From the sequence record CP089609.1: a stretch of DNA of 64,000 nt, one strand, 5' to 3'. Shown piece by piece: positions 1-64,000 of this stretch. The DNA comes from a plasmid. The translations under genes and the position numbers were made by a program. Under the pieces are notes generated by a model, which saw only the letters and a program-made list of their open reading frames with translations, had not been told where the DNA came from and made no database searches. Numbering within the stretch: position 1 is the stretch's first letter; each line of letters begins with the position of its first letter.

Positions 1-491
1 ACGGCGGCCTGGGCGCCACCCGATAGAAAGCGCTACCTGCGCGGTAGGTCTTTGTCGCATGGGCCAGTTCCGCGGCGGATCCGTCTCCGACAGGAAGCGC
101 ACTTCGGGGTTGGCGGCGCTCCTATTCGCCGGCCCAGGGCTCGTGCGGGGCGTCCCTACGCCTGCGCGCGCATTACTGACTTCACTTGCTGATACCTATT
201 TATCAATTCCGCGTAGGTCACCCTGGACTTTTCCGCGAGGAACTTCTTAGCTTAAACAGTAAGCATTCGGAATAAACTCTTTACTCTGAAACTGACAATT
301 GGGGAACGGATATTTCCTCGCGTGGACCCACACAATGAAGTAGCGGCGGTGACACAATTGTTGACATCGCTGGCAACTGCGCTCGTCGGCTGTCATGATG
401 GGTGACATGTTCGCTTCAACGGCACGTTGCGCAGCGATCGCCACGCGCATCCTTGGGCGGTGCCATTCCCTCCAGCCAGGACGGTGTGACG

Positions 492-860
492 ATGCCCGCC
501 GCTGACATCCCTTCGGCCGCCGACGGAAATGCTCTGCGCGCCGAAGTGGCACAGGCCCAGAAGCTCATCGCCGAGGGCGCTCAGATCGGCACGACGCCGG
601 CAGCAGAATCCGCCGCTTCAGCAGCTCCCCCATGCCGCCCGACTGCAGCGGAGTCTCCGTTTGACACCGCGTTCCAAGCGGTCGTGACTGCACTGCCCCT
701 GGGCGATTCGGGAGTGGCAACGACGTCCTCAGCTAGCTCCTCCGTACATGCCGGCGGATCGGAGGCTGCGGTGGCCACGGTCGTTACCGCCGACCTCGAC
801 TCGGCCAACGAGATGTCCCAGGCCGGATCTGCCACCGCCGGAGCGCAGTTCACCATCTGA
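492..860 (+). CDS. hypothetical Ala/Ser-rich protein
   Basis: ORF 402..860; internal ATG at 492 follows an AT-rich intergenic stretch; no recognisable motif. Confidence 0.3.
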   Translation: MPAADIPSAADGNALRAEVAQAQKLIAEGAQIGTTPAAESAASAAPPCRPTAAESPFDTAFQAVVTALPLGDSGVATTSSASSSVHAGGSEAAVATVVTADLDSANEMSQAGSATAGAQFTI

Positions 861-904
861 ACACTCCCCGGATCAGCCGGGCGCGGGTTACGGGTCTCGT
901 CGGC

Positions 905-1402
905 TCAGCACCCGAAGCCCGGCGCAGCCAGGGTCAACCAATCAAGAATTTCGCGTTGCGGCAACGTCCATCCGTCGAGCGGGAGTTGTGCCACCACAAC
1001 GTGTTTATATGCCTGATATACCTCAGGCAGGACCGCGCAGCCGTCGTCGCATGCCGTGCAACACACGCGATATGACGGTGCAGCGCCCTGGGCCTGCCTC
1101 GACGTTGCGGTCTCCGCCGCGGTGAGCGGTTGCAACGTATCTCCATCCCAGCGGGCCCATACTTTTCCACTGCCCGAGCACACCGCGCATCGTGCGCGTG
1201 GGCCGAGCGCATGGATCAGCAATGAGCGGGCCAGGTCGGCCGGGCTGGATCCTTCGTAGCCCCAGCTAAGTCCCCCTGGGGCATGTTTGACGATGTGCGG
1301 TAGTGGCCCGACAACATGGTCATCGATCTCGATGACGACCAGCCGGGGTCCGGCGGGGTTGTCTGGACGGTATCCGCGATAGGTGACCGTACATCCGCTC
1401 AT
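905..1402 (-). CDS. hypothetical protein with cysteine clusters (CAVCSGSGK, CCTACDDGC)
   Basis: 165-aa ORF; possible zinc-binding cysteines; contains a degenerate copy of the start-module motif at 1015-1034. Confidence 0.35.
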   Translation of the reverse strand: MSGCTVTYRGYRPDNPAGPRLVVIEIDDHVVGPLPHIVKHAPGGLSWGYEGSSPADLARSLLIHALGPRARCAVCSGSGKVWARWDGDTLQPLTAAETATSRQAQGAAPSYRVCCTACDDGCAVLPEVYQAYKHVVVAQLPLDGWTLPQREILDWLTLAAPGFGC

Positions 1403-1638
1403 CGGGGACTGTCCTTTCTCAACGGCCCCTATGCGAGACCAGGCCTTGCCTCCGACATTAATACACCCATATCGGTGTATTCAATGGATCTCAGCGCGCG
1501 ACGCCGGCTCGATGACCCACATTTCCCGTGCGGAACCCGTACAGAAACACAAATCCTCGTTCTGGACCGCCATGAGAACGTCTGATCTGCAAATACCACT
1601 GTTTACCATCCCTGTGTCGCATTGATGGTATCTCCCGT

Positions 1639-4053
1639 ATGTGCTATTCATGGCTCATGGTGTTCAACACTCCCGAGTTTGGCCGTATCGCTCGATCAGC
1701 TCGCGGTGAGCTCAGCCAGGACGACATCACCACCCGCGGCGGACCACCCCGACAACGACAGTCACCGATCGAGCGCGGCGATCGCGTCGAGCTGTCTGAC
1801 ACGGTTCTGGCCCAGCTGGACATGGGCTATGCGTGGGCGCCGGACACCGCCCGCGCACTGCTGGTCCGGCCCTCACGGCCGGAAGGATTCAGTGAGCAGT
1901 TCAGCGCACTGTCGGCAAACGCTTTGGGACTGGATGAGGACGGTGCCGACGTCCCACTGCCCGATCTCCTCGTGACCCGCTGTGCTCGCGACCTTCTTCC
2001 CGTCATCACGCGGTGGCCGGGACCTGTGCTGATCGGCGTTGCCAACGACGCCATGGCCCGCCGGGACCCCGATTCGCTCGCGGCGCTGATCGAGAACTGG
2101 GATGCGTGGACCGACGATGCCGATGATCCGTACCGCCGGCGCGAGTTCCATCTGCGCGCCGGATTACACAGTCCGGCCGCAGCTTCGGCGATCGCTCTGG
2201 ATCCCATCGTTGCCGTTCGCTCCTTCCGTCAAGTGGTTGACCTGTTTCTTTCGCTCGCCAAAGTGCAGACCTCTGTAGAACATGAGACTCGCGAAACGCT
2301 TGAGAAGCAGGCGTTTACGCTCCTGTTCGTTGCCAGTGAGGCTCGCCGCCGCGGTCTCGGCGCCGGGCTGAACGCCTTGGACGATCTGGCTGGCTTCATT
2401 CGTCAGGAACCTTCCCACGGTCTCGGCTGGCGGACCCCGCGCGACGGCGGCTGGGATGTCCAGAGCGATTGGGAGACGTTTCGCAACCACACCGGGCTCA
2501 GTTCTCGTTTCGAGAAGCCTCATGCCGGCCTCATCGCGGTGCTCGACGGTCTCAACGCCATCCGTGATTTCCACGTCGACGCCGAACTTGTCGATCCCTA
2601 CCCCGATGGTCTGGTCAATCCCGACGATCAGTACGACCCTGATCGGGCCGTTCAGCCGACGACGCAGCCTGCCATGCGCGCGATCACCGATCTCGACGAG
2701 ACCATCTTGTTCTACAACGCATCGTTGTGCCCAGAACTGCCGGTGATCGTCGACTGGGCCTATCGCGGACGTCCGCACCCACCACTGGTTATCAGTGACT
2801 TCCACGATACGACAAGGGGTTTGAGTAGCTCCAAGTTCATCATGGTCGACAACAACGCCGAGCTCGACACCGAGATCGCGAAGGCGCCGTTGTGCTCGCG
2901 CCTGGTGCAAACCGACAGCTTCGGGCGGGCAATCTTCGTCCCGGCCCGTTCGGCTTCAGGGCCGTCGCAGCCGGCCAGACACGTCTGGTTGGCTCGAAAT
3001 GGACGCATCACCTCCAACCGGTATGACGGTGCATCCCGTCTCACCTCGGCAGCCGCAGCCACCGAGGTTCGCGATTTCTACGACGCCCACAAGGACTCGC
3101 TGGGCCCTGTCCTCTACGCCCATCACAACCGCTTCGCCAGCCGCAGTCCCCTGCTCACCCTGGTCGACAACACTGGGCATCAAATGCTGCTCTGGGGACC
3201 ACCGGACCTCAAAGAGCGTGAGCACGGTCCGGGGATCGCTCCGGTAATCACCCCGACGCGCATGGCAATCGCATCCATCCTCGAGGAGGCGGGGTTCGGC
3301 TCGGTCCAGGCGATGATCGACGAAACCCACACCGCCGACAGAAGGCTGTTTCGCTCGAACCCTGATCTCGTGCTGACGTTCGACGTAGACCACGGTGAGG
3401 CCCAGCGCCAACTCGTCACCGTCAACGCCACTGAATTCACCATTGGGCTCTGCCTTTCCGACGACGAAGGCGCCCGCGAGCTGATGATCGACGCGATCTG
3501 GCGGCTCTGCAACGAGCGACCCACCCATGAGATCCGGGTGCTCACACTCATCGGGGAAAACCTATCGACGGACAGCCCGTGGACCGACATCACCAGGCAG
3601 CCTCACCTGTTGGCACACTTCTCACCAGCCAAACCGGCCGACCTCGATACCGTCCTGGAGAAGTTCAACGCGACGCTGCAACACGAAATCGACGCTCGCG
3701 AGGCGGTCCCCCGCCAACCCGGGATCTCCGGAATGCCCGCCCGCCGACAGCCTTTGCCGCACCTTCTGGTCGCCATCGACGGCTTCGCCGACGCCGAACG
3801 ACTGCTGCGTTCACCGGCGTTCTGCTACGCAGTGCAACACGGTAAAACCCTCGGTATCCACGTGGTGCTCTGCGGTCCCGGCCAGGCACTGGATTCCTAC
3901 AACCACCTCGACTGCTACCACGTCCCCAGCGCCGGACCGATCGTCATCGACTCAGAGGGGAAGTACCGCCCAGGGATCCCGAAGGTGGAAGGCGTCAACA
4001 CGCTCCCGGGGTCAGGGTCACAAAACCTAGCCGCCAACCCTTTCCAGCGGTAG
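1639..4053 (+). CDS. large hypothetical protein (804 aa) with C-terminal degenerate FtsK/SpoIIIE-like segment (LLVAIDGFADAE...GIHVVLCGPGQ)
   Basis: longest ORF in window; C-terminal motifs parallel Walker-B/sensor region of FtsK-like ATPases but with no P-loop lysine; exact start uncertain. Confidence 0.5.
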   Translation: MCYSWLMVFNTPEFGRIARSARGELSQDDITTRGGPPRQRQSPIERGDRVELSDTVLAQLDMGYAWAPDTARALLVRPSRPEGFSEQFSALSANALGLDEDGADVPLPDLLVTRCARDLLPVITRWPGPVLIGVANDAMARRDPDSLAALIENWDAWTDDADDPYRRREFHLRAGLHSPAAASAIALDPIVAVRSFRQVVDLFLSLAKVQTSVEHETRETLEKQAFTLLFVASEARRRGLGAGLNALDDLAGFIRQEPSHGLGWRTPRDGGWDVQSDWETFRNHTGLSSRFEKPHAGLIAVLDGLNAIRDFHVDAELVDPYPDGLVNPDDQYDPDRAVQPTTQPAMRAITDLDETILFYNASLCPELPVIVDWAYRGRPHPPLVISDFHDTTRGLSSSKFIMVDNNAELDTEIAKAPLCSRLVQTDSFGRAIFVPARSASGPSQPARHVWLARNGRITSNRYDGASRLTSAAAATEVRDFYDAHKDSLGPVLYAHHNRFASRSPLLTLVDNTGHQMLLWGPPDLKEREHGPGIAPVITPTRMAIASILEEAGFGSVQAMIDETHTADRRLFRSNPDLVLTFDVDHGEAQRQLVTVNATEFTIGLCLSDDEGARELMIDAIWRLCNERPTHEIRVLTLIGENLSTDSPWTDITRQPHLLAHFSPAKPADLDTVLEKFNATLQHEIDAREAVPRQPGISGMPARRQPLPHLLVAIDGFADAERLLRSPAFCYAVQHGKTLGIHVVLCGPGQALDSYNHLDCYHVPSAGPIVIDSEGKYRPGIPKVEGVNTLPGSGSQNLAANPFQR

Positions 4054-4102
4054 CCCTGTTCCCGAATCGCACCGCACTAACAACGAACTCACCCGTGCGT
4101 GG

Positions 4103-4714
4103 CTATCCGCAGATGCTCGACTCGTGTTGGCGGTAGAAGGTCCGCGCGGCCGGCACCTCATCGGCGTAGGGCCCCAAGAACGCCGCTCTTTGCACTGCTT
4201 GCGCGGCAACGGCTTCCGGCATGTGTTGCCAGCCCGCGATCTTCTGCAGCGCGTCGAAGAACCGATGGGCGGCCATGCTCGGCGTCATCCGCTCGACAAC
4301 CGAACCCCAGTCTGGGCCTTGCAGAAACAGTCCCACGGCCTGGCCGTTGTCGAGGGCCAGACCGTCATGGCGCATCGCGAGGGATTCCGGCACGCGTGGG
4401 TTCGCCACATTCCGCATTCCGGTTTCACGCTGTGCGGCGATCAGTCCGGCGACGATGCCTCGCTGGGGGATCCCCATGTGTCGTCCGGTCGAGATGATCG
4501 ACACACCGTAGTCGGCCGGGCCGCTCACCTCGTGAGAGCATGGCGCCGCCGCTGTCGTCTCGGGCGCGGCGATAATGTCCGGGCTGACTATTCGAAGGCC
4601 CGCCAGCACCGGCGCGGCCAGCGCAATAACCAGGGAGGCCGCGGCGCCCAGGACCAGCCGCCGGCCGCGGCGATCGCCGCCCGCGCCCAGCACGCGCTCT
4701 TCAGGTGTGCTCAT
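4103..4714 (-). CDS. membrane-anchored/secreted hypothetical protein
   Basis: 203-aa ORF with N-terminal hydrophobic segment; ATG fused directly to a conserved promoter module (leaderless). Confidence 0.6.
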   Translation of the reverse strand: MSTPEERVLGAGGDRRGRRLVLGAAASLVIALAAPVLAGLRIVSPDIIAAPETTAAAPCSHEVSGPADYGVSIISTGRHMGIPQRGIVAGLIAAQRETGMRNVANPRVPESLAMRHDGLALDNGQAVGLFLQGPDWGSVVERMTPSMAAHRFFDALQKIAGWQHMPEAVAAQAVQRAAFLGPYADEVPAARTFYRQHESSICG

Positions 4715-4753
4715 GTCCTGAGGTATATGCCGGCACGCTCGCTGATCCGGTCA
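4712..4753 (-). promoter_or_regulatory. conserved leaderless promoter/start module copy 1 (GACCGGATC-N12-GGCATATACCTCAGGACATG)
   Basis: TGACCG -35-like and CATATA -10-like elements at 18-bp spacing; start codon 7-9 nt after -10; divergent from copy 2. Confidence 0.6.
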
Positions 4754-4800
4754 ACTGGCTGCGCCTCCGATCGAGCCGCCCGTCTCTGACGCCGGATGTG

Positions 4801-4839
4801 TGACCGGAATAATCGATGGACGGGCATATACCTCAGGGC
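4801..4839 (+). promoter_or_regulatory. conserved leaderless promoter/start module copy 2
   Basis: TGACCGGAATAATCGATGGACGGGCATATACCTCAGGGC followed by ATG at 4840. Confidence 0.6.
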
Positions 4840-5610
4840 ATGACCGTCCATACGCAGTTCGTAGCGCATACGAAGTCACTCGCGCAGCCGCCGCTGCATC
4901 CCGAGGCGGTCGACGCTCACGCGGCGATCACGGACTATTCGCGGTTCACCGTCGCCCTGGCCGAAGACAATGCCGGCCGCATGCTCTGCTGGCGACCGGT
5001 GGACTGCCCGCACCTTGCTGTCGTCGGCGACTCTGGGTGCGGCCAGACCGTCACCGTCCAAAACGCTGTGGTCCAGTTCGCGCGTGCGCATTGGGCCGTG
5101 CACGTCGCGGCGCGGTTCGACTTCGAGTACGAACAGTTCCGCGCGTGGCCGAATGTGCGGTGCATCGCCACCGATCCGGATACGCAGATCGCGTTGATCG
5201 GCCATCTGAAGCAGATTCTCCGGCAGCGGCTCCTCGCGGGTCGCACCCGTGTCCCTGCGCCGATAGTCCTGCTGGTCGACAACCTCTACGAGCTCACCGG
5301 AAATTTCTCGTTCGCCCACGCCTATTCCGGGACGCCAACCTCGGATCCAGCCACCACTGATCTCCGCCTTCTGCTGCGGTACGGCCGCCGGGCGCGCATC
5401 CATGTGCTGACAGCGACAATGCCCCGGAGCCACGCCGCCCAGCTCGACGGCGAAACCCGTGAGCATTTTGTGGAACTGCCCCTCAGCCGCCGCCATCACG
5501 GGCCCGACTTATCGGCATATCTCGACGAGGACCGCGGATTCATCGCCCACCGCAATCTCGCCGTTCTTCGACCCACGCGCACCAGCTACGAGCCGCTGGA
5601 CCTGAACTGA
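4840..5610 (+). CDS. FtsK/SpoIIIE-like degenerate NTPase-domain protein (Walker A GDSGCGQT with K->Q; Walker-B-like LLVDNLYEL; sensor IHVLTATMPRS)
   Basis: motif-by-motif resemblance to FtsK ATPase core (PHLxVxGxxGxGKS / hhhhDE / GIHLxLATQRP) but with catalytic residues substituted; leaderless start. Confidence 0.6.
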   Translation: MTVHTQFVAHTKSLAQPPLHPEAVDAHAAITDYSRFTVALAEDNAGRMLCWRPVDCPHLAVVGDSGCGQTVTVQNAVVQFARAHWAVHVAARFDFEYEQFRAWPNVRCIATDPDTQIALIGHLKQILRQRLLAGRTRVPAPIVLLVDNLYELTGNFSFAHAYSGTPTSDPATTDLRLLLRYGRRARIHVLTATMPRSHAAQLDGETREHFVELPLSRRHHGPDLSAYLDEDRGFIAHRNLAVLRPTRTSYEPLDLN

Positions 5611-5662
5611 CCGGTGCTGACCTGTTGCAACCCTTTCAGCACCAACGAAACGGAGACCCACC

Positions 5663-6229
5663 GTGACCAATCATGCTGACTTCCCCACGCGTCCAACATG
5701 GTTGACCCGCACCGTGCGTGCGGGTACAGCCCTGGTCCTGAGTGTGGGGTGCTTCGGCGCGGGATGGTGGACCGGCGCGAGGACCACCAGCGACCCGGTA
5801 GCGCACCAGGTGGCCGCCGATATGCAAACGTGCGGCGCATTCCAGGCGATTGACCACCTGGCCGATGAATCGAAGGATCCACTGTCTGGCCCCCACGGGT
5901 CGACGCAGACACACGATTTCATCGCCCTGTCCTCGGCAATGAACAACGCCCGGGCAGCAGAGCTTTCCGACTCGCTCGATGCTGCGGTCACGACCTACGT
6001 GTACGCCCTGGCGAATCTGGGTGCGGTCGTCAACGCCCGGGAGCCGATCGACGACATCGAGTCGATGCGCCTGATCGTGAATCTGAGCGCGCACACCGTG
6101 GCCACGGTATGCCAACGACCAGCCACCGATCGAACCTCGGGGACCGCCGATCACGGTGCCGATGAGGCCGCCACCCAGACGCATCGTGACGTCCACGGCT
6201 CGCAGTCCACAGCCACCGACCACCCGTGA
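5663..6229 (+). CDS. secreted hypothetical protein (signal peptide/TM)
   Basis: GTG start preceded by GGAGA RBS; N-terminal hydrophobic stretch. Confidence 0.45.
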   Translation: MTNHADFPTRPTWLTRTVRAGTALVLSVGCFGAGWWTGARTTSDPVAHQVAADMQTCGAFQAIDHLADESKDPLSGPHGSTQTHDFIALSSAMNNARAAELSDSLDAAVTTYVYALANLGAVVNAREPIDDIESMRLIVNLSAHTVATVCQRPATDRTSGTADHGADEAATQTHRDVHGSQSTATDHP

Positions 6230-6261
6230 CCCTGCCCAACACCCAACCATCGCCGCCGCGG

Positions 6262-6300
6262 TGACAGGATTGGCATGCGCGCCGGCATATACCTGTGGTC
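6262..6300 (+). promoter_or_regulatory. conserved leaderless promoter/start module copy 3 (-35 variant TGACAGG)
   Basis: GACAGGATTGGCATGCGCGCCGGCATATACCTGTGGTC then ATG 6301. Confidence 0.55.
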
Positions 6301-6807
6301 ATGACCAACGAATTCGCTGACCGCACTAAGCCGACCGAGGTCGCCAACCTGGCGGCCTATGCCACCAAAACCGGATGGGCGGTGAGTGTTCTCACGCTCA
6401 AGGACTCCACACACCACGGTATCGACGACCCCCGTATCGACATTGCCTCCACCCCCGACGACCATGTGAAGCTCATCGCCCGCCTCTATGCGCAGATGCA
6501 GCAGCGGGCCGCGGCCGAGCCCTGCCAGGATCCACCGGTTCTCCTGGTCATCGACGAGTACGCCGATGTTTCTTCCGCCTTGGAGAGCTGGAGGCAAGAC
6601 CACCCCGACGCCCAGGCCGGTCGGCAGCTGCGGGAGCTTTTCCGGCTCGGCCGCCGACAGAAGATCACCGTCATCGCCCAGAGCCGGCGGCCCGCACCGG
6701 ACTTCTTCCCCGCTGAGCAGACAGCAGACCTCACCAACCGTCGGGTAGGGCCCGGCGCGCTCCCCTACGCCGTCATCCAGCAGTACTTCGGATCATCGCC
6801 GCAGTAA
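6301..6807 (+). CDS. FtsK/SpoIIIE-like C-terminal half-domain protein (Walker B LLVIDEYADV, sensor ITVIAQSRRPAPD; no P-loop)
   Basis: paralogous to 4840, 9398 and 15556 genes; leaderless start. Confidence 0.55.
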   Translation: MTNEFADRTKPTEVANLAAYATKTGWAVSVLTLKDSTHHGIDDPRIDIASTPDDHVKLIARLYAQMQQRAAAEPCQDPPVLLVIDEYADVSSALESWRQDHPDAQAGRQLRELFRLGRRQKITVIAQSRRPAPDFFPAEQTADLTNRRVGPGALPYAVIQQYFGSSPQ

Positions 6808-6837
6808 TCGGCGCTGCCGATCACACCTGAGCGCGAT

Positions 6838-8835
6838 TCACGAGAGGCCAGGAGCCTCCGCGCCGGCCAGGACGGATCTCAGCAGCGCAGTGGCGGCGGC
6901 CACCTTGGCTGCGGTCTTGGCTGGCGCTGCCGCGGTGTACGTGACACCGGCCAACGTCGCCCTACAGGTGAACCCGTCTTCCTGAGTAGGCCCGGCCGGC
7001 GCGACATTGAACTCCACAGGGCCCAGCGACTGGCTGGCGGCAAAACCCGTCAGCCAGCCGACCGGATTGGCGAAAGCGTTCGTCCGCTTGACGTCGCTCA
7101 TGCTGGCGACTTTTCTGCGAGCCGTTTCCGGCAGGAGCATCTCCCCGACGTGCTCCGGTACAGTCGGCGCCGCCGGCGCCCCGGTCTGAGTCGTTGGCTG
7201 CAGGTTCGCTGGCACCGGGGCCGGCGGATCCGCCGGCCAGGAGACCGCCTCATCGACTGAGTCTGTGTGTCCGCACACCACGTCGAGCAGTTCCCACATC
7301 GCTTGTGTGGAGGCGGTTTTCTTCGATTCCCCGATCTGCCACCGGCCCACACCGTCCCCGAGCCGTGCGCGGGCGGCGAACAGCGGTTGATGGATTGGTC
7401 GGCTCGGATGGTTCTGTATGTCGATCTCGGCGCCCTGATCGGTGCCGAGGATCTGGGATCGACCGCTCAGTGCGCTGGGACCGAATTCGGGGTGCACCTC
7501 ACGAACTTTGGCGAAGAATCGTTTCCGGATGCCATCCCAGGCCGAGCTGGTGGTGGCCAAGCGGGCAATGTCGTTGGCTACCAGTAGATTTTCATCGAGC
7601 CGGCGGCACAGTTCGGCCTCGATTCCCGGCGCGGGTCCGGTGGCGGTCATCAGGTCGAACATCTTGCGCCACTGCTTTTGATCGAGCGCATCGTAGTTTC
7701 GGTCCAGGATGTGTCGCGCGCTGACTTTGCGGCTCATCTGCTTGAAATGGTCGGCGGTCTCGTTTCGTTTGGCGTCGTTGGATGCGTTGATTTCCGTGGC
7801 GATCGCCGCCAGTTCGTCGGAGCTGTAGACGGCCGGTCCTCCGGCAAGGTGATTCCACACAATCCGTTGAGTGATCAGGTCGGCATAGCGGCGCAGTGGG
7901 GAGGTCACATGGGCGTAGGCGGGCAACCGCAGACCGTGGTGCCCTCGCGGCCGCGGTTCATAACGGGCGCGTCCGAAGGTGCGGGTGACCCGCTGCGCGA
8001 GCTGCTCGAACAACCCTGGATCGTGCAGCGCCGCAGCGAGGTCGGCGGCGATTTCGCGGCCATCGCTGAGCAGGTTGGATTGGTGATTGCGGTAGAGGAC
8101 TTCCAGTCCCTCGTCGATGCACCAATCGGCCAGGGCGCTACTGGCTGCGACCATCAGTTCGGTGTTGATGAGATATCCCACGGTGCGTTGAGCCGGGGGA
8201 ATTTCGGTGAGTTGGCCGTCCTCGGTCACGGTGATTCCGTGGACGAGGTCGTACACGGTGGCCGCACCGGCGGCTGAGCGTCTGGCGAACAGCTGCTGGG
8301 CCAGCCGGTGCGCGGCGTCGAGCATCGGGTTCAGCTGATGCCCTTGCTCATGCAGCACCTTGGGGACGTCCTTGTAGGACAACCGTATGCACGTCCCGGC
8401 GGGCAGAAAGCTCTGGCGCACCGACACCTCGGTGCGTTGCCCGGTGGCATCGAACACCGCTGCGATGGTCAGTGCCGAGCGATCCAGACGGTCGGACAAT
8501 GTGACCTCACGCTCGACTTCGCCGAGCATCGGAATGGTTCTACGTGGCAGATATCGTGAGGCCACCCGGGCCCGGGCCAGCCGATCGTGCTCGCTGTCGC
8601 GCGCGATAACAGCCGCTGTGGCGGCGACGTGAACGGTCAGATTCCATCCTCCGTCAGCGATGGGCTCGACGGTCAGGGCATCGTCAAGGTCGATACTGCC
8701 CGCAGGATCGATCATCACTGCTGACCCGCGCCATTGTCGGCCGGACGCGTTGGGGCAGCTCGCGGTCGCAGTTGGACCGGGTGCTGGTGTCGAGTGGATT
8801 TCGGTCACGGTTTCGGCAGGTCGTTCGCAGCGCAC
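6838..8835 (-). CDS. RNB-family 3'-5' exoribonuclease (RNase II/R-like) with C-terminal dsRBD-like domain
   Basis: RNB hallmark HVTSPLRRYADLITQR and DLDDAL motif; C-terminal GPVEF...GFTC...G...A.AKTAAKVAAATALL resembles a double-stranded RNA-binding motif; no N-terminal CSD/S1. Confidence 0.7.
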   Translation of the reverse strand: MRCERPAETVTEIHSTPAPGPTATASCPNASGRQWRGSAVMIDPAGSIDLDDALTVEPIADGGWNLTVHVAATAAVIARDSEHDRLARARVASRYLPRRTIPMLGEVEREVTLSDRLDRSALTIAAVFDATGQRTEVSVRQSFLPAGTCIRLSYKDVPKVLHEQGHQLNPMLDAAHRLAQQLFARRSAAGAATVYDLVHGITVTEDGQLTEIPPAQRTVGYLINTELMVAASSALADWCIDEGLEVLYRNHQSNLLSDGREIAADLAAALHDPGLFEQLAQRVTRTFGRARYEPRPRGHHGLRLPAYAHVTSPLRRYADLITQRIVWNHLAGGPAVYSSDELAAIATEINASNDAKRNETADHFKQMSRKVSARHILDRNYDALDQKQWRKMFDLMTATGPAPGIEAELCRRLDENLLVANDIARLATTSSAWDGIRKRFFAKVREVHPEFGPSALSGRSQILGTDQGAEIDIQNHPSRPIHQPLFAARARLGDGVGRWQIGESKKTASTQAMWELLDVVCGHTDSVDEAVSWPADPPAPVPANLQPTTQTGAPAAPTVPEHVGEMLLPETARRKVASMSDVKRTNAFANPVGWLTGFAASQSLGPVEFNVAPAGPTQEDGFTCRATLAGVTYTAAAPAKTAAKVAAATALLRSVLAGAEAPGLS

Positions 8836-9054
8836 GCATTGGTGACGGGAAGCGTCGCGATCATCGTGTCGAATCGCCTTCTTTGATCTCGACGTGACGC
8901 GTCATAGCTGGTGACTCTCCTTCACATCCCCTGTGGTTGTACCGGCCAGGGTGACCCAATTCTGGTCATCGTCTCATTGGCGATTGTTTCCGCGACAGCC
9001 GATTCGTCGGCTGGACAGCAACACCCGCCACTACCAGCGGATTCACCCACGGCG

Positions 9055-9077
9055 GATACACCGCATTCGGTCTATAT
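9055..9077. promoter_or_regulatory. palindromic operator copy 1 (GATACACCgcattcGGTCTATAT, one mismatch)
   Basis: inverted repeat of TATACACC/GGTGTATA family in RNB-gene upstream region. Confidence 0.4.
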
Positions 9078-9194
9078 TTGCCACCACCCCTGTCCGCCCT
9101 CCTCGATGGCGGCGCGAGAGGGGCGATCGCACAGACCCCGTCCGCCCGTGCTCTTGAAAGACCCCATGCCACCCGAAAACCGGCAGCCCTGGAC

Positions 9195-9233
9195 TGACCG
9201 GATCAGCCAACCCTGTGGCATATACCTCAGGTC
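9195..9233 (+). promoter_or_regulatory. conserved leaderless promoter/start module copy 4
   Basis: TGACCGGATCAGCCAACCCTGTGGCATATACCTCAGGTC then GTG 9234. Confidence 0.55.
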
Positions 9234-9368
9234 GTGACCACCACTCCCACGCTCCCTGCCGACTGGGCCATCCGGATCCGTCCCATGCCGCGGCGTGAAT
9301 CGCTCGCACGCACCGCGCACGCACTGCGCCGCCTCAACAAGGCACCCGCACGCGGCCAAGACAACTGA
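9234..9368 (+). CDS. small leaderless ORF (44 aa, Arg-rich)
   Basis: GTG at the conserved module position; ends TGA 9366-9368. Confidence 0.3.
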   Translation: MTTTPTLPADWAIRIRPMPRRESLARTAHALRRLNKAPARGQDN

Positions 9369-9397
9369 CCCCGACACCCTTCAGGAGAAACCACCGC

Positions 9398-10315
9398 ATG
9401 GCCTACGAACGCTGGACACCCATCGCCGCGCAGAGCAACAACTGCTCCCCGCACACCTGGATCCTCTCCTGGGACCGCGACGTCGAATCTCTGCGGGCGG
9501 CGGCGCTGGCCGCCGCCTGGCAGTGGCACCTCGCCCTCGACACCACCCGGAACCACCAGCTCGTCATCGACCTCCATCAGCTCGCGGCCACCCGCTACGC
9601 CGACTACCGCGACGCCTCGACACACGACCGAAACCGCTACCTCAGCACCGTCGAGCACGTGATTCTCGCCGTAGGCCCAGGCTTCGACTGCACCAACCGC
9701 CACCTCCGGTGGATCGCCCGACTCGGCCGCACGACAGGCATTCATCTCGCCGTCGACTCCCGCCACCGCGACGACCCACTGGTAGCCGACGAGTTCATCG
9801 ACAACATCAACGGCTACTGGACGCCCATCCCCAGTGAAACCTCATATCCCAGCAGCTATAGCTATGTCAGCACCGGAGCATTACAGATCCTCACCGACAC
9901 CACCCGAGCTCATGCCGCCACGATTGACGCTCGCGCCTCGGCACTTGACACCATGTTCGCCGGCGCCGCACGCAGTGCACAGCACCTCGTCGACGCGAAC
10001 CCGCTTTCCCCCGACGATCCCCGCATCCAAGCGGTCATTGCCGCGGCCAAAAACCAGCGGTGGCGGGTCACACCGTACAACGCCGGTCGCTGCGATTTCA
10101 TCCATGACGCCAGTGACACCGCGGTGGTGGTGCGCTGGGGCACCGAGCAGCATCCGGTGCGCTACGCGGCCACCGGCCCTGTAGATGCTGAGCGCGGAGC
10201 CGACCGTCGCACCCTGGTCTCGGCCGGCAGCCCGGCCGACGGTGACCCCATCGCCGCGCTGGTGCGGTTCTTCACGCAAGCGCCCCGGCCTGACACGAAC
10301 ACGTTGAGCGAATAG
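9398..10315 (+). CDS. FtsK/SpoIIIE-derived degenerate domain protein (HLRWIARLGRTTGIHLAVDSRHRDDP)
   Basis: paralog of 15556..16902 (PHTWIxxWDxxVExLRAAALAA...RYLxxVxHVxxAVGPG...LRWIAR.G.xTGIHLAV). Confidence 0.55.
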   Translation: MAYERWTPIAAQSNNCSPHTWILSWDRDVESLRAAALAAAWQWHLALDTTRNHQLVIDLHQLAATRYADYRDASTHDRNRYLSTVEHVILAVGPGFDCTNRHLRWIARLGRTTGIHLAVDSRHRDDPLVADEFIDNINGYWTPIPSETSYPSSYSYVSTGALQILTDTTRAHAATIDARASALDTMFAGAARSAQHLVDANPLSPDDPRIQAVIAAAKNQRWRVTPYNAGRCDFIHDASDTAVVVRWGTEQHPVRYAATGPVDAERGADRRTLVSAGSPADGDPIAALVRFFTQAPRPDTNTLSE

Positions 10316-10374
10316 TCACGAAGTGCCCAAACCATCGCAGCTGGAGGACAGGACACTGGACCAACAACGATAGT

Positions 10375-10399
10375 TGTATACACCCTTTTAGGTGTATTG
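10375..10399. promoter_or_regulatory. palindromic operator copy 2 (TGTATACACCcttttaGGTGTATTG)
   Basis: inverted repeat 116 bp upstream of 10515 gene. Confidence 0.5.
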
Positions 10400-10514
10400 T
10401 TTGATCGGTTGCCACCCCATCTCATCTGCGCAGCCGCACGAGGCCTTCGCGGGCGCGAACCATGTTGCCAGGCAAGCCGGATTCGCCCGCCACGACGACA
10501 GGAGCACTCTTTTG

Positions 10515-10805
10515 ATGGCTACCCGGCGCGAACTGAAGGTCACTCACCGTTTGATCGGTCAGGACAAGGTCGACGAATTCACCGCGCTGTGTTTCGTCCT
10601 GAAATTGCGTCCTCACCAGTTGCTGAGTCAGCTGGTCACAGAGGGAGTCGCTCGGTACCGCGAGGACCCCGATCTCGACGAGGACATTCGCCAGCTCTGC
10701 CAACTACGCCAGCAGCACCTCGACCACATCAGCCACAGAGATGACGACGGTAGGAATTCCTCAGCACACCTTCCGGGTCACTTTGCCGCAGACCGAACTA
10801 CCTGA
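10515..10805 (+). CDS. small possible ribbon-helix-helix/Arc-like DNA-binding protein
   Basis: internal ATG of ORF 10392..10805; N-terminal beta-strand-like RELKVTHRLIG followed by helices; speculative fold assignment. Confidence 0.35.
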   Translation: MATRRELKVTHRLIGQDKVDEFTALCFVLKLRPHQLLSQLVTEGVARYREDPDLDEDIRQLCQLRQQHLDHISHRDDDGRNSSAHLPGHFAADRTT

Positions 10806-10825
10806 CCACCAAGGAGATACGTCCG

Positions 10826-11329
10826 ATGACAACGACCACCGCCCCTAGTGCGCAGGTCGCCGGCGCCGAGCCCGGCCCCACTCGGCCCACCAAGCACACC
10901 GCACCGGCACTGCTGGAGACCACCCCTGACGCCAACACCGCGATCTGGACCAGCCACGGCCACGGCGACTACAACGGCCACGACATCACCGCATCCATCG
11001 CCAGCGACGACACCCGGCGCCTCTGGGTCAGCATTGCCGAGGCTGACCCGTTGACCCCCAGCGACGTACGCCAGCTGATCGCGCATCTGCAGTACGCCCT
11101 GACCACGCTGGAGGGCGCCCCGCTCAACGTCGACACCTACCGCGCCCACGCCACCTCTCCACAGAGAGACGGGATCATCGAGGCCGTCGTCGACGAAACC
11201 ACCGACATCGACACCATCACGTCGTTCTGCAGCGACCACCGTGACCGCGGGCGCACTGTGAGCGTCGAAACCAGACACTGGCAGACCCTCACCGAGGCCT
11301 CCGGCTGGCACCGGAATCACGATCTGTAA
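10826..11329 (+). CDS. hypothetical protein
   Basis: 167-aa ORF with coding-like composition. Confidence 0.45.
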   Translation: MTTTTAPSAQVAGAEPGPTRPTKHTAPALLETTPDANTAIWTSHGHGDYNGHDITASIASDDTRRLWVSIAEADPLTPSDVRQLIAHLQYALTTLEGAPLNVDTYRAHATSPQRDGIIEAVVDETTDIDTITSFCSDHRDRGRTVSVETRHWQTLTEASGWHRNHDL

Positions 11330-11379
11330 CTGGTCATCAGTCCTCACTCGATAGTCGAATCACTGCAAGGGAATCGGTC

Positions 11380-11778
11380 ATGATCTACGGTGCGAGCAAC
11401 CCCGACGAGTATCTGCTCAACCTGACGAAGTCCACCGGATCGCTGATGCTGATCCGCGTCTACCGCACCCCGGCGGGAACGCTTCAGGCGCACTGGGCCA
11501 CTGGCGAGCAGGACACGACCGAAATCGACCCTCTCGACGTCGTCAAGATCGCCCACTCAACCACGGGATGCAGACCCGGCCGTCGGATAGATCCCACCCC
11601 AGGCGATGACGAGCAGCTCGCCACAGCGTGGGAGGCCGGCTATCAGGCCGCACAGAAGTACCAGCGGGAACGTGAGGAAGACCGCCGCGTATTCGAACGC
11701 CACAACCTACCGTGGGGTGGCCTCATCCCGGATCGACCCACCAATCCGTACCGCTCAACACCGGAGTGGGACTTCTAG
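11380..11778 (+). CDS. hypothetical protein
   Basis: 132-aa ORF. Confidence 0.45.
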   Translation: MIYGASNPDEYLLNLTKSTGSLMLIRVYRTPAGTLQAHWATGEQDTTEIDPLDVVKIAHSTTGCRPGRRIDPTPGDDEQLATAWEAGYQAAQKYQREREEDRRVFERHNLPWGGLIPDRPTNPYRSTPEWDF

Positions 11779-11838
11779 CTGCGCTGTTCCATGACATTCG
11801 TTACAGGAAAAACGAGCGGGGTAAGGAGCGAAAACCCA

Positions 11839-12516
11839 ATGGACGTAACAACAGTCACGAGTCCTGACGCACTGGAAATGCTCACCGACGACAAGGAGAG
11901 TCGCCATGCGGATCTTACGTTGATCGGCGGCCCCGCCAGGGTGGGGAAGACAACTTTGGCCCGGCGCTGGACCGCAACTAGGCCAGCGGAGCTTGTACAC
12001 CTTGATCACCTTCTTCACGCCGTAGCTGCGGTCGCCACGGGGGATGAACTCAGTGCGCTGCGACAAGCGCCGAGCATCACCACTCACAGCCCAGAGCAGT
12101 GGTTAGCCGGACTGCGTGAACGTGACGAAGTGCTCTGGAAGGCGGCGGGAGCTTATTCCACGGCCGCGAAGAGTGGCTTGGTCTTGGAAGGCGGACTCTG
12201 GCCCGACTGGGTAGCCAACATCAGCCGGCCTCATGCGGCGATCTTCATCGTAGACACTGGTGACAGTGCCGATCGCCTGGTCGACATCACGCGCGCTGAC
12301 CCGCATAGCTGGATGGCTCAACGCCGATGGCCGGAGGAAAAGATCCGGAAGTGGGCGTGCTACAACATGTTCCGCAGCACGGTCATCGCCGAACTTGCAG
12401 ATCGTCATGGCTATCCCGTCTTCGATATCGCCGACGGCATAGCTGCAGCCCAGGACAAAGCACTCGCGTACCTCGCGACCATCACAAGTGCAGGGATGAC
12501 TGTTCATGAGCATTGA
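11839..12516 (+). CDS. P-loop nucleoside/polynucleotide kinase-like protein (GGPARVGKTTLAR)
   Basis: Walker A near N-terminus; AAGGAG RBS 11 nt upstream of ATG 11839. Confidence 0.6.
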   Translation: MDVTTVTSPDALEMLTDDKESRHADLTLIGGPARVGKTTLARRWTATRPAELVHLDHLLHAVAAVATGDELSALRQAPSITTHSPEQWLAGLRERDEVLWKAAGAYSTAAKSGLVLEGGLWPDWVANISRPHAAIFIVDTGDSADRLVDITRADPHSWMAQRRWPEEKIRKWACYNMFRSTVIAELADRHGYPVFDIADGIAAAQDKALAYLATITSAGMTVHEH

Positions 12517-12937
12517 CGCACTCATCACCGCTCGAGAAGCTTCTTACCGCGGCGAAGGGGACTGGAGAACACCGGCCATTTACAACACCGTGGACGAGTT
12601 GCTTTTCCTGCGGGAATCCCGGTACTTGATCGGACCTGACGCTAGAACCGTTGCGGCGCAGAAGTTCACCGCACACAAAGACAACCCCCACTACAGCCAC
12701 GCCCCACCGGGCCAAGGCACTGCTCGCCACTGGACCGCCGAGGAAATCGAGAGCATCAGGCGCTGCTACTGGCGCGAGGAGCATGTTGCCCGTATCCGCC
12801 AGGCGTTTCCCGTTGAAACCGCCGCGTTTGACCGCGAGAAGTGGAATCTTCAGGTGTTTAACGATCCGGAGTTGTGCGACATCTGGGACGAACCTGGTGA
12901 TATCGGCCGGAGCCAGGCCCAAGGCGAGCACCGGTGA
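12506..12937 (+). CDS. hypothetical protein
   Basis: 143-aa ORF; translationally coupled between kinase and HAD genes. Confidence 0.5.
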   Translation: MSIDALITAREASYRGEGDWRTPAIYNTVDELLFLRESRYLIGPDARTVAAQKFTAHKDNPHYSHAPPGQGTARHWTAEEIESIRRCYWREEHVARIRQAFPVETAAFDREKWNLQVFNDPELCDIWDEPGDIGRSQAQGEHR

Positions 12938-13830
12938 TCCCCGTGGCGCCAAACGTCTCAAATGGCTGGCACTCCACGCCGGCAACCACGTTGATTGCCG
13001 TTGATCTCGACCGGACCCTGATCTATTCGCGCCGGTGGTTCTCCGACACCGACCGTGACACCGCGTGGTGCGTGGAACGTCGCGATGGCCGAGAAGTTTC
13101 GTTCATGACCCCCGCCGCGATGGCCGCTCTTGAACAGCTGGCAGCGGGCCCGGGCCAGATCGTTGTCCCTGCCACGACCCGCGCCCTGGCCCACTACCAG
13201 CGCATCGCGTTGCCCGGCGGGCCCTACCGCTATGCGGTAACCAGCAACGGAGGCACCATCCTCGTCGACGGGCAGCCCGATCCCACGTGGACCGCGACCG
13301 TGGCGGCCACACTGCGTGCCGAAAGCGTCCCACTCGAAGTGTTGAGGACAGCTCTGCACACCGCGATCAGTGCCGCCGACTGGGTGCACCGTGTCGTTGT
13401 CGTCGACGGACTGTTCTGCTATGTCGCCATTGACGAATCAGCGCTGCCCCAAGACTTCATCGAGTTGTGGAAAGACTGGTGCGAACCGCGCGGCTGGAAA
13501 GTGGTACGCCAGGACCGCAAGATCTACACCCTTCCCCGATCACTGTGTAAATCCCACGCCGTCGAAGAGGTCAGGAAGCGACTTACTACCCGGGGCGAGT
13601 TGATCGCCGACGCGCCGGTGCTTGCTGCTGGCGACGGTGCGCTCGATACGGCACTTCTGGCCGCAGCCAACGCCGCTATACGCCCATCTCACGGCGAGCT
13701 GCACAACACGGGATGGCGCACCGCCAAGACAGTCGTCGCAACGGCATTCGGCGCGAAAGCGGCCGAACAGATTCTGACATGGTGCCGTCTGCGGGCCGAA
13801 GCTGGCCGCGCCGAAGGTACCTCTGTGTAA
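12934..13830 (+). CDS. HAD-superfamily phosphatase (DLDRTL motif I, AGDGALD motif IV)
   Basis: DxDxT and GDGxxD HAD motifs; ATGA overlap with preceding gene. Confidence 0.65.
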   Translation: MIPVAPNVSNGWHSTPATTLIAVDLDRTLIYSRRWFSDTDRDTAWCVERRDGREVSFMTPAAMAALEQLAAGPGQIVVPATTRALAHYQRIALPGGPYRYAVTSNGGTILVDGQPDPTWTATVAATLRAESVPLEVLRTALHTAISAADWVHRVVVVDGLFCYVAIDESALPQDFIELWKDWCEPRGWKVVRQDRKIYTLPRSLCKSHAVEEVRKRLTTRGELIADAPVLAAGDGALDTALLAAANAAIRPSHGELHNTGWRTAKTVVATAFGAKAAEQILTWCRLRAEAGRAEGTSV

Positions 13831-13904
13831 CCGACAGGTGGAACACCAACATGTCAGTGGCGGATGCCACACTGACCAACATCTATCCGAGGAGAAGGAC
13901 AGCG

Positions 13905-14150
13905 ATGAACACCGACGGCGCGGAGTGGACCATGTTCACGATCCCTCGCGCGGTCAGGCTGGTGAAATGGCTGATCTACGCGGCTGGCAACGCACTGGCG
14001 GCATATTCGGCGATCACCGCTGCGGGATGGCTGGCCGTCCCCCTGGTCATCGTGTTCGCCGCGTTCGCCATCGCATGCCTGGGCTCAGGCTGGGCAGAGT
14101 GGACCGAACAACGGCCCGAGCTCGGGCCGACGATCGAAAGCCTCCCGTAG
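13905..14150 (+). CDS. small membrane protein (2 TM)
   Basis: GGAGAAGG RBS then ATG 13905; hydrophobic helices. Confidence 0.5.
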   Translation: MNTDGAEWTMFTIPRAVRLVKWLIYAAGNALAAYSAITAAGWLAVPLVIVFAAFAIACLGSGWAEWTEQRPELGPTIESLP

Positions 14151-14594
14151 CTACCGGCGAAAGCTGTCCACGGTGTACCGGTCGGGATCTCTGGCGATCA
14201 ACGCCCGTTGGTGCTGATAGTGCACGTCCGAGCCCCACCACGGCGGCGCCAGCCATCCGGCGCTTCGCCCGAAGTGAAGGACTCGCTGCAGTTCGGCGAC
14301 GTGTTTGAGGCGACAGGTAACCTCGTCGGCGCTGATCACCCCATGCTTCTCCAATGCGTATATCGCCCACATGTTGTACACACTCAACGCCGGGCCGTGA
14401 CGGGTCCACTCTCCCAGATCGCTGTCCGGATCGTTGGCATGCAGTTCGATGGCCAACAGGGACAGATTGTGCGCCTCAATGAGTTCTGGACTGTCCAACG
14501 CGCACAGCGCATCTCGATACCGATAGCCGTTGTCCGCCCCAAGGCCAGGGGAGGGAACCCAGATGCGGGAGGACGCATCCGGCGAGCTAGGCAT
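14151..14594 (-). CDS. hypothetical protein
   Basis: 147-aa ORF. Confidence 0.45.
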   Translation of the reverse strand: MPSSPDASSRIWVPSPGLGADNGYRYRDALCALDSPELIEAHNLSLLAIELHANDPDSDLGEWTRHGPALSVYNMWAIYALEKHGVISADEVTCRLKHVAELQRVLHFGRSAGWLAPPWWGSDVHYQHQRALIARDPDRYTVDSFRR

Positions 14595-15279
14595 CCAAGT
14601 GCTGCGCGCCGCTGAGCGCTGCTTGACGATCGGTCTGCGGCCAGAGGACGCGTGATGCCGCGACGGCCAGTGACATGACCGTGGCCAAGCGCTGCTGTAG
14701 TGCTGCGCCGTCGGCTGGGCGCCAGCCGTTGTCGCGCCACCGTTCGGCCGCGGCCAACAGCCCCACCGAATCGTCGATGCTGTTGGTGACCTCGTGCAGT
14801 GCTGTCACGGCCGCAATGAGATGGTCGGCGTCGCCGCGGCCTTCGCAGGACGGGCAGGGTTCCTCGGCCGGTGTGCCGGCGCCGGGACTGTGCGCGTCGA
14901 GCTCGGCGTAGTCGGCACTGGCGGCCCAGCGCTCCTCAGGATGGACGGTCTTCCACGCCCGTTCAGCATCATCATGGCGCTTCCACCACAGCGCCCCCAG
15001 CGGATTCTCGACAGTGCCGCTGCCGCCGCAGTCCAGGCACTGATTCACAGCTGCTTGTTGGTTGCATGGTTCAGGTGTCCTTTGCGAGCTCGCGCTTCTG
15101 CCGTGGTCAGTGTAGGTCTGGTCACCTCCTGGATCGAGCCATGTCACCAGGACCCAGTCCATGGGAGCTGGGAGGCCTTCGGCCCGCCTACCGCGCCCGA
15201 TAGCCTGGTCCACGGACCGACTTTTATACACCCTCGCCGGTTCATAGTGTGATGTAGGGGCACCGCCCTCGATCCGCAT
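14587..15279 (-). CDS. hypothetical zinc-ribbon protein (CLDCGGSG...CPSCEGRG)
   Basis: internal ATG (MRIEGG) of ORF 14587..15477; two CxxC pairs; true start may be upstream. Confidence 0.4.
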   Translation of the reverse strand: MRIEGGAPTSHYEPARVYKSRSVDQAIGRGRRAEGLPAPMDWVLVTWLDPGGDQTYTDHGRSASSQRTPEPCNQQAAVNQCLDCGGSGTVENPLGALWWKRHDDAERAWKTVHPEERWAASADYAELDAHSPGAGTPAEEPCPSCEGRGDADHLIAAVTALHEVTNSIDDSVGLLAAAERWRDNGWRPADGAALQQRLATVMSLAVAASRVLWPQTDRQAALSGAQHLDA

Positions 15280-15516
15280 TTCATGTTGGAGCACCAAGGG
15301 ATATGACGCTCGCCGATGCGGCACTATTCGGTTACGCCAGCACCGACAACGCTCGGCCACCGGCAGTGGTGATGAGCTACGGCATGGGCCTGGATTCATC
15401 GTCATTGTTGCCGACCGCAGCTGTACTGCAGGGAATGTGACTGAGCACCTCACACACGCGGTGTGGGCGACACACACCCCGTGTGGGTCGCCTGGCTAGA
15501 GATGCGTACTGATCGT

Positions 15517-15555
15517 TGACCGGATCTCCGAAACCCCGGGCATATACCTGTGGGC
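15517..15555 (+). promoter_or_regulatory. conserved leaderless promoter/start module copy 5
   Basis: TGACCGGATCTCCGAAACCCCGGGCATATACCTGTGGGC then ATG 15556. Confidence 0.6.
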
Positions 15556-16902
15556 ATGAGCAACATGTCGACTCAGGCGACGACACTGGATGCCTTCAAC
15601 GACGCCCCGCACACCTGGATCGAATGCTGGGATGAGGAGGTCGAGCCGCTGCGAGCCGCGGCGCTGGCCGCCGGCTGGACGTGGCATTGCGTTGATACCT
15701 CCGAGGATCTCCCGGCCCTGCTCTGGGCCCTTGAGCTCGCCAGTTCCCGCCACCAGAACCTCATGCCGGCAGAGCGCCGGCGCTATCTGGCGGCGGTCGG
15801 CCACGTCGTGATCGCCGTCGGCCCCGGCTACCAGGGCAGCTACCGCTATCTGAGGTGGATTGCACGGGCGGGAGCGCGCACCGGAATTCACCTGGCTGTC
15901 GCTGCCAGCCACCGTCGAAACCCCCTGGCCCCTCAGGATCTCAAGGACGGCATCACCGATCCACCGAGTGCGTACGTGGGCCCGGTGTCCGGCTGCGCAG
16001 CCGCCGCGCGGTCCAGCGAGCACCCGTGGCTGCCCACGTCGCCCGATGGGCACGGGCCCGACGACTACAGCGCACCGGCGGCCGGTCTCCTGGGTGCCTT
16101 CCGGCATCGCCTGCGCCGGCGTCGTAACGCCGATCGTCGAGTCCGTCCAGAGCAGCGGGTGTGTTCGGAATCGGATCTGGCTTGGCTCGATGACGATCCT
16201 CGGGTTCAGCTGATCGTCGCTACGGCCACGCGCGAGGGATGGCGCCGTGAACCTGGCGCCCAGACGGCTGTGTGGCGGTTCGTGCACGACATCGGGACAA
16301 CCCTCACGGTGCACTGGGGGACTCCGGAGATGCCGCTACTTCACGCCGCAGCGACCGCGACGGCGACGGTACGTTGGGGCGCCGTCACCTTGCCCGTCCT
16401 GGTAGCTGCCGGCGACACCGCCAGCAGCCCGGCCGACAACATCGTCTTGGCTTGCGACGCCGACGCCCAGTGGATCGAATCGCAGATCGATCGGGTTCAG
16501 AACTTTCTCCGTAGCCATCCCGCCGAATATCGCGTCATGTCCCAGATCTCGGCCGACCCGCGCGCGCGTTCGGTGATCAATACCGCTGAGCAACACGGCT
16601 GGGAAATTCACCCGCACGACGTGGACAGGTGCACCTTCGCCCGAGGTGGAACCGAGATCTGGCTTCGCTGGGGCATCATCGATTGCCCATGGCCATTCCT
16701 CTATGCGCACACCGCCCCGCACGGCGATGGGCCCTCCGTCTACCTCTCTCATGGGGATGATCCTCCCGAGGAGCAGCTCGTGGCCATGCTGCGATTCCTC
16801 GCGGCCCCAGACACCGGCCCAACAGGCGCTTCCTCCAATGCAATCGAGCCGAAAGGCCACAGCTTCGAGTTAGGAGACACATCACTCAATACACCTAAAT
16901 AG
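15556..16902 (+). CDS. FtsK/SpoIIIE-derived degenerate domain protein (448 aa)
   Basis: paralog of 9398..10315 over the first ~130 aa (LRWIARAGARTGIHLAVAASHRRNP). Confidence 0.6.
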   Translation: MSNMSTQATTLDAFNDAPHTWIECWDEEVEPLRAAALAAGWTWHCVDTSEDLPALLWALELASSRHQNLMPAERRRYLAAVGHVVIAVGPGYQGSYRYLRWIARAGARTGIHLAVAASHRRNPLAPQDLKDGITDPPSAYVGPVSGCAAAARSSEHPWLPTSPDGHGPDDYSAPAAGLLGAFRHRLRRRRNADRRVRPEQRVCSESDLAWLDDDPRVQLIVATATREGWRREPGAQTAVWRFVHDIGTTLTVHWGTPEMPLLHAAATATATVRWGAVTLPVLVAAGDTASSPADNIVLACDADAQWIESQIDRVQNFLRSHPAEYRVMSQISADPRARSVINTAEQHGWEIHPHDVDRCTFARGGTEIWLRWGIIDCPWPFLYAHTAPHGDGPSVYLSHGDDPPEEQLVAMLRFLAAPDTGPTGASSNAIEPKGHSFELGDTSLNTPK

Positions 16903-16910
16903 GTGTATTG
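16887..16910. promoter_or_regulatory. palindromic operator copy 3 (CAATACACCTAaaTAGGTGTATTG, 11-bp arms)
   Basis: perfect inverted repeat 72 bp upstream of ligase gene. Confidence 0.55.
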
Positions 16911-16981
16911 TTCGCATCGGGTCACCACCTGACGCAGGCCTCATCAGATCACCGAATGTACCGAGGAACGAGAACCTACCC

Positions 16982-18076
16982 ATGACCGCCGTCACTGATG
17001 TGTTCAGCGAAGACGAACTCGAGGCCGCCATCGGCAGCGGGTTCATCGAGTCTTTCCGGCATCCTCAGCTGCCACTGACCATCTACAACTACACCGAACG
17101 CGCCCAGTTTGAGACCGCCTGGAACGCCGCCACCCGCGCGTGCCGGGGCCTCATCGTCAACGACGATCGCCGGATCGTCGCCCGCCCCTGGGCGAAGTTC
17201 TTCGAGTACAAGCCGGTAGGCGGACAACACGGCCCCGTGGACCTCGACGCAGCTGTCGAGGCCACCGATAAGGTCGACGGATCTCTGGGCATCCTTTACC
17301 CCGCCGGCCACACGTGGGCGATCGCCACCCGTGGATCCTTCACCGGCAACCAGGCCGCTCACGCCACCACCCTCTATCAGCAGCGCTACGCCGGCGCCTG
17401 GTCCCCTGATCCCGAACTGACCTACTTGTTCGAGATCGTCTATCCGGACAACCGGGTCGTCCTGAACTACGGCGACACAGACGATCTCGTCCTTCTCGGC
17501 GCTTGCCGCATCGCTGACGGTGCATCCGTTACAGCAAGTTCGATCGGCGACTGGCCGGGGCCGCGTGCACAGACTCTGCCGGTCACAACCCTTCGCGATG
17601 CGTTGGCCTTCCCAGACCGGGCCAACGCCGAGGGCCTCGTGGTGACCGTGGTGGAATCCGGCCTCAAACTCAAACTCAAACAACGCGATTACGTACTCCG
17701 GCATCGCATGGTCACCGGGATGTCGGCGCTGGCGGTATGGGAGTACTTGGCCACGGGTGCGGGGATTTCAGGTCTGATATCGGATGGGCACCTTCCCGAC
17801 GAGCTCCACGACTGGGCCCGCGCCGTTGTCGCCGAGCTGCAAGGCCAGCATCTCGCGCTCAAAGATGCCGCCGAACAGGCACATGCAGAGATCATCGCGC
17901 GCCTCGAACCCGGGCACACCCGAAAGGACTATGCCGCCGAGGCTGTCAAACACGCTGACCTGAAAGGCTTCCTGTTCGCGCTCGCGGACGGGCGCCTGGA
18001 CAAGTTCGAGGCTGCGTTGTGGAAGTCCGTTCGACCTGATGCCAACGAACTGCGCTCCGAAGGGGCTTCCCGATGA
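16982..18076 (+). CDS. ATP-dependent polynucleotide (RNA) ligase-like nucleotidyltransferase
   Basis: motif I KVDGS, motif IV EGLVV, motif V LKLKLK; N-terminal RGLIVNDDRRIVARPWAKFF typical of Rnl-type RNA ligases. Confidence 0.7.
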   Translation: MTAVTDVFSEDELEAAIGSGFIESFRHPQLPLTIYNYTERAQFETAWNAATRACRGLIVNDDRRIVARPWAKFFEYKPVGGQHGPVDLDAAVEATDKVDGSLGILYPAGHTWAIATRGSFTGNQAAHATTLYQQRYAGAWSPDPELTYLFEIVYPDNRVVLNYGDTDDLVLLGACRIADGASVTASSIGDWPGPRAQTLPVTTLRDALAFPDRANAEGLVVTVVESGLKLKLKQRDYVLRHRMVTGMSALAVWEYLATGAGISGLISDGHLPDELHDWARAVVAELQGQHLALKDAAEQAHAEIIARLEPGHTRKDYAAEAVKHADLKGFLFALADGRLDKFEAALWKSVRPDANELRSEGASR

Positions 18077-18642
18077 ATCACCAGCCGCCCCGCCCCGCCT
18101 CGACCAATCACGCACCCGCCGAGCGTGGCCTCGCCCCTATACTCGGAACTTTCCCGTCTGTCAGAATCGCACTGTTCGGGCCCCGAGTCTTGTTCGCCTA
18201 CCTGGGCGCGATGAACACGCTCTACCTCATCGGCTACATGTTGGCGGCCATCTTTCCCCGGCCCCCTGCCACCATTTTGGAGTACGACACCGCGGGCGCC
18301 ATGCTGTCGGTTTTCGGCGAGGTTTTCTCCGGAATTCGAGATTTTGCCGCGCAATGGGCATTCTTCGGCGCCACGCCTTCTCCCCTCGTCGCCGGCGGCC
18401 TCGTCGTCTTTTCCCTGATGTGTGGTCACGCACTGGCGACCATGTCCCGGCCCGCCCGCCGACGGCCCGAACTTGTCGAACGCTTGATTCAGCTCCCAGA
18501 CGTGGCTGCCGATAACGGCGACCAGCTCGGCGCCGTGGACGCCAAGGATCGGGCCCAACGGACACGCGGGACAAGATCGCCGACGTACATGCCGCCCTGT
18601 CCCAGCTGGATGCGGAGTGGCTTGCTTACACCATGGACGTGA
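18073..18642 (+). CDS. integral membrane protein
   Basis: ATGA overlap with ligase gene; multiple hydrophobic helices. Confidence 0.45.
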   Translation: MNHQPPRPASTNHAPAERGLAPILGTFPSVRIALFGPRVLFAYLGAMNTLYLIGYMLAAIFPRPPATILEYDTAGAMLSVFGEVFSGIRDFAAQWAFFGATPSPLVAGGLVVFSLMCGHALATMSRPARRRPELVERLIQLPDVAADNGDQLGAVDAKDRAQRTRGTRSPTYMPPCPSWMRSGLLTPWT

Positions 18643-19097
18643 CCGCCTACTACCTCACCAAACCTGTTCTGCGGGACGCCGATACACCGCAGACTGCGGC
18701 ATACCAGGCCGCGCTCTACGAGTTGCGTGAGCGCTCAGAAGGCCTCGGCGACCATTCCAGCGACAGTCAGATCCAAGCCGCCGAGAAGGCCGCGGACTCA
18801 GCGTTGCAAGCGTGGGCGACAGCCAACGACCATGCTCTGACGGTCGGTGTCAGTGATCGCAGCCCGACCGAACGGGCCGCGCTGCGCCGTCTCCACGCTC
18901 TGATCGGCCAGTTGAGCGACCCAGCAACACCGAAGCCGATGCGCGACACCATCGTCGAGGCGATGGCCCGCGAAATGGACAAGCTGACCACGGTTCCCGC
19001 TTCACGGGAACACCTGGCGGCTTTGCCGGCATTGGCGGGACGCAACTTCGACGCAATCGCGTCCGGCCGGTCGAAGCAGCCGACTGTTGAGAGATGA
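18633..19097 (+). CDS. hypothetical protein
   Basis: 154-aa ORF. Confidence 0.45.
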   Translation: MDVTAYYLTKPVLRDADTPQTAAYQAALYELRERSEGLGDHSSDSQIQAAEKAADSALQAWATANDHALTVGVSDRSPTERAALRRLHALIGQLSDPATPKPMRDTIVEAMAREMDKLTTVPASREHLAALPALAGRNFDAIASGRSKQPTVER

Positions 19098-19122
19098 CTG
19101 TCCAGCCAGCCAGAAATGTCTT

Positions 19123-19145
19123 CATACACCGCTTCGGGTGTATAG
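19123..19145. promoter_or_regulatory. palindromic operator copy 4 (CATACACCgcttcgGGTGTATAG)
   Basis: 42 bp upstream of 19187 gene. Confidence 0.5.
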
Positions 19146-19186
19146 TATGAGAATGTCGACTCGCTCTAGCCTGAGGAGGGAAAACC

Positions 19187-19522
19187 TTGACAACCACCGC
19201 TGAGCAGTTGGCCGCCTACAAGGCGCAGATCGACGCAAAGTATGCACGTGGCTACGTCCCGGCGAAATCTGCTGCCGCGCAGCGCCACCAACGGATCGCC
19301 GAGGACCGCGCTCAGCCCGGCTGGCTACTCCTCGATCCGAACGGTGTCGTTGACGGCTTCCACACCTACTCGCGTGATCTCGGCTGGGACACCACTGAAA
19401 ACGTGTGGGAGAAGTTCGAGAAGCGCAAGCGCGACCGCGAACGGCTGCAGTCAGAGGGATGGACGGTCATCCGCGACGACGGCCGAGTCCGCAACACAAC
19501 CCCGACAGCCAACGAACCGTGA
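19187..19522 (+). CDS. hypothetical protein
   Basis: 111-aa ORF, probable TTG start. Confidence 0.4.
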   Translation: MTTTAEQLAAYKAQIDAKYARGYVPAKSAAAQRHQRIAEDRAQPGWLLLDPNGVVDGFHTYSRDLGWDTTENVWEKFEKRKRDRERLQSEGWTVIRDDGRVRNTTPTANEP

Positions 19523-19532
19523 GAGAAACGCA

Positions 19533-19703
19533 GTGGCAACCAAGTACAGCAACACATTCGTCGAATTCAACGCCCTAGAGGCAGCGCTCTCTGATGACAC
19601 CGAAGGCATGCGCCAGGTGCTGGCATCGATGTTTCCCACAGAGCGCCAAGCACTCAAACGAGCAATGCTCGATGTGGTCGACGCGATAGACGATCTGGAC
19701 TGA
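19533..19703 (+). CDS. small hypothetical protein (56 aa)
   Basis: GTG-initiated C-terminal part of ORF 19242..19703. Confidence 0.25.
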   Translation: MATKYSNTFVEFNALEAALSDDTEGMRQVLASMFPTERQALKRAMLDVVDAIDDLD

Positions 19704-19708
19704 CTGAC

Positions 19709-20179
19709 ATGTCCACACAGCCCAGGACGAGGCCGCTGACCGACAACCAGCTCGAAGTGCTGCGTCAGTTCGGTTCCGAGACCGGCTGGCTGCGGCCACT
19801 GGACCTCGGCGGGAGTAACCGCTCCAACCACAGCGCGGTCCTGGCGCAGCTGCAACGCCGCGGCCTCGTCGACTCGAAGGTCCGCTCACACGGCGTACGA
19901 GGCTCCAAGCTCTACAGGATCACTCCCGCCGGCCGCCACGCACTCCTGACTCGCACCACAGCGGTGAACACGCCAGGAGGCGTGGAACACGGCGGGTCTG
20001 AATCCACACCCCAACATCGCCCTACCACCGCCGCCCGGTGCCGCGCACTCGCCGACCAGCTGGACACAGCGGACCCGACCAAAGCATCGAACTACCGCCA
20101 GTTCGCCGACGCGCTCGACCACAAAGACATGGGCGCAATCTGCGCCGTCAGTGCATCCATCAACCACACCGTCGGCTGA
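19709..20179 (+). CDS. winged-helix transcriptional regulator (MarR/PadR-like)
   Basis: LTDNQLEVLRQFG...SAVLAQLQRRGLVDSKVR...YRITPAGRHAL pattern. Confidence 0.55.
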   Translation: MSTQPRTRPLTDNQLEVLRQFGSETGWLRPLDLGGSNRSNHSAVLAQLQRRGLVDSKVRSHGVRGSKLYRITPAGRHALLTRTTAVNTPGGVEHGGSESTPQHRPTTAARCRALADQLDTADPTKASNYRQFADALDHKDMGAICAVSASINHTVG

Positions 20180-20193
20180 ACCACGGAGGCGAC

Positions 20194-20643
20194 ATGGACC
20201 CGATCGATCACGTTGTTCGTACATCATTGCCTTGGCGCAGTGAATCTTTGACCGAATGTGGGCGAGGACTCAACGATGTCGGCTCAGCGATCACTCAGCA
20301 AAAGCTCCACGAGCGCGTCAAGGAGTACGGCGCGCAGCGTACCGCGTTCACCGTGTGCATGACGTGCTGGACGACGGCCTCAGCACACCGGGAAACCTGG
20401 GAATCTGACCCCATCGCAGTGCTCTACCGAGAGGCGCAGCGCGCTGGAGGCGCACTGGTGAGCCCGCGCTCCGACAGACCGGAACGAGTACTACTGACAG
20501 CGGAACTGCGGGCCATTGCAGCACTGATCGAGGCGCATCGCGACGAGTTCGATCATTACATCGCCAGCCTGGCCGAAACGGCAAGCCTCGACGCCGTGCG
20601 GAACGCACGTAGATCGAGTCAACTACGCCGCGCCCCTCGCTAG
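20194..20643 (+). CDS. hypothetical protein
   Basis: ATG 20194 preceded by GGAGG; 149 aa. Confidence 0.5.
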   Translation: MDPIDHVVRTSLPWRSESLTECGRGLNDVGSAITQQKLHERVKEYGAQRTAFTVCMTCWTTASAHRETWESDPIAVLYREAQRAGGALVSPRSDRPERVLLTAELRAIAALIEAHRDEFDHYIASLAETASLDAVRNARRSSQLRRAPR

Positions 20644-20680
20644 ACCGGCCCGAACCCCGTACGAGGAAAGAGATTCCGCG

Positions 20681-21603
20681 ATGTCCACCCGCTGGTTGAG
20701 CCCCTTGCGGTACCCCGGCGGAAAAGGGCGCATGGCCGACGCGTTAGCCGACGTGTTCCAACAGCAGTTCGGTCTGCTCGACGTCGAAGTATGGGCCGAG
20801 CCATTCGCCGGCGGCGCGGGGGCCGGACTGCATCTGCTCGATCGCGGCGTCGTCGACGAGGTCTGGCTGACCGAGAGAAACCCGGCCCTGGCCGCGTTCT
20901 GGCGCACCACCACCACCAACAGCGACGAACTGGCCGCGCGGGTCCGCACATGCCAACCCGACATGTCCACCTGGCACGCCGCGCGCGAGATCGTCGCGGA
21001 GGCGCGGACTGGCGCCGAGATCGCCGATCTCGACCTCGCATTCGCCGCCCTTCTCATCAACCGGTGCTCACGTTCAGGCATGGTCAACCCCAGTGTCGGC
21101 CCGATCGGCGGCAAGAACCAGAACGGCCGCTGGCACCTTCGCTCCCGATGGAACCCCGAGGGCCTGTCCGAACGCATCGATTCGATCGGACGGCTCGGCA
21201 ACCGGATCCGCGTCAGCGAAGGAGATGCGATCACACACATCGCGGAGTTGAACGGATCGGTGGGCATTGAGCACGAGCTCCTGCTGTTCGTCGACCCGCC
21301 CTATCTGGTCCAGGGCAACAAGCTTTATCACGACGGTATGACCTTCGACGACCACAAGAACCTCGCCGAGGCACTACCAACTGCGCAGCTCGCTGGCTGC
21401 TCACCTACGACAGCGACGAACGCATCCTCGGCCTCTATCCGGGCCATCGCATCCTGGCCTACGAGATCGCCCACACCGCTAACCAGGCCCGCATCGAAGA
21501 GGAATACGCGGTCCTATCCGACAATCTCGCGGTCCGCGACGACCAAAACCTACTCACCACGGGCGCATCCCGATGGGTCCAGCACGAGCCCACGCACAAC
21601 TAG
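20681..21603 (+). CDS. Dam-like N6-adenine DNA methyltransferase (D12 class) with apparent -1 frameshift near 21385
   Basis: LRYPGGK and FVDPPY motifs in first frame; C-terminal ARWLLTYDSDERI...stop TAG 21603 in second frame. Confidence 0.6.
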
Positions 21604-21629
21604 TCCACCCCGCGAGGAAGGAAACCCGC

Positions 21630-21860
21630 ATGTCAACACCCACCGGCGACCACGAATGGACTAGCGAAGCTGTCGACGGCGCATCTCTAGTCCACCTGGC
21701 CCGCCTCGCAACGGCCGGCGACCAGACCGACATCGTCATGTACGTCCGCAGGCAGGCACACCGGCTCCGCACCCGGGCCCCACAAACGTCACAAGCGCTC
21801 ACCGCACTGATCGACGGAGCTGCCCCGCCTCCCAGCCCGCTACGTGGTGCAGCAACATGA
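21630..21860 (+). CDS. hypothetical protein (76 aa)
   Basis: GGAAGGAAA RBS then ATG 21630. Confidence 0.45.
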   Translation: MSTPTGDHEWTSEAVDGASLVHLARLATAGDQTDIVMYVRRQAHRLRTRAPQTSQALTALIDGAAPPPSPLRGAAT

Positions 21861-22177
21861 GCTCGCCGCTAACCAGGTCAGGATGGGCACTCGGCGGCCT
21901 CTCGACAGCGCTCATCTTGGCGACCTTGTCAGCGCCGATCGCCGCAGCAGCCAAGGTGGAGCCGACCCCGCCCGAGCCCTCACATTGTCGGGTACCGCTA
22001 CAGCTGATCGGCGATACGGCTGTCATGCCTCCGGATCCGCGGTTCGACTGGAGAAAGTGGCTCGACACAGCCCCAGACGATGCGGATCTCCCATGTGATC
22101 CAGACGCGGTATTCGGCGGCACCCTGCCGGCACACATGATCCCGTCATGGGTTCTCGATGAACTGCTGCGGAGATAA
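21857..22177 (+). CDS. secreted hypothetical protein (signal peptide)
   Basis: ATGA overlap with preceding gene; N-terminal signal-like segment. Confidence 0.5.
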   Translation: MSSPLTRSGWALGGLSTALILATLSAPIAAAAKVEPTPPEPSHCRVPLQLIGDTAVMPPDPRFDWRKWLDTAPDDADLPCDPDAVFGGTLPAHMIPSWVLDELLRR

Positions 22178-22219
22178 AACACCCAGTGCGCGAACACAGT
22201 TGAAAGAAAGGGACTGAAC

Positions 22220-22732
22220 ATGACGATATGGCTCATGTCTGTCGCGCTGACCACCCAGGCAGTGCGGGACCGCCAGAAAACACAAACCCGCAGAGCCGGT
22301 TGGCGGCACCTCAAAGAAGGTGATCAGCTGGCCCTGTGTCCGAAAGTTCGCGGCGTCCGCCGCGACAATCGCGAGCTGATCACCATCGTCGATGTCGTTT
22401 CAGTGCGCCGGGAGCTGCTGCGGGCGATCACAGCAGAAGACGTTGTTGCCGAAGGCTTCCCGAATCTCACCACAGCTGACTTCATCACGTTCTTCTGCGA
22501 CAGCCACCGCGGTGTCCGACCGGAATCGGAAATCACGCGCATCGAATGGGCCTATCCCCGCCTGTGTCGACAGTGCCGCTGCACGGAGTACGCCGCATGC
22601 ACAACAATCACTGGACCGTGCAGCTGGCGAACAACATATGACGACAACACCGGCATCTGCACCGCATGCACCGCTGCCGCGACCACAAGGCAACTCGATT
22701 TGTCGGAACGTCGAGGGAGGATGGGAGTATGA
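22220..22732 (+). CDS. ASCH-like domain protein with Cys-rich C-terminal tail
   Basis: KTQTRR...LKEGDQLAL resembles ASCH core; tail CRQCRCTEYAACTTITGPC...CTAC. Confidence 0.45.
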   Translation: MTIWLMSVALTTQAVRDRQKTQTRRAGWRHLKEGDQLALCPKVRGVRRDNRELITIVDVVSVRRELLRAITAEDVVAEGFPNLTTADFITFFCDSHRGVRPESEITRIEWAYPRLCRQCRCTEYAACTTITGPCSWRTTYDDNTGICTACTAAATTRQLDLSERRGRMGV

Positions 22733-23190
22733 CGAAGGAATTTGACGAGTTGCCGCCCGTTTCGGCGGCGCCGTTGTCACGAATCCGTCGCGGGTTCATC
22801 GTCGCGGAAGGGTGCGTGATTGGCCTTTTGGCGGGGACTGCGGCGGCAGTCCTCGCGCTATCAGTGGCACCGTGGGTGGTGAGGTTGATCGCGTCTGTAT
22901 CGGCGGGGGCGATCGGCGATCGACCGGCAGAGGCGGCGTCATTCAGCGGGGGCCCACCCTGGTTTATGTGGCTGACCGGAGTGGTCGTTGGCCTGTTCGG
23001 AGCCGGGATCGTTGGATTTGAGGCGATCGAGAAACGTATCGCTGAAGCCAAGCTGCGTGTGCATGTCGCCATGTACCGCAACGTCATTGAAGAACACATG
23101 CGCAGCGAAGCTGCGCTGAGAAAACCCCACGACGACTACGCCCCGAGCCAGGATGATCGCCGTCGCCCCGACGCGGTTGGCGGCGACTGA
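22729..23190 (+). CDS. membrane protein
   Basis: ATGA overlap at 22729-22732; hydrophobic helices. Confidence 0.45.
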   Translation: MTKEFDELPPVSAAPLSRIRRGFIVAEGCVIGLLAGTAAAVLALSVAPWVVRLIASVSAGAIGDRPAEAASFSGGPPWFMWLTGVVVGLFGAGIVGFEAIEKRIAEAKLRVHVAMYRNVIEEHMRSEAALRKPHDDYAPSQDDRRRPDAVGGD

Positions 23191-23277
23191 CGATTCGAGC
23201 ATAGGCAACACCTACGCCCATGACCGCCCAGCTGAACGACCACGAAATGTCAGACCTGTCCAGGAGAATTCAGACCC

Positions 23278-23775
23278 ATGAAGATTTCCAATGGCGAACC
23301 GCGGAGTGAACGGCTAATTCGAGCCCTGGCCGCTGTCGGTGGGTGCGCGATCCTCGTCGCATCTGTGCTAACGACGATCAAGCTGATCGCTTGGCTACAG
23401 GCCTCGGCTTCGGCGTTTAGCACTCTGGATGCGGCAATCGCAGCATTTGCATTGTGCGGACTGGTCACCGCCGGCTTGATCGCTCTGTACATTTTCCAAC
23501 GAGGATCAGTTGGGGCACGCCGTATCGGTGCGTTACTCACCGATACGGCACCGGGACAGGTCCTTGGCGGACTGATCGGACTTGTCCTCGCCATCGCCTC
23601 AATCTCTACCGCGGCCGCCGCCGCGCAAGGGTGGGGATCATGGTTGATATCGGTCTTGTCAGCCGTGTTCTGGGGCGCTGTGGGACTGCGCGAGCTGCGC
23701 AACGGGTGGCGCCAATGGGCATCGCGCCGCGACGACTTGCGTAATGGCCCTGCGATCGAGCGTATTCCGGAATAG
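23278..23775 (+). CDS. membrane protein (4 TM)
   Basis: 165-aa hydrophobic ORF. Confidence 0.5.
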   Translation: MKISNGEPRSERLIRALAAVGGCAILVASVLTTIKLIAWLQASASAFSTLDAAIAAFALCGLVTAGLIALYIFQRGSVGARRIGALLTDTAPGQVLGGLIGLVLAIASISTAAAAAQGWGSWLISVLSAVFWGAVGLRELRNGWRQWASRRDDLRNGPAIERIPE

Positions 23776-23833
23776 ATGGCCAAGACCACCCCGACCGCAC
23801 ACCAGCACTGGCGTTGAGAGGGAGATGATCGCT

Positions 23834-24166
23834 ATGGACGTGAACATGTTTCCCGTCATTGACAACCGCGGGCAACTAGAGGAACTCACCGGCCGCCAGG
23901 CCACGACGTCCGTCTGGACCGCAGTCGTTGTCGACCGACAAGGCGACGTGTTTGGGACGTACTTGGGCAATGGAACATGGACCGAACTGGGCTCGGCCGT
24001 CCCCTTCTGTCTGAGCGGACGGATAGCTCTGCCCGCACGCTTGGTGGCAGGCCAGGCATCCGAGCGCCCTCAGACCGCCCGCGTAACCAACGTGGCGGAA
24101 CACAAGGTCGGTCTGCCCAAGCAGCTTTCGTCGCCACAGACCGCTGACGTGTCTTTGCTCGACTGA
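23834..24166 (+). CDS. hypothetical protein
   Basis: GGGAG RBS upstream of ATG 23834. Confidence 0.4.
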   Translation: MDVNMFPVIDNRGQLEELTGRQATTSVWTAVVVDRQGDVFGTYLGNGTWTELGSAVPFCLSGRIALPARLVAGQASERPQTARVTNVAEHKVGLPKQLSSPQTADVSLLD

Positions 24167-24183
24167 GTGGATTTCAGATCCAC
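24167..24183. promoter_or_regulatory. short palindrome GTGGATttcagATCCAC
   Basis: 6-bp inverted repeat between 23834 gene stop and HTH gene; possible operator or weak terminator. Confidence 0.25.
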
Positions 24184-24297
24184 CCACAGTCACCACCTCG
24201 ATTCCCACGATCCGAACGGCTTGCAACGCCCCTGGACAGCGGCCGCAAACATGGTGTGCACACTTGTGCGGCACAACTGTGCGTAAAATCTGGGCAC

Positions 24298-25209
24298 ATG
24301 CCTGACAACTACGTCCGCGGCTTCGATCAACGAGCGGACTACCTGACCGCCACCGCCCAGCTCTACCTGAGCACTCAACAGGTCGCCGACCGTCTCGGCA
24401 TCACCCGTGACGTGCTACAGCACCAAATCCGCGACGGCGACTTCATCGCACCCGACGTCGTCGTCGGCGAACGCGGGATCCAAGGCTGGTCACCCGCTCG
24501 CATCGATGAGGTCCGCCTAGAGAGAATGGGCAACTCGGTAGACATCGACCCTGACAAGGTGTTCGCCGAACTCAACCACCTACGCGCCGCGGCCGAAACA
24601 CTTCGCGCCTACATCCGTGATGACGATCGAGCCGAGCCCATCCACCGGCTCCCATACGATCTGCACAGGCTGTGCGCGGCAATCGAAAACTCCGTCCGGG
24701 ACATGATGACCGTCCACGAGGAGTTCCTCACACAGATCGAACCTGAACGGGCTACGGGCCAACCCCGGCGCATGCCAGTCGCGTGCCAATCCCCCGACCT
24801 GATCATTCCCGACCCATCGACCAATGACCGCCTCCGGATCCATCAACTCAGCACCGCGGTAAAGGTTCTGGAGTCGGTGATTCAACAGATTCCCACGATA
24901 TTCGCGTCGAAACCTGGCCGTGAAGCCTTGCGCAAACTGCAGAACTACCGGTCCGAGATCGCCACCTATATCGACAAACTTAAGGCCCGCCCGGGCCAGC
25001 ACGACGTCGTGCGGCTACTGCAACCGTTGCCCGAGCACAGCATCGCCGCTGGCACCGAAGGCACCGTGGAGACGGTTCACGACCACAGCTACCAGAGGAA
25101 ACCACCAGCCTACGAAGTGAAATTCTCCGACTCCGACGGCGCGACACTGGCAACGGCGATCCTTGGGCCTGAAGACGTCGAAGTCACCTGGCGATGGACC
25201 GCCGTCTGA
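24298..25209 (+). CDS. HTH (Xis/MerR-like) DNA-binding protein with DUF4926-like C-terminal domain
   Basis: LYLSTQQVADRLGITRDVLQHQIRDGDF HTH; C-terminal VVRLLQPLPEH...YEVKFSDSDG. Confidence 0.5.
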   Translation: MPDNYVRGFDQRADYLTATAQLYLSTQQVADRLGITRDVLQHQIRDGDFIAPDVVVGERGIQGWSPARIDEVRLERMGNSVDIDPDKVFAELNHLRAAAETLRAYIRDDDRAEPIHRLPYDLHRLCAAIENSVRDMMTVHEEFLTQIEPERATGQPRRMPVACQSPDLIIPDPSTNDRLRIHQLSTAVKVLESVIQQIPTIFASKPGREALRKLQNYRSEIATYIDKLKARPGQHDVVRLLQPLPEHSIAAGTEGTVETVHDHSYQRKPPAYEVKFSDSDGATLATAILGPEDVEVTWRWTAV

Positions 25210-25260
25210 CCGACAAGTCCCCTTTCTCACCCCGACACTGACAATTGGATCGCCCACTGC

Positions 25261-25299
25261 TGACCGGATCGCCGGACCAGCCGGCATATACCTCCGGGC
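25261..25299 (+). promoter_or_regulatory. conserved leaderless promoter/start module copy 6
   Basis: TGACCGGATCGCCGGACCAGCCGGCATATACCTCCGGGC then ATG 25300. Confidence 0.6.
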
Positions 25300-25713
25300 A
25301 TGTCCACACATACACATACAGAAATAACGCCGACCGACAGCGATAGGCATCGCCACGAATTCCCGGTGGTAGAGACGGTATTGACCCTCGCAGTGACGCT
25401 GACTCCACTGGTGTGGGCTATGACGTCGGCGCCGACGCGCGGCATCTCGACCACGGGATCGTTTGTTGATGCGGTGTTCCCCTTCCCCGCCGGCACCTAT
25501 ACCGCATTCCTCGTCTTCGGGATCAGCCTCGTCCTCGGCGTCAGAATCGCTGTCAGAGCCGCGCGCACCTCGACAAGACTGCTGACCGTCACGGCGACCG
25601 TGCTCCTGGTCACCGCCGTTTCCCTCACAGTGAATGGCTTGTTCGGCATCGCGAGTGATACAGGCGGCATCTGTGTGGGATGTCCAGTGCACCCTTACCC
25701 TACGGCTCACTGA
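25300..25713 (+). CDS. membrane protein with C-terminal ICVGC motif
   Basis: leaderless; paralog of 25948 gene. Confidence 0.55.
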   Translation: MSTHTHTEITPTDSDRHRHEFPVVETVLTLAVTLTPLVWAMTSAPTRGISTTGSFVDAVFPFPAGTYTAFLVFGISLVLGVRIAVRAARTSTRLLTVTATVLLVTAVSLTVNGLFGIASDTGGICVGCPVHPYPTAH

Positions 25714-25794
25714 AAGTCAGGCACCGGGCCGCCTGCCACACTGAAACGCACGGCATTGCCCCCGGCCCGCCGTTGCCGATGTTCACCTCGCCGG

Positions 25795-25833
25795 TGACCG
25801 GATCACCGAATCGGCCGGCATATACCTCAGGTC
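25795..25833 (+). promoter_or_regulatory. conserved leaderless promoter/start module copy 7
   Basis: TGACCGGATCACCGAATCGGCCGGCATATACCTCAGGTC then ATG 25834. Confidence 0.6.
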
Positions 25834-25944
25834 ATGGACACCAACCATGCCTGGGAAACCTTCGACAGATTCCTTCGCGAGAACGTCAGAACAATCGTGT
25901 CGGCCATGACACGCCCGCCCCTTAGCCCCAACTACCCCAGGTGA
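25834..25944 (+). CDS. small leaderless ORF (36 aa)
   Basis: ATG at conserved module position; not in ORF track because <60 aa. Confidence 0.3.
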   Translation: MDTNHAWETFDRFLRENVRTIVSAMTRPPLSPNYPR

Positions 25945-25947
25945 GAC

Positions 25948-26220
25948 ATGGCACCTCTTGAACTTCTGACCAACGCCTACGATCGGTTCTTCCCGTTCAC
26001 CAGCGGGACCTTCGCCGTATTCGCCCTCGCCGGCATGGCCATCGTGATCACCATCCGGATCGTGCGCCCGATCCCACTCACCGGCAAGCTGCGCACGGCC
26101 ACGGCCGCATTGCTCCTGACCATCGCATGCATGCTCACCGTCATCGGGATGGTGGGACTGTCGTTGCGACTGCCTGACGACACGATCTGCGTGTGCACCG
26201 GTACCGGCTACCTCCGCTGA
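25948..26220 (+). CDS. small membrane protein with C-terminal ICVCTGTG motif
   Basis: paralog of C-terminal half of 25300 gene (FPFxxGTxxxF...ICVxC). Confidence 0.5.
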   Translation: MAPLELLTNAYDRFFPFTSGTFAVFALAGMAIVITIRIVRPIPLTGKLRTATAALLLTIACMLTVIGMVGLSLRLPDDTICVCTGTGYLR

Positions 26221-26239
26221 GAGACAGGTCCTTATCCCC

Positions 26240-26587
26240 ATGCTCACGGACCGCGCGGAACGTCACGCCTGGTGCATTCGAGACGACGAGGACGACAGCG
26301 TTGTGCATGCCTGCATCAAGGAGTACAGCGACACCGCCTTCACCGATATCGTCGTCGACTACGACGACACTGAGTACGCGCGCTATTTGAAGAACCTCGA
26401 CGAGGACCGGGACGACGCTTTCACACCGCGAGGGGAGAAACACTTCAAGATGCATCGCGTCCCTGAGACGGATATCCCACCGCATGTCGAGATCGTCGGC
26501 TGCCACTGGCCACGCAGACTCAAACTCGACCCCGAGAGTCCCGACTGGGACACCACGCCGCTGGCCGCGACCCACCCGAACACATAG
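26240..26587 (+). CDS. acidic hypothetical protein
   Basis: 115-aa ORF. Confidence 0.45.
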   Translation: MLTDRAERHAWCIRDDEDDSVVHACIKEYSDTAFTDIVVDYDDTEYARYLKNLDEDRDDAFTPRGEKHFKMHRVPETDIPPHVEIVGCHWPRRLKLDPESPDWDTTPLAATHPNT

Positions 26588-26653
26588 CGGTCACTAGACA
26601 CGCAAGCAACCGAGACATTTGCCCAACCGAGAGCATGATCGGAGTCCCCCATC

Positions 26654-27547
26654 ATGAACAGCAGCATCGACATGCACGGCACGCCAAAGCAAGCCGACTA
26701 CGCCCGCCGAGCCCTAGCCCGCTATACCGAACGTTCCGTACCAAGGCCCGCAGTTCAAAATCCGGGCGAAGACGAGTACGTGACATTCAACGGCGGATGG
26801 CTGCACGCTATCGCCATCGACGAGGACGTGTTCGCACCCGAGTTTGTCACCGAGCTGCGCGACAAAGTGATCGGCGACCTGATCCACCTCACAGAGGAGC
26901 AACTCTCCGAAATCGCTCCCTCAGCCGAGCTGGATCCCGCTGTGGCCGGCCCTGAATTCCTCCACGAAGAGCTCGTGGAAGCGGACTGGGGCGTGGATGA
27001 CGAAGGCGTATTGATCTACATCGAAATCAAAGACGTCTACTTCAAGATCGACAGCGAAGGCCGCATCACGGGCTGCTCAGACGTCGCCAGCGTCGATACC
27101 TTCATCACCGACGCGGGCGCCAACTGCGTCATTCGTGCCATTCACCACCCGGCTGACGTCTTCGGCGCAACAGGAACCCCACTGCGGACCGCTTTCGACC
27201 TTCTCGAAGATCTCGATTCTGACCTCGACGCCATCAACGCCGCCCGACAAAATCTCCTGGCGGACAAGGGCATTGAATTCGGAGATCCCCGCTCGCTTCA
27301 TCAGCGCAGCGGCACGTACACATGTCGGGTGAACGCTGCAGAGAAGGCGCTCACTTCAGCTGGACGAAACGCACGCTTTCCCAGGTCATGCTGCCACGGA
27401 GACGAGTACCTCGCGATCGCCGCACGCGACCTGATCGGCAGTGCTCCGGACTGGACCTGGGACGCCTACGAACTCATCGCCCGCCCGTACGCGGAAGCCA
27501 CAGGCCGCAAGCTTCACCCCGCCGACCCCGATTGGCTAAGGGTGTGA
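26654..27547 (+). CDS. hypothetical protein
   Basis: 297-aa ORF. Confidence 0.5.
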   Translation: MNSSIDMHGTPKQADYARRALARYTERSVPRPAVQNPGEDEYVTFNGGWLHAIAIDEDVFAPEFVTELRDKVIGDLIHLTEEQLSEIAPSAELDPAVAGPEFLHEELVEADWGVDDEGVLIYIEIKDVYFKIDSEGRITGCSDVASVDTFITDAGANCVIRAIHHPADVFGATGTPLRTAFDLLEDLDSDLDAINAARQNLLADKGIEFGDPRSLHQRSGTYTCRVNAAEKALTSAGRNARFPRSCCHGDEYLAIAARDLIGSAPDWTWDAYELIARPYAEATGRKLHPADPDWLRV

Positions 27548-27666
27548 CCGGCGACCAAGTGCACCAGCACGTGTGCCTGTCGAGCCCGGGCTGCCAACGC
27601 TTCGCACTGCAATGGCGCGTGGCCAGCACATAACCCACCCGGACCAGGAAGCGAGCCCCACTGTTG

Positions 27667-28660
27667 TCAGGCGGTGGGAATAGTGCGGAGCGCGTTCATA
27701 ATTGCCGCGTTCTCCCGCGCAAAGTTGAACACAGTCGGCGGTGCCAACCATCGGCCATCATCTGGCACGTCAAGTGCGGCTGACGCGGGGCGCATCACGA
27801 GAACATGGTGAGACCCAGCCGCTCGCCCCAGCCCCACCCGGTAGCCGACATTGCCGATCAACTGACGCATATCCTCTTCGCAACGGTCACTGTCGCGAGG
27901 GTTCAACCAGGACAGGACGTGTATGCCCAGACTCGCGCGCGCCTCGGCCGAACCTATCCGCTCCAGGGGAAACATGGAGCTCGCGACGCCGCGGCCGACC
28001 GGTGCATCGATGATCGCCACCAAATCTGGCAACACCGGCGCGTCCGGGGCAGGTCGGCTTGCCTGTACGCGCCGATGCTGTCCACGCAATATGCGGCCAG
28101 AATGTCTTGGCGCCGTTGATACTCGCACCGGAGCACCTCACCGAGCTCATCGACAATCGGCGATACTCCCGCTCCAAACGGATCGTCGGCGCTCGGGGTG
28201 CGCATCCAATGCTGCAGAACGTGAGGCAGTCCCGTCGGCAGGTCCGCAAAAGTGCCCTGTCCAAACGCGTCTAGATCCGCCAGCAGTAGATTGACCCGCT
28301 TCGGGAGTACTGCAAGCAGAGCGCCGCCGCGGCGGCGGCGAGGAGAGTGCTTTTGCCGAGACCCCCACAACCTCCAGCAACGAGGCCGAAGATCAAGCCA
28401 GGTACCCCGACGGTGACCACGGCCCCGTCTTCGTCGTAGCCCACCGGGATCTGCAACTCTGAGTCGTGCTCATGGGTCCGCCAGACACCGGCGGGGTCGA
28501 AACCTCTGGTAGTGATACCGAGAGCTTCAGCGAAGCTGGGCACGATGGACGTCCGAGTGACAGCTCGGGCTGCATCGCGATATTCGCCGCCATACTTGGC
28601 TTGGTGGGCACGCGCGGCTTCTTTGCGGGCATTGTTTCGCTGGCGGGGATGATTGGTCAC
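27667..28660 (-). CDS. ParA/MinD-superfamily P-loop ATPase, reading frame split over three frames (two apparent 1-nt indels)
   Basis: P-loop GGCGGLGKST (frame 1), LLADLDAFGQ (frame 2), DLVAIIDAPVGRG (frame 3); GTG 28660 preceded by GGAGG. Confidence 0.5.
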
Positions 28661-29094
28661 GAGAGGCCTCCATTGCTTACCTTCGGGCGCACCCCACACA
28701 TGCAGTCCCAGATGACAACGGGGCGTTGTACCGCGTCGCCCGAAGGGCGGGGCCCCAACACAACAATGCCTGGTCGGGATTGCCGGTGCGGGCGGCACAG
28801 ACCGGACGAAGCTGGGGGTACGCCGCGCGGTGCGACGATGCGCTCCAGCCTATCGACGCGGCCACCGATTTCAACCCATGTCTGATCGCGCGCCTGACCG
28901 TTCGCTGGGTGACGCGGATCGTGAGGAACCAAGTTCCATGTGGTCTACACCGCGATCACTGCGACCTATATCGTCGAGCTCTACCAGGTCGAGCACGCCG
29001 AAGGCGGCCACACACCATCAGGGCGCCGGCCGGGTGGCAGATCGGACGGAAGCTCAGACCTGTTGGCTGGCTGTGGGATGCTCACCACTCGCAC

Positions 29095-29116
29095 TATACA
29101 CCGCCTCAGGTGTATA
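29095..29116. promoter_or_regulatory. palindromic operator copy 5 (TATACACCgcctcaGGTGTATA)
   Basis: 8-bp arms; ~100 bp upstream of deaminase-fusion gene. Confidence 0.55.
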
Positions 29117-29213
29117 CAGCGGATTGGTTGGACACCTCCGTTCTCGCGCACATTTTCCAGGTCATGCGCCCATCCTGCGAACTTGATCACCTCCGGACAG
29201 TTACGCTGCGCGG

Positions 29214-30628
29214 GTGGTTACCAAGGGCCCGGAACTGGTCATCGGTCTCGTCGCACCGCTGGGCACGAGCACCACCGAACTCGCCACCGAAGTCAAAGGC
29301 GCACTGGCGGCGTACGGCTACAAGCCGGTCATCATCAAGATGTCTGACCTGATACCCGGATCCGGCCCGCTCGGTGAAGCAGAAGATGACCGGATCCGCC
29401 GGCTTATCGCTGCCGGCAATGCCTTCTGCAAAGCAAACGACGATGACCCGGCCGCCCTGGCCCGGCTCGCTATCAACAGAATCCGCGCCAGCCGCATCGA
29501 CCTGCTACGCCAAACCGGCGATACCCGTCCCACCGAGGACCTGGTCATCGGTGGCCGGCCACGCACCGCCTACATCATCCAGTCACTCAAGCGGCTCGAC
29601 GAAGTCCAGCTTCTGCGCGAGGTCTACGGCAGCCAGTTCATCCTCCTGGGCAGCCAGGGCACCCTCGAACAGCGCACCGCCAGCCTGATGCGGTTGAGCC
29701 TGTCCTCGCTGCCCGAATCCAGCCGCCGTGATCTGGTCAAACTCCTGATTCAGGTCGACGCCAAAGACGACGACCCGCTCGGACAGAACGTCAACGCCAC
29801 CTACCCGCAAGCCGACTTCTTCATCCGCAACAACGCCCGCAGTGAGATCGACAGGGCGATCGGGCTGCTGTTCGGAGCTTCCATCGCACCCGAGATCGGT
29901 GAATTCGCGATGTATGTGGCCCGGGCCAGCCGCGCCCGTTCCCTGGCCGCCAGCCGCAAGGTCGGCGCAGCGATCGTCGTCGGCGACGCAGTCGTTGCCA
30001 CCGGCTACAACGACGTCCCCACGGCCAGGAGGCCGACATTCTCGAAGGCGTCGACACCAGTGAACAGTTCAAACGCGACAACCTCTCAGACACTCTCCGA
30101 CGTCTCAAGTCCGCCGGCATGCTCAACGACGCCGTGACCATCGACGAGGCCGCCGTCTCCGCGGCCGCGGCCGCTCTCAAAGGTGGAGACCTGCTGAGCG
30201 TGATCGAATACCAGCGCGCCGTCCACGCCGAGGCCAGAGCCATCGACGACGCCACCATCCGCGGCGTCTCCACCGTCGACGGCATCCTCTACGTCACCAC
30301 CTTCCCGTGCCATCTCTGCTACAAGCACGCCCTGTCGGCACGGATCAAACGCGTCGAATACATCGACCCCTATCCCAAGAGCCGAGCCGTCCAGATGTAC
30401 CCCGTGGATGTCGAAGAACGACTCATCCCGTTCACCGGCGTCGCACCACGCCGCTACTTGGAGATTTTCGACGACCGCCCCGCACCCCAATCGGACGAAT
30501 CAGGGAGATTCCCCACACACGACCCGAGCGTCGCACAGCCACTTGTCGGACCCGTGAGCGAAGATGACAGCCGAGCCGACAAAGAACGCCGCGCGATCCA
30601 CCGGTTGAAGGAGCAGTACCGAACATGA
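29214..30628 (+). CDS. kinase-like N-terminal domain fused to cytidine/deoxycytidylate deaminase domain (dCTP-deaminase-type antiphage protein candidate); apparent -1 frameshift in CCCC run at 30017-30020
   Basis: deaminase zinc motifs HAEARAI and PCHLC; N-terminal deaminase segment KVGAAIVVGDAVVATGYND lies in upstream frame; adding one C restores continuous ORF. Confidence 0.6.
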
Positions 30629-30798
30629 CGCCACTACCAGGCCTGACCCCTCAGGACCGCGACTACCTGGCCAGATCAGCTGCCGACTTCAGCGACATCG
30701 ACGCCCGGACCCTCGCAAGAATCGACGCGGGTTTCGAGCGCGCGCACCAAACCGCACGAGGGATCGCCAACGGATTCCTCGACCCACTGACGCACTGA
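30625..30798 (+). CDS. small hypothetical protein (57 aa)
   Basis: ATGA overlap with deaminase gene stop. Confidence 0.35.
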   Translation: MTPLPGLTPQDRDYLARSAADFSDIDARTLARIDAGFERAHQTARGIANGFLDPLTH

Positions 30799-30820
30799 CG
30801 AGTCACGGGGCGCTCACTGC

Positions 30821-31258
30821 ATGTCGAACGTGATCGACCGAAGAAAGAGCTTGCTGGCCCGATTCACAATGGACGACGGATGGCACGCACCGGAGATCAT
30901 CCTCGACGAAGACGCTTGCACAACGGCGGGACGCGCGCAGTATCGATCGAAATGCTCATGTGGCGTCGTGTCGCCCGCCACCGACAGCGCCATGGACGCC
31001 CTTGTGGCTCATACCGCGCACGTTGACACCCGCCTCGGACCTTCACACCTCGGCGCACGGATCGCACTGCTGATGTCGGTAATGCTGATGATCTGCGTCG
31101 GCTGCTACATGATCGGTGAGCTCCTCACCCACTCCTACAGCCTCGCCGGCACAACGGCCGCGATCGTGCGCGCCGGATCGTGCATCGTCGGCTTCGCAAT
31201 GGCCTTCAGCCTGATGCTGGCCGTCCGCCGGTTCATCGGGCCCACTCGCCACGCGTAG
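30821..31258 (+). CDS. membrane-anchored hypothetical protein
   Basis: C-terminal TM helices. Confidence 0.45.
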   Translation: MSNVIDRRKSLLARFTMDDGWHAPEIILDEDACTTAGRAQYRSKCSCGVVSPATDSAMDALVAHTAHVDTRLGPSHLGARIALLMSVMLMICVGCYMIGELLTHSYSLAGTTAAIVRAGSCIVGFAMAFSLMLAVRRFIGPTRHA

Positions 31259-31291
31259 TCGATAAACGTAACGGAAAGGGCACCACGGGAA

Positions 31292-31645
31292 ATGACAGAC
31301 ATCAGCAACAGCGTTCAAGCTCCGCGCGGATGGGCAGTCCTGGACCATCACTACAACGACCGCGACTTACCCGAACCGTTCAGATCACTGGGATTCGACT
31401 CCAACAACCTCGGCGCTTCCGTGTGGCTGAACCTGGGAACCGGCGCGATGGTCGGCGCCATCCCGACCGGCCTCTGGAAACAACGCGCTAAATACGCCTT
31501 CTACCACGTCGCACCGAACGCTGGCCAAGCAATCCCGATGCCAGCATGGACCTACGAGCAGCCACAGTGGGATGGGTCCAACGTCAACGAATGTGTTCGG
31601 TTGCACGACGCCGCTATCGAGTACTTCAATAAGCTCAATGATTGA
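31292..31645 (+). CDS. hypothetical protein
   Basis: 117-aa ORF. Confidence 0.5.
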   Translation: MTDISNSVQAPRGWAVLDHHYNDRDLPEPFRSLGFDSNNLGASVWLNLGTGAMVGAIPTGLWKQRAKYAFYHVAPNAGQAIPMPAWTYEQPQWDGSNVNECVRLHDAAIEYFNKLND

Positions 31646-31974
31646 CAACAGCAGTGATGGCTCGTCGCGAACCGGGATAATCGCCGATGGCTATCGCTAC
31701 GGCACTGATTGAGCAGTAGTCTCACGACGGTTCTCGACACACATCGATTCCCGATTACGCTGCCGCTCGCCTCGACGGCGTATACGACCTACCCGCGGTC
31801 GCCGAGCACGCAGTGGACCAGCTGGAAGCCAAGTCTCCGTTCGCATTCGAGCTGGGCCTTCTAGTCGAAGCATTCTTCGGAAACGACGAAGAAGTTGCGG
31901 TCGGGGTATCTGAAATGTTCCCCGACGAGAGACGCACCGCATCAAGTGGTCGAGTGGTTCCAACCCTACACCGT

Positions 31975-31996
31975 ATACACCTGCTGCGGTGTATAG
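31975..31996. promoter_or_regulatory. palindromic operator copy 6 (TATACACCtgctgcGGTGTATA)
   Basis: 54 bp upstream of 32050 gene. Confidence 0.55.
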
Positions 31997-32049
31997 TTTG
32001 GTGTGGTCCACCACGGATGGCCAGTGAAAGTAAGCAGGGGGCGAATGCG

Positions 32050-32739
32050 ATGACTGGGAAATGCCCAGCGTGCGGGAACAACGTCGTGGTGCGGGTCCGG
32101 CGTGGCGACCGCATCAGCAACCACCTGTGCCCCGAATGTCGGGTTCCACTGCAAGGGGTAACCGCCGGCAGTAGCCGCGGCCGCTATCAGTGCCCCATCA
32201 CTGGCGACGTGGTCGTGCTGGGCCTCATGTCCGCGGTGCAGCTCGACAAGCCGTACCGGCTGGTGTTCTCGCCGGGAACCGACTGGAATGGCCAGTTCCG
32301 TGACAGCCCAGACGACAGTGAGCAGCGAGCTCTGAACAGAGTAGCTGGGCGCATTCTGGGGCCTGGCTGTGTCATCAGTTCCCGCTACCGTCCAGAAGCG
32401 TCGGCCGGCGATTCGGGGGAGATCCGTGAGGCCGGCCGCGCGCGACTTCAGTTGATCAGCGTTGCACACGCTCCCGGCGGTGACCGTGACTGGATCATCA
32501 ATTCGCCGCTGACGTTCCGAAAATGTCTCGGCTGCGGTGCGCCCGTTGCCGACACTGCCGAGAATCGGCTGGCTAATCAGTGGGTACCGCGGCAAGAATC
32601 GGTGTGGCGAGGCCGAGGCCGGGCCCGGCGCCTCAAGCCAACGAATCCGGGTCCCCACCCGGCTGGTACACCCGCGTGCACCGATTGCCGGCCGCTGGCG
32701 CCCGGCGAGAAGGGCCCTGCCAAGCCATTTTTCCTCTGA
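32050..32739 (+). CDS. zinc-ribbon hypothetical protein (CPACG...CPEC; CLGCG)
   Basis: internal ATG of ORF 31813..32739 located after operator. Confidence 0.45.
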   Translation: MTGKCPACGNNVVVRVRRGDRISNHLCPECRVPLQGVTAGSSRGRYQCPITGDVVVLGLMSAVQLDKPYRLVFSPGTDWNGQFRDSPDDSEQRALNRVAGRILGPGCVISSRYRPEASAGDSGEIREAGRARLQLISVAHAPGGDRDWIINSPLTFRKCLGCGAPVADTAENRLANQWVPRQESVWRGRGRARRLKPTNPGPHPAGTPACTDCRPLAPGEKGPAKPFFL

Positions 32740-32747
32740 TTTAGGCA

Positions 32748-33134
32748 ATGGGCACAAGGAGATCGGTGACCAGCATGGCGCGATGGTATGGAGCACCTAC
32801 GAGTGTGGCGCGACCTGTGGGCGAGTATGTGTGGGTCGATTACATCGATGCGGCCGACGTTTCGGATGACAAGCTGCTCATCGTTGACGGACTGTCGGGG
32901 GCACGTGTTGCCGTCGACCATGGATCGTGGAATGGGTTGGTGGAGGCGATCGAGTACTTCGGTGCTGGTCACTGTGACCGCCCGGACTGCTATGGCGTTG
33001 ATCCGAGCCAAGTCGAGTCCCTCGCTGCGCTCATCCGTGAGGTCGACGGCGACCACTCGATGGGCGCGGCACAGTTGGCCGAGGCGTTGATGGCGCGCGG
33101 CGTGTCGGGCCCAACGCGGGCGGTCCAGACGTAG
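32748..33134 (+). CDS. hypothetical protein
   Basis: 128-aa ORF. Confidence 0.4.
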   Translation: MGTRRSVTSMARWYGAPTSVARPVGEYVWVDYIDAADVSDDKLLIVDGLSGARVAVDHGSWNGLVEAIEYFGAGHCDRPDCYGVDPSQVESLAALIREVDGDHSMGAAQLAEALMARGVSGPTRAVQT

Positions 33135-33169
33135 GTCGAATTGTCGGCGTTGGAGAGGAGGATCGGCAG

Positions 33170-33463
33170 ATGGCGATTTTATCGGGCAACGAGCTGGTGA
33201 CGCTCGCGATGAGGGAACCCGCTCGCGATCTGGGCGAGTTCGCTGGTCGACTTGTCGACTACATCGCCGATGAGTCGATGCTGCACGCAGTCCAGACCTC
33301 TGCAGACGATTCGTCGGTCGCCGTGGCCCCGATGTTCGCTCGGACATTCGACATCCTGTTCCGTAGCGCGCTGGAAGGCCTCGACCGGTGCAACCCAACA
33401 GGGGCGATGTACCTCCGGGCCGGAATCACCACGTTTCTCGATAGTCAGGCGGTGGAGAATTGA
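33170..33463 (+). CDS. hypothetical protein
   Basis: 97-aa ORF. Confidence 0.45.
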   Translation: MAILSGNELVTLAMREPARDLGEFAGRLVDYIADESMLHAVQTSADDSSVAVAPMFARTFDILFRSALEGLDRCNPTGAMYLRAGITTFLDSQAVEN

Positions 33464-33825
33464 CCTTGCATGAGGTGACCGCCGCCGATGCCGCCCTGGC
33501 GACGCTTCGCGCCGAGATCGAGCGTCTGGCAGCAGTCGCTGCCGCCGCCACCCTTCGCGCAAAGCCACTGCGGGTGGAGGTTGACGGGCGCCATCCCGAT
33601 GAATACAGCACCGAGTTCTGGTACGAGGACGCCACTTTCAGGGTGATTACCTGTGACGGATCTGTCGGAATCTCCGGTGGACCAGGGCGAGGCCTGGACT
33701 GGCGGCCCGACTTCACCCTCATCGAGGGCGCACAGATCCGAGGCATCGTGTCCGCACTGCTGTCAGCTCACGAATGGGCCATCAGCCACCCTGCCCGTCC
33801 CCTGGAGGCAGGTGACTCTCAATGA
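33460..33825 (+). CDS. hypothetical protein
   Basis: ATGA overlap with previous gene. Confidence 0.45.
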   Translation: MTLHEVTAADAALATLRAEIERLAAVAAAATLRAKPLRVEVDGRHPDEYSTEFWYEDATFRVITCDGSVGISGGPGRGLDWRPDFTLIEGAQIRGIVSALLSAHEWAISHPARPLEAGDSQ

Positions 33826-34268
33826 GATGCGGTCGAGCGAACGGACAAGGCGCTGTTGTGATTGAGGCGATCGTCTACCTCATCCCGGCTGCCGCGACAA
33901 TCGAGCTTTACATACCGTCCATCCGATCGTGTTCGCCAATCCACCTACACTCCACTGAGATTCCAACGCTGCGAGTCTTGGCAGCCGATGCCGTCGAGAT
34001 GGTCGATCGCCACTATGCAGCGCGCAAACAGTCCAGACCGCCCGGACAGGTGCAAGTGACGTTCCGGGTCCCCCGCGAAGACGAGCTGCTCGACCCCGGC
34101 CCGCGGCACCCGAGCGGCCGCGTGGGATACGCAGTGCCCGGTTTCGGGCATATCGACGCGGGCTACATCCGCAGCGCACGACCGCGGCCGCCAGGAGCTG
34201 CGCCAGTTCTGTGCCCGAGCAATTGGTTCACAACCCAGCCGAAGACCCGAAACTCAGGAGACTTGTAA
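33822..34268 (+). CDS. hypothetical protein
   Basis: ATGA overlap. Confidence 0.35.
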   Translation: MRCGRANGQGAVVIEAIVYLIPAAATIELYIPSIRSCSPIHLHSTEIPTLRVLAADAVEMVDRHYAARKQSRPPGQVQVTFRVPREDELLDPGPRHPSGRVGYAVPGFGHIDAGYIRSARPRPPGAAPVLCPSNWFTTQPKTRNSGDL

Positions 34269-34720
34269 TGCCGCGATGGTGGAACCGCTACGAGGTTGTC
34301 CGACTGGTCCCCGACCAGAATCGCCGCGGCGTCACGCGCAGCAGCCGAAGTGCCGCCTACCCGTTCCGTTGGATGGCCGAGCGAAAGGCTTGGCGTACCG
34401 CAGCGCAACTGGAAGGCGTCGGAGGCGAAGTCAGATTCATAGTCCGCGAAATCCTGCCCGAGAAGCCACCCGCGTACTGGCCCGCGCTGCAAGTCAATCA
34501 GGCATCACGCTGGTATCAGATGCCTCCGGGGGCACATGTCACAGCGGGCAGCGTTGTGGTGCACACCAGTATCGGATTTACCCGCTGGCACGCTCTCGGC
34601 CGGGCCTGCCGATGGGCAAAGCCGCGCTCAGCCGAATTCGTGCGCGTTGCACGCTGGAGCGACGAACGCAGCTACGTGCCGGCCGACAATGCAGACACGG
34701 CCAGCACCCGCTCGCAGTAG
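34268..34720 (+). CDS. hypothetical protein
   Basis: internal ATG of ORF 34211..34720. Confidence 0.4.
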   Translation: MPRWWNRYEVVRLVPDQNRRGVTRSSRSAAYPFRWMAERKAWRTAAQLEGVGGEVRFIVREILPEKPPAYWPALQVNQASRWYQMPPGAHVTAGSVVVHTSIGFTRWHALGRACRWAKPRSAEFVRVARWSDERSYVPADNADTASTRSQ

Positions 34721-34774
34721 TCCCGCCAATGTCCCACGCATCAGAACGAGCGCGGCACCGTCAAACCTCCACCT

Positions 34775-34795
34775 ATACACCTACTTAGGTGTATC
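34775..34795. promoter_or_regulatory. palindromic operator copy 7 (TATACACCTActTAGGTGTAT)
   Basis: 55 bp upstream of 34850 gene. Confidence 0.55.
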
Positions 34796-34849
34796 CTTCA
34801 GGCCAGTGCGAGACGAGAAGCGGCTGAACCGAAGGAGGAGTTTGCACCG

Positions 34850-35206
34850 ATGAGCAACCAGCCATCGTCGCCCTGGCTCCCCTTCGAGTCTGGATCAACG
34901 CTGGGTCAACGCGGCTCGGATGACGGGGTGATCATCGCCGACGAGGAATACTCCGATCGCGCGCGGATCACCCTGGAACGCGACTGCCAGGCCTACGGCC
35001 AGGCCACGATCCCGTTCAGCATCACGTGCGGAATCTATGGGCTGATGATGCACACCCGCTTTTTCAGTGACGAGCCGCGGGCACGCGAGCAGTTCGATGA
35101 GATGAAGACCGCGATCGCCACACTCGTCGACCAACAGCCCGATTCCGAAGACGACCTACCAGATGGGCTTGACGTGTACGACGAGTTCGTCCGGCAGTAC
35201 CCATAA
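34850..35206 (+). CDS. acidic hypothetical protein
   Basis: 118-aa ORF. Confidence 0.5.
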   Translation: MSNQPSSPWLPFESGSTLGQRGSDDGVIIADEEYSDRARITLERDCQAYGQATIPFSITCGIYGLMMHTRFFSDEPRAREQFDEMKTAIATLVDQQPDSEDDLPDGLDVYDEFVRQYP

Positions 35207-35268
35207 CTCCTCGCTGGTTGTCACACCCCGAGAGGAAGCTAGTGCAGAACACGGGCAGGAGGCTCCAG

Positions 35269-35487
35269 ATGACTGACTTCTCTACGGTGAGGATGTGGGG
35301 CCCCCTGGCCTACCTCACCCCACCTGTGCTGCTCATCCACATGCCGCTGGCCACGATTGTTCTTCTCGTGGCCGCATACGTGCTCCGCAGCCGCAACCAG
35401 CGTCACAACCTGCCGGCGCAACAGAGGTTGGCGCTTCTGCTGCTCGGTGGGTGCACCGCCGCCTTCATCGTCGTGGCCGGTATGTAG
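35269..35487 (+). CDS. small membrane protein
   Basis: AGGAGG RBS then ATG 35269. Confidence 0.5.
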   Translation: MTDFSTVRMWGPLAYLTPPVLLIHMPLATIVLLVAAYVLRSRNQRHNLPAQQRLALLLLGGCTAAFIVVAGM

Positions 35488-35802
35488 ATGTTCCCTGGCC
35501 CCATGCGGCCATTCCGCCTCACCACGCCGGGCCAGGAAACCGTGCCTGATGTCGCATCCACTGCGGATTGGATTGTCCACCTCATCGCCCCACTCGGCCT
35601 CATGCTCGCTGCACTCGGCTTCTATGCGATCACCGCCTACGGCCTCGGTCGCGAGCTCGCCACCAGTCACTACCACACATTGCTGGCGGCGCGCCGACTC
35701 ACCATCGGGCTGATCGGACTCCCGCGTCTACCTGAACCGCCGCCGACCACGAAAGATCAGCCGGATACGTCGCGGACCACCCGTGATGCTCGTCCGGACT
35801 AG
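35488..35802 (+). CDS. membrane protein
   Basis: 104-aa ORF directly abutting previous gene. Confidence 0.45.
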   Translation: MFPGPMRPFRLTTPGQETVPDVASTADWIVHLIAPLGLMLAALGFYAITAYGLGRELATSHYHTLLAARRLTIGLIGLPRLPEPPPTTKDQPDTSRTTRDARPD

Positions 35803-35824
35803 GTAACGAGGCAGGAAGGGACCA

Positions 35825-36193
35825 ATGGCTATGGCAGCAACCAAGCACGAAGAAGCGGTTGATCGAGTACTTCAAATACTGTTCCCTGTACTGGGAATCG
35901 CCGAGGCGTCCGACGAGGCGGCATATCTTCGCCAGCTCCTCCTCGATCACCCCGAGATCGACACTGTGCCGAAGCTTCAGACGTACCTGGCTGACACCGG
36001 CCCCAATCACAGACCGGCCGAGGCCGGGACCGTCGCACGCGCCCTCACAGCCGATGCGCACGCTCGCTCAGACATCGGCATCCCTGTACACGAGAGCCTA
36101 TTTCGCGAACTGAATGATCAGCGGGCACTCACGCCTGAGGAATCGGCTGCACGGCTGAAGTACTCGTTTCACCCATTGCGACCACCAACATAG
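35825..36193 (+). CDS. hypothetical protein
   Basis: 122-aa ORF. Confidence 0.5.
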   Translation: MAMAATKHEEAVDRVLQILFPVLGIAEASDEAAYLRQLLLDHPEIDTVPKLQTYLADTGPNHRPAEAGTVARALTADAHARSDIGIPVHESLFRELNDQRALTPEESAARLKYSFHPLRPPT

Positions 36194-36219
36194 CCCCAGG
36201 CAAGGAGCATTCGCACACC

Positions 36220-36552
36220 ATGGCAGCACCCACAACGATCGAGAAGACCGACGAGCGGTTCGTCATCGACGGGCACCCGGACTTTCCTGCCCGCATGGTC
36301 ACCTTCGACGAACTGCACGACACGCTCTCAGGCGACATCCAGGCCAGACACTACGGGTACGCCGACACCGACGATATGGCCGTCTACCGGTACGTGCCGG
36401 GCCGTCCGCCGCAGCTCGAACCACTCACTCTGACCTGTGTACAGCGATCGGAATTCGACGAAGACGACTGGGCTTACCCGGTATGGGAACTGACCGGTCC
36501 AGATGGCACTGCCTGGGCCAGAATGCGCATTCGAATCGACGGCCGGGTCTGA
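36220..36552 (+). CDS. hypothetical protein
   Basis: 110-aa ORF. Confidence 0.5.
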   Translation: MAAPTTIEKTDERFVIDGHPDFPARMVTFDELHDTLSGDIQARHYGYADTDDMAVYRYVPGRPPQLEPLTLTCVQRSEFDEDDWAYPVWELTGPDGTAWARMRIRIDGRV

Positions 36553-36984
36553 GCGGACACTCAGACCCACCACAGCCCGCAGCCATCCCGGCGAACAGCT
36601 CAGCGCGTCGCGATGTCGAGCAGATCACCGCGCCAGGCGTGGTCCGCGACAATCCGGCGGTGGCCCGGAGATCACCTGCCTTCAACGATTCACCCATCTG
36701 AAATGGGCATCGTGGGATTAGATAGTGGGAGAACAGATTTCAAGCAGCTCCGCGCCCAAGGTGACCCGTCAACGACTTGCCTACCCCACCAAGCGAATCG
36801 CTGGTAGCGTACTTCGTAGCGGCAAATGCACTTGCCCGCCTCCCAGTGTGAGGGGTACCCGCGTACGCCCCTCAGCTGTAGGGATGAGGTTCTCAGCGAA
36901 TCGTGCAGCATTTAATCGGCCATTTCTTCTGCACGCCGGTTGAGGGACGCGGGGCCTCAGCCGAACCGTGAGGAGATGTTCGCC

Positions 36985-38607
36985 ATGACCGCTAATCGAA
37001 ATCGCAAGCAGCGGATCCGCAGCCGCCAGAAGCACGATGGCGTCGCCTACAACGTCGCGCGCCGCCGTGTCGGCGATCCGACGTTGCCGGCACGGCAAAC
37101 CGGTGTTCGGCACCGTCAGGCGTGCGAGGCACTCGGAGTGCAACCCGCAGAGCTGCCGGCGGCTCTCGCACAATTCACAGGTCTGCGACTCCCCGAGGAT
37201 CCACGTGGCCAAACCCTGATCAACCGCACCCTGGACATCGTGGAGGACGCCCACGTGCCGATCGGGGCGTTCGAGGGAAACTACTACCTCTCCCTCACCG
37301 CGTTCGTCACCGATGGTGGCGCCTTCGACCGTGAACCCGATCGTGAAGCGACACACTGCGAACCGCACCTCTACCAACGTCAACTGGACACAGCGGGCGC
37401 AGCGCTGATCACGGAGATCCGCAAGATGCCTACAGCTGAATTACACGACGCTGCACAACAGCTCGGACTACGCACTGATACCGCCAAGTCAAGCATCCCG
37501 CGGGCGTTGCTCGCTCAACGCGGCGGCGGCAATACGGGCGCCGCTTTCGACAAGGACCTATGGCTTGCGCAGCAAGCAGCGGTCCTCGACAAACTCCGCA
37601 CTACTCCGGACAGTTCATGGGAGCCGGTCCACCACGATGCACTGCAGCGCGCTGTGGTGGCCCATCTTGCCCAGTTCGGTGATGCACTCTTGCGGACAAG
37701 TGAGTACACGACACCGCTGCCGGAGCTGACCTGGCAACGCACCGAGGGCGGATCGTTTCAATCGACCTACCAGCATCGCGAGCTGCCGCGACCGCTGACA
37801 GTCAGGATCACCGCTGAACCGCACCAACTCGGCCACACCAGCGAGGAACTACTCGCACGGCCAACTAGTACGCCCGCAGTCCAGATCGAATACCTCAGCC
37901 ACGTAGGCATTCTGGATGATGATGGCCACTTCGACAGCTTCATAGAGTCGGACACGCACTCCGAACTCGCCGCAACATTCGCCGCGCGCGAACTCGTCGC
38001 GGAACTGATGAAAGATCCACGCTCGGTGCGCTCACACGGCGCGGGTGAGCGACTTCTTGTGCCCCTTAGTGCAGAAGATATCGCAGAGAACGGTGCATCC
38101 CGCACGTGCGAGCTGTGGTCCTACGACCTCTACTCACTCCTCGTGGATGTCCGCGACCTACACGGCGAAGACCCCAGCAAGTCCCAACTCTGGACACGCG
38201 CCGACCTTCTCCCGCATCTGCTGGAAATCCGGGACCTGGGACTGCCGGCCTCAATCAACGAAAGCCCTGCCTTCACAGACCCAGCCGACTCCGGTGCACT
38301 CGATCGTTTCTTCGCCGAATACGGATATATCAACTCCCGGATGGTCCGCCCATATCTCATCGGACTCACTCAGAGCCCGGGTGCAGTGCCGCTGAATGAA
38401 CGACACAACGCCGGGATGCAATCCGTCCTCGCCAGTTTCCCCGCCGACCAAATCGTCGCCGAACTCTTCGGCGAGACGATCGACGACGGCGACCAACTCG
38501 CATCCATGATCGAGGCGGTACACCGACTGACCAACATCGACGACGTGCACCAGGCACTGAGACAGTTCAGCACGTCATCGATCAAGACTTCGCCGCCCGG
38601 GACGTAG
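36985..38607 (+). CDS. large hypothetical protein (~540 aa)
   Basis: GAGGAG RBS 11 nt upstream of ATG 36985; no recognisable motif. Confidence 0.5.
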   Translation: MTANRNRKQRIRSRQKHDGVAYNVARRRVGDPTLPARQTGVRHRQACEALGVQPAELPAALAQFTGLRLPEDPRGQTLINRTLDIVEDAHVPIGAFEGNYYLSLTAFVTDGGAFDREPDREATHCEPHLYQRQLDTAGAALITEIRKMPTAELHDAAQQLGLRTDTAKSSIPRALLAQRGGGNTGAAFDKDLWLAQQAAVLDKLRTTPDSSWEPVHHDALQRAVVAHLAQFGDALLRTSEYTTPLPELTWQRTEGGSFQSTYQHRELPRPLTVRITAEPHQLGHTSEELLARPTSTPAVQIEYLSHVGILDDDGHFDSFIESDTHSELAATFAARELVAELMKDPRSVRSHGAGERLLVPLSAEDIAENGASRTCELWSYDLYSLLVDVRDLHGEDPSKSQLWTRADLLPHLLEIRDLGLPASINESPAFTDPADSGALDRFFAEYGYINSRMVRPYLIGLTQSPGAVPLNERHNAGMQSVLASFPADQIVAELFGETIDDGDQLASMIEAVHRLTNIDDVHQALRQFSTSSIKTSPPGT

Positions 38608-38730
38608 AACGGTCCCCTCACACGAGCACTGGCCACCCCAGAAACGGCACGCCAGCCGGTGTAGGGTACTCAGCTGTCGTTTCTGTAGTTCGATCTAGTA
38701 CGAATAAGATTTGTTTAGTACGATGATGGC

Positions 38731-39135
38731 GTGGAGAGGCGCTTGACTCGCATCCAGCCTTGCGCGGTGTGTTCTGCAGCGGTTCGCGTTCCTGCTGGTT
38801 CTGATGAGGAGTACGAATTGGTGCTGCCGTCGCAGCCGCCTGCAGTCCGGCGCCGAGGGAACGTTGTCAGGGTGGTTGGCCCATATCCGTGTTACCTGGT
38901 TTGCGATGCCTGCGCGGCAAGGCTTTTGGGGCCGCGCACCGGCGGGAAAGTATCGAACCCGGCGGGAGTGATGGATGCGCTGCGTGAACGCTATGGCGAC
39001 GGCTACGCCTCCTGGATCTCGCCAGGGGCACTGCCGGCCATGCTGGACGACGCGGCCGAGTACCTGAGTAGCAGTGAGGCCCGGGGTGGGGTGGACTTCG
39101 GCACCTGGCAGAAGATGCGCGAGCTTCAGCGGTGA
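38731..39135 (+). CDS. hypothetical protein translationally coupled to tnpA
   Basis: 134-aa ORF; stop overlaps GTG start of tnpA. Confidence 0.4.
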   Translation: MERRLTRIQPCAVCSAAVRVPAGSDEEYELVLPSQPPAVRRRGNVVRVVGPYPCYLVCDACAARLLGPRTGGKVSNPAGVMDALRERYGDGYASWISPGALPAMLDDAAEYLSSSEARGGVDFGTWQKMRELQR

Positions 39136-39722
39136 ATTTGAAGGATTGGGCGCTGGCGCAGGGCATCCACCCGCAGACGGCATACAAGATGTTCCGCGAC
39201 GGAACGTTGCCAGTTCCTGCGCAACGGGTAGGGCCGCGGCTGATCCTGGTGAACCCTGAAGGCGTCGCGGCGACGCCAACCGAGGGCGTTGGGCTCTACG
39301 CCCGGGTCTCCTCACACGACCAGAAGGACGATCTGGCACGGCAGACAGCCAGGCTCAACGCGTGGGCTGTGCAGGCCGGCCATCGTGTTGTCCGCAGTGA
39401 AGCCGAGGTGGGTTCGGGGATGAACGGTGCGCGGGCAAAGGCGCGCCGACTGTTGTCGGACCCCGAGGTTACGGTCGTGGTCGTGGAGCACCGCGACCGG
39501 CTCGGGCGGATGAATACCGAACTTGTGGAGGCGGCGCTGTCGGCGTCCGGTCGTCGTCTGGTGGTGCTCGATGACGGCGAAGTCGACGACGATCTGGTGC
39601 GCGACATCACCGAGGTGCTGACGTCGTTCTGTGCCCGACTGTACGGCCGCCGCTCAGCCAAGAATCGAGCCAAGCGGGCGTTGGAGTGTGCGGCCGGGTC
39701 TGATGGTGGCACGTCGGCGTGA
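39132..39722 (+). CDS. tnpA: IS607-family serine recombinase transposase (MerR-like HTH + resolvase domain)
   Basis: N-terminal HTH; resolvase catalytic region GLYARVSSHDQKDDLARQ. Confidence 0.8.
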   Translation: MNLKDWALAQGIHPQTAYKMFRDGTLPVPAQRVGPRLILVNPEGVAATPTEGVGLYARVSSHDQKDDLARQTARLNAWAVQAGHRVVRSEAEVGSGMNGARAKARRLLSDPEVTVVVVEHRDRLGRMNTELVEAALSASGRRLVVLDDGEVDDDLVRDITEVLTSFCARLYGRRSAKNRAKRALECAAGSDGGTSA

Positions 39723-41310
39723 ATGCTCTGGCACGCAACACGTCCGGGCTGCGGCCGATCGCCGACCCGTTCGTTGTCGCGCCCCGAAAGGTGTGCGGAC
39801 CCGCACCCGGGTCCATCTCACACCGCGGGAAGAGGCGGTGCTCGAACAGATCGGCGTGTTCTTAGGTGAGCAGTACCGGGCCACTTTGGTTGATCGGATC
39901 GCGCTGGGGGCAGCCACGAAGAAAGACCAGGGCGTGTGGCGGCAGGTGCGTAAGCAGGCCCTCACCGCGAGCACGTCATCGCGGTGGGCCGGAGCGATCA
40001 CCCGCACCGCTATCGACTCCTACGACTTGGGCATGCGCGGGCTGAACGCTCACGTCGACTCGTTGACCGCCGCGGTCTCGACCTTGAGCGCCCGGCTAGC
40101 CGTACCTGTGGGTGACACGTCGCGCGAGGCGAATCGTCCCCGCACCAAGCCGGTTCGGGGCTATGCGACCGAGGCAGAGCGGTTTGGCAAGTCGCGCCGC
40201 AAGGCCCACCTAGAAGCGCGTCTGGCGCAAGCCTGGGCCCGTCAGGAGCAGGGGCGGCCCCGCATCGTTGTTGGTGGTGGCCGGTTGTGGCGCAACCGTC
40301 AGAATCTTGGCGAGACGTCGATGACTCTTGCTCAGTGGGAGAAGCGCTGGACTGAGGAGCGGATGTTCCTGACCGCTGATGGGGAGTCCGGCAAGCGTTT
40401 TGGCAACGAGACCATCCGTGTCACCGATGAGGGCGTACTCATGCTCAAGGTGCCCGGAGCCTTGGTGGCCGAGCACGGGACGACCCGGCTCACGATTACC
40501 GCACCGGTATCCCTGAACACCCATCGCGGTGGTGAGTGGGCTGATCGGATCGTCGCCGACCGGGCCGTACGGTACGACCTACACCGCGACCCGCGGGGAC
40601 GCTGGTACCTCGACGCGTCCTGGGGCTACGCCCAGGCCCCCGCCGTGCCGTTGGCCTCGCTGCGCACCCAGCGCACGCTCGGCGTGGATCTCAACGACGG
40701 GCACATCGATGTCGCCGTGGTTGATCCACACGGCAACGTCATCGGCATTCCCCAGCGGCTGGAGTTCACCCTCACCGGTGGCACCGCCCGCCGCGACGCC
40801 CAAGTCCGCCACGTCATCACTCGCCTGATCCGCCTGGCCACCGAGCATGGCTGCGCATCGATCAGCATCGAGAACCTCGGATTCGACGAGGCCCGCAACA
40901 CTGGCCGGGAAACCATGGGCCGCGGCCGGCGAGGCAAACGGTTCCGCCGCACCGTCGCGGGCATTCCGACCGCCACATTTCGCAATCGGCTCGCCGCGAT
41001 GGCGGCCACCGCTGGGCTGTCGGTGATCGCTGTCGACCCTGCCTACACCTCCCGATGGGGACGCCAGCATTGGCTACCCGCACTGCAGACTTCCGACCCG
41101 ACCATCGACGGCCACCGCGCCGCCGCGGTTGTGATCGGCAGGAGAAGCCTCGGCCACCGCGCCCGGCGCAAGCCTGTCGGACCCGTCACGCGACAGAGGA
41201 CGCGCGACGGCCAGCCGGCCAGGCCAGCCACACGGCGACCGACGCCTTCTCGCTCGCGTGTCACCGCAACGCCGAAGGCGCACGACGCCGCAGGCCCACC
41301 GGACCGATAG
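39703..41310 (+). CDS. tnpB: TnpB (OrfB) RuvC-like RNA-guided nuclease family protein
   Basis: RuvC-I LGVDLNDGHIDVAVV, RuvC-III VIAVDPAYTSRW, Arg-rich zinc-finger region; overlaps tnpA. Confidence 0.8.
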   Translation: MVARRRECSGTQHVRAAADRRPVRCRAPKGVRTRTRVHLTPREEAVLEQIGVFLGEQYRATLVDRIALGAATKKDQGVWRQVRKQALTASTSSRWAGAITRTAIDSYDLGMRGLNAHVDSLTAAVSTLSARLAVPVGDTSREANRPRTKPVRGYATEAERFGKSRRKAHLEARLAQAWARQEQGRPRIVVGGGRLWRNRQNLGETSMTLAQWEKRWTEERMFLTADGESGKRFGNETIRVTDEGVLMLKVPGALVAEHGTTRLTITAPVSLNTHRGGEWADRIVADRAVRYDLHRDPRGRWYLDASWGYAQAPAVPLASLRTQRTLGVDLNDGHIDVAVVDPHGNVIGIPQRLEFTLTGGTARRDAQVRHVITRLIRLATEHGCASISIENLGFDEARNTGRETMGRGRRGKRFRRTVAGIPTATFRNRLAAMAATAGLSVIAVDPAYTSRWGRQHWLPALQTSDPTIDGHRAAAVVIGRRSLGHRARRKPVGPVTRQRTRDGQPARPATRRPTPSRSRVTATPKAHDAAGPPDR

Positions 41311-41433
41311 AACACACGCCAGCGTCGCCAACACCGTTCGGGCGGCAGAGCACCCGGAGACGAGCCCCAAACTCACTCCCGCTCACTCAACAGGAACGGT
41401 CATGTCCCAGATGCAGCCGCGGCTGTTCGTGAA

Positions 41434-41468
41434 GAGGCCTCCCGCCGGCGGGGGGCCTCCTTGTTTTC
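41434..41468 (+). terminator. Rho-independent terminator (GAGGCCTCCCGCC/GGCGGGGGGCCTC + CTTGTTTTC)
   Basis: 13-bp GC-rich stem followed by T-tract; lies between tnpB and convergent 41467..41922 gene. Confidence 0.45.
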
Positions 41469-41922
41469 AATCCCAGTACGGTGTGCCCAGCACGTCGGGC
41501 CGGCGGCCTTGCGCGCGGGCCACGTACTCGCGGCGGTAGAGGGAACTTGCCGGAATGTCGAGGCCTTGGAAGTGCGCGGGCCGGTCCAGTCCGAACAGTT
41601 CACCGAGCTCCGCGCAGTCCTCATCGCTCATTTCGTCGTATTCGCCTCGCCGCGCGGGTGGGGCGACGATCTTGATCCATCCCCAGGTGGTGCCGCGGCC
41701 GCCGCGCACGCTCCAGCGCTTGGTGCTGCGTTGCTTGAGGGCCGCACGAATCTTGGTGATCGCTTCGTCGCGGTCCAGCGACTGCACCGACACAGCTGGC
41801 GGCTGCGCGGCGCCCTGGGGCGGATCCTGGTCGGCCGGGTTGGGCACCAGCGACAGGTGGCGGCGGGTCGGCACGGTCAGCACCCCTTCTCCCAGCTCAC
41901 GCGTATACGTTTCGAACAGCAC
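41467..41922 (-). CDS. hypothetical protein
   Basis: 151-aa ORF; operator copy 8 lies 5 bp upstream of its start. Confidence 0.5.
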   Translation of the reverse strand: MLFETYTRELGEGVLTVPTRRHLSLVPNPADQDPPQGAAQPPAVSVQSLDRDEAITKIRAALKQRSTKRWSVRGGRGTTWGWIKIVAPPARRGEYDEMSDEDCAELGELFGLDRPAHFQGLDIPASSLYRREYVARAQGRRPDVLGTPYWD

Positions 41923-41926
41923 ACAC

Positions 41927-41950
41927 TATACGCCTTACTCGGTGTATAAA
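41927..41950. promoter_or_regulatory. palindromic operator copy 8 (TATACGCCttactcGGTGTATAAA)
   Basis: one arm mismatch. Confidence 0.45.
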
Positions 41951-41996
41951 TTCAGATCGGCCTCCTTTCACCCGACGTCCGACGATAGCGCGCTCC

Positions 41997-42019
41997 TATA
42001 CGCCGCCGTGGGTGTATTG
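41997..42019. promoter_or_regulatory. palindromic operator copy 9 (TATACGCCgccgtgGGTGTATTG)
   Basis: 9 bp upstream of 42028 gene. Confidence 0.45.
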
Positions 42020-42027
42020 TGTTGTGC

Positions 42028-42327
42028 ATGAGCCCCGCCGTTTTCCTCATCTGTGGGATAGCCATCGCCGCAATCAGCCTTCTGTCGGACCGCAAATTCG
42101 ACACCTTCCTCGGGATGATCGCCGGTGCCATCGGGGTCCTTCTGGGAAGCGCAGTCACCCTTTATGGCACGTACCAGCTGGCCACGCCGCTCGGGCGGGT
42201 AGTGCTGATCACCGTCACGCTGGCCGGCCTGATCTGGATCAGTTACCACGTCGTCACCTACTGCCTCGACGGGAAACGGGCTTCCACCGGGATGCACGCC
42301 GCCGCCCGACCCGGCACCCATGGCTGA
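42028..42327 (+). CDS. small membrane protein
   Basis: 3 hydrophobic helices. Confidence 0.45.
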   Translation: MSPAVFLICGIAIAAISLLSDRKFDTFLGMIAGAIGVLLGSAVTLYGTYQLATPLGRVVLITVTLAGLIWISYHVVTYCLDGKRASTGMHAAARPGTHG

Positions 42328-43105
42328 TAAGACACCCGACGCTGGGAGCCGCCCGGAGCAAAACGTCGTCGATCGGATCGGAGCGCTGATCGACGAGCAG
42401 CTCGCCGCCGGCGAGATGATTCCGCTTGAGGTCGACGACTTGTACTGCGGCTGCGGCGACGTGTGGCACGGACTCCCCCGCAATGGATGCCCGGGTACGC
42501 CCGTCGCCGGCGAGCACTCGTGCGTAGCTCGGCAGCGCGCCGGCGACACGACCGGCCCGATCATCGCTGTCAATCTGACGTCCGGCTGCGTTGAACCGGT
42601 CCACCTCGACATGGTGGGCAACACCGCTCGTCAGGAACCGGCGATTCTTCCTTGGTTATCACCGCAGCACCGCCAGGGGGACCTGGTGGATCCTGCCGAT
42701 GCCGAAATTCCTGATATCGGGCACGCCAGCCCAAGTTCACTCATCGACCAGGTCCACGTCGAGCTTCCGGCGCGGATTCTTGACTGCGTCACCAGCCGAT
42801 TCAGCATCTACCAGCGATTCCACGGGCCCGGGGAGCGCTATGGCGCGTTGTTGGAATACTTCAGCGAACAGACGGTTGAGGCGGCTCGCAGAAATGCGGT
42901 CCTGATTGCCACTCGTGACGGCTGGCGTATGACGTTCCGACCGGACGGTGTTGTCGACGTTGTGCACAAGCCTCCGACCATCGAGGAGCTGCTCGGACCT
43001 CTGCTGGATGACCCGCGGTTCTCCGCGGCAGCAGCTCATTACCGCGACGTTCTTGGCCGCGTGCCGGGGCAGCGCTGGCGATTTCTCATCGGGGGCAATG
43101 CTTGA
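42320..43105 (+). CDS. hypothetical protein
   Basis: 261-aa ORF. Confidence 0.5.
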   Translation: MADKTPDAGSRPEQNVVDRIGALIDEQLAAGEMIPLEVDDLYCGCGDVWHGLPRNGCPGTPVAGEHSCVARQRAGDTTGPIIAVNLTSGCVEPVHLDMVGNTARQEPAILPWLSPQHRQGDLVDPADAEIPDIGHASPSSLIDQVHVELPARILDCVTSRFSIYQRFHGPGERYGALLEYFSEQTVEAARRNAVLIATRDGWRMTFRPDGVVDVVHKPPTIEELLGPLLDDPRFSAAAAHYRDVLGRVPGQRWRFLIGGNA

Positions 43106-43281
43106 ACCGGGGCCTACAGTCCGATTGTCCGCTGAGGCAGTTGAGCGCAACAGCGACAGTGGGTCACCACGGACTCGAGCACTGAAGGCTCACCGTATGA
43201 CGCGAGCGCCAGCGGGCAGGCCGAGCCAGCCGATGTGTCGCAGTGCGCCTCAACGCGAGCTTCACCGTGCATGTGTTCGGG

Positions 43282-44088
43282 CTACGGGGCGACCTCGCGG
43301 GCTGAGCTCGCGTTTTGTGCGTCGGCATGCAGTCGCTTGTTTGCCGCGTCGGCCGTCTCGCTGTCCCGTGTGATCAGTCGGACCAGTTGAGCGCGCGCTT
43401 CGGGATTGAACGGCTCGTCGTGCAAGTCGTCGCAAGCGATCTTGACCTGGCGGGTGAATCCGTGCACCAGCGCGAGGTCGTCGGCGACGGTCGGCGATGG
43501 GGCGCACGCCCGGGCCCGCTGCTGGCTTCTCGCTGCTGTGGATCTGCTTGGCGTATTACGGATCATCGAATGCTCTTTTCCCTCAGCGGCATTCATCAGC
43601 AGCAAGGCGAACAGGTCAGCCTCATGTTCCTGTTCATCACCGTAGTCGCGGCTGTCGAGGACCGTGTTCAGCAATTCTGGAGCGAAGTCGGGCAGTCTGC
43701 GACGCCACGCTGATTCAGCGCGCGCGCCGCGGGCTTGCGTCCGAGCGCCGCTGTGGTGTCCCAGGACCATGTGCCCAATTTGGTGGCATACGACCTGGTC
43801 GATGCGGAATTCCGAGGCGCCCCGTTCGTGCAAGATCACATCGTCGTGTTCTCGCGCGAGCCACAGGCCGCATTGGCTGTCGGCCAAGTACACGGTTTCG
43901 GTTGCGATCAGCGTGATGGGCCGGCCCCGCATGTCAGCGATGCCTTGCACGAAAACTCCTCGCTCCCACGGCCTGGGTATCGGGAGTGTGCGTACCAAAT
44001 CGAGCATGTCCATGTCAGACAACACCACTGACGTCTCCCCACTGGCGCGTCCAAGATCCCTTCGCCGCCTTCGTGGTCCACGGGCCAA
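43282..44088 (-). CDS. hypothetical protein with HxxGH motif (HQIGHMVLGHH), possible ImmA/IrrE-like metallopeptidase relative
   Basis: motif resembles HExxH but with Q for E; weak assignment. Confidence 0.35.
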   Translation of the reverse strand: MARGPRRRRRDLGRASGETSVVLSDMDMLDLVRTLPIPRPWERGVFVQGIADMRGRPITLIATETVYLADSQCGLWLAREHDDVILHERGASEFRIDQVVCHQIGHMVLGHHSGARTQARGARAESAWRRRLPDFAPELLNTVLDSRDYGDEQEHEADLFALLLMNAAEGKEHSMIRNTPSRSTAARSQQRARACAPSPTVADDLALVHGFTRQVKIACDDLHDEPFNPEARAQLVRLITRDSETADAANKRLHADAQNASSAREVAP

Positions 44089-44162
44089 CTCGGCTCTGGT
44101 TACACCACGGTCTCTTCCAAGCCTCGTGTGCTGCGATCGGGATCTGAATCATGGCGCCCTCC

Positions 44163-44951
44163 TTAGACGGTGGTGCTGGACATCGATCGGTTCTTGATGT
44201 GCGCGGAGACGATGAACAGGGTCAGGGCACCGAAGAACGGCCCTGTCATGAGGCCGTCGATCCAGTTTTGGGTTCGTTCGGCGGTCATGAGTCCGTCGGC
44301 CACGGCGTGTTCGCAGACGTCGCGGAAGCCGAGAATTTTGTCGGCTTCGATTGCGTCGGTCCAGTGCGCCGTCACGGGATAGATCGAGTCGACGCTGAGT
44401 CCGGCCTCGTCGAGCAGCCGCGGCAAGGCCCTGCCGATCGTGGCATTGCGGATGACTTGCGCGACGACATGTCGGGTGTAGGAGTTGCTGAAGGCGGTGT
44501 CGGGGTGATCGATGACTAGCGTTGCCCAGTCCGGTTCGACGCAGACGATGCGGCCTTCGGATTTCAGGGTCCGGGCGGCTTCGGCGAGCACGGTGGGCGG
44601 CGTATGCACGTGTTGAAGGACGCGGTCGATGTGGACGCGGTCCACCGTGCCGGCTTCCAGGGGCAGCTGGTGGATGTCGGCCTGGACGGTCGACACCGTG
44701 GGTAGGTGGTTCGTGGAGTTCCCAGCATGGTTCAGAAGGGACTGGTCCTCGTCGATGCCGATCACTTTCCCGGTGCGGCCGGCGGCATCGGCGTAGGCGC
44801 GCAGATCCACTCCGGCGCCGCATCCGAGATCGACCACCACGTCTCCCTGTCGGATATCGAGTAGGGATTTCGCAAAGGCTTTGTAGCTTTTGCCTGTGGC
44901 CGAGTTGGCGATGTTTCGGAGGTAGTCACTGGGGGCGCCACGTCCAACCAT
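44163..44951 (-). CDS. class I SAM-dependent methyltransferase
   Basis: motif I VVDLGCGAGVD; type-11 MTase layout. Confidence 0.65.
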   Translation of the reverse strand: MVGRGAPSDYLRNIANSATGKSYKAFAKSLLDIRQGDVVVDLGCGAGVDLRAYADAAGRTGKVIGIDEDQSLLNHAGNSTNHLPTVSTVQADIHQLPLEAGTVDRVHIDRVLQHVHTPPTVLAEAARTLKSEGRIVCVEPDWATLVIDHPDTAFSNSYTRHVVAQVIRNATIGRALPRLLDEAGLSVDSIYPVTAHWTDAIEADKILGFRDVCEHAVADGLMTAERTQNWIDGLMTGPFFGALTLFIVSAHIKNRSMSSTTV

Positions 44952-45064
44952 GGCCGGAACTGCGGTGGTTCCGTCAATGTCATCGTGCGCCTTTCATCTG
45001 AAGGGGTAGAGCTGGTTTTTCTTCTGCAGCGCATGATGATTCGGTGGTCGTCATCAGGGCCATG

Positions 45065-45864
45065 TCATTGCGGGTGGGCATGATCGTCACCGCCCCGAGT
45101 GCTTAATTGGTTCGCGCATCGGTGCTGCCGTCCTGCTCGGGAATTTCCGAGGGGGGGTGTGTCGATCAGATACTTCTGGAAGAAGGCGAAGGTTCGCTGC
45201 CAGGCGTCCTCGGCTTCGGGTGCCGAATAGGCGAATCCGGCAAGGGTTTCGACGATGGTGAACGGTGCGGGGATGCCCGACTTGTTCATGAAGCTGTGCC
45301 CGACGTTCGGGTATTCCTTGATGTCGCGATCGACGGAGCCTTTGGCCAGGACGGCCTCCAGCGCGCTGGCCGAGCCCTGTTTGACGATGCGGTCCTTGGC
45401 GCCGTAGCTGGCTACGACAGGGCATGAACGGGCTAGTGCATCAATGTTTTTGGGAGCCAGTCCGTATTGGGCTGCGGCCACGTCGAAGAGTCCTCGTGGC
45501 GAGAGTTGAAGGACGAAGCCGGCGCCCATGCAGAATCCGATCAGCCCGATCCGGCCGTTGCACCGGGGGTCGTCGAGCAGGTGGTTGCGCGCGGCGGTGA
45601 TGTCGTCGTAGGCATTGCCGTCATCGGCGAAGTGGGACCGAATGGTGGTGATCATGCACCTGGGTTTGAACCCTCGCCCGTACAGGTCGGGGCCAGAGCG
45701 AGATACCCTTCGCCGGCGAGGCGGTCGCTGATGCGCCGCAGATCCGCTGTCATTCCCCGCACGTCCTGGACGACCACGACGCCGGGCCAGGGCCCATCGC
45801 CTGAGGGTGTTGCCAGATACCCCGGCAAAGCGCCCGCCGGGGCCATGTAGGTGATGTTCGGCAT
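45065..45864 (-). CDS. dienelactone hydrolase-family alpha/beta hydrolase; apparent -1 frameshift in GGGG run 45689-45692
   Basis: N-terminal MPNITYMAPAG...LALAP in one frame, DLYGRGF...GFCMGAGF nucleophile motif...HSF in the other. Confidence 0.6.
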
Positions 45865-46042
45865 TGCGTCGTCCCGTCTGCTCGGTGTGCAACTCAGCTT
45901 TCGGAGCCAGCGGCCGAGTCGTATCCCGCGGTTTCGCTCGATCTGCCCGATCTTCGGGCCCCAAAGCCGCCGGCATTCTCCAACTGTAGAACATACTACT
46001 CCACTTGGAGAGGTTTCTTCGCGTGTTGTATTATCGACCGCT

Positions 46043-46693
46043 ATGGAAGGCTCGGTTTTCCTCCAACAACCGGCCCCGGTCGAGTTGTCCACGGCAGACC
46101 GAATTCGCGATGCCGCGATACATTGCTTTGCCACACAAGGCATCAGCGCAACCACCATGCGCGCCATCGCTCAAGCCGCCGGAGTAGCACACGGCCTGCC
46201 ACAACACCACTTCGGCAACAAAGCCGGCCTGATCGCGGCCATCGACGACCACGTGCTGCGCGTCTTCAGCCAAGCCCTCGAATCCAACCCACTACCGGTG
46301 CCAACAGAGCCGACCGACGACTTCAGATCCCTCGGCGGCCGATTCTCCAAGCTCATCCACGACCACCCCGACGTCGTCGACTACGTGGGCCGCGCACTCG
46401 GCGAAGGCAACAACATCGGCGCCGTAATCTTCGACGGACTGCTCAAGATCAGCGCCAGACAGCGCGACACCTTCACCGCTGCCGGACTCACCAGGCCTGA
46501 CCTCGATCCGGACTATGCCGCCCTCAACCCGCTGATACTGCGCCTAGGCGCGATCATGCTGCGCCCCCACATCGCCCGCCACATCGACGGCGCGTTAACC
46601 ACACCCGCCGAGCTGCAACGCTGGGACGCCAGCGTCACAGCGCTAATTCGCCACGGCCAGTTCACATCCGACCCAGCAGAACACAGCAGCTAG
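46043..46693 (+). CDS. TetR-family transcriptional regulator
   Basis: HTH RIRDAAIHCFATQGISATTMRAIAQAAGVAHGLPQHHFGNKAGL; divergent from hydrolase gene. Confidence 0.75.
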   Translation: MEGSVFLQQPAPVELSTADRIRDAAIHCFATQGISATTMRAIAQAAGVAHGLPQHHFGNKAGLIAAIDDHVLRVFSQALESNPLPVPTEPTDDFRSLGGRFSKLIHDHPDVVDYVGRALGEGNNIGAVIFDGLLKISARQRDTFTAAGLTRPDLDPDYAALNPLILRLGAIMLRPHIARHIDGALTTPAELQRWDASVTALIRHGQFTSDPAEHSS

Positions 46694-48063
46694 CGACGTG
46701 TGACGCGGGCCGGGATCGGCCCACCCGGCACCATCGTGAACGGCACCGCCAGCGGGAAATCGTCCTCCAGCGAGGACAGCTTCACCCGACGCACAATCGA
46801 GGCCAACGCCAGCGTCGCCTCCAGCATGGCGAAGTGATCACCAATGCACGACCGGGGCCCGCCACCGAACGGCACGTACTGCCAACGATCCAGCTTCTTC
46901 ATGTTCTCCGGGGTGAATCGCTCAGGATCGAACCGCAGCGGGTCCTCCCACAGCGTCGGGTCACGTTGCACCGACATGCGGCCGAACACCAACATGGTGC
47001 CCGCCTCAACCCGGTATCCATCGACCTCCACGTCCTCGATCGCCATCCGCGTCCCCGTCGGCCCCGGCGGGCACAACCTCAAGGCCTCCCGAAGAACCTG
47101 GACGGTGTATCCGAGCTGCTCAACATCGCCCGGCGTCAGTAACCGATCGCCGATCTGGGCGACTTCGGCGTGCACGCGTTCCTGGACTTCGGATTGGCGC
47201 CCCAACTGCCACAACGCATAGGTCAGCGTCGTGGCCGTTGTGTCATGGCCGGCGAACAGGAAGATCACCAGCTCATCGCGAATCTCGTCATCAGTGAGCG
47301 GTTGCTTGGTCTCCGGGTCACGCGCGGCGATCAACGCCTGTACCAGCGGCGCATCCAGGTCGGGATCGGCACGGCACGCGCGCACAATGTCGGCGGCCAG
47401 CCCCCGAATCGTCGCTGCTGCTTCCAGGGATCGCCGCCGCGTCGGCGTCGGCAACCACGCCGGGGCGTGCAGTGGTTTCAACGCCCGGCGCACCGCGTAA
47501 CTGGTCGCCACCCGCAGCGGCTCGGCCACCACATCGGCCCGCTCATCCAGATCAAGGCCCAGCACCGAGCGGCCCAACGCACGCATCGTCAACTGACGCG
47601 CTTCGGCGTCCAGGCTGATCTGCGCGCCGTCGATCCACGCCGACACCACCATCTCTGTGGCCTCAGCCATATGGGCGCCGAAAGAATCCACCCGCTTCTT
47701 GGTGAAAACCGGTTGCAGTGTGCGCCGACGTGGTAGCCATTCCTCATGCGGCAACACAAATAGATTCCCGCCGAGCAAACGCCGAAGCTCTCGCCCCACT
47801 CCGCTGGTCTTGTCGATCGAGCCGTCGCGGACACTGACGATGTCGCGGATACCTTGAGGTGAGGTGGCTAAAACGATCGGTGGCATCAGCCAACGCGGGC
47901 CGAGGCTGAACCGGGTGACGGGGCCACCGGCGTCCCGAAGAATGTCGGTGCCGGTGTGAAAGTTCCGCAAAGCGTCACGTCGTTGCTTGTACGGCAGCGG
48001 ATTAATCGGAGCCAGCGGAAGATCCGCGACAGTTTGCTTACGCGCAGTCTCGGTCACGCGCAC
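46690..48063 (-). CDS. cytochrome P450
   Basis: heme-binding signature FGGGPRSCIGDHFA; ExxR present. Confidence 0.85.
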   Translation of the reverse strand: MRVTETARKQTVADLPLAPINPLPYKQRRDALRNFHTGTDILRDAGGPVTRFSLGPRWLMPPIVLATSPQGIRDIVSVRDGSIDKTSGVGRELRRLLGGNLFVLPHEEWLPRRRTLQPVFTKKRVDSFGAHMAEATEMVVSAWIDGAQISLDAEARQLTMRALGRSVLGLDLDERADVVAEPLRVATSYAVRRALKPLHAPAWLPTPTRRRSLEAAATIRGLAADIVRACRADPDLDAPLVQALIAARDPETKQPLTDDEIRDELVIFLFAGHDTTATTLTYALWQLGRQSEVQERVHAEVAQIGDRLLTPGDVEQLGYTVQVLREALRLCPPGPTGTRMAIEDVEVDGYRVEAGTMLVFGRMSVQRDPTLWEDPLRFDPERFTPENMKKLDRWQYVPFGGGPRSCIGDHFAMLEATLALASIVRRVKLSSLEDDFPLAVPFTMVPGGPIPARVTRR

Positions 48064-48137
48064 ACCTCCCTTGCGTCGGACATAGTCTACGACCGAGGCC
48101 TTCGGCGCCCCGGTGCCGAATCAGTGAAGGAACACCC

Positions 48138-50290
48138 ATGCAGACCGCTTACACCGCACGAGTTCTCGACCCAACCCAGCCCGGCGACAACGCCCTGCTC
48201 GACGAGCTCCGCGCCGACCCGACATCGACTTCCTCGACGACCACGACGCCCAGCTGGAAAGTCTGCGCGCACTTCGCCCCGCACCGCCCGAGGAGCTGCT
48301 GGGCGAAGATCGACGATGGGCCTACTACCCGTGGCGGCGTGCAGTCGTGGCTGTGCTCGGCCCGCGGGGATTTCAGGCATTGCGGCTCGATCGCAATCGC
48401 AACAACATCACGGCTGAAGAGCAAACCAGGCTCAGCACTCTGACGATTGGTGTGGCTGGTCTCAGCGTGGGCCACGTCATCGCCCACACGCTGGCCGCCC
48501 AAGGGCTCTGCGGCAAACTGCGCCTGGCTGACTTCGATCACCTGGAGCTGTCCAATCTCAACCGGGTGCCGGCCACGGTCTTCGACCTTGGCATCAACAA
48601 GGCCGTCGTCGCGGCCCGCAGAATCGCCGAGCTCGACCCCTACCTACCCGTCGAGGTGGTCGACACCGGCCTCAACGCCGACACACTCGACGACTTCCTC
48701 ACCGGACTCGACATCGCCGTCGAGGAATGCGATTCCCTCGACATCAAAGCCCTGCTGCGCGTCGCAGCCCGCGACCGCAAGATCCCGGTGCTCATGGCCA
48801 CCAGCGACCGCGGCATCGTCGACGTCGAACGATTCGACCAAGAACCCGAGCGCCCGATCCTGCACGGACTGCTCGGGCAACTCGACATTGATCTTCTGCC
48901 CGGCATGACCAGCCGCGAAAAGATCCCCCACGTGCTGCGTCATCTGGAAGCCGAACGCCTGTCGCCCCGCACCGCAGCATCCCTCATCGAGATCGACCGC
49001 TCCCTGTCCACCTGGCCACAGCTGGCTTCCGACGTCATCATCGGCGCGGCCGCGATCGCCGAAGCTGTACGCAGAATCGGACTCGGCGAAGAACTCCGAT
49101 CCGGCCGCAGCCGCATCGACGTCAGCTGGGCGCTGGGCCAGATCCACGAGCCCGACATGGCGCATCGCTACGAAACGACCACCGACGAGCCGAACACCCC
49201 ACAGGCTCTCACCGGCGGCCCACTCGAACACCTCGCTACAGCCGCCATGCGCGCGCCTTCCGGCGGCAACACTCAGCCCTGGCAGATCGCTCTCACCGAA
49301 GACTCCATCACGGTCGGTATCGACCCCGACCACACCTCGACCATGGACATTGAGTTCCGCGGCAGCGCCGTCGCCCTGGGTGCAGCACTGCTGAACATCA
49401 CGATCGCGGCCGCCGAACACCACGTGCTCGGCCCCATTACGGTCACCGATGCCGGCAGAGCGCCGCTGCAGGCCACTATGCGCACCACCGCCGGCGGCGA
49501 CGATCCCGCACTCGCGCGCCTTTACAAGCCCATGCTGGCGCGCGAATCCAACCGCCACCACGGGACCCCCAAGCCGCTCGACGACACCACCATCACAGCG
49601 CTCACCGCGGTGGCCGAACAGCACAACGCACGGCTGCGCCTTCTCACCCAGCGTGACGACATCGCCCAGGCCGCAACGATCCTCGCTGCGGCCGACCGGA
49701 TACGATTCCTGACCCCACGCCTACACCAGGAGATGATCTCCGAGCTTCGCTGGCCCGGCGACCCGGACCCCGACACGGGCATCGATGTCCGCAGCCTCGA
49801 ATTCGATCCCGGCGAGATGGCCGTCCTCGATGTCCTACGTCGCCCCGACGTCATGGAACAACTCGCCGAATGGGACGCCGGATCCGCACTCGGCGACGAC
49901 ATGCGAGACCGCGTCCTGGCCAGCTCAGCTCTCGCGGTCGTCACCGTAACCGGCAACGACCTACGCGCCTACGCCGCGGGCGGGTCAGCAGTCGAAGCCG
50001 TATGGATCGCCGCTCAACAACAAGGATTCGGCGTCCAGCCGGTATCCCCAGTCTTCCTCTACGCACACACACAAGCCGAACTCGAGGAACTCTCCGCGCC
50101 CTTCGCGACCGAATTGGCCGAATTGCAAAGCGAATTCAACATTCTGACGAACCTGGGACCAGACGAATCGATCGCCCTGATTCTGCGGCTGGCCGTCGCA
50201 CCGCCGGCATCGCTACCGAGCCGACGCAACATCAGCCGAGTACGTAGCGCAACGACAACAACCCACCCACTCTCCAAGGGACCTTGGTGA
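48138..50290 (+). CDS. ThiF/MoeB-like E1 domain fused to nitroreductase-like domain (MoeY-like); apparent -1 frameshift in CCC run 48218-48220
   Basis: Rossmann LTIGVAGLSVGHVIAHTLAAQG; nitroreductase-like SGGNTQPW; N-terminal 26 codons in frame 0 then frame 2. Confidence 0.6.
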
Positions 50291-50357
50291 CAATTAGGGG
50301 TGTCATCCCGGTAGGAGACGCTGATCGCCGTGCTCGACATCGGCATGGCCGCGGCGG

Positions 50358-50714
50358 ATGATGAGAAGCGTGGACAGCGTCGATCATGACGCGATGATCG
50401 CCAAGCTCGCAGCAGACCTGGCTGGGTTGGTCACGTTCACCAAAGCCGAACAGATCGGCCAAGGACCAAACGGCAAACACGCCGAGTGGCTCGACCACAT
50501 GCTGGACGAGCTAGAGCCGATGGCCGAATGGGCCTACGATCTAGACACCTCCCGCGCCATCCGTCACCTCTTCGGACTCCACGGCAACGGCCCCTGGACA
50601 ACTCGTCAGATCACCAAGATGACCGGCCGCGACAAGGACTCGGTGCACCGAGTCGTTGTCGACCTCACCAAGGCCGGCATCCTGACAGCGAATCACCCGG
50701 ACGAAAAGACCTGA
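50358..50714 (+). CDS. small HTH protein
   Basis: WTTRQITKMTGRDKDSVHRVVVDLTKAGIL; paralog of 59508 gene. Confidence 0.5.
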   Translation: MMRSVDSVDHDAMIAKLAADLAGLVTFTKAEQIGQGPNGKHAEWLDHMLDELEPMAEWAYDLDTSRAIRHLFGLHGNGPWTTRQITKMTGRDKDSVHRVVVDLTKAGILTANHPDEKT

Positions 50715-51312
50715 CCCGCACTACTGAAACGGACCTGCCAAGCCCTCAATTCCGTGCGAAAAACCGGAACACCGCCAGGTCAGAGACGTGCCCGTCCGGA
50801 CAAGCGGACGCCACGCCGCCCGGTATAAAACCTGGTATAAATTCCGCGGTTTCATCCGCGAGCCAGTCCCGTTCTTCCCCGGAGGCCATGTCCAGTTCGG
50901 GACATCACATGCGCGGCGCCCGAATAGAAACGGATCGTGTTCGTCCGCGGGCAACGCGCAATCGCACCGCATCACCGCAGTGGCACCGAATAATGAGGTG
51001 GCGGGGCTCTGCGTAAACGCGAGAATTTGGCAAAGGCGTCTCCATGACCCCTTCTAATCCATTGGGTGAGAGGCGACCTGCGCAGAGCCTCGCCCCAAAC
51101 GAAACGAGGAGCTCGCGCGGGCATGCGCGGGAAGGTGACCTCTCTGCCGACCACAGCCTGATTTAACGTGGCGCGATCGCCAAACCTTGGCCGCACGCGG
51201 CCACTCCAGTTAGGCGCACCCATCCAAATCAGCAACGCGTACTGCATAACGATACGTGCCATACTGTATTAGCAGATGTCATCATTGCTGATGCCACTTA
51301 GTCTCTACACCT

Positions 51313-51723
51313 ATGGAAGACGGAACGTCTTGCAGTGACGAAGATCAGGTCCGCGCCGCCGCCCTCCAAGCCGCCCGGCGAATCGCCAGCAACCGCATCA
51401 CGAACCGTCTCACCGCAGCCGGCATGACGCTGCCAGGCGACGCCGAAGACATCACCGCAGTGCTGCTCGCCGCAGACCCCACCAACCCCCAGTGGGGCGC
51501 ACTGTCTGCATACCGACTCGACTGGACCCTGGACGTGCTGTCCCTCATCTCCAACGCCCTCGTCGAACGGCGCCGCCAGCGCATCCGCACACCCGACGTC
51601 GACGCGGTAGCAGCCGCCGGAGAAGCCGGCGCAACGTGGAAACAGATCGGCGAATCCGTCGGCTCTGCCCCGCAGTCGCCCACAGCCGATACCGCCAGCG
51701 CCTCTGACCCTCCAGCGCAATGA
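51313..51723 (+). CDS. hypothetical protein
   Basis: 136-aa ORF after a ~590-bp lower-GC non-coding region. Confidence 0.4.
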   Translation: MEDGTSCSDEDQVRAAALQAARRIASNRITNRLTAAGMTLPGDAEDITAVLLAADPTNPQWGALSAYRLDWTLDVLSLISNALVERRRQRIRTPDVDAVAAAGEAGATWKQIGESVGSAPQSPTADTASASDPPAQ

Positions 51724-52184
51724 CACCGGGAAAGGAACCAATGCACCCAGGAACACCTTCCTCAGTTCCGGCTCCGCTGCTGGTATATGCGGTCGCCAGC
51801 CACCCCGACAGCGGCGAGCTCCAGCCGATGCGATCAAGCATGGTCACACTGCATCGCGGTGCCGCGGAGGCCGAGCTCGCCAAGTCAGGCGATCAACACG
51901 CGGTCCTCATCGAGCAGAGGATGCTGCCCTGGGCACCAGCAACCGAAAGTGAGCATCAATCCGCGCTATACGAGTACACCGTCGGCTACAGCGACGACGG
52001 TAAGCACTACACCCCCTGGGGTCTGTCTTTCTCCACCACCCGTTCGGCCATCGAGGACGAACTGGCCACCGTCCAGACCGCCATCGCCGAATCCAACGCC
52101 GACGAGTCATTCGACGTGCTCATGCTCGAACGCCCCGTCTTCCCGTGGTACATCGCACGCCCAAGAGCCATACCGCTGAGCTGA
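51720..52184 (+). CDS. hypothetical protein
   Basis: ATGA overlap. Confidence 0.45.
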   Translation: MTPGKEPMHPGTPSSVPAPLLVYAVASHPDSGELQPMRSSMVTLHRGAAEAELAKSGDQHAVLIEQRMLPWAPATESEHQSALYEYTVGYSDDGKHYTPWGLSFSTTRSAIEDELATVQTAIAESNADESFDVLMLERPVFPWYIARPRAIPLS

Positions 52185-52233
52185 ATTCACTGCGCGAACA
52201 CCGAACAGGCGTCAGCCCGCTACGCTTCACACC

Positions 52234-52911
52234 ATGTCAGACGTCATGGATTGGGACGCCGCCTACCGCGGCCACATCTTCGCCGGCCCTCCCCCATGGA
52301 ACATCGGCAAACCCCAACCCGCGATCGCCAACCTCATCGCCACCGGCCAGGTCCAAGACCCCGTCCTCGACGCGGGCTGCGGCATCGGCGATCTCACCAT
52401 CGCACTCGCGCAAGCCGGCCACACTGTCACCGGCATCGACATCTCCACCGAAGCCATCACCCACGCCACCCAACAAGCCAGCGACCTCGGCCTCACCGCC
52501 CGATTCATCCAAGGCGACGCGCGCGACCTGGCCGCTCTCGGCCTGGGCGAACCTCAGTTCAACACTGTTATCGACTGCACCCTGTTTCACTCGCTGCCCC
52601 TCGACGCGCGCGACGACTACCTTCGCGGCATCTCCACTGCAACCAATCCTGGCGGGCGCCTCTACCTCCTGGTGTTCACCACCGACTCGCTGCCGGTCGA
52701 TTCGCCCTGCCCTGTGCCCAACCTGGTGACCGAAGCCGAAGTCCGCGACGCCGTCGCCAAGCACTGGACCGTCGACACCATCGACCCCTCCCACGTCGCG
52801 GTCCGACTTCCCGACATCCCCAACCTTCCCGAACACAACTTCCGCACCGACGCAGACGGCCTCACCTACCTACCAGCCCTGTTCCTCACCGCCCACACGC
52901 CGACCCCGTGA
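52234..52911 (+). CDS. class I SAM-dependent methyltransferase (TPMT/TehB-like)
   Basis: motif I VLDAGCGIGDLT. Confidence 0.65.
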   Translation: MSDVMDWDAAYRGHIFAGPPPWNIGKPQPAIANLIATGQVQDPVLDAGCGIGDLTIALAQAGHTVTGIDISTEAITHATQQASDLGLTARFIQGDARDLAALGLGEPQFNTVIDCTLFHSLPLDARDDYLRGISTATNPGGRLYLLVFTTDSLPVDSPCPVPNLVTEAEVRDAVAKHWTVDTIDPSHVAVRLPDIPNLPEHNFRTDADGLTYLPALFLTAHTPTP

Positions 52912-52977
52912 CCGCGCTGCGCGGTATCCGGACTGGGCACGCCCTATGCGAACTCGACCTGATTCCCGGTGGCCCGG

Positions 52978-53286
52978 TTAGAGAACCTCGCCGCGGGCCA
53001 TCTCCATGTACGACGCGAGCGCGCCGGCGGGCAAGCCGTCGTCATTGAGCCAGCCAATGCGTTGAAACTTGGCGTGGATCCGTCTCTGCGTTGCGATGTT
53101 GAGCGGTATCCACGCTGTTGGGACGGCGATGTTGGCCTTGATCACTCGGAAGAGCCACCGCCATTCCATCGCGGTGAGTTCGTCGTCGCTGGCTTTGATG
53201 CGCCGTTGTTCGTCGCGCCATTGTCGGTAGCTGTCGTTGGTCGTGCCGCTGTTGTAGATGACGGTCATAGGATGATGGTGCGCCAC
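52978..53286 (-). CDS. hypothetical protein
   Basis: 102-aa ORF; operator copy 10 lies 53 bp upstream. Confidence 0.4.
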   Translation of the reverse strand: MAHHHPMTVIYNSGTTNDSYRQWRDEQRRIKASDDELTAMEWRWLFRVIKANIAVPTAWIPLNIATQRRIHAKFQRIGWLNDDGLPAGALASYMEMARGEVL

Positions 53287-53338
53287 AGGTGTGACATCCG
53301 ACGCCGGATGTTCCCCTGCCGGCGCTCGCGTCGAACCC

Positions 53339-53360
53339 GATACACCGCATCAGGTGTATC
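53339..53360. promoter_or_regulatory. palindromic operator copy 10 (GATACACCgcatcaGGTGTATC)
   Basis: 8-bp arms. Confidence 0.55.
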
Positions 53361-53372
53361 TACTTCGGTAGT

Positions 53373-53697
53373 CATCCATCACCACCACCCGCTGCCCGAA
53401 TACCCGCGTCACGCAATCCGCGAAGAAGACCCAGTTGGGCCTCGATATCGGCGACGGGGCCTGCGGACAACAGGTATCTCTCCGAGACACCGAAGAACCT
53501 CGCGATGGCGCTCAGCTCCGCAGTGGTCGGGTCGGTCTTGTCCCCGAGCGCAACGCCTCCAAGTCCTCCACACCGATATGCACGCCGCTCTGGTCGGATA
53601 TCGCCTCAGCGGCAGCACGCGTCGACACGGGAGGTTCGCCACGCTTGTGCATGACCTCGAACAGCCGATTGATCTTCGTCGCGTGGCTCACCGTCAC
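53373..53697 (-). CDS. XRE-family HTH regulator; apparent -1 frameshift in CCCC run 53542-53545
   Basis: HTH VSTRAAAEAISDQSGVHIGVEDLEALRSG in one frame, C-terminal TTAELSAIARFFGVSERYLL in the next. Confidence 0.5.
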
Positions 53698-53768
53698 CTC
53701 TCCCGATTCGACCCCCGCGCTGACTTTCCCCTCGAGCCTAGCCGTAGCTGTTTCGATTCTTGCGAATT

Positions 53769-54250
53769 ATGATTGGCGGTATGGGCATCACCGCAGATCA
53801 AACGATCCTGCCCCGGACGTCGATTCGAGCAGCCAAGCTCTGCTCGACAAACTCGCCGACCTTCTCAACGGCGATGCCGAGGTGTCACTGACCACCGCAG
53901 ACGGACGTTCCGTCACGCTCCCCGAGGAGCTGCGCGCGGTCCTGGCACACGCTGACGCAGCCCTCAGCCAGGGACAAGCCGTTACCGTCGAACCACGCCG
54001 CGTAGTTCTGTCCACACAAGAAGCCGCCGACATTCTCGGCGTCTCACGACCAACACTGATCAAGCTGCTCGAATCGGGTGATATCCCATTCACCAAACCC
54101 AACAGACACCGCCGCCTACTCCTGGCCGACGTCCTCACCTACCAGCAACAAGTCCACACCCAACGCAGCACCATCCTGTCCGAGATGAGTGCTGAGGCCG
54201 CAGAACACGACGCCTACGGGAAACTCTCCGAGTTCACCGAAACCCGTTGA
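53769..54250 (+). CDS. Xis/MerR-type HTH antitoxin (VapB-like partner of PIN gene); apparent -1 frameshift in CCCC run 53811-53814
   Basis: C-terminal LSTQEAADILGVSRPTLIKLLESGDIPFTKPNRHRRL HTH; stop overlaps PIN gene start. Confidence 0.55.
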
Positions 54251-55251
54251 CCGTGACCAAGATCCGCGTCCTCCTGGACGCATGTGTCCTCGTGCCCTAT
54301 CAGTTGGCCGATCTGCTCATGCGCCTGTCCGACGACGAACTCTACGAACTGCTCTGGTCGCAGCAGATCCTCACCGAAGTCGGACGCAACCTCGTCAAAC
54401 TCGACGTCCCACCAGAGAAGGCAGCTCGACGCATTTCCCAAATGCGCGCCGCGTTCCCACACGCCGTAGTCGACGGCTACGAGGATCTCATCGACGCGAT
54501 GCGAGTCGATCCGAAAGACCGCCACGTGGCTGCGGCCGCGGTCCGCGGCGGCGCCGCCATAATCGTGACCGCCAACCTCAAAGACTTTCCACCAAATACA
54601 TTGGCACCCTACGATATTGAGCCTGTCCACCCCGACGAATTCCTACTTGATCAGCTCGACCTGGCCGAACAATCGACGATCGAATGCCTCCAGAACCATC
54701 GCACCGCCTACACACGGCCTGCCTTCACGATCACCGAGTACTACCTGGCCCTGGCCAGGACCGTCCCCAAGTTCGCAGCAGCCGCGAGCCGAGCTGAGAT
54801 ACGGTTCGGCGGGTGGCCGACCGCCGGCCCACTGCCGATCGAAACCGACCCAAGCGAATCCGGCGCGGCCGCACTCTTCGAAACAGCCGGACCACCTGGG
54901 ACAACACCGATGAGCGCTGCAGCAATTTGGTTCACCGCCCTCAATGATCGCGCGCAATCCGCCGACGTCCTGGCCGCCCTGACTCTCAACCCCGCCCTCT
55001 GGGGGAAATTCGAGACCGCCGCCAACATGCTCGCTGGCTGCGGCCTGGCCAACATCGTTGAACGCTGCCCCGGACACGACGACATCCGCTACCTCAAATT
55101 CGTTCCCCACATCGAACAGTCGGGACGCGCATTCACCACTGTCGCACTGGAAAACGCCAGGATCCTCACCATGGTGTTGCGCCCAGACGGCATCTGGCGA
55201 GCCTGGGGCCTGACCGAGCACTTTCCAGATGCCCGCGACATCAAGAGCTGA
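54247..55251 (+). CDS. PIN-domain (VapC-like) protein with long C-terminal extension
   Basis: VLLDACVLVP N-terminus and DRHVAAAAVRGGAAIIVTANLKDF PIN C-terminal motif. Confidence 0.7.
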   Translation: MTVTKIRVLLDACVLVPYQLADLLMRLSDDELYELLWSQQILTEVGRNLVKLDVPPEKAARRISQMRAAFPHAVVDGYEDLIDAMRVDPKDRHVAAAAVRGGAAIIVTANLKDFPPNTLAPYDIEPVHPDEFLLDQLDLAEQSTIECLQNHRTAYTRPAFTITEYYLALARTVPKFAAAASRAEIRFGGWPTAGPLPIETDPSESGAAALFETAGPPGTTPMSAAAIWFTALNDRAQSADVLAALTLNPALWGKFETAANMLAGCGLANIVERCPGHDDIRYLKFVPHIEQSGRAFTTVALENARILTMVLRPDGIWRAWGLTEHFPDARDIKS

Positions 55252-55295
55252 CGAACCGTCCGGGATCAACGCCGCGGCCGGCAGGCCGACGGCTC

Positions 55296-55586
55296 TCAAT
55301 CCAGTGACGGGGCTGGCTCGACGCGCAGAATCCGGATATCTCCCGGGCGTTCGCCGGTAGTCCAGAGAACCATCCAGCTCGCACCGTCATCGATATCGAC
55401 GACTCTGCCCCACACGGTGGGCGTTCCGGTGAACTGGCTGGCGCCGACACGGTGCCGCTCAGGGGAGAGCTCCAGCTGGCTGAGGATGGTTTTGACCGCG
55501 GCCAGGACTGCCCGTTCGTAGCGGTTGGAACTCGCAGACAACGTGGTCAGGCGATCGGCAGCCTCGGGCGTGAACGTGAGCGGCAT
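55296..55586 (-). CDS. possible RelE/ParE-like toxin
   Basis: C-terminal VWGRVVDIDDGASWMVLWTTGERPGDIRILRV resembles RelE/ParE core; tentative. Confidence 0.35.
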   Translation of the reverse strand: MPLTFTPEAADRLTTLSASSNRYERAVLAAVKTILSQLELSPERHRVGASQFTGTPTVWGRVVDIDDGASWMVLWTTGERPGDIRILRVEPAPSLD

Positions 55587-55759
55587 CAGTGGTTGAACCT
55601 TTCGTCCGGCCGAGGCAATGGCCACACTACACGCCAGACACCTTTTTGCCGATTCCCCTATTTAGGCATTACCCCTATAAGGCGAATTGGACCTATACTA
55701 GAAGCCAAATCCACTCACACGCCGACACCGACCCAAACACCGAGAACACAGGAATCCCC

Positions 55760-55996
55760 ATGACCAACCTGGTCAAGATCGACGCCCAACGCCGCATCAC
55801 CCTCCCCAAAACCGCCACCACCCACGACCTCTACATGATCGACACCAGCTCCGACGGCACCATCACCCTCACCCCCGCCATCGTCCGCTCAGCACTCGAA
55901 GACGCCCTCCGCGCCAAGCCCGGCTACATGGAAGCCCTCGAACGCGACGCCACCGACCCCAGCCGCGACGTGTCGCTGGACTGGAAAAGCCTGTGA
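55760..55996 (+). CDS. AbrB/MazE-like (looped-hinge-helix) antitoxin-type protein
   Basis: LVKIDAQRRITLPK SpoVT/AbrB signature; AGGAA RBS. Confidence 0.5.
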   Translation: MTNLVKIDAQRRITLPKTATTHDLYMIDTSSDGTITLTPAIVRSALEDALRAKPGYMEALERDATDPSRDVSLDWKSL

Positions 55997-56160
55997 ACCT
56001 CACAACCCGGGCTTGACCCCGCCCTCCCAGACGAGGGTTGCGCCCCCAACCACGCCAAACGTGCACCACGACCAAGACGTCTTGGGAGTAGGCCGATTGG
56101 ACAGGTCAGTACCGCTCAGCGCCCGGCCAACCTTCAGAAGTTGGCGATGGGAGATCTCAT

Positions 56161-56560
56161 TCAGCGATGGCGATCACGCCACCGCGGCAACCCCATTTTG
56201 TAGGCCCGATCAACCTGGTCCATCTCACCAACGATGGCATCCACGCGTGCACGCCGCTCAGGATCCTCGAGTGCCTTAGCAAGGCGGTCATTACCGCGAA
56301 TGAAGGACTCAGCCATTTCGATCCTCCTCCGATTGAATCTGATACTTCCACTTGCCGATCGCATCGTCGGCGCGACCTGTCGTAAAACACGTCACCCATA
56401 CGCGCCTTGTCGCCGGCGAACAGGGCGACGACCCGGCTATCGTCGGCAAACCACACGATCATCCGGATCGCGATATCCAGGCCTCCTGGCCCGACTCGAC
56501 CTATCTTCTGGCGAACACCGCTGAATCGTTCGGATCGCTCGACTCAATGACCAGCACTTT
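56161..56560 (-). CDS. RelE/ParE-family toxin-antitoxin module remnant: frame-broken toxin (IRMIVWFADDSRVVALFAGDKARMGDVFYD) followed by small antitoxin-like ORF 56161..56316 (MAESFIRGNDRLAKALEDPERRARVD)
   Basis: toxin-like segment needs two 1-nt corrections; GGAGGAGG RBS before antitoxin ATG; TA-style overlap in a third frame. Confidence 0.35.
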
Positions 56561-56703
56561 CATCGAATCCGCCCTGTTCGCGTACAAGCATCCGCTCGAC
56601 CAAAAGCTCACGGCAGCAGCAGCGCAGTGTCGCCTGGAGCCGATTAGGTACCAGACTGGTACCACACAGTGGTACTGTACTGGTACCTACCAAAGGAGCA
56701 GCC

Positions 56704-56901
56704 ATGCCCGCGCTAAATGTGGACTTTTCCGACGAAGAACTGGCTGTCGTCCGCCAAGCGGCCAGCGGGGCTGGCACATCGATGCGCAGCTTCGCCAAGC
56801 GGGCAATCCTCGACACCGCGCTCGACCGAACCGGCCGAGTACGTGCCCTGGCCACGGAGATCGCGCAGACATCCGCCGAGCTGAACCGCCGGCTAGCGTG
56901 A
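56704..56901 (+). CDS. ribbon-helix-helix antitoxin (Phd/CopG-like) of Doc module
   Basis: MPALNVDFSDEELAVVRQAA...SMRSFAKRAIL; GTGA overlap with toxin. Confidence 0.6.
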   Translation: MPALNVDFSDEELAVVRQAASGAGTSMRSFAKRAILDTALDRTGRVRALATEIAQTSAELNRRLA

Positions 56902-57275
56902 CCGACTTCCCAAAAAGCGACGAGGTGCTAATCGCCGCCGAGTGCGCTTGCGGGTTCCGGCCCATCGTCAGGGATCCCGGCCTGTTCGAATCAAGCCTCA
57001 TGCGGCCCTCCGCAACCGTATTCGGCACCGACGCTTACCCGAGCCTGTGGGACAAGGCAGCCGCGCTACTACACTCTCTAGTCACCACACAAGCCCTGGC
57101 AGACGGAAACAAACGAACCGGCTGGGCAGCGTGCTGGCTCCTGCTGGGGCTCAACGGCATACACCTGGCAGCGCCGCTAGACGTCGACGCCGCCGAGAAG
57201 CTCGTACTCGCCATCGCCGGAAACGAACTGTCCTGGCAGGAAATCGCCTCACGCCTACCAGATTTCGCCAAATAG
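56898..57275 (+). CDS. Doc/Fic-family toxin
   Basis: Fic motif variant ALADGNKRTGW. Confidence 0.7.
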   Translation: MTDFPKSDEVLIAAECACGFRPIVRDPGLFESSLMRPSATVFGTDAYPSLWDKAAALLHSLVTTQALADGNKRTGWAACWLLLGLNGIHLAAPLDVDAAEKLVLAIAGNELSWQEIASRLPDFAK

Positions 57276-57314
57276 CGAATTGTCGACGCTCAAGGCGTCA
57301 CGGTTGGAGAAGGA

Positions 57315-57461
57315 CAAGACGACATGCCAAGCAACACCCCCACTGTCGACGAACTGATAGCCGAAGGTGTGCCCCGAAACGTGGCCGTGCTCATTCAGCC
57401 GCACCTCAACAGGTGGGCCAGCGAAGTCGGGGATCTGTCGCGGGCCATACGGCAGGCCACC
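57315..57461 (+). CDS. small hypothetical protein (48 aa)
   Basis: GGAGAAGGA RBS then ATG. Confidence 0.3.
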
Positions 57462-57587
57462 GCAACCTGACGGAAACGCGCCGAGATCCCCTGTGCCTTT
57501 GAAGCGACCCTCAGCCAGCACATCCCCTAGAACAGTCAGTCCGTCGATCCGAGACGGCTAGAGAAACAAGGAAGGAGAGTCACCCTC

Positions 57588-57827
57588 ATGAGCCACTGGG
57601 AAGGGATCATTCTCGATGGCAAGGGCCGTCAGTGCGGGTCCAGTGCCGATGCGAACGCTATCGCGCGGCCCGTGAATCAACTTGAGACGCGTGGCGACAT
57701 GGCGCGGACACCAACTCGCGAGGAATTGGCCCGCACGGTACGAGAAATCCGAGAACTCATTCGACCGTGGGGCGATGGCGATCATGCCCGGTTGATCCGT
57801 GCCGTGCTGGACCGCAACGGCGTGTAG
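57588..57827 (+). CDS. hypothetical protein
   Basis: AGGAAGGAGAG RBS. Confidence 0.4.
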   Translation: MSHWEGIILDGKGRQCGSSADANAIARPVNQLETRGDMARTPTREELARTVREIRELIRPWGDGDHARLIRAVLDRNGV

Positions 57828-57848
57828 TTGTCTAAGTAGGAGGGACCG

Positions 57849-58139
57849 ATGAACAAGAGCCAAGCGAAGGCCTTGACGACCGGGCAGCGCATCATGTGGA
57901 AGGCCGGGCGAGGCATGTGGCGCTCCGGCCGGGTGCTCGAACAGTCTCAGCACCCCGAGGCGGTTGCACTGGGCCGCATCGCCGTCAGCCACAACAATCA
58001 CGACGTTTCGTGGATTGAGCCACGCCGGCTCCATTTCGAAGAAAAGCCCTCGCCAACCCGATACGCAATCAGCCCAGCTCCGTCATCCACGACGTCAGAG
58101 CCGCCCACCCCCGGCGGCGGAAGTTCAGGTCCCAACTAA
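57849..58139 (+). CDS. hypothetical protein
   Basis: AGGAGGGA RBS. Confidence 0.4.
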   Translation: MNKSQAKALTTGQRIMWKAGRGMWRSGRVLEQSQHPEAVALGRIAVSHNNHDVSWIEPRRLHFEEKPSPTRYAISPAPSSTTSEPPTPGGGSSGPN

Positions 58140-58141
58140 CT

Positions 58142-58615
58142 GTGCTGTCTCGTGAGATTGGTTCCGTCGCGGCGGCGTCGAACTCCCGAGAAAGGTTCAA
58201 GCACGCCGATGTCGTACTGAAGGTGGAGGATGATGTCGTACTGAAGGTGGAGGATGATGTCGTACTGAAGGTGGAGGATGAAGTTGTGGAGCCATATCGG
58301 GACCCGATGGTGAGCCCCCACCACTCGGCGTCGGTGCTGATCTACAGGGGGCTGGACGACTCGCTCGCTGAATGGTGCCGGAGCCATCGGGACGTCGTCG
58401 GTGAGCTGCATAAGACGGACGCCGCTTACAGGGTTCTGTCTGCCCTGATTAACCAGCTGGTATGCCACGGCGATCGCGACGGGTTGACGGCCCTCGTGCT
58501 GGACTTGCTTGCGGATGAAAACGAGGAGCGGGCCGAAGGAGGTTGGGTCGACGACGGTCTAAACGAGGCGATTCTGTCGTCGATCGACCATCACTCAGAT
58601 GGAGTCCGCGGCTGA
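58142..58615 (+). CDS. hypothetical protein containing three tandem VVLKVEDD repeats
   Basis: GTG start; repeats encoded by 24-bp tandem array. Confidence 0.35.
   Translation: MLSREIGSVAAASNSRERFKHADVVLKVEDDVVLKVEDDVVLKVEDEVVEPYRDPMVSPHHSASVLIYRGLDDSLAEWCRSHRDVVGELHKTDAAYRVLSALINQLVCHGDRDGLTALVLDLLADENEERAEGGWVDDGLNEAILSSIDHHSDGVRG
58211..58282 (+). repeat. tandem repeat 3 x 24 bp (GTCGTACTGAAGGTGGAGGATGAT)
   Basis: two perfect copies and one with 3' variation (GATGAA). Confidence 0.85.
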
Positions 58616-58681
58616 CGACGGATTTCTCAAGTCCACCCTGCTTCAGGAAACCTGCATAACCAACGTAGCGGGACATCACAA

Positions 58682-59320
58682 CTAACCGAACAGCGGTGCG
58701 AGCCGCGGATCCTGATGCCACCGCTCCGGCGCGAGCGCCACCGACGTCAACACCGCGGTCACAGGAACCACCGGCCCAACCAGCTGCACAGGCGAAGACC
58801 CCGCGAACCGCATCGTCAACGACCAACTCGTCAGATCCGGATAGAACTCGGAAATAGTGCCGAAATACACAGGCATCCAACCGAACTGGGCAATATTCAA
58901 CAACAGGCGCTGGTTGGTACCGATCACACCGATCGCCTGGTGATCACGCCACTGCACTGCCGCCTCACGCTGCGCACGCACCTTCCGGCGATGATTCACA
59001 TAACCAGTAGCAGCCAGCGCACCCACGGTGAACGCTGGACTGCCCAACGCCAGCATCCCCGTCGTGCTGTAAGTGCCGTCGCCGCCATACATGCGCGCAT
59101 ACTGGGCCTGGCCATGAAAGAACGCATACTCGCCCGGATTGAACACCGGCCCAAACACCTGAATCTCCGGTGGCGCTGATCGACCAAGGAACGCCGCCGC
59201 GGCCGAACGCGCGTAATCCCACCACACCTCCGGTTCGGTCGGCCCATCTGGCTCAGGTGCCTTCATCGCCGCCGCGGTCGCCTTCGCGGCCTTCGACACC
59301 AACTCCCGCCAGTCCGACAC
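58682..59320 (-). CDS. hypothetical protein
   Basis: 212-aa ORF. Confidence 0.5.
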   Translation of the reverse strand: MSDWRELVSKAAKATAAAMKAPEPDGPTEPEVWWDYARSAAAAFLGRSAPPEIQVFGPVFNPGEYAFFHGQAQYARMYGGDGTYSTTGMLALGSPAFTVGALAATGYVNHRRKVRAQREAAVQWRDHQAIGVIGTNQRLLLNIAQFGWMPVYFGTISEFYPDLTSWSLTMRFAGSSPVQLVGPVVPVTAVLTSVALAPERWHQDPRLAPLFG

Positions 59321-59507
59321 GATGACCTCCCCCGAACCTGTTGTGGTCAGTATCTCTCAGCGTCGGCCAGCTTTCAGGATGTCCAAGAATGCGCAAAGCC
59401 CGAGCGCCACGGTCGTCCGGCCGGGTCTCGGGCTCACTTCCTGAAGCTATTGCTCCAGACTCACAGGACTATACGCCTCTGGAGATCCCCCGCACTGCTG
59501 TCGCAAA

Positions 59508-60017
59508 GTGGGCACACCTTGGCATGGAAGAAGAGGGCATGATGACGGAGCGGACGGCAGCGCGCCAGATGAGGCGTCGATCGCGAAGGCGGCAAGTGAG
59601 CTGGTGACCTGGACCCGGGCCGAGCGCGCGGTGCGTGGTGACGACGATGAGCACGCTGCCTGGCTCGACGAAATTCTCGCCAACCTGGAGCCGTTGGCCA
59701 CTGACATGGCCGATGCGCAGACGTCGATGGCGATGCGGCGGGTAGTCCAGCCACACGGCGGCAAAGGCCGATGGTCAATCGAGGATCTGGCAGCGATGAC
59801 CGGCTGCGGTACGGAATCGGTGCGGCGGATGCTGGATCCGTCCGCAGAATTCATACCAACCTTCACACCACCTGGAAAGCGTTCGCTGACCGGTCGAGCA
59901 CATACTTGCGGTATACCCAGGTCGCCCGGTAACGCGACTGGTCAGGCAGTCGAGCAGATCTTGCCGTCGAGAAGTTGCTGGATCGGAGATTTGCTGCTCA
60001 GGGAAGCGCGATCCTAA
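59508..60017 (+). CDS. HTH protein, paralog of 50358 gene
   Basis: EHAAWLDEILANLEPLA...GRWSIEDLAAMTGCGTESVRRMLD parallels 50358 product; start and end uncertain. Confidence 0.4.
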   Translation: MGTPWHGRRGHDDGADGSAPDEASIAKAASELVTWTRAERAVRGDDDEHAAWLDEILANLEPLATDMADAQTSMAMRRVVQPHGGKGRWSIEDLAAMTGCGTESVRRMLDPSAEFIPTFTPPGKRSLTGRAHTCGIPRSPGNATGQAVEQILPSRSCWIGDLLLREARS

Positions 60018-60309
60018 GCGCTTTGCTGATCTGCTGCATGGTTGGTAGCGACAGGGTGCCGACGGATTCGGTGAGTTCGTCATGGTAGAGCTGCACGATG
60101 TCGTCGACCAGGACGAAGCCGACGAGAGGATCGGCAGCGGTCAGCGGCACCACCGTGGGGACATGCGCATTCTTGCTCGTCGTGGTGATCCGGGCGGCCA
60201 GCACGGTATCCAAATTGCGGTTGCGTGCGTTGTTGCTCAGGATCACCCACGGCTTCTTGCCGTGTCCGAGGTCCACCCGGAAGGCCTGGCTGCGCACACC
60301 CCGATTCAC
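59998..60309 (-). CDS. MazF/PemK-family endoribonuclease toxin
   Basis: RVDLGHGKKPWVILSNNARNRNLDTVLAARITTT matches MazF/PemK core. Confidence 0.7.
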   Translation of the reverse strand: MNRGVRSQAFRVDLGHGKKPWVILSNNARNRNLDTVLAARITTTSKNAHVPTVVPLTAADPLVGFVLVDDIVQLYHDELTESVGTLSLPTMQQISKALRIALP

Positions 60310-60611
60310 AGATGAGCCTCGGTCCGGCGCGTGTACCGGTCACGTGCCGTCCGGCGCTCGACATGGGCTGGTTCACTGTTGAACTCGCTGGCCAGGTGGG
60401 CGTATCCGGCGTCGAGCACATGCTCACGCAGGGCTTCGGCCCCGGCCGCAAGCAAAGCGCGCAACGCGCCTGCCTCGGACTTGACGTCACCCTCGCCGCG
60501 TTGACTTGCCCACTGGCGCAACACTTCAAAGGCGGCGGACTGCTCGTCAAGGTAAGGCGCGATGACCGCTTCGTCGGCGTCCTTGAGGATCAGACTGACT
60601 CTCTTACTCAC
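60306..60611 (-). CDS. cognate antitoxin of MazF-like toxin
   Basis: ATGA overlap upstream of toxin. Confidence 0.55.
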   Translation of the reverse strand: MSKRVSLILKDADEAVIAPYLDEQSAAFEVLRQWASQRGEGDVKSEAGALRALLAAGAEALREHVLDAGYAHLASEFNSEPAHVERRTARDRYTRRTEAHL

Positions 60612-60706
60612 AGTGCAAAATATACACCTGAAATCGGCGCATGATTACGCGCAGAACAGCGCGCGCCACCGCCACCCGCTACGCGGGCTAGTAGCCACCC
60701 CTACGT

Positions 60707-61192
60707 TTAGTGGACGCGAAGGGACTTGCGCGTATATCGCGCTTGAAAGGTGATACCGCCCCAACCCCCGCACGCGTTGACTGCGGCATAGGTCAGCTGC
60801 TGGCCAGGAGTAGCCACACCGCTGCGTAAGCACCGCACCGTGATACCAATGACACTGCCCGAATTCAGCTTTCGCTCGTGCTCCTGAAAAATAATGGCCA
60901 TCTGCCGAAGCTCGCGCACTGAAACCCCCATCCCCAGGTACCAGTACAGAGCGTTGGCCTGAGCCGCCGGCGCCGTCGTCCAAAAAGCACGGTTAGCTCG
61001 CCGCGCAGCGCTGAGATGCCGCCCCAACCGCCACCTCGCGTAGCGGCCTATCGGGAGATCACGATCGGCGAGTGTAGCGGCGAAGGCGTCAAGTTCTGCC
61101 GCTACATTCAACTCAGGATTGTCCGCAGCGCACTCTTGCGCGGACCGAGACGACTTCTTCACGACGAAGTCAGGGACGACACCTGTGGCCAT
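60707..61192 (-). CDS. hypothetical protein
   Basis: 161-aa ORF; operator copy 11 lies 103 bp upstream. Confidence 0.45.
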   Translation of the reverse strand: MATGVVPDFVVKKSSRSAQECAADNPELNVAAELDAFAATLADRDLPIGRYARWRLGRHLSAARRANRAFWTTAPAAQANALYWYLGMGVSVRELRQMAIIFQEHERKLNSGSVIGITVRCLRSGVATPGQQLTYAAVNACGGWGGITFQARYTRKSLRVH

Positions 61193-61294
61193 TTTCTACA
61201 TCTCCTTAAGGGCGGCCTTTAGTGAACTCGGACCTTCGAGGCGGCCGACCGGACCACATCACGATCCTCGCGGCATGTTGCTAACATCCCCGAA

Positions 61295-61320
61295 ATATAC
61301 ACCGCATCCGGTGTATCTAC
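61295..61320. promoter_or_regulatory. palindromic operator copy 11 (ATATACACCGcatcCGGTGTATCTAC)
   Basis: 9-bp arms. Confidence 0.55.
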
Positions 61321-61328
61321 AGCGATAG

Positions 61329-61619
61329 TCAGCCATCCTCCCCGCAGATGTCCGAATCTCCTCGCCAGATCTCCGTTGACCACACTTCTTCAGTTGCGAT
61401 GCTGATCACGAGGTTCCCGCCGAGCGCATCGGCGTAGCTGTTCAGCGTCTCGACGGTAAGCCGGATCGGATCAGTGCGTTCGATGGCGGACACTCGGGCC
61501 TGGGTGAGGCCCATACGGCCGGCCAGCTCCGCCTGGGTCACGCCGAGAGATTCCCGGACCGCGCGGAGCTTCAACCGGGCCGTCAGCGTCTCGTTTGCCA
61601 CCTCTTCACGATACAACAT
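61329..61619 (-). CDS. XRE-family HTH regulator
   Basis: LRAVRESLGVTQAELAGRMGLTQARVSAIER. Confidence 0.6.
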   Translation of the reverse strand: MLYREEVANETLTARLKLRAVRESLGVTQAELAGRMGLTQARVSAIERTDPIRLTVETLNSYADALGGNLVISIATEEVWSTEIWRGDSDICGEDG

Positions 61620-61646
61620 ATTTGTTGTACAATACAGTTGTTGTAT
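61612..61646. promoter_or_regulatory. tandem palindromes TACAACAtattTGTTGTA / ATACAgttgtTGTAT overlapping XRE gene start
   Basis: 7-bp inverted repeats in AT-rich stretch at XRE start codon; probable autoregulatory operator. Confidence 0.4.
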
Positions 61647-61737
61647 CCGGCGGCAACCCGGAAATAGTCCGGACCTGGGCATAGAATTTGCCTAGTAATG
61701 ATGTCCGCACCCTGGGATACTGCGTACTAGAGGGGAG

Positions 61738-62391
61738 ATGCCGATGACCACCACAGACCACAACGTCTGGGCACGCGGCGCAACCACGTCCGTAGTCGCC
61801 CCAGACACTGCACCACCGGCCCCGCCGACCTATTACCCGCCAACCACCGAGGGCGGACAGCCCTCGCCCGGCGGACCTCGCCGCAAGCTTCCACGCTGGA
61901 TCGCAACCACCGCGGTGATCGTCGCGATCGTCGGCGCCGGAGTCGGCGGCTGGGCACTGCGCGGCACCCAGAGCCCCGCGGCGACGCCGGCAACTCCTTC
62001 TGCAAGCCCGACAGCGGCTGCTCCCACCCTCACTGCTGAGCAGGCCAAGCAGCAGACGTGTGGGGCGTACAAGACCCTCGGCACTCAGTGGTCTGCGGCA
62101 TATCAGAAATGGCTGGCCGCATTGCCACAGCCATGGGCCTGGACTGATCCTGCGGTTAAGTCCGCTACGGCTGAATTCGATGCGACCGCCACTCAGGTGG
62201 CATCGCAGCTCGCACAGCTCACTGCGCCCGGCACGCCAGCCGACGTCGCCGCCACTGTGCGAGACGTCCGCCTCAAGATCGTCGACCTAGCAGCCAGCCA
62301 CGGTCAGACCGGCACTGGCGCCGAGACGGACGCAAAGATCGACGCGGTCGACACCGCAATGGCTGCCGCCAATAAGGTGTGCGGCATCTGA
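61738..62391 (+). CDS. membrane-anchored Pro/Ala-rich protein
   Basis: single TM after Pro-rich N-terminus. Confidence 0.5.
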   Translation: MPMTTTDHNVWARGATTSVVAPDTAPPAPPTYYPPTTEGGQPSPGGPRRKLPRWIATTAVIVAIVGAGVGGWALRGTQSPAATPATPSASPTAAAPTLTAEQAKQQTCGAYKTLGTQWSAAYQKWLAALPQPWAWTDPAVKSATAEFDATATQVASQLAQLTAPGTPADVAATVRDVRLKIVDLAASHGQTGTGAETDAKIDAVDTAMAAANKVCGI

Positions 62392-62394
62392 TCG

Positions 62395-64000
62395 ATGCCT
62401 TCCGTCGCCGACAGCCTTCCGCCCGGGAAATACGCGCACCGGATGGTGAAGGGCGCGTGGCCGGCGACGCCACAAGCTGCGATCGAGTCCGAGGAGCAGC
62501 GGTGGCGTCGCCTCCGTGACGCTGCACGGAGTACCTATCTCGATTCGTTGGAGAACAACCGGCAGCTACGGCAAGCGTTGCAGAGCGATGGGTTTGATGC
62601 GCTGCATCAGGATCGTGAGCTGGTGGCCAAGAACTGGGATTTTCTGGCCGAGACTCGTAATGATGCGATGCAGATTTTCAGGCAGGCGGCGGATGCCCGG
62701 GAGCTCCTCCGCGAGTCGATGTCGATGACGGTCTACCAGCGCCACCAGGAGATCGCTCTGGTGGAGGCCAATCCTCTGATCAAGGACGACGCCAAGAAGG
62801 CGTTCGTTGAAGCTCTTGTCGAGGAGACGAATGCGGAGTTGATCGCGCGGAGTGCGGCCGCCGGTGCAGCTTTAACCGCGGCGGCTAGCCAGCACTTGTC
62901 CTACCTGGCTTCTCTTCCTTGGCACATGTCGACCGCGGACGGCGCTACCTCGGCAGCTGCCCCACCCAGCAGTGGTGTTCAAGCAATGAACGCCGGCTGG
63001 AAACAAGCTCCTGCTCCTACCGAGACTGGATCCGGAAACGCTGGTCAAGGGCCGGGGGCAGGTGGTCAACGGCCGGGTCAGCAGCAGACCCCAGGCCAAG
63101 CCAAGGAAGACGCACCGGGAGCCGCTCAGAAGCCTGGCAATACGCAAAAGCCAGGGACAGACGGATCAACTCGGCCAGGAACCCAGAGTCCCGAGGGGGG
63201 GACACCAAGGCCTGGCTCAACGCAGTCTCCTGGGATCGCCCCCAGCGCACCGGGCACCGGTGGGAGTGCCCCCGGCCGAACACAAACACCCGCGAGCGCT
63301 CCGCTGACGCTTCCGCCGGTCGGCGGTGGTGGCGGGCCGGGTCTCGGTGGTGGTCCCGGTGGTGGATTAACTGGGCTGAGTGGTGGTGGCGGTGCTGGTG
63401 GGTTGAGGGTGCCGGGGAGTTTCGCCGGTCCGCCTCAGGGGTTGTTGCCGAGTCAGTTGGCGGGTGTTGGGCCGTCGAGTTCGTTGTCGTCGGTGCCTCA
63501 GGCTGCGGCGTCGGGGTTGTCTGGTGGTGGGGTGCCGAAGGCTTCGGTGCCGTTGCCGGTGCAGAGTCCTGTGACGCCGCCGCCGGCGGCTCCGGCAGCG
63601 TCGAATGTGGTGGCCGGTCCGGCTGGTGCGGCTTCTGGGGGGCCGAGTGTGCAGCCGGCGGGGTTGTCGCCGGCCGCTCCGGCTCCGGTGACGCAGGCGC
63701 CGGCGGCGGTGGCTGGGCCGTTGGGGCCGGCGCCGCCGTTGCCTACTCCTCCGCCGTCGGCGGCTGCTCCGCAAGTGGGGCCGGTGGCGCCGCCGGCGCC
63801 GCCGCCGTCTGTTGGTGGTGGGCCTGGGCCGTTTCATACTCCGCTGCCGCCCGTTGGTACACCGATGGTGCGACGTGGTCTGATCCAGGTCGCCGAGGAT
63901 CCGGACCTGATCCGTGCGCGGCAGCTGATTTGGGAGTTGATGTGGGCCGGGCGTCGGTATCCGTCGCTGGACTGGGCGGTCGGACTGCACCGCGGCCAGG
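62395..64000 (+). CDS. Gly/Pro/Ala-rich low-complexity protein with ~150-aa helical N-terminal domain (partial, runs off window end)
   Basis: uninterrupted reading frame from ATG 62395 to position 64000; absent from ORF track because no stop within window. Confidence 0.5.
   Translation, partial: MPSVADSLPPGKYAHRMVKGAWPATPQAAIESEEQRWRRLRDAARSTYLDSLENNRQLRQALQSDGFDALHQDRELVAKNWDFLAETRNDAMQIFRQAADARELLRESMSMTVYQRHQEIALVEANPLIKDDAKKAFVEALVEETNAELIARSAAAGAALTAAASQHLSYLASLPWHMSTADGATSAAAPPSSGVQAMNAGWKQAPAPTETGSGNAGQGPGAGGQRPGQQQTPGQAKEDAPGAAQKPGNTQKPGTDGSTRPGTQSPEGGTPRPGSTQSPGIAPSAPGTGGSAPGRTQTPASAPLTLPPVGGGGGPGLGGGPGGGLTGLSGGGGAGGLRVPGSFAGPPQGLLPSQLAGVGPSSSLSSVPQAAASGLSGGGVPKASVPLPVQSPVTPPPAAPAASNVVAGPAGAASGGPSVQPAGLSPAAPAPVTQAPAAVAGPLGPAPPLPTPPPSAAAPQVGPVAPPAPPPSVGGGPGPFHTPLPPVGTPMVRRGLIQVAEDPDLIRARQLIWELMWAGRRYPSLDWAVGLHRGQ

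Follow-up and report, generated by a model that had tools for sequence, protein, structure and literature searches.

FtsK-family cores are normally hexameric. In the EccC/EssC ATPases, a membrane anchor and a DUF domain are combined with three tandem ATPases of the FtsK/SpoIIIE RecA-type fold, and their genes sit with Ecc, MycP, and Esx genes. The ATPase 2 and 3 domains hydrolyse poorly, and EccCb1 is encoded on its own as a soluble piece. A hexamer model is discussed in PMC6954902, where ATPase 3 of EccCb1 has a Walker B of the form hhhhDD, holds intact ATP while showing very little activity, and binds the signal of the substrate. This ATP-holding substrate receptor without the Walker B Glu provides a precedent for a non-hydrolysing domain. 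The plasmid-borne TraB-type FtsK-like translocases of Streptomyces belong to the same superfamily and are also found in Actinomycetota (PMC12803027, PMC8190616); TraB is an active hexameric double-stranded DNA pump with a DNA-recognition domain. In conjugation loci, the FtsK proteins of the Mycobacterium avium plasmid pP3-3a (WP_342314705.1) and of the Kineococcus plasmid pKRAD01 (WP_012001938.1) are 780 to 930 aa long, with intact GxGKT and DE motifs and N- and C-terminal extensions. The TcpA-like coupling proteins, such as TcpA of pCW3, are characterized by a membrane anchor together with intact motifs, and are encoded in a transfer locus that also specifies a VirB4-like ATPase.

Here, we analyzed a window of 64,000 nt from record CP089609.1, an approximately 220-kb plasmid of Mycolicibacterium fortuitum. 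The window holds six separately encoded proteins, A to F, with an FtsK/SpoIIIE/EccC RecA-type ATPase core (Table 1), each of which appears, from its motifs, to lack at least one residue or motif for ATP binding or hydrolysis. The original prediction had described five FtsK-derived proteins between positions 1639 and 16902. The five open reading frames and the motifs quoted from their translations were confirmed, and profile and fold searches returned matches of the FtsK/EccC type. All five members were upheld, the C-terminus of A only as probable, but a sixth, F, lies outside that interval and had been overlooked. The six cores form three divergent pairs: B and C most resemble FtsK-type ATPases from the conjugation loci of actinobacteria, the C-terminal domain of A pairs with F as nearest to EccC ATPase 1, and D and E constitute a P-loop-less family without a Pfam model. 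F, B, and C belong to PF01580 (FtsK_SpoIIIE; curated cut-off, 24 bits) by direct matches, and the links of D/E and of the A C-terminus are weaker and profile based. In contrast to EccC/EssC, A to F have one core each, with neither membrane anchor, DUF domain, nor tandem ATPases, and they are single-domain proteins of 168 to 448 aa or, in A, a C-terminal add-on. The transmembrane, alpha, and DNA-binding parts of a real translocase are absent from all six and, unlike TraB, they have neither an intact motif set nor a DNA-binding domain.

Table 1. Positions in the window of the FtsK-like proteins and of the promoter-like module
Feature	Position	Strand	Description
Protein A	1639..4053	+	804 aa; separate module in the N-terminal ~570 aa
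A C-terminal degenerate FtsK/EccC-like domain (probable)	3355..3870	+	~residues 573-744
Module core	4721..4731	-	6 nt before ATG 4714 of a 203-aa protein
Module before B	4798..4839	+	Repeat family D1, core GGCATATACCT
Protein B	4840..5610	+	256 aa from ATG 4840; stand-alone FtsK/SpoIIIE-type RecA-fold core
Module before C	6259..6300	+	Repeat family D1
Protein C	6301..6807	+	168 aa; FtsK-type core starting inside the P-loop (ADRTKPT)
Module ahead of a 44-codon ORF	9192..9233	+	Repeat; the ORF (GTG 9234) ends shortly before D
Protein D	9398..10315	+	305 aa; N-domain ~1-140, C-domain ~207-300
Module before E	15514..15555	+	Repeat family D1
Protein E	15556..16902	+	448 aa; D-like P-loop-less N-domain, then two C-domain copies
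Protein F	27667..28660	-	Stand-alone EccC-ATPase-1-like domain; 331 aa when intact

Protein B is a genuine FtsK/SpoIIIE-fold core. Its Walker A (GDSGCGQT) has Gln in place of Lys, its Walker B (VLLVDN) has Asn in place of Glu, and it carries a conserved C-terminal tail (LRPTRxSYxP); the start at ATG 4840 is also backed by shorter relatives (P0004 and P0005). Its Pfam FtsK_SpoIIIE score of 21.5 bits falls slightly below the cut-off. BLASTP against the FtsK/SpoIIIE protein of pP3-3a gave 1e-24, and 53 actinobacterial plasmid FtsK genes were matched by tblastn, down to 2e-15. The pP3-3a and pKRAD01 proteins are the best relatives of B (28 to 34% identity); compared with them, B and C are a bare core with broken motifs. 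The AlphaFold model of B (pLDDT 78.9) had EccC (4nh0), EssC (4lya), FtsK (6t8g), and the pCW3 coupling protein TcpA (6o1w) as its top Foldseek matches, and 4n1a and 9jv8 of the EccC/EssC group were also matched. A RecA-type alpha/beta core with an FtsK-like arrangement was found for B, the only one of the six with a usable predicted model. None of the features of TcpA-like coupling is present here, and the pP3-3a and pKRAD01 homologues do lie in transfer loci, unlike the present genes. Protein C lacks the beta-1 strand and the glycine-rich loop, and has an intact Walker B (VIDEYAD) and the sensor segment KITVIAQSRRP. By BLASTP it matched the pP3-3a FtsK (2e-6) in a collinear alignment that starts just past the Walker A Lys and reaches the sensor strand. 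It can also be aligned with the B family, with 28% identity to B itself over 118 aa.

Protein F was detected by an hhalign sweep and a PADLOC scan, followed by a three-frame reading, and it is broken in the window by two 1-nt homopolymer deletions, at positions 28046 and 28303. These are among six single-base homopolymer differences over 12.9 kb, and in related Logan contigs (23 read) F is intact in five of the five places shown. The frameshifts are absent from the related contigs examined and are most simply assembly errors. F scores 31.4 bits against Pfam FtsK_SpoIIIE, over the cut-off, and its homologue in M. conceptionense is annotated as an FtsK/SpoIIIE domain-containing protein. By phmmer it matched Thermomonospora curvata EccC (4nh0) at residues 262 to 491 alone, which correspond to ATPase 1 (1.2e-15), and EccC5 (2e-7). 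F has an intact Walker A, and Ala replaces Glu in its Walker B (VAIIDA), so that D-A of F stands opposite D-E of EccC in the alignment.

The C-terminal domain of A is probably a member of the same FtsK/EccC-like family, and is the weakest case of the six. In this domain, LSDDEGARE takes the place of the P-loop, VAIDGF stands as the Walker B with Asp-Gly, and LGIHVVLCG forms the sensor strand. A Pfam scan of A returned no match. Aligned by hhalign with a 31-sequence superfamily alignment, the A C-terminus reached a probability of 80% (P 1.4e-5) and a score of 40.7, compared with a maximum of 19.9 among 60 column-shuffled controls, and with F it shared 163 collinear columns (probability 59%, P 9.5e-5). 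The predicted order of its secondary structures agrees with that of B; the AlphaFold model of A was unusable (pLDDT 35.5). Only five homologues of A were found. Two relatives of 535 aa (P0019 and P0020) correspond to the first 70% of A only, indicating that the N-terminal module also exists without the C-terminal domain, and residues 2 to 386 match a hypothetical protein of pP3-3a.

Proteins D and E are paralogues (1e-44). The N-domain of D has HTWILSWDRD with no P-loop and VILAVGPG with no Walker B, followed by IARLGRTTGIHLAVDSRHRD, and both proteins carry SWD in the P-loop position and AVGP in the Walker B position. The second C-domain of E was recognized at residues 343 to 438 (A2 HMM, i-E 6e-13). 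No match was obtained in a Pfam scan of D. Nevertheless, profile comparison supports the D/E N-domain as a putative FtsK-derived core: hhalign paired 126 columns of its family (A5) with the B family (probability 84%, E 7.5e-6), its profile picked up a true FtsK (P0038) at 3e-5 among 1.84 billion sequences, and tblastn of P0038 against the window matched D at 1.2e-8. The family is small, with 23 representative clusters among the 1.84 billion proteins. The Arg of its "QRP" segment varies across the family, making a trans-acting arginine-finger role unlikely there.

As for the shared motifs, the six proteins do not have the GxxGxGK[ST] pattern in common, a complete Walker A being present in F only (GGLGKST), and the P-loop is wholly absent from four of them; to our knowledge, this exceeds the loss in any EccC domain. 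Neither is hhhhDE shared, as the catalytic Asp-Glu is retained by C only (VIDEY), with DN in B, DG in A, DA in F, and AVGP in D and E. These states agree with the lost or altered nucleotide-binding residues described in the original prediction. Its further view of the proteins as ATP-binding defective fits the broken motifs of most of them, but not the full Walker A of F, nor the more distant members of the B family, in which the family alignment shows that GxGKT is kept. Judged by motifs, the loss common to the five proteins other than C is that of the catalytic Walker B Glu, rather than that of nucleotide binding.

Several of these genes are preceded by a repeated module consisting of TGACCGGA, approximately 21 nt, the core GGCATATACCT, and 6 to 7 nt to the start codon. 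The core (repeat family D1) occurs in 7 exact copies, compared with 0.18 expected. The module had been thought to drive four of the genes; it stands directly before B, C, and E, whose starts (4840, 6301, and 15556) each lie 6 to 7 nt past the core, but not before D, from which it is separated by the 44-codon ORF. D begins 164 nt past GTG 9234, with its own GGAG. The module does not precede F or A. The 203-aa protein starting at ATG 4714 has a signal-peptide-like look, and its gene is divergent from B. The module was not matched in a simple sigma-70 consensus scan and is inferred to act as a putative leaderless promoter.

A canonical FtsK was found neither in the window, as originally predicted, nor in the 8.4 kb on its upstream side. 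ORF scans detected no genes for ESX or type IV secretion in the window, which also holds no transfer genes, and none of the genes that accompany EccC/EssC (EccB/D/E, MycP, or an Esx pair) was present among the window ORFs scanned or read or among the Pfam labels of the flanking genes. In the other ~150 kb of the 220-kb plasmid, the presence of an intact EccC or coupling protein is likely. As for the homologues, the pP3-3a FtsK gene lies beside a large "ATP-binding protein" gene and three "type VII secretion target" genes, and the pKRAD01 FtsK gene lies near a C40 peptidase gene.

Since at least one ATP motif appears to be lost in each protein, they probably act by binding partners. The most likely role, to which we give a probability of roughly 0.45, is to serve FtsK-type motors of type VII or conjugative systems as binding or regulatory modules that do not hydrolyse ATP. 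That the genes might instead be decaying, functionless fragments of once-active FtsK/EccC genes is suggested by the lost catalytic motifs, the start of C inside the P-loop, the frameshifts of F in the window, and the truncation of B in one related contig. This explanation is largely refuted and very improbable. The dN/dS ratios (B, 0.22; C, 0.36; D, 0.34; E, 0.54; at dS of 0.2 to 0.44) are in a range like that of neighbouring genes, which indicates purifying selection on maintained genes rather than debris. Moreover, full-length ORFs are kept across contigs and species, conservation as small proteins extends down to 30 to 45% identity in both the D/E-type and the B-type family, and the frameshifts of F have the simpler explanation given above. 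The same genes stand alone in several related plasmids or contigs and in M. conceptionense, in agreement with the claim that they are separate small proteins, and no intact FtsK of which they could be pseudogene fragments was found in the window or the adjacent 8.4 kb. It is improbable, too, that the six paralogues form a hetero-oligomeric FtsK-like ring, with F as the sole nucleotide-binding subunit and the N-terminal module of A as a tether. The normally hexameric state of FtsK-family cores, the six members on one plasmid, the placement of B, C, E, and possibly D behind one promoter-like module, and the retention of A to E together in a divergent relative (L012) are consistent with such a ring. 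Nevertheless, the module is missing ahead of F and A, another gene takes the place of C in contig L004, B is cut short in contig L001, and the count of six may be a coincidence. B-type and D-type proteins are also found singly, in M. hubeiense and in a 51.7-kb contig with a cutinase gene, suggesting that they do not need each other.

The main rival explanation, which we consider rather unlikely, is that the proteins are parts of anti-phage or anti-plasmid defence or of plasmid counter-defence, acting as sensors or scaffolds unrelated to secretion motors. The immediate neighbourhood looks more like a defence or counter-defence island than a secretion locus, which counts against motor partners: a dCTP deaminase defence gene (PADLOC, 1e-115) adjoins F back to back, and toxin-antitoxin, methyltransferase, and RNA-repair genes are abundant in the window and its flanks, including D12 methyltransferase, PIN, and Fic genes, HipAB and HigBA just upstream, and an RNA ligase, kinase, phosphatase, and RNB set. 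In addition, the mad8 model of MADS (PADLOC PDLC04140, approximately 314 positions) was matched over most of the core by a B-family protein (P0006, 4.6e-11), and partially by B (1.2e-7) and C (1.3e-3). It also matches a small FtsK protein of JS623, which matches SspH too, and the JS623 homologue adjoins AbiEii. On the other hand, the PADLOC matches of B and C cover generic P-loop and Walker B stretches only, and A, D, E, and F were unmatched. Among the 20 proteins scanned, no other member of the eight-gene mad1-mad8 operon was matched; further mad or ssp genes are absent, which leaves every known system incomplete. The best full-length relatives are conjugation-locus FtsK proteins and EccC, and location in an accessory island is weak evidence.

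Returning to the binding or regulatory modules for FtsK-type motors, we infer that the six proteins would be unable to run an ATP-hydrolysis cycle and would work by binding. F and the B-type relatives with GxGKT could be natural "Walker B trap" forms, in which ATP would be held without turnover, by analogy with EccC ATPase 3 (hhhhDD, substrate receptor), and the remaining members would be nucleotide-free shells of the same fold. Their likeliest partners would be hexameric FtsK-family motors of the mycobacterial envelope, either the ESX EccC or an FtsK-like conjugation coupling ATPase, of the plasmid or of a rival element, and the small proteins may join these motors, on the outside or within, as subunits that regulate, adapt, or poison them. 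The common promoter-like module would let B, C, E, and probably D be expressed together. More speculatively, and with considerable doubt, the proteins may be a co-regulated group of single-domain FtsK/EccC mimics, catalytically dead, whose targets in trans are hexameric motors for secretion or DNA transfer. If so, the coupling ATPase of a rival plasmid or the host ESX motor could be poisoned, or the substrate choice of a motor could be re-programmed, and the P-loop-less D/E family would represent previously unrecognised pseudo-ATPase motor modulators, also present in other mobile elements.

The window harbors six FtsK/EccC-like members, designated here A to F (A, a probable member, by its C-terminal domain only), and no canonical, intact FtsK was found in it or in the 8.4 kb upstream. 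B falls slightly below the curated cut-off of Pfam FtsK_SpoIIIE (21.5 bits; cut-off, 24). Nevertheless, B matched a 784-aa FtsK/SpoIIIE protein of the M. avium plasmid pP3-3a across 199 residues by BLASTP (1e-24), and 53 actinobacterial plasmid FtsK genes by tblastn. The AlphaFold model of B, based on a 13-sequence alignment (pLDDT, 78.9; pTM, 0.82), had as top PDB matches EccC (4nh0 and 4n1a), EssC (4lya), FtsK (6t8g and 2ius), and the coupling protein TcpA (6o1w). The best PDB profile hits of the B family were p97 Walker B matches, which were set aside as a generic likeness between related P-loop ATPases, since the fold search and full-length BLAST favor FtsK/EccC. In the family alignment, Walker A reads GCGQT in B and its nearest relatives and GxGKT in remoter members, while the Walker B DE is replaced by D[NSG] in every member. 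C shares 28% identity with B over 118 residues and is collinear with the pP3-3a FtsK (2e-6) from directly after the Walker A lysine up to the sensor strand, its N terminus falling inside the P-loop.

D and E are paralogues (1e-44) with four relatives by word-indexed search and 23 representative clusters by exhaustive HMMER search of 1.84 billion proteins, mostly proteins of 140 to 260 aa matching the N-domain alone and a few consisting of the C-domain alone. The profile matches included P0038, an 801-aa homologue with Pfam FtsK_SpoIIIE (1.6e-22) which, used as a tblastn query against the window, matched D at 1.2e-8. Moreover, hhalign aligned the D/E N-domain (14 sequences) with the B family over 126 columns, the whole core, with a probability of 84% (E, 7.5e-6). 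The D/E family has a shorter SW[DT] segment where the P-loop is expected and AVGP where Walker B is expected, and it conserves IARLGRxxGIHLAV followed by EFxDNIxGxW. D has one copy and E two of the C-terminal domain (motif DPRxQxVIxAAxxxGWxV...RCxF...V.WG), which is also free-standing in the small proteins P0034, P0036, and P0040 and has no Pfam match. The original prediction had described A to E as FtsK-derived with lost or altered nucleotide-binding residues. All five ORFs and their quoted motifs are present, and FtsK-like matches were obtained (Foldseek-type PDB matches for B; hhalign for D/E and A). The motif loss holds for both Walker motifs of B and for the P-loop and Walker B of D/E but not for Walker B of C, which keeps IDEYAD.

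F, which lies outside the range first considered, was missed by a six-frame HMM sweep with the B, D/E, and A profiles and was found through an hhalign sweep and a PADLOC match on a frameshifted piece. In the window it is one gene across three frames, whereas an intact 331-aa gene occupies the same position in related Logan contigs (23 contigs read; 5 of 5 places shown); likewise, the gene is annotated in GenBank as two fragments for M. fortuitum but, for M. conceptionense, as one intact "FtsK/SpoIIIE domain-containing protein." Compared over 12.9 kb with a Logan contig of 99.95% identity, the window lacks a single base at six sites, most within short G or C runs. Two of these deletions fall in F, and the deletions break both F and the dCTP deaminase gene, which appears as two ORFs with a frameshift between them; errors of long-read assembly in the source record are the simplest explanation. 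The corrected F scores 31.4 bits with Pfam, above threshold, and matches ATPase 1 of T. curvata EccC (1.2e-15) and, more weakly, EccC5, EccCb1, and YukB. Its Walker A is GGLGKST, and its Walker B, IIDA, aligns to LDEF of EccC. A 295-aa stand-alone FtsK-domain protein similar to F is encoded by another megaplasmid, pMYCSM02 of Mycobacterium sp. JS623. Its gene neighbors are an AbiEii-type gene, a TNT-domain toxin, a PE-domain protein, a C40 peptidase, and an RNA ligase, a comparable accessory context.

The first ~570 residues of A form an independent module, which occurs without the C-terminal domain in the homologues P0019 and P0020 and in one pP3-3a protein. Its opening ~50 residues (FGRIARSARGELSQDDI...PIERGD) look by eye like an XRE-type helix-turn-helix, for which profiles gave no confirmation. 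For the C-terminal domain, PDB profile search and BLASTP against true FtsK were empty, AlphaFold of full-length A gave a pLDDT of 35.5, and hhalign against the B or D/E family singly gave a P of ~0.01 over 40 to 47 columns. Against a 31-core MAFFT alignment (the B and D/E families, two plasmid FtsK proteins, and both P0038 domains), the match was visibly collinear, with a probability of 80% (P, 1.4e-5) and a score of 40.7 versus a maximum of 19.9 in 60 column-shuffled controls. As a single sequence, A ranked second against 53 other window proteins, the top-ranked protein being the one that pointed to F. F and the A domain align over 163 collinear columns (P, 9.5e-5), pairing GGCGGLGKST with LS--DDEGARE, PHVLQHW with PHLLAHF, and LGIHVLS with LGIHVVL. 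Single-family scores were too weak alone, and it was the merged superfamily profile and F that made membership of A probable.

Coordinates of the FtsK/EccC-like genes and associated features (window positions unless stated; dN/dS against contig L012)
Feature	Position	Strand	Remarks
A	1639-4053	+	
A N-terminal module	1639-3350	+	A residues 1-570; family: 535-aa metagenome proteins, 434-aa M. avium pP3-3a protein
B	4840-5610	+	dN/dS 0.22
C	6301-6807	+	dN/dS 0.36
D	9398-10315	+	dN/dS 0.34
E	15556-16902	+	dN/dS 0.54
Neighboring genes			dN/dS 0.19-0.38
F (two ORFs)	28271-28798, 27667-28128	-	
C-domain (~95 residues) in D	10016-10297	+	D residues 207-300
C-domain in E		+	E residues ~205-300 and 343-438
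Module before divergent signal-peptide gene (203 aa)	4721-4731	-	gene 4103-4714(-)
Module before multi-pass membrane protein gene (137 aa)	25283-25293		gene 25300-25713
Module before 36-codon ORF (25834)	25817-25827		
Inverted repeat copies	1461, 9056, 10378, 16889, 19124, 29096, 31975, 34775, 41928, 41998, 53340, 61297		
Single-base deletions	24229, 24362, 25759, 28046, 28303, 30017		versus 99.95%-identical Logan contig
dCTP deaminase anti-phage defense gene	29214-30628	+	divergent from F; PADLOC dCTPase 1e-115 on intact 471-aa copy
RNB-domain exoribonuclease with dsRNA-binding motif	6838-8715	-	
P-loop kinase (AAA_33)	11791-12516		
HAD-type phosphatase	12934-13830		
T4 Rnl1-type RNA ligase	16982-18076		
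Small metabolic cluster	46690-50290, 42320-46693, 52234-52911		
Toxin-antitoxin-like pairs	53435-57275; contig L002, 2964-8189		L002 part upstream of window
JS623 FtsK-domain protein	pMYCSM02 (L018), 9046-9933		Pfam 3e-14

The sequence GGCATATACCT occurs in seven exact copies (0.18 expected) within a ~52-nt repeat, with TGACCGGAT ~21 nt upstream. It lies immediately 5' of B, C, and E, of signal-peptide and membrane-protein genes, and of two short ORFs, one just ahead of D. Of the four FtsK-like genes originally described as driven by this module, B, C, and E carry it directly, whereas a short ORF intervenes before D. The originally proposed starts proved better than the longest-ORF calls, as the ATG codons at 4840, 6301, and 15556 each lie 6 to 7 nt past the invariant core; that at 4840 is matched by an equivalent start in shorter B relatives. 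The module, which had no fit in a simple sigma-70 scan, is predicted to be a leaderless promoter, and since other kinds of genes follow it as well, it would serve a wider regulon. A 20-nt inverted repeat, ATACACC-N6-GGTGTAT, is present in 12 copies (none expected); those compared with ORF coordinates are intergenic or at gene ends, often directly 3' of a stop codon. Its conserved stem, AT-rich within a 63% G+C plasmid, suggests either a protein-binding site or a terminator family. Separately, a 24-nt unit, GATGTCGTACTGAAGGTGGAGGAT, is repeated in three tandem copies at 58208-58287, within the ORF 58142-58615.

Exact protein look-up placed C, D, and E on a Mycolicibacterium fortuitum plasmid of 220,108 bp, as the identical proteins UHJ58761.1, UHJ58763.1, and UHJ58774.1, respectively; close-to-identical copies occur on an M. 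conceptionense contig of 239,935 bp as well as in many Logan assemblies. The B family was found only in M. hubeiense in the genome-collection scan. Searched as DNA, the window (G+C, 61 to 68%) matched nothing in the phage and plasmid collections. The RNA ligase and the numerous small genes in one direction raised the idea of a phage origin, which was rejected, with tRNA genes absent from the window, phage protein matches absent, and IMG/VR empty. One D-type relative lies on a 51.7-kb contig that carries a cutinase gene and has no DNA match to known phages. Among the FtsK-like genes, the exoribonuclease, kinase, phosphatase, and RNA ligase look like an RNA cleavage/repair toolkit; the kinase and phosphatase are absent from L012. 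The metabolic cluster comprises a cytochrome P450 (minus strand), a ThiF/E1-like and nitroreductase fusion (647 aa), a TetR regulator, and two SAM methyltransferases. The toxin-antitoxin-like genes include an HTH_17 gene with a PIN_3 protein and a Fic-domain protein in the window, and HipB/HipA and Gp49/HTH_37 (HigBA-like) directly upstream. The neighbor of F was considered as a secreted deaminase toxin, which was ruled out by its identity as a dCTP deaminase defense protein. Inspection of the window's small ORFs revealed no WXG100-like pair.

In mycobacteria, type VII secretion and the transfer of plasmids are both driven by FtsK-family motors, whose activation, shutdown, and re-targeting are understood only in part. 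EccC/EssC are known to contain degenerate FtsK-like domains as built-in regulatory parts, and a RecA-type ATPase without the Walker B glutamate binds nucleotide without turning it over. ATPase 3 of EccCb1, with a Walker B of hhhhDD, holds intact ATP in the crystal, has very low activity, and has a substrate-receptor role (PMC6954902). Taking as established the ancestry of the set, the fold of B, the motif loss, the selection, and the stand-alone architecture, we infer the function. Because loss of the Walker B glutamate blocks turnover, and given the EccCb1 precedent, we favor, at a probability of about 0.45, a reading in which the six proteins would dock noncatalytically on FtsK-family motors (EccC or conjugative coupling ATPases), where they might serve as regulators, adaptors, or poison subunits.

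The main rival to motor docking is a role in defense or counter-defense, in favor of which the gene context resembles an island and the B family matches mad8, the PADLOC model of the MADS defense system. That the six paralogues form one hetero-ring is less likely, as is plain decay of the genes. The idea that they are pseudogene fragments goes against the dN/dS of B to E, 0.22 to 0.54 against the divergent syntenic contig L012 (dS, 0.2 to 0.44), which belongs to a syntenic comparison set of L001-L005, L012, and L013-L017. A is 98% identical to its L012 copy, too close for a dN/dS judgement, whereas adjacent genes are 73 to 89% identical, a mosaic that indicates recent recombination at A. Single members are dispensable in some backgrounds, since B is cut short in one related contig and C is missing from another.

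Whereas the degenerate FtsK domains of EccC/EssC are built in, those of the plasmid are free-standing, multiply duplicated, and partly P-loop-less, versions that, as far as our searches show, are undescribed; literature searches found no description of stand-alone degenerate FtsK/EccC-like proteins. Automated annotation already recognizes F and some relatives of B as FtsK-like or ATP-binding, and leaves A, C, D, and E as "hypothetical"; in Pfam, NCBIfam, and PHROG these four match no family above threshold. Overall, a single plasmid carries six stand-alone FtsK/EccC-like genes, with D and E from a family that has neither a P-loop nor a database model, and under either reading four of the six, now annotated as "hypothetical proteins," become assignable to a fold and an ancestry. 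Were their role in defense, that field would gain a new type of protein. If they bind motors, they would be natural tools to dissect or inhibit ESX secretion and mycobacterial conjugation, and mobile elements would be deploying pseudo-enzymes on one another or on the host.

Follow-up and report, generated by a model that had tools for sequence, protein, structure and literature searches.

A candidate bipartite promoter joined to start codons on a family of large mycobacterial plasmids

We describe a near-invariant module of 42 bp that stands seven times directly before a start codon in a stretch of 64,000 nucleotides of plasmid record CP089609.1 (hereafter the window), and that most likely represents, judging from its sequence, a real and previously undescribed promoter class of this plasmid family. 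We consider it probable that the module is a plasmid-family-specific bipartite promoter, and that the mRNA of most copies begins at the start codon, with no Shine-Dalgarno sequence. RNA polymerase would most likely initiate at the purine of the start codon, so that the mRNA of most copies would begin with AUG or GUG; such an mRNA would be translated without a Shine-Dalgarno sequence, in the leaderless mode common in mycobacteria, where about a quarter of mRNAs are leaderless (PMC6448022, PMC4633059). In a few copies the same promoter would feed a leader of about 36 nt that carries a Shine-Dalgarno sequence. The preliminary description of this DNA had proposed a promoter and start codon reused across several genes, and its central idea, a gene-expression signal at the heads of transcription units that in the window is fused to start codons lacking a Shine-Dalgarno sequence, remains the reading that the sequence favours.

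Copies of the module in the window

Scanning of both strands yields seven exact occurrences of the 11-bp downstream box (box2), GGCATATACCT, at 4721-4731 on the minus strand and from 4823, 6284, 9217, 15539, 25283 and 25817 on the plus strand (chance expectation for an exact 11-mer in 2 x 64 kb, about 0.03). The copies lie, to the base, where the preliminary description had placed them. All seven are intergenic, each is directed into an open reading frame (ORF) on its own strand, and each has an upstream box (box1) of the form nTGAC(C/A)GGA(T/A) 14 nt from box2 and a start codon exactly 6 nt after box2, ATG in six and GTG in one (9234). The upstream box is exactly GACCGGATC in five copies, and in the other two it is a one-mismatch variant (GACCGGAAT at 4802 and GACAGGATT at 6263). 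The copies and their genes are the following.

4712-4753, minus strand: copy 1, with box1 TTGACCGGATC, a 14-nt spacer, box2 GGCATATACCT, CAGGAC and ATG at 4714-4712
4103-4714, minus strand: gene of copy 1, 203 amino acids with a hydrophobic N-terminal segment; its start agrees with public gene calls
4801-4842, plus strand: copy 2, with ATG at 4840
4840-5610 and then 5663-6229, plus strand: genes after copy 2; 4840-5610 encodes 256 amino acids with a weak FtsK_SpoIIIE/AAA match
6262-6303, plus strand: copy 3, with box1 variant TGACAGGATT and ATG at 6301; gene 6301-6807, 168 amino acids
9195-9236, plus strand: copy 4, with GTG at 9234; first ORF 9234-9368, 44 codons
15517-15558, plus strand: copy 5, with ATG at 15556; gene 15556-16902, 448 amino acids; the public gene call uses the same ATG
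25261-25302, plus strand: copy 6, with ATG at 25300; gene 25300-25713, 137 amino acids
25795-25836, plus strand: copy 7, with ATG at 25834; first ORF 25834-25944, 36 codons

When one or two mismatches are allowed in box2, seven further matches appear, as against 5.5 in shuffled sequence, and the upstream box is missing in all seven; perfect copies are therefore sharply set off from the background. The degenerate copy previously suggested at 1015-1034 shares only ATATACCTCAGG with the module, lacks GGC and an upstream box, has no start codon where the offset would place it, and falls inside a DUF6166 gene (905-1402, minus strand), so we do not retain it.

Copies 1 and 2 form a back-to-back pair (4712-4842), in which just 47 poorly conserved bp between the two upstream boxes are left for any other promoter. 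For the gene of copy 2, gene callers favour an in-frame ATG at 4816, which falls within the module spacer; its M. hubeiense orthologue (47% identity) likewise begins at a module copy of its own. Downstream of copy 5 and its gene come an RNA ligase gene (16982-18076) and a run on the same strand that extends to about 25.2 kb. Two of the seven copies, 4 and 7, head short ORFs that precede genes led by a Shine-Dalgarno sequence: the 44 codons of copy 4 are followed by an AGGAG Shine-Dalgarno and ATG 9398 (305 amino acids), with same-strand genes to about 14.3 kb, and the 36 codons of copy 7 by ATG 25948 (90 amino acids) and a long same-strand series of small genes. In the related loci L174 and L176 the frame of the 44-codon ORF is kept through an in-frame 3-nt indel, with the same stop codon and an ATG start. 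An eighth perfect copy is found on the same replicon 6.7 kb upstream of the window start (L169:1616-1657). Taken together, this arrangement suggests that the module is the head of seven transcription units occupying roughly 4-39 kb of the window, and that an eighth unit begins just upstream of it.

Anatomy and conservation of the module

We built a profile from 32 distinct copies, numbered so that +1 is the first base (A or G) of the start codon. Box1 (TGACCGGAWY) extends from -39 to -30 and box2 (GGCATATACCT) from -17 to -7, with their centres about 23.5 bp apart; there is in addition a weak A/T-rich patch at -57 to -53, and weak conservation extends into +4 to +7. All 11 bp of box2 are unchanged in 32/32 copies, position -1 is always a pyrimidine (C in 30, T in 2) and position +1 always a purine (A in 29, G in 3). 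The two boxes are tightly coupled: among 30 distinct exact box2 copies, box1 has at most one mismatch in 29 and two mismatches in the remaining one, and the spacing is 14 nt in 27 copies and 15 nt in 2. Within box1, at -34 to -30, about a third of the copies have GGAAC and the others GGATC or GGAAT. The sequence GGCATATACC is self-complementary at 8 of 10 positions, and its two asymmetric positions are invariant in the 32 copies; box1 has no symmetric partner. Recognition repeats of the TraB/FtsK type (clt-like, with several direct 8-bp repeats) were considered and rejected, since GACCGGATC forms no arrays: it is always single, in the five module copies and at one isolated site at 29388.

The start codon lies exactly 6 nt after box2, with no Shine-Dalgarno sequence, in 29 of the 32 copies, of which 25 come from a scan pattern that demanded a start codon; in a less biased subset the proportion is 12 of 15. 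Mean Shine-Dalgarno pairing is -2.9 kcal/mol for module-led starts and -5.5 for the other genes of the window, and internal genes carry AGGAG-type sites. The remaining three copies, all in relatives, are followed at 42-43 nt by an ATG that has a leader of about 36 nt with a Shine-Dalgarno sequence (AAGGA or AAAGGG) before it. The start codon is consequently not the fixed part of the unit that it had been taken to be, and the boxes act independently of it. The 29 copies of leaderless type and the three with a leader together point to the two boxes as the promoter, with the leaderless layout as usual but optional. The position of box2 and the Y/R pair at -1/+1 suggest that transcription starts at the +1 purine, and leaderless translation is predicted from the module start codons.

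The window matches plasmids of 100-240 kb in Mycolicibacterium fortuitum and M. conceptionense. One genome from each of 185,579 species was scanned, and the full pattern with box1 was limited to seven other Mycobacterium genomes, where it is clustered on a few contigs and adjoins VirB4-like, TcpC, FtsK-like, ParB and ESX genes; all non-mycobacterial matches lack box1. At the stringency used, the module is not on host chromosomes, and it marks the heads of co-oriented gene blocks. In the relatives at about 80% protein identity (L174 and L176) all copies are retained at orthologous sites, with spacers and flanks that have diverged and contain indels, and box2 is unchanged between elements whose proteins are now 32-47% identical. 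Five orthologue pairs begin at their own module copy, with alignment from residue 1 or about 11, or with the same start.

Recognition of the module and rival explanations

The preliminary description had read TGACCG and CATATA as -35-like and -10-like elements, a layout of sigma-70 style. Mycobacterial SigA promoters carry ANNNT, with TANNNT as the favoured form, from -13 to -6 relative to the start site and have no -35 consensus detectable genome-wide, and mapped start sites of M. smegmatis favour C at -1 and A or G at +1 (PMC6448022). The module shares these preferences at -1 and +1, but breaks the other two rules: box1 is strongly conserved, and in the 32-copy profile ANNNT is absent throughout -17 to -6, for any start site assumed from -4 to +1. 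A scanner for the sigma-70 consensus calls none of the seven window copies. Because box2 has no ANNNT or TANNNT and the scanner makes no calls, ordinary SigA recognition is doubtful, and the earlier sigma-70 reading is not upheld; with no ANNNT and a strong upstream box, another sigma factor or an activator is therefore probably needed.

We infer that the module is recognized by a very conserved factor, host- or plasmid-encoded, in a manner other than plain SigA -10 recognition, by an alternative sigma factor or an activator. ECF promoters have a GGAAC-like -35 and a short CGT-type -10 about 16-17 nt apart. The module resembles them in its strongly conserved two-box layout and in GGAWC at -34 to -30, where the ECF -35 lies. 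It differs in having no CGT-type -10 in box2, which as the invariant box measures 11 bp and has an A/T centre. SigF promoters have GGGTA in the -10 region (PMC6448022), and were rejected since box2 is GGCATATACCT in 32/32 copies, with no GGGTA. Neither a sigma factor nor a WhiB-type gene turned up in the 64-kb window, the 8.4 kb upstream of it or about 140 kb of related loci (one family listing comprising the best 25 of 46 matched families), and phmmer queries with RpoE and SigW gave no ECF sigma gene for the window or the related loci. Tentatively, and at somewhat less than even chances, we propose that a dedicated sigma factor or activator, plasmid-encoded or conserved in the host, reads the 11-bp box, and that the module is an orthogonal, self-contained leaderless expression system which would switch on a set of plasmid transcription units together, for instance, once the plasmid has entered by conjugation, genes for establishment or anti-defence, in the 100-240 kb T4SS/ESX-type plasmids of Mycolicibacterium.

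Alternatively, the module may be an ordinary SigA promoter whose invariance is due to an overlapping operator of a plasmid-encoded repressor or activator, with GGCATATACC as a near-palindromic protein-binding site. Since this sequence is self-complementary at 8 of 10 positions such a site overlapping the promoter is possible, 11 bp invariant across diverged elements are typical of the sites of specific proteins, and among the products of the window are several HTH proteins (HTH_17+DUF4926 at 24256-25209, a PadR-like one, weakly matched, at 19709-20179, and HTH_3 and MarR-like matches). We nevertheless regard an operator of this kind as unlikely: SigA would find no ANNNT in -17 to -6, neither of the two asymmetric positions in the half-palindrome shifts to symmetry in any of the 32 copies, box1 and box2 are unrelated in sequence and so do not form a two-half-site dimer layout, and box1 is nearly invariant although mycobacterial SigA promoters have no -35 consensus (PMC6448022).

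In two further readings the module is not a promoter. That the module is an RNA-level or translation signal in a longer 5' UTR, like the start-associated sequences of cluster K mycobacteriophages, with transcription coming from further upstream, would agree with a conserved block at a fixed distance directly before start codons and with the weak conservation into +4 to +7, but is very improbable given the promoter geometry (box1 at -39 to -30, Y/R at -1/+1), the little space that the back-to-back pair leaves for other promoters, the three copies whose start codon lies 42-43 nt away with its own Shine-Dalgarno, the poor pairing with the 16S 3' end (CCTCC being the anti-Shine-Dalgarno sequence itself), and the lack of any Rfam family matching the module. 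Hardly credible is the idea that mobile gene cassettes (integron-, MITE- or IS-end-like) have the module as their boundary or recombination site and spread it by their mobility. Sharing between copies stops at about 45-52 bp, with unrelated genes downstream, and because so little is common to the copies the module is not part of a larger mobile repeat, the outcome that would have told against the original proposal; there are no terminal inverted repeats or target duplications, no integrase was found beside copies in the window, copies are stable at orthologous positions in L174 and L176, and their orientation is always that of the downstream gene, against which stand the shared 42 bp ahead of unrelated genes and the partial dyad symmetry in GGCATATACC. 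The word "portable", applied earlier to the unit, was an inference, and a mechanism of spread was not seen. The reading we prefer, a bipartite promoter, agrees with the box spacing, the position of box2 at -17 to -7 and the -1 Y/+1 R pair, all of which fit a promoter of sigma type.

Comparison with known signals and significance

Phages and plasmids are known to have conserved promoter families read by phage-encoded or alternative sigma factors, and Streptomyces plasmids have kil-kor regulons. The module is similar to such element-specific families in that many near-identical promoters lie on one mobile element and are absent from host chromosomes, and differs in that neither a cognate sigma factor nor a regulator was found here and in that promoter and start codon are fused. 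In cluster K mycobacteriophages, start-associated sequences (SAS) contain a core that resembles a Shine-Dalgarno sequence and lies a few nt ahead of start codons, and they occur between cistrons as well. Like SAS, the module is a short conserved sequence that recurs directly ahead of many start codons on a single mobile element; unlike SAS, it has no Shine-Dalgarno pairing, is confined to the heads of units (the divergent pair among them), and in three copies lies 42-43 nt from the start codon, and identity with SAS was rejected on these grounds. Sequence and keyword searches of the literature gave no signal of this kind on large T4SS/ESX-type mycobacterial plasmids, and a mobilome survey is silent on promoters.

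With leaderless units of mycobacteria the module shares an ATG or GTG at the predicted +1, C at -1, a purine at +1 and no Shine-Dalgarno sequence, and copies 4 and 7, with their short ORFs before Shine-Dalgarno-led genes, recall the short leaderless first ORFs of operons described in mycobacteria (bioRxiv 10.1101/834739). Typical leaderless promoters combine (T)ANNNT at -13 to -6 with the lack of a -35 consensus (PMC6448022), whereas the module, which has no ANNNT, carries a conserved upstream box as well as the invariant box of 11 bp and is repeated in near-identical form before unrelated genes.

These features bear on the annotation of such plasmids, since gene callers mis-start some module-led genes and miss short leaderless ORFs. 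At 42 bp the module is compact, it is apparently specific and it has the start codon at +1, so that leaderless initiation in mycobacteria could be studied on it as a clean natural test case; it could also find use as an expression part. The M. fortuitum group commonly carries large T4SS/ESX-type plasmids, and one near-invariant signal heading at least eight transcription units would constitute a plasmid regulon and provide a handle for finding its regulator.

Copies and anatomy of the module

An exact search of the window for GGCATATACCT returned seven occurrences, at 4721 on the reverse strand and at 4823, 6284, 9217, 15539, 25283 and 25817 on the forward strand, and this search, together with the alignment of the copies, bears out the coordinates that the preliminary description had assigned to seven modules:

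4712-4753, reverse strand: copy 1, back to back with copy 2
from 4801, forward strand: copy 2
from 6262, forward strand: copy 3
from 9195, forward strand: copy 4, heading a 44-codon ORF at 9234
from 15517, forward strand: copy 5
from 25261, forward strand: copy 6
from 25795, forward strand: copy 7, heading a 36-codon ORF

Sequences with one or two mismatches to GGCATATACCT were as numerous in the window as shuffling predicts, and a bipartite search recovered seven copies, with the next candidates only at five mismatches, so that the copies do not grade off into weaker ones. The aligned copies share the layout nTGAC(C/A)GGAWY (containing the upstream box, box1), a variable 14-nt spacer, GGCATATACCT (the downstream box, box2), SNGGNC and ATG (GTG at 9234), the first base of the start codon falling at 4714 (reverse strand), 4840, 6301, 9234, 15556, 25300 and 25834. 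Their similarity extends from about 5 nt before box1 to a few nt inside the ORF, and every window copy is intergenic and directed into an ORF on the same strand. A degenerate copy previously proposed at 1015-1034 has to be withdrawn: it has only ATATACCTCAGG in common with the module, lacks box1 and a start codon, and falls within a DUF6166 gene on the opposite strand. The same replicon carries an eighth perfect copy at L169:1616-1657 (L169 being a locus upstream of the window), 6.7 kb before the window begins. There box1 shares bases with the stop codon of the gene before it, and the copy's ATG opens a 395-aa protein, whose start is placed 45 nt earlier in the public annotation, giving 410 aa.

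In a profile of 32 distinct copies, several of them orthologues and not independent events, the first base of the start codon (A or G) was numbered +1. Box2, at -17 to -7, is invariant (32/32), and box1, TGACCGGAWY at -39 to -30, nearly so; the two are separated by 14 nt in 27 copies and by 15 nt in two. At -1, 30 copies have C and two have T; at +1, 29 have A and three have G, 25 of the 32 copies having been collected with a pattern that required a start codon; in a less biased subset a start codon is present in 12 of 15. The mapped preferences of mycobacterial RNA polymerase are C at -1 and a purine at +1 (PMC6448022). Furthermore, A/T content at -57 to -53 is 47-69%, exceeding 60% at three of these five positions, and is about 30% at neighbouring positions. 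The centres of the boxes lie about 23.5 bp apart, a spacing that matches the geometry of a two-element sigma-type promoter.

Distribution and the plasmid carrying the module

We scanned one genome from each of 185,579 species with GGCATATACCTNNGGNCRTG, and matches with box1 at the right distance were confined to Mycobacterium/Mycolicibacterium; the matches in other phyla, every one lacking box1, were dismissed as chance. Four motif matches in viral contigs were likewise without box1, and a PLSDB search with a concatenate of 14 motif variants gave only chance matches, on rhizobial and Burkholderia plasmids. A metagenome scan used the two boxes alone; its listed matches were mostly chance, chiefly to one conserved gut-bacterial gene, and only two among them, at loci L126 and L156, were family-like variants. 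The module is present on four scaffolds of M. hubeiense, with at least seven copies on one, and in M. sphagni, a Mycobacterium MAG, M. pinniadriaticum and two further strains. Genes near the relatives' copies encode a VirB4-like AAA_10 ATPase, TcpC, NlpC/P60, ParB-N, FtsK-like ATPases, EccA1 and PPE proteins, a marker set used for calling conjugative plasmids of Mycobacteriaceae (PMC8190616; PMC4173767).

A few genes excepted, the window and the relatives' loci have only the 45-50-bp module in common at the DNA level, and the proteins encoded behind the modules are mutually unrelated. Membership of a larger repeated sequence, the outcome that the preliminary description had named as contrary to its promoter reading, is therefore excluded. 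Every module occupies the orthologous position in two syntenic contigs that encode an FtsK-like protein with 80-82% identity. The spacers differ between these contigs and the window (for example AATAATCGATGGAC versus TCCGCCGATGGCC), and substitutions and indels are numerous among relatives both in the DNA between the paired copies 1 and 2 and in that preceding the 9195 copy. No module accompanies a 42%-identical homologue encoded on a metagenome contig, whose genes have ordinary Shine-Dalgarno sites.

For several window proteins, the counterparts on a 220-kb M. fortuitum plasmid (LT337_ locus tags) are identical or share more than 90% identity, and window proteins also match a 240-kb M. conceptionense contig. 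A megablast of 12 kb of the window against phage and PLSDB collections gave no match, protein searches of PLSDB gave only 28% matches in M. avium and M. paragordonae plasmids of uninformative context, and PHROGs matched almost none of the window proteins. Most of about 90 window ORFs have no Pfam family. The remainder include an RNB exoribonuclease with a dsRBD-like tail, an Rnl1-type RNA ligase, an AAA_33 kinase-like protein, an orphan D12 DNA methyltransferase, deaminase-like and HTH proteins, PemK, PIN and Fic, and, from about 43 kb on, a P450, a TetR regulator, methyltransferases and a ThiF-nitroreductase:

6838-8835, 11791-12516, 16982-18076, 20681-21664, 29214-30628: RNA- or DNA-modifying and related genes, listed jointly
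54247-55251, 56352-57275: toxin-type genes
L169:2964-4678, 7583-8189: HipBA and HigBA, just upstream of the window

This cargo, rich in RNA- and DNA-modifying and toxin-antitoxin-type genes, resembles in its predicted functions a plasmid defence, anti-defence or establishment region. Neither Pfam nor PDB gave a match for the 804-aa protein encoded beside the divergent pair at 1639-4053; the C-terminal sequence LLVAIDGFAD ... GIHVVLCGP resembles a degenerate FtsK/SpoIIIE-type ATPase motif, and a reading of the protein as a polymerase was rejected. PDB searches with two other proteins returned nothing useful. The 559-aa ORF at 39631-41310, weakly matching Cas12f1-like TNB domain and IS605-type transposase families, may be a TnpB-like insertion near the junction of the same-strand gene run and the metabolic genes.

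Stretches 9261-9341, the body of the 44-codon ORF behind copy 4, and 42503-42643 resemble residues 308-334 and 443-488 of an 855-aa VirB4-like AAA_10 ATPase, itself headed by a module in relatives, which suggests a disrupted transfer ATPase whose remnants are separated by some 33 kb of other genes. A public contig, otherwise identical, carries at L171:14768-16195 a 476-aa gene behind copy 3 instead of the 168-aa gene, suggesting a rearrangement or insertion immediately behind that copy. The first long gene behind copy 4 encodes a 305-aa protein and that behind copy 5 a 448-aa protein; a 90-nt direct repeat (9439-9528 and 15597-15686, 78% identity) means that the two proteins share a paralogous N-terminal domain (PHTWI..WD..VE.LRAAALAA.W.WH).

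A second motif, the intergenic palindrome ATACACC-N6-GGTGTAT (7-6-7), is repeated in the window, where no exact copy was expected:

1461-1480, 10378-10397, 16889-16908, 19124-19143, 29096-29115, 31975-31994, 34775-34794, 53340-53359, 61297-61316: nine exact copies
9056, 15226, 41926, 41996: degenerate copies

Most copies sit just past the end of a gene or lie between two cistrons, and a TANNNT-like TATTGT or TATAGT often comes after them; the palindrome is a candidate operator overlapping SigA-type promoters, or else a terminator or an RNA hairpin. That copies range all the way from 1.4 to 61 kb suggests that the whole window is one element. The palindrome is also present in M. hubeiense, M. 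sphagni and the syntenic relatives, and thus co-occurs with the promoter module in the plasmid family.

Start codons, recognition and alternative readings

The 6-nt interval between box2 and the start codon is too short for a Shine-Dalgarno sequence, and the mean energy predicted for pairing with the 16S 3' end is -2.9 kcal/mol at module-led starts versus -5.5 at other genes, many internal genes having AGGAG-type sites. Three lines of evidence support translation initiating at the module's codon: public gene calls for the 203-, 168- and 448-aa genes start there; orthologues from different genomes each start at a module of their own and can be aligned from their N-terminal residues on; and the 44-codon ORF at 9234 keeps its frame and stop in relatives, where an indel preserves the frame. 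In mycobacteria, operons that open with a short leaderless ORF have been described (bioRxiv 10.1101/834739). An in-frame ATG at 4816-4818, within the copy 2 spacer, is kept in the 80% relatives and is the gene callers' start (264 aa); the M. hubeiense orthologue (47%) lacks it and starts at the module codon.

The start codon, earlier taken as a fixed part of the unit, proves to be a frequent neighbour but not an obligatory one. Three copies without an adjacent start codon retain the pyrimidine-purine step at -1/+1 and have an ATG 42-43 nt downstream, behind AAGGA or AAAGGG; the two boxes thus appear to behave as a promoter able to feed leaderless or leadered mRNA. These copies distant from a start codon also speak against a translation or RNA signal within a longer leader, an unlikely reading for which, moreover, there is no Shine-Dalgarno pairing, just 47 unconserved bp in the divergent pair to house other promoters, and no matching Rfam family. 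Rfam and tRNA scans of the window were both empty. A cassette or mobile-repeat boundary is also unlikely, as the copies lack extended homology, inverted ends and an adjoining recombinase, and their orthologous positions are stable. We also rejected a Shine-Dalgarno plus ATG on the reverse strand (2-nt spacing only, Shine-Dalgarno unconserved), a hairpin across box2 (flanking CCGG pairs not conserved), a MerR-type long-spacer promoter (spacer unconserved) and a TraB recognition site (single sites, no arrays).

The main alternative to a plasmid-specific bipartite promoter is a SigA promoter with an overlapping operator, a reading favoured by GGCATATACC, 8/10 self-complementary, and by the HTH proteins encoded on the plasmid, but disfavoured by the missing ANNNT, the invariant asymmetry of the site and the unrelated box1. 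ANNNT occurs between -13 and -6 in 79% of mapped M. smegmatis promoters; SigA prefers TANNNT, and there is no -35 consensus (PMC6448022). Box2 has no A with a T four bases on for any start site from -4 to +1, and a sigma-70 scanner called none of the seven window copies. The module contains no SigF GGGTA. At -34 to -30 box1 reads GGAAC, GGATC or GGAAT, where ECF -35 elements sit, and a CGT-type -10 element is lacking in box2. Searches of the window, the 8.4 kb upstream of it and the related loci, which make up part of replicons of 100-240 kb, revealed no sigma or WhiB-type gene; Pfam listed no sigma factor for about 90 window and 129 related-locus ORFs (25 of 46 families in one listing), and phmmer with RpoE, SigW and WhiB1 gave no match. 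Box2 is identical across elements whose proteins are only 32-47% identical, which implies a very conserved reader, presumably a host sigma factor, a plasmid factor or activator-assisted SigA.

Mycobacteria have many leaderless genes, and phages and plasmids offer well-known examples of element-specific promoter families. Searching the literature by sequence and topic, we found no description of this module; a survey of the Mycolicibacterium mobilome does not mention promoters (PMC8190616), and the M. smegmatis start-site supplement has no such sequence. The module differs from these known systems in departing from the SigA -10 rule and in having an invariant 11-bp box and a conserved upstream box, and from element-specific promoters in being joined to start codons and in belonging to poorly studied T4SS/ESX-type plasmids of Mycolicibacterium.

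Follow-up and report, generated by a model that had tools for sequence, protein, structure and literature searches.

A 22-bp palindrome recurs thirteen times in the window

A short palindrome recurs between the genes of the 64,000-nt plasmid stretch analysed here (CP089609.1; the window), which raises the question of whether it is an operator through which diverse genes are controlled together. The original prediction had listed eleven copies. A search allowing up to 3 mismatches identified 13 copies of TATACACC-N6-GGTGTATA in the window, against a chance expectation of 0.02, and none of 100 shuffles reached 13. All eleven listed copies were found again, six at exactly the given coordinates and five displaced by 1-2 nt; the copies at 1460 and 15225 had been overlooked. 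A PWM scan of the window also recovered 13 sites, and its scores were bimodal: the sites scored 21-34 bits, nothing fell between 10 and 21 bits, and five shuffled windows contained no site of 10 bits or more.

The full palindrome, (T)ATACACC-N6-GGTGTAT(A), spans 22 bases and has a near-invariant core (ATACACC-N6-GGTGTAT), with weaker outermost T/A positions (14 of 26). The spacer was 6 nt in every copy, and the 5-bp cores ACACC and GGTGT were 11 bp apart, equal to one helical turn. Isolated ATACACC half-sites occurred in the window at the chance rate. Exact protein matches placed the window in a 220-kb Mycolicibacterium fortuitum plasmid, of which it makes up about 29%. The sites are given below with their neighbouring genes, PWM scores and any TANNNT hexamer beside the outer half-site.

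1460..1481, minus strand, AATACACCCATATCGGTGTATT, 31.0 bits: between a DUF6166 gene (905-1402, minus), 57 nt away, and an 804-aa gene (1639-4053, plus), 157 nt away; no TANNNT at the canonical position, but a TAATGT hexamer 3 nt further downstream on the minus side.
9055..9076, plus strand, GATACACCGCATTCGGTCTATA, 29.6 bits: the site furthest from any gene start, between the divergent RNB exoribonuclease (6838-8715, minus) and 305-aa (9398-10315, plus) genes; TATATT on the plus side.
10377..10398, plus strand, TATACACCCTTTTAGGTGTATT, 32.2 bits: 116 nt upstream of an RHH-like 96-aa gene (10515-10805), the first of a plus-strand array; TATTGT.
15225..15246, plus strand, TATACACCCTCGCCGGTTCATA, 21.1 bits, degenerate: between 14587-15162 (minus) and a 401-aa PP-loop-like gene cut down to a 45-aa remnant (15303-15440, plus).
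16888..16909, plus strand, AATACACCTAAATAGGTGTATT, 34.2 bits: 72 nt upstream of an RNA ligase gene (16982-18076; RNA_lig_T4_1); TATTGT.
19123..19144, plus strand, CATACACCGCTTCGGGTGTATA, 27.8 bits: 42 nt upstream of a 111-aa gene (19187-19522) heading a long plus-strand array that encodes PadR-like and wHTH-like proteins and, further down, an orphan Dam methylase; TATAGT.
29095..29116, minus strand, TATACACCGCCTCAGGTGTATA, 33.3 bits, perfect copy: between an FtsK-like gene (27667-28662, minus), 432 nt away, and a deaminase-fusion gene (29214-30628, plus), 97 nt away; TATAGT on the minus side only, facing the distant FtsK-like gene and not the near deaminase-fusion gene.
31974..31995, plus strand, TATACACCTGCTGCGGTGTATA, 33.3 bits, perfect copy: 54 nt upstream of a 229-aa gene (32050-32739); TATAGT.
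34774..34795, plus strand, TATACACCTACTTAGGTGTATC, 34.2 bits: 54 nt upstream of a gene for a 118-aa acidic protein (34850-35206); TATCCT.
41927..41948, minus strand, TATACGCCTTACTCGGTGTATA, 27.7 bits, deviating, left of a divergent pair: faces a 135/151-aa gene (41467-41922, minus), whose 135-aa form would start at 41874, behind an SD, judging from the L010 gene call and the sequence; TATAGT on the minus side.
41997..42018, plus strand, TATACGCCGCCGTGGGTGTATT, 26.2 bits, deviating, right of the same pair: ahead of a 99-aa membrane-protein gene (ATG at 42028); TATTGT.
53339..53360, minus strand, GATACACCGCATCAGGTGTATC, 30.5 bits: 70 nt upstream of a 96-aa gene (52978-53268, minus), and 12 nt beyond the stop codon of an EspR/Xre-like gene (53372-53692, minus); no TANNNT on either side.
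61296..61317, minus strand, TATACACCGCATCCGGTGTATC, 32.4 bits: 103 nt upstream of 60707-61192 (minus), which is followed by a MazE/MazF-like pair (59998-60611, minus) supported by MazEF homology, and 12 nt beyond the stop codon of an Xre HTH_3 gene (61329-61619, minus); TATATT on the minus side.

Position of the sites and content of the downstream units

Eleven of the 12 evaluable copies were fully intergenic, in a window whose DNA is 13.6% intergenic (P about 3e-9); the upstream 448-aa gene shares its final 15 nt with site 16888. Six copies (1460, 9055, 15225, 29095, 41927 and 41997) are located in divergent gaps and seven between same-strand genes. By database gene calls, the distance to a gene start is 4-116 nt for 12 of the 13. 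The placement 5-140 bp upstream of a gene start, predicted for every copy, thus held for 12 sites and failed for 9055, whose two divergent genes begin 321 and 339 nt away. Within the window, the copies were not randomly placed relative to genes.

The units behind the palindromes are mostly one-directional arrays of small genes, together with nucleic-acid enzymes; their products include the RNB exoribonuclease, the RNA ligase, the deaminase fusion, the PP-loop-like protein and the MazEF cassette. This gene content parallels that of regions adjoining MobF relaxases in other mycobacterial plasmids, and the cargo is similar to that of establishment (leading) regions on mycobacterial MOBF plasmids. 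Since neither a relaxase nor an oriT was found in the 64-kb window, the leading or establishment label is an analogy, by which the putative regulon may be linked to establishment after transfer.

Half-sites are kept while spacers drift

At six sites orthologous between the window and the relative L013, half-sites were 97% identical, spacers 42% and flanks 46%; L010 and L016 likewise kept the half-sites while the spacers drifted. Site 9055 had an orthologous copy in L013, L014 and L016, and 10377 had orthologues with different spacers in L013 and L016. The diverged variant L010 retained both half-sites of 31974 around a different spacer and those of 41997 unchanged around GCCGTG (TCCATG in the window); its copy of 34774 was identical, and the A-to-G deviation of 41927 was likewise conserved. 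Site 61296 was absent, with its whole cassette, from the close variant L011.

The palindrome also recurred in Logan contigs, M. hubeiense (7 strong and 2 weaker copies in 5 blocks), M. sphagni and a Mycobacterium MAG. L015 carried 5 copies in 11.7 kb, with a neighbouring protein only 66% identical. Pairs of site and gene were kept across lineages for DUF6166, the PP-loop-like 399-aa gene and others, the DUF6166 linkage being retained in M. sphagni L147 and the nzgw94 MAG L151. Paired, deviating palindromes at one divergent locus were found both in the window (41927/41997) and in M. hubeiense L154 (1973/2050).

Site 15225 is the most degenerate of the 13. Orthologues next to an intact 399-401-aa gene were perfect (L013 13798, L015 4267 and the M. 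hubeiense L093 pair), whereas truncation or absence of the gene went with a degenerate site (the window, L014 and L016). The site therefore appears to decay with the loss of its downstream gene, which we count as support for an operator. Position, symmetry, strict spacing and this footprinting all back the original prediction of a multi-copy palindromic operator that places diverse genes in one regulon.

The palindrome adjoins a probable -10 hexamer

A TANNNT hexamer, mostly TAT(A/T)GT, continued the outer half-site on the gene-facing side at 10 of the 13 window sites and on both sides at none; it was also one-sided in L015 (5 of 5 sites) and L013 (5 of 6). The probability that 8 or more of the 26 sides carry 'GT' is 3e-5. 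At 41997, 7 nt separate TATTGT from ATG 42028, suggesting a leaderless mRNA, and both M. hubeiense L154 sites have the same arrangement of hexamer, 7 nt and start codon, as expected for leaderless mycobacterial mRNAs. These putative promoters share no conserved -35, and mycobacterial promoters usually lack a recognisable one. A scan of 9-20 kb with an E. coli-type consensus gave no promoter. The hexamer is probably the -10 element.

We assign a probability of about 0.7 to the reading that the palindrome is a transcriptional operator common to about 13 promoters, at which a dimeric protein represses by occluding the -10 region. Such a repressor is the likeliest mechanism, and most likely one putative DNA-binding protein switches the thirteen gene groups together. 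From the sequence we infer that a protein binds at the palindrome, that it represses rather than activates, and that it is encoded by the plasmid. A symmetric dimer, or a dimer of dimers, would read both ATACACC half-sites. Because the gene-facing half-site would merge into the -10 hexamer (T19-A20-T21-N-N-T24), the bound protein would cover roughly -31 to -10 and exclude RNA polymerase, that is, repress by occlusion. This plasmid-wide switch would keep the target genes low once the plasmid is established and would allow a burst of expression when the repressor is absent, for example right after transfer into a new cell.

Alternative explanations and candidate regulators

The same promoter geometry bears on positive control, in which the palindrome would be an activator site or would specify promoters for a plasmid-encoded sigma-like factor. 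The putative promoters have no recognisable -35, as is common among activator-dependent ones, MerR-type activators bind dyads between -35 and -10, and a sigma-70-like ORF (2722-3615) is present in the array behind a palindrome copy in M. sphagni L169. However, the dyad is centred near -20, some 7.5 nt upstream of the -10 hexamer, whereas class I/II activators sit at -41.5 or -61.5; the palindrome covers the first four bases of the hexamer, the classic position of a repressor; and the clear -35 and 19-20 bp spacer of MerR-type promoters are absent here. A sigma recognition element is not expected to be perfectly two-fold symmetric, and no sigma-like protein was detected in the window. We consider positive control quite improbable. 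The palindrome could also act as a hairpin, either in RNA as a terminator, processing or translational signal, or on the single strand that enters by conjugation. As RNA, copies can fold into a stem of 7-10 bp with a loop of 4-6 nt (-8 to -15 kcal/mol), one copy was terminator-like in a consensus scan, seven lie between same-strand genes, and structured single-strand promoters, called Frpo, serve in the leading regions of other plasmids (PMC11541004). Frpo elements, however, are far longer and rebuild both -35 and -10 (PMC11541004). The stem sequence is invariant instead of co-varying, mismatches in 9055 and 15225 are uncompensated, most Z-scores were weak, and no fold was obtained for the degenerate copy. 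In a replicon of 63% GC, the base of the stem is rich in AT, and there is no consistent U-tract; the extra 'GT' is one-sided and gene-facing; Rfam gave no match; and a terminator would have no role at the six copies in divergent promoter gaps. The RNA hairpin or terminator thus failed its tests, and a hairpin of any of these kinds is very unlikely. A short mobile or recombination repeat (MITE, REP-like or recombinase site) accumulating between genes would account for a multi-copy intergenic palindrome in a mobile replicon. IS elements are present there too: an IS607-like one is inserted at 38.7-41.4 kb, and variants have IS110 and IS605 insertions. Yet an alignment of the 13 copies with 40-nt flanks was conserved solely within the 22-24 bp unit, with no shared flanks, terminal repeats or target duplications. 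The positions are orthologous in diverged relatives and not polymorphic, and the one-sided -10-like hexamer fixes the orientation relative to the downstream gene. The MITE-like repeat, which the original prediction had named as an outcome that would refute it, is thereby largely refuted, and mobile repeats in general seem hardly credible. The replicon shows no phage hallmark genes, no viral contig with a motif cluster was found, and a phage origin gained no support.

A different question is which protein would read the operator. The candidates named in the original prediction were in several cases weakened, and none was confirmed. An operator-free M. mageritense element encodes a homologue of PadR-like 19709 with 69% identity; one close operator-bearing variant lacks the segment with the MarR-like paralogue 59508 and has a shorter gene call, of 71 aa, for 50358. 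RHH-like 10515, whose fold was not confirmed when checked, is confined to the M. fortuitum-type family, and the identical operator occurs in other species. For Xis-like 24298, only a distant homologue was found, at the M. hubeiense paired-operator locus, with a different predicted recognition helix. No recognisable DNA-binding family adjoins the operator in all sampled lineages. One explanation would be a regulator encoded by the host chromosome and recruited by plasmids to time gene expression: no plasmid-encoded regulator accompanies the operator in all the lineages sampled, and, with neighbouring proteins of only 45-66% identity, four Mycobacteriaceae genomes or plasmid families share the identical operator, which is easily explained if a conserved host factor reads it. 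A widely conserved regulon should, however, give chromosomal matches in many species. Among the matches listed (at least 120) in a genome motif scan, only three Mycobacteriaceae assemblies had several, on contigs with mobile-element-like genes (ParB-like, DUF6166, AbiE), and 8 other mycobacterial plasmids, examined partly or fully, contained no copy. A host regulator is therefore unlikely. As the window covers only about 29% of the plasmid, a plasmid-encoded repressor may lie outside it.

Comparison with known regulatory systems

The proposed repressor regulon is a plasmid control circuit of a familiar type; in the literature we found no such shared-operator circuit described for mycobacteria. 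The closest known systems are the plasmid regulons of Reg576, ArdK and KorA/KorB, the last being the global regulons of RK2. Reg576 of p576 from Bacillus pumilus represses establishment genes (Val-Calvo et al., 2018; PMC6294495). In both systems, a short motif is repeated at several promoters of presumed establishment genes on one plasmid, the motif is at or inside the core promoter, and the proposed logic is de-repression after entry until the repressor accumulates (PMC6294495). The promoter of the p576 repressor itself has deviating operator copies in its spacer, to which the deviating pairs at 41927/41997 and in M. hubeiense L154 are comparable (PMC6294495). Reg576 operators are direct 'dual' heptamers (TTATCCC) with a 2-nt gap at 4 promoters (PMC6294495), whereas on the M. 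fortuitum plasmid 7+7 inverted repeats, their halves 6 nt apart, occur at about 13 promoters. Reg576 has been proven to be an RHH protein, and the sole RHH-like candidate here, 10515, is putative and found in one lineage; the hosts belong to Bacillota and Actinomycetota, respectively.

ArdK and the KorA-family repressors of IncW/IncN/IncP plasmids are plasmid-encoded dimeric HTH proteins (Fernandez-Lopez et al., 2022; PMC9723621). They too use one conserved motif in several dispersed plasmid promoters, leading-region genes included, and KorA-type members read inverted repeats, as proposed here; ArdK of R388 differs in controlling five genes through direct repeats bound by an asymmetric dimer (PMC9723621). 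Their operator sequences are unrelated to the 22-bp palindrome, and no KorA/ArdK-like protein was found in the window by Pfam.

Stoperators of L5-type mycobacteriophages, asymmetric and about 13 bp long, follow the direction of transcription and act inside transcription units. Like the palindrome, they are many dispersed, mostly intergenic copies of one short site in a mycobacterial mobile genome; the plasmid element differs in being a symmetric 22-bp site at promoters. CRP/FNR-type sites (TGTGA-N6-TCACA) have the same 5-N6-5 geometry within 22 bp, which is consistent with a dimer touching two successive major grooves. Their half-site sequence and polarity are different (ACACC...GGTGT here), and the window yielded no cNMP-binding or CRP-like protein.

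Another palindrome was found in single copy upstream of the PP-loop-like gene of MOBF mycobacterial plasmids from M. arabiense, M. madagascariense, M. farcinogenes and M. gallinarum; to our knowledge, it has not been described. It occupies the same regulatory place, the divergent promoter of the homologous 399-aa gene, and shares the architecture of TATA-containing arms around a 5-6 nt centre (GTTGCCTATAGGCTACA-N5-6-TGTAGCCTATAGGCAAC), but it differs in sequence and in having longer arms. Being single-copy in the examined regions, it looks like local autoregulation, not a regulon. A small Xre HTH gene follows in the PP-loop-like operon of three of these four plasmids.

Thirteen palindromic sites form a sharply bounded family

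A pattern search of the window allowing up to three mismatches found 13 matches to TATACACC-N6-GGTGTATA, against 0.02 expected. We named the sites by start coordinate (1460, 9055, 10377, 15225, 16888, 19123, 29095, 31974, 34774, 41927, 41997, 53339 and 61296). The original prediction had counted eleven copies of this operator; all eleven were present, each within 1–2 nt of where it had been placed, but two had been missed, site 1460 and the degenerate site 15225. A position weight matrix (PWM) built from the sites scored all 13 at 21–34 bits, and nothing in the window scored between 10 and 21 bits; the same scan of five shuffled windows gave no site at or above 10 bits. The cores ACACC and GGTGT co-occurred solely at a six-base gap, and isolated seven-base half-sites appeared at about the frequency predicted from composition. 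The score gap, the fixed gap between the cores and the chance rate of half-sites indicated that the 13 sites are a sharply bounded family without a tail of weak copies. The near-invariant unit is ATACACC-N6-GGTGTAT, with the outermost bases less constrained.

The sites overlap putative promoters

Judged by database gene calls, 11 of the 12 evaluable sites were fully intergenic, while only 13.6% of the evaluable sequence was intergenic (P about 3e-9); the twelfth site overlapped no more than the final 15 nt of a gene. Gene calls of near-identical Logan copies provided an independent gene map of the window. The distance to the gene start was 4–116 nt at 12 of the 13 sites, and site 9055 lay more than 320 nt from either neighbouring gene. 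Six sites were located in divergent gaps and seven between same-strand genes. The motif was thus repeated at several promoters of one plasmid, as in regulons of the Reg576, ArdK and KorA-KorB type, and its non-random placement relative to genes supported the proposal that the copies define a regulon.

When the sites were oriented toward the neighbouring gene, the outer half-site was followed by two extra bases, mostly GT, which completed TAT(A/T)GT, a TANNNT hexamer. TANNNT hexamers act as the −10 element of mycobacterial promoters. The hexamer was found on exactly one side in 10 of the 13 window sites and on both sides in none; it was also found in all five sites of L015 and in five of the six sites of L013, two contigs related to the window. 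The excess of GT on one side was significant (P = 3e-5). When all copies were aligned together with 40 nt of sequence on either side, conservation was limited to a 22–24-bp unit, namely the palindrome and a majority-level GT on one side. The MITE-like mobile repeat that had been named as the counter-explanation, or a REP-like one, was therefore unsupported; the sites were also orthologous in relatives.

At site 41997 and at both sites of a divergent gene pair in M. hubeiense (L154), the hexamer was followed by seven bases and then the start codon, as leaderless mRNAs predict. Other sites were followed by leaders of 40–110 nt ending in Shine-Dalgarno sequences. No conserved −35 element was visible at spacers of 16–19 bp, and a promoter scan with an E. 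coli-type consensus gave no full sigma-70 match.

With TAT(A/T)GT assigned as the −10 element, the palindrome would cover about −31 to −10 with its centre near −20, so that a bound dimer would block open-complex formation. Repression by occlusion appears to be the most likely mechanism, with an overall probability that we put at about 0.68. We are more certain that the palindrome is an operator bound by a protein than of whether regulation is negative or positive, or of where the protein comes from.

The putative operator is conserved in related elements, in part with its genes

The 305-aa protein encoded beside site 9055 belongs to an extremely rare family, with four clusters among 5.8 billion proteins. 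Contigs encoding relatives with 96%, 86% and 66% identity all had the operator at corresponding positions. Six sites are orthologous between the window and L013, the contig of the 86% relative. Their 16 half-site positions were 97% identical, compared with 42% for the spacers and 46% for the flanks. The most distant contig, L015, contained five operator copies in 11.7 kb, each with a gene downstream.

We also scanned genomes with the operator pattern, using one genome per species. Among the matches listed, most were scattered single matches; three genomes had multiple matches. Mycobacterium hubeiense had five blocks on four scaffolds, Mycolicibacterium sphagni had three blocks, all within a single contig of 141 kb, and the third was a Mycobacterium MAG. 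Some site-gene pairs, including the operator followed by DUF6166 and the operator followed by a PP-loop-like gene, were common to the window and these other lineages. The linkage to DUF6166 was kept in three operator-bearing lineages, the window family, M. sphagni and the nzgw94 MAG. Site 15225 was degenerate in the window and in the related contigs L014 and L016, where the downstream 401-aa gene was truncated or absent; its orthologue was perfect in L013, L015 and M. hubeiense, where that gene was intact. The half-site conservation, the conserved site-gene pairs and the decay of 15225 together with its gene have the signature expected of a selected protein-binding site tied to its gene. A scan of metagenomes with an 18-base pattern gave singletons alone, and the five high-GC contigs compared shared no proteins with the plasmid family.

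The cassette at 59998–61317, in which operator 61296 is accompanied by a 161-aa gene and by MazE-like and MazF-like genes, was missing from the otherwise close variant L011. Its MazE-like and MazF-like genes were 78–87% identical to a pair on an M. farcinogenes plasmid, and the cassette appears to be cargo that brought or gained its own operator.

Alternative explanations of the palindrome

A host-encoded regulator may read the operator, though we consider this rather improbable. Against it, no operator copy was found in eight further mycobacterial plasmids, of which all or part of the sequence was examined, and the contigs with multiple matches, among the matches listed, all resembled mobile elements. 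The sites might instead serve an activator or confer sigma specificity, which would fit the lack of a −35 at these promoters. It would also fit a region of M. sphagni (L169, contig_16, 1968–3615) where the genes after an operator copy include two small ORFs and one ORF of 297 aa, the latter with a sigma-70 region-2-like sequence (…FDYTQGYKFSTYASWWIR). The position of the sites and their perfect symmetry point away from this explanation, and we regard it as quite improbable. MerR-type activator operators have their dyad centred in a 19–20-bp spacer that separates recognisable −35 and −10 hexamers. Such an operator was rejected here, as there was no conserved hexamer at any −35 position for spacers of 16–19 bp and the dyad overlapped the −10 itself.

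A terminator or structured RNA element was also rejected. The palindrome had folding energies of −4 to −15 kcal/mol with mostly weak z-scores, stems AT-rich at the base and no consistent U-tract; the mismatches at 9055 and 15225 were uncompensated, and the stem sequence never co-varied. Rfam gave no match for the operator copies, and the six copies in divergent gaps can have no terminator role there. According to a leading-region survey (PMC11541004), the single-strand promoter Frpo is long and structured and restores the −35 and −10 boxes in double-stranded form. An Frpo or ssi element was rejected, since the operator unit is just 22 bp with a stem of 7–8 bp. A phage origin was likewise rejected: megablast found no match in a phage collection, no PHROG hallmark was detected among 10 large ORFs, and motif matches in viral contigs were singletons alone. 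The symmetric 22-bp site also differs from the asymmetric, ~13-bp mycobacteriophage stoperator.

Candidate regulators

A single dimeric HTH or RHH regulator had been proposed, with the genes at 10515, 19709, 24298 and 50358/59508 as candidates. These candidates were not supported. We compared at least seven candidate regulators, and none co-occurred with the operator in every lineage. The window is less than one third of the plasmid, so the regulator may be encoded elsewhere on it.

The RHH-like gene 10515 is the first gene after operator 10377, a classic autoregulatory layout. Its only close homologues formed three clusters, all of the M. fortuitum-type family, and none occurred in the other operator-bearing species. 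Its AF2 model had a pLDDT of 60, a Foldseek search against the PDB gave no match below E=1, and its sequence matches to designed TIM barrels appear spurious. The PadR-like 19709 and the EspR-like 53372 were down-weighted because each had a homologue in an operator-free element, and the latter is frameshifted in the window. The MarR-like paralogue 59508 lies within a segment missing from a close operator-bearing variant.

In M. hubeiense, L154 (scaffold54) carries at 1700–2850 a divergent pair with leaderless-type spacing and degenerate operators at 1973 and 2050. One of the two genes encodes an 88-aa excisionase/MerR-type HTH_17 protein, and the locus is a good candidate switch for regulating that element. 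The nearest relative of the HTH_17 protein in the window is the N-terminus of 24298–25209, and the predicted recognition helices of the two differ. A different perfect palindrome, GTGTGCACAC, lies at 24240–24285, just upstream of the HTH_17/DUF4926 gene 24298–25209, and may be its own operator. The Xre proteins encoded after the PP-loop gene in other plasmids had a homologue in M. hubeiense (45–49% identity); in the window their sole match was a weak one, 61329 (E about 0.06).

The deviating operator pair 41927/41997 flanks a gene for a 135-aa protein, the AF2 model of which had a pLDDT of 54 and gave no information on its fold. DUF6166 beside this operator has so far been seen in operator-bearing elements alone. 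Conceivably, but with low probability, the operator is read by a protein without a recognisable DNA-binding domain, such as the zinc-ribbon DUF6166. The circuit would then drive a burst of largely uncharacterised anti-defence or establishment genes when mycobacterial plasmids enter a new cell. In that case the reader would found a new repressor family, and the circuit would be the first establishment regulon of the Actinomycetota.

The 150-aa protein encoded at 34268–34720 is basic and rich in Arg and Trp, and neither Pfam nor the PDB gave a match. No other protein is as well conserved between the window and M. hubeiense (~80% identity), and it has further homologues in M. mageritense (77%) and Gordonia sihwensis (40%), and its mismatches by codon position (17/13/53) indicated that it is truly coding. 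We rejected it as the regulator because homologues at 82%, 77%, 54%, 44% and 40% identity all occurred in operator-free contexts; as an ORFan it is widespread among the mobile elements of actinobacteria.

Related palindromes and known systems

Four MOBF mycobacterial plasmids shared a palindrome with 17-bp arms, GTTGCCTATAGGCTACA-N5-6-TGTAGCCTATAGGCAAC, which differs in sequence from the window operator:

Positions of the 17-bp-arm palindrome in MOBF plasmids
L208, 19878–19915
L209, 19942–19980
L210, 15651–15690
L211, 19879–19918

This palindrome was single-copy in the regions examined and lay where the PP-loop-like gene diverges from a ParB-N or Dcm gene, in their shared promoter region. In three of the four, the gene after the PP-loop-like one encodes a small Xre regulator. 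The palindrome is likely an autoregulatory operator. The occurrence of a different, single-copy palindrome upstream of the PP-loop gene in these plasmids suggests that a local autoregulatory site may have grown into a plasmid-wide regulon in one lineage.

Unrelated metagenome contigs contained a palindrome identical to the window operator, 2 nt upstream of a 71-aa ORF (MRTNIVLNDKLIREAMRLTG...), which we take to resemble a VapB-type RHH antitoxin:

Positions of the palindrome in unrelated metagenome contigs
L193, 187–208
L197, 783–804
L199, 709–730
L203, 858–879

In L203, two ACACC-N6-GGTGT palindromes separated an integrase gene from an Xre HTH gene. These palindromes at VapB-like and Xre genes indicated that the half-site geometry serves autoregulators elsewhere.

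The closest functional analogue of the operator regulon is Reg576 of the Bacillus plasmid p576, an RHH repressor that controls its own gene and, through repeated heptamers, silences the promoters of establishment genes at four places. Its own promoter carries deviating operator copies, and Reg576 was shown to permit transient expression after transfer (PMC6294495). The ArdK and KorA-type repressors of IncW and IncP plasmids follow a similar logic (PMC9723621). The present system differs from all of these in its 7-6-7 inverted repeat fused to the −10, in copy number and in host phylum. According to the leading-region survey, genes for anti-defence proteins, methylases and toxin-antitoxin systems are clustered on one strand in the leading regions of plasmids; Actinomycetota are not among the examples from that survey considered here (PMC11541004).

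In the relaxase-adjoining array of the M. avium plasmid pMAH135 (L206, NZ_AP012556.1), we observed six copies of a long, palindrome-rich intergenic repeat of roughly 180 nt or more, with a gene downstream of each. This repeat may be a different, structured way to control leading-region genes.

Approximate positions of the pMAH135 repeat copies
28746
29692
31565
32844
33918
35284

Replicon, gene content and significance

Exact protein matches annotated as plasmid-encoded, including UHJ58756.1 and UHJ58775.1, indicated that the window is ~29% of a 220,108-bp Mycolicibacterium fortuitum plasmid (proteins UHJ58568–UHJ58804, locus tags LT337_*). Its G+C content is 63%. A close relative of the plasmid was found on a 240-kb M. 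conceptionense contig, and many Logan assemblies contained near-identical copies of the window. A 24-kb window query against the plasmid collection matched solely a methylase gene (80% identical), and PLSDB yielded no annotated operator-bearing plasmid with three protein probes, the 24-kb window DNA or an M. hubeiense DNA block.

Most of the ~50 window proteins scanned with Pfam had no family. The recognisable enzymes included an RNB exoribonuclease, a T4-type RNA ligase, a deaminase fusion and an orphan Dam-type methylase; Fic, PIN and MazEF modules, two weak FtsK-like matches, an IS607-like insertion and a P450/TetR/ThiF-nitroreductase block were also found. In other mycobacterial plasmids, homologues of the PP-loop-like gene, Dam methylase, RNA ligase and DUF6166 occurred in largely one-directional arrays near or adjoining the MobF relaxase, together with ParB-N, NrdH and DUF932 genes. 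By analogy with these arrays, much of the window would be a region of the establishment or leading type; neither a relaxase nor an oriT is present in the window.

ESX/type VII secretion systems, defence genes and metabolic genes travel from species to species on large mycobacterial plasmids, and how genes are regulated on these plasmids appears to be little studied. Our literature search found no matching motif or comparable regulon for mycobacterial plasmids, and the circuit is apparently of a known type undescribed for mycobacteria. Its significance is moderate, since the principle is well known from other plasmids. One 22-bp operator joining ~13 transcription units offers a direct experimental handle on a putative master regulator. 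Regulon membership functionally links genes that are almost entirely unannotated, among them the RNB nuclease, RNA ligase, deaminase fusion, PP-loop-like and DUF6166 genes and many ORFans, and makes them candidate establishment or anti-defence factors in Actinomycetota. In addition, a tight palindromic operator lying over a mycobacterial −10 could be turned into a compact repressor-operator tool for genetic work in mycobacteria.

The region 43282–50290 is a metabolic block without an operator copy, encoding a methyltransferase, a dienelactone hydrolase, a TetR protein, a cytochrome P450 and a ThiF-nitroreductase fusion. Close homologues of its P450 are encoded on chromosomes of the M. fortuitum group, so the block is probably more recently acquired cargo outside the regulon. 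The IS607-like insertion (38667–41398) encodes a 104-aa ORF, a 196-aa serine recombinase and a 530-aa TnpB-like protein with a weak Cas12f1-like TNB match; it was missing from the diverged variant L010. The variants L007 and L010 had IS110 and IS200/IS605 insertions at other places.

Four window genes were frameshifted or had an in-frame stop relative to the near-identical Logan copies, which looks like homopolymer sequencing error and not biology:

Window genes disrupted relative to Logan copies
18073–19098, 341-aa gene
29214–30632, 471-aa deaminase fusion
35485–35487, 177-aa gene
53372–53692, EspR-like gene, 1-nt deletion in a C5 run near 53541

The 305-aa (9398–10315) and 448-aa (15556–16902) proteins are paralogues with ~32% identity, and an operator copy lies upstream of each.
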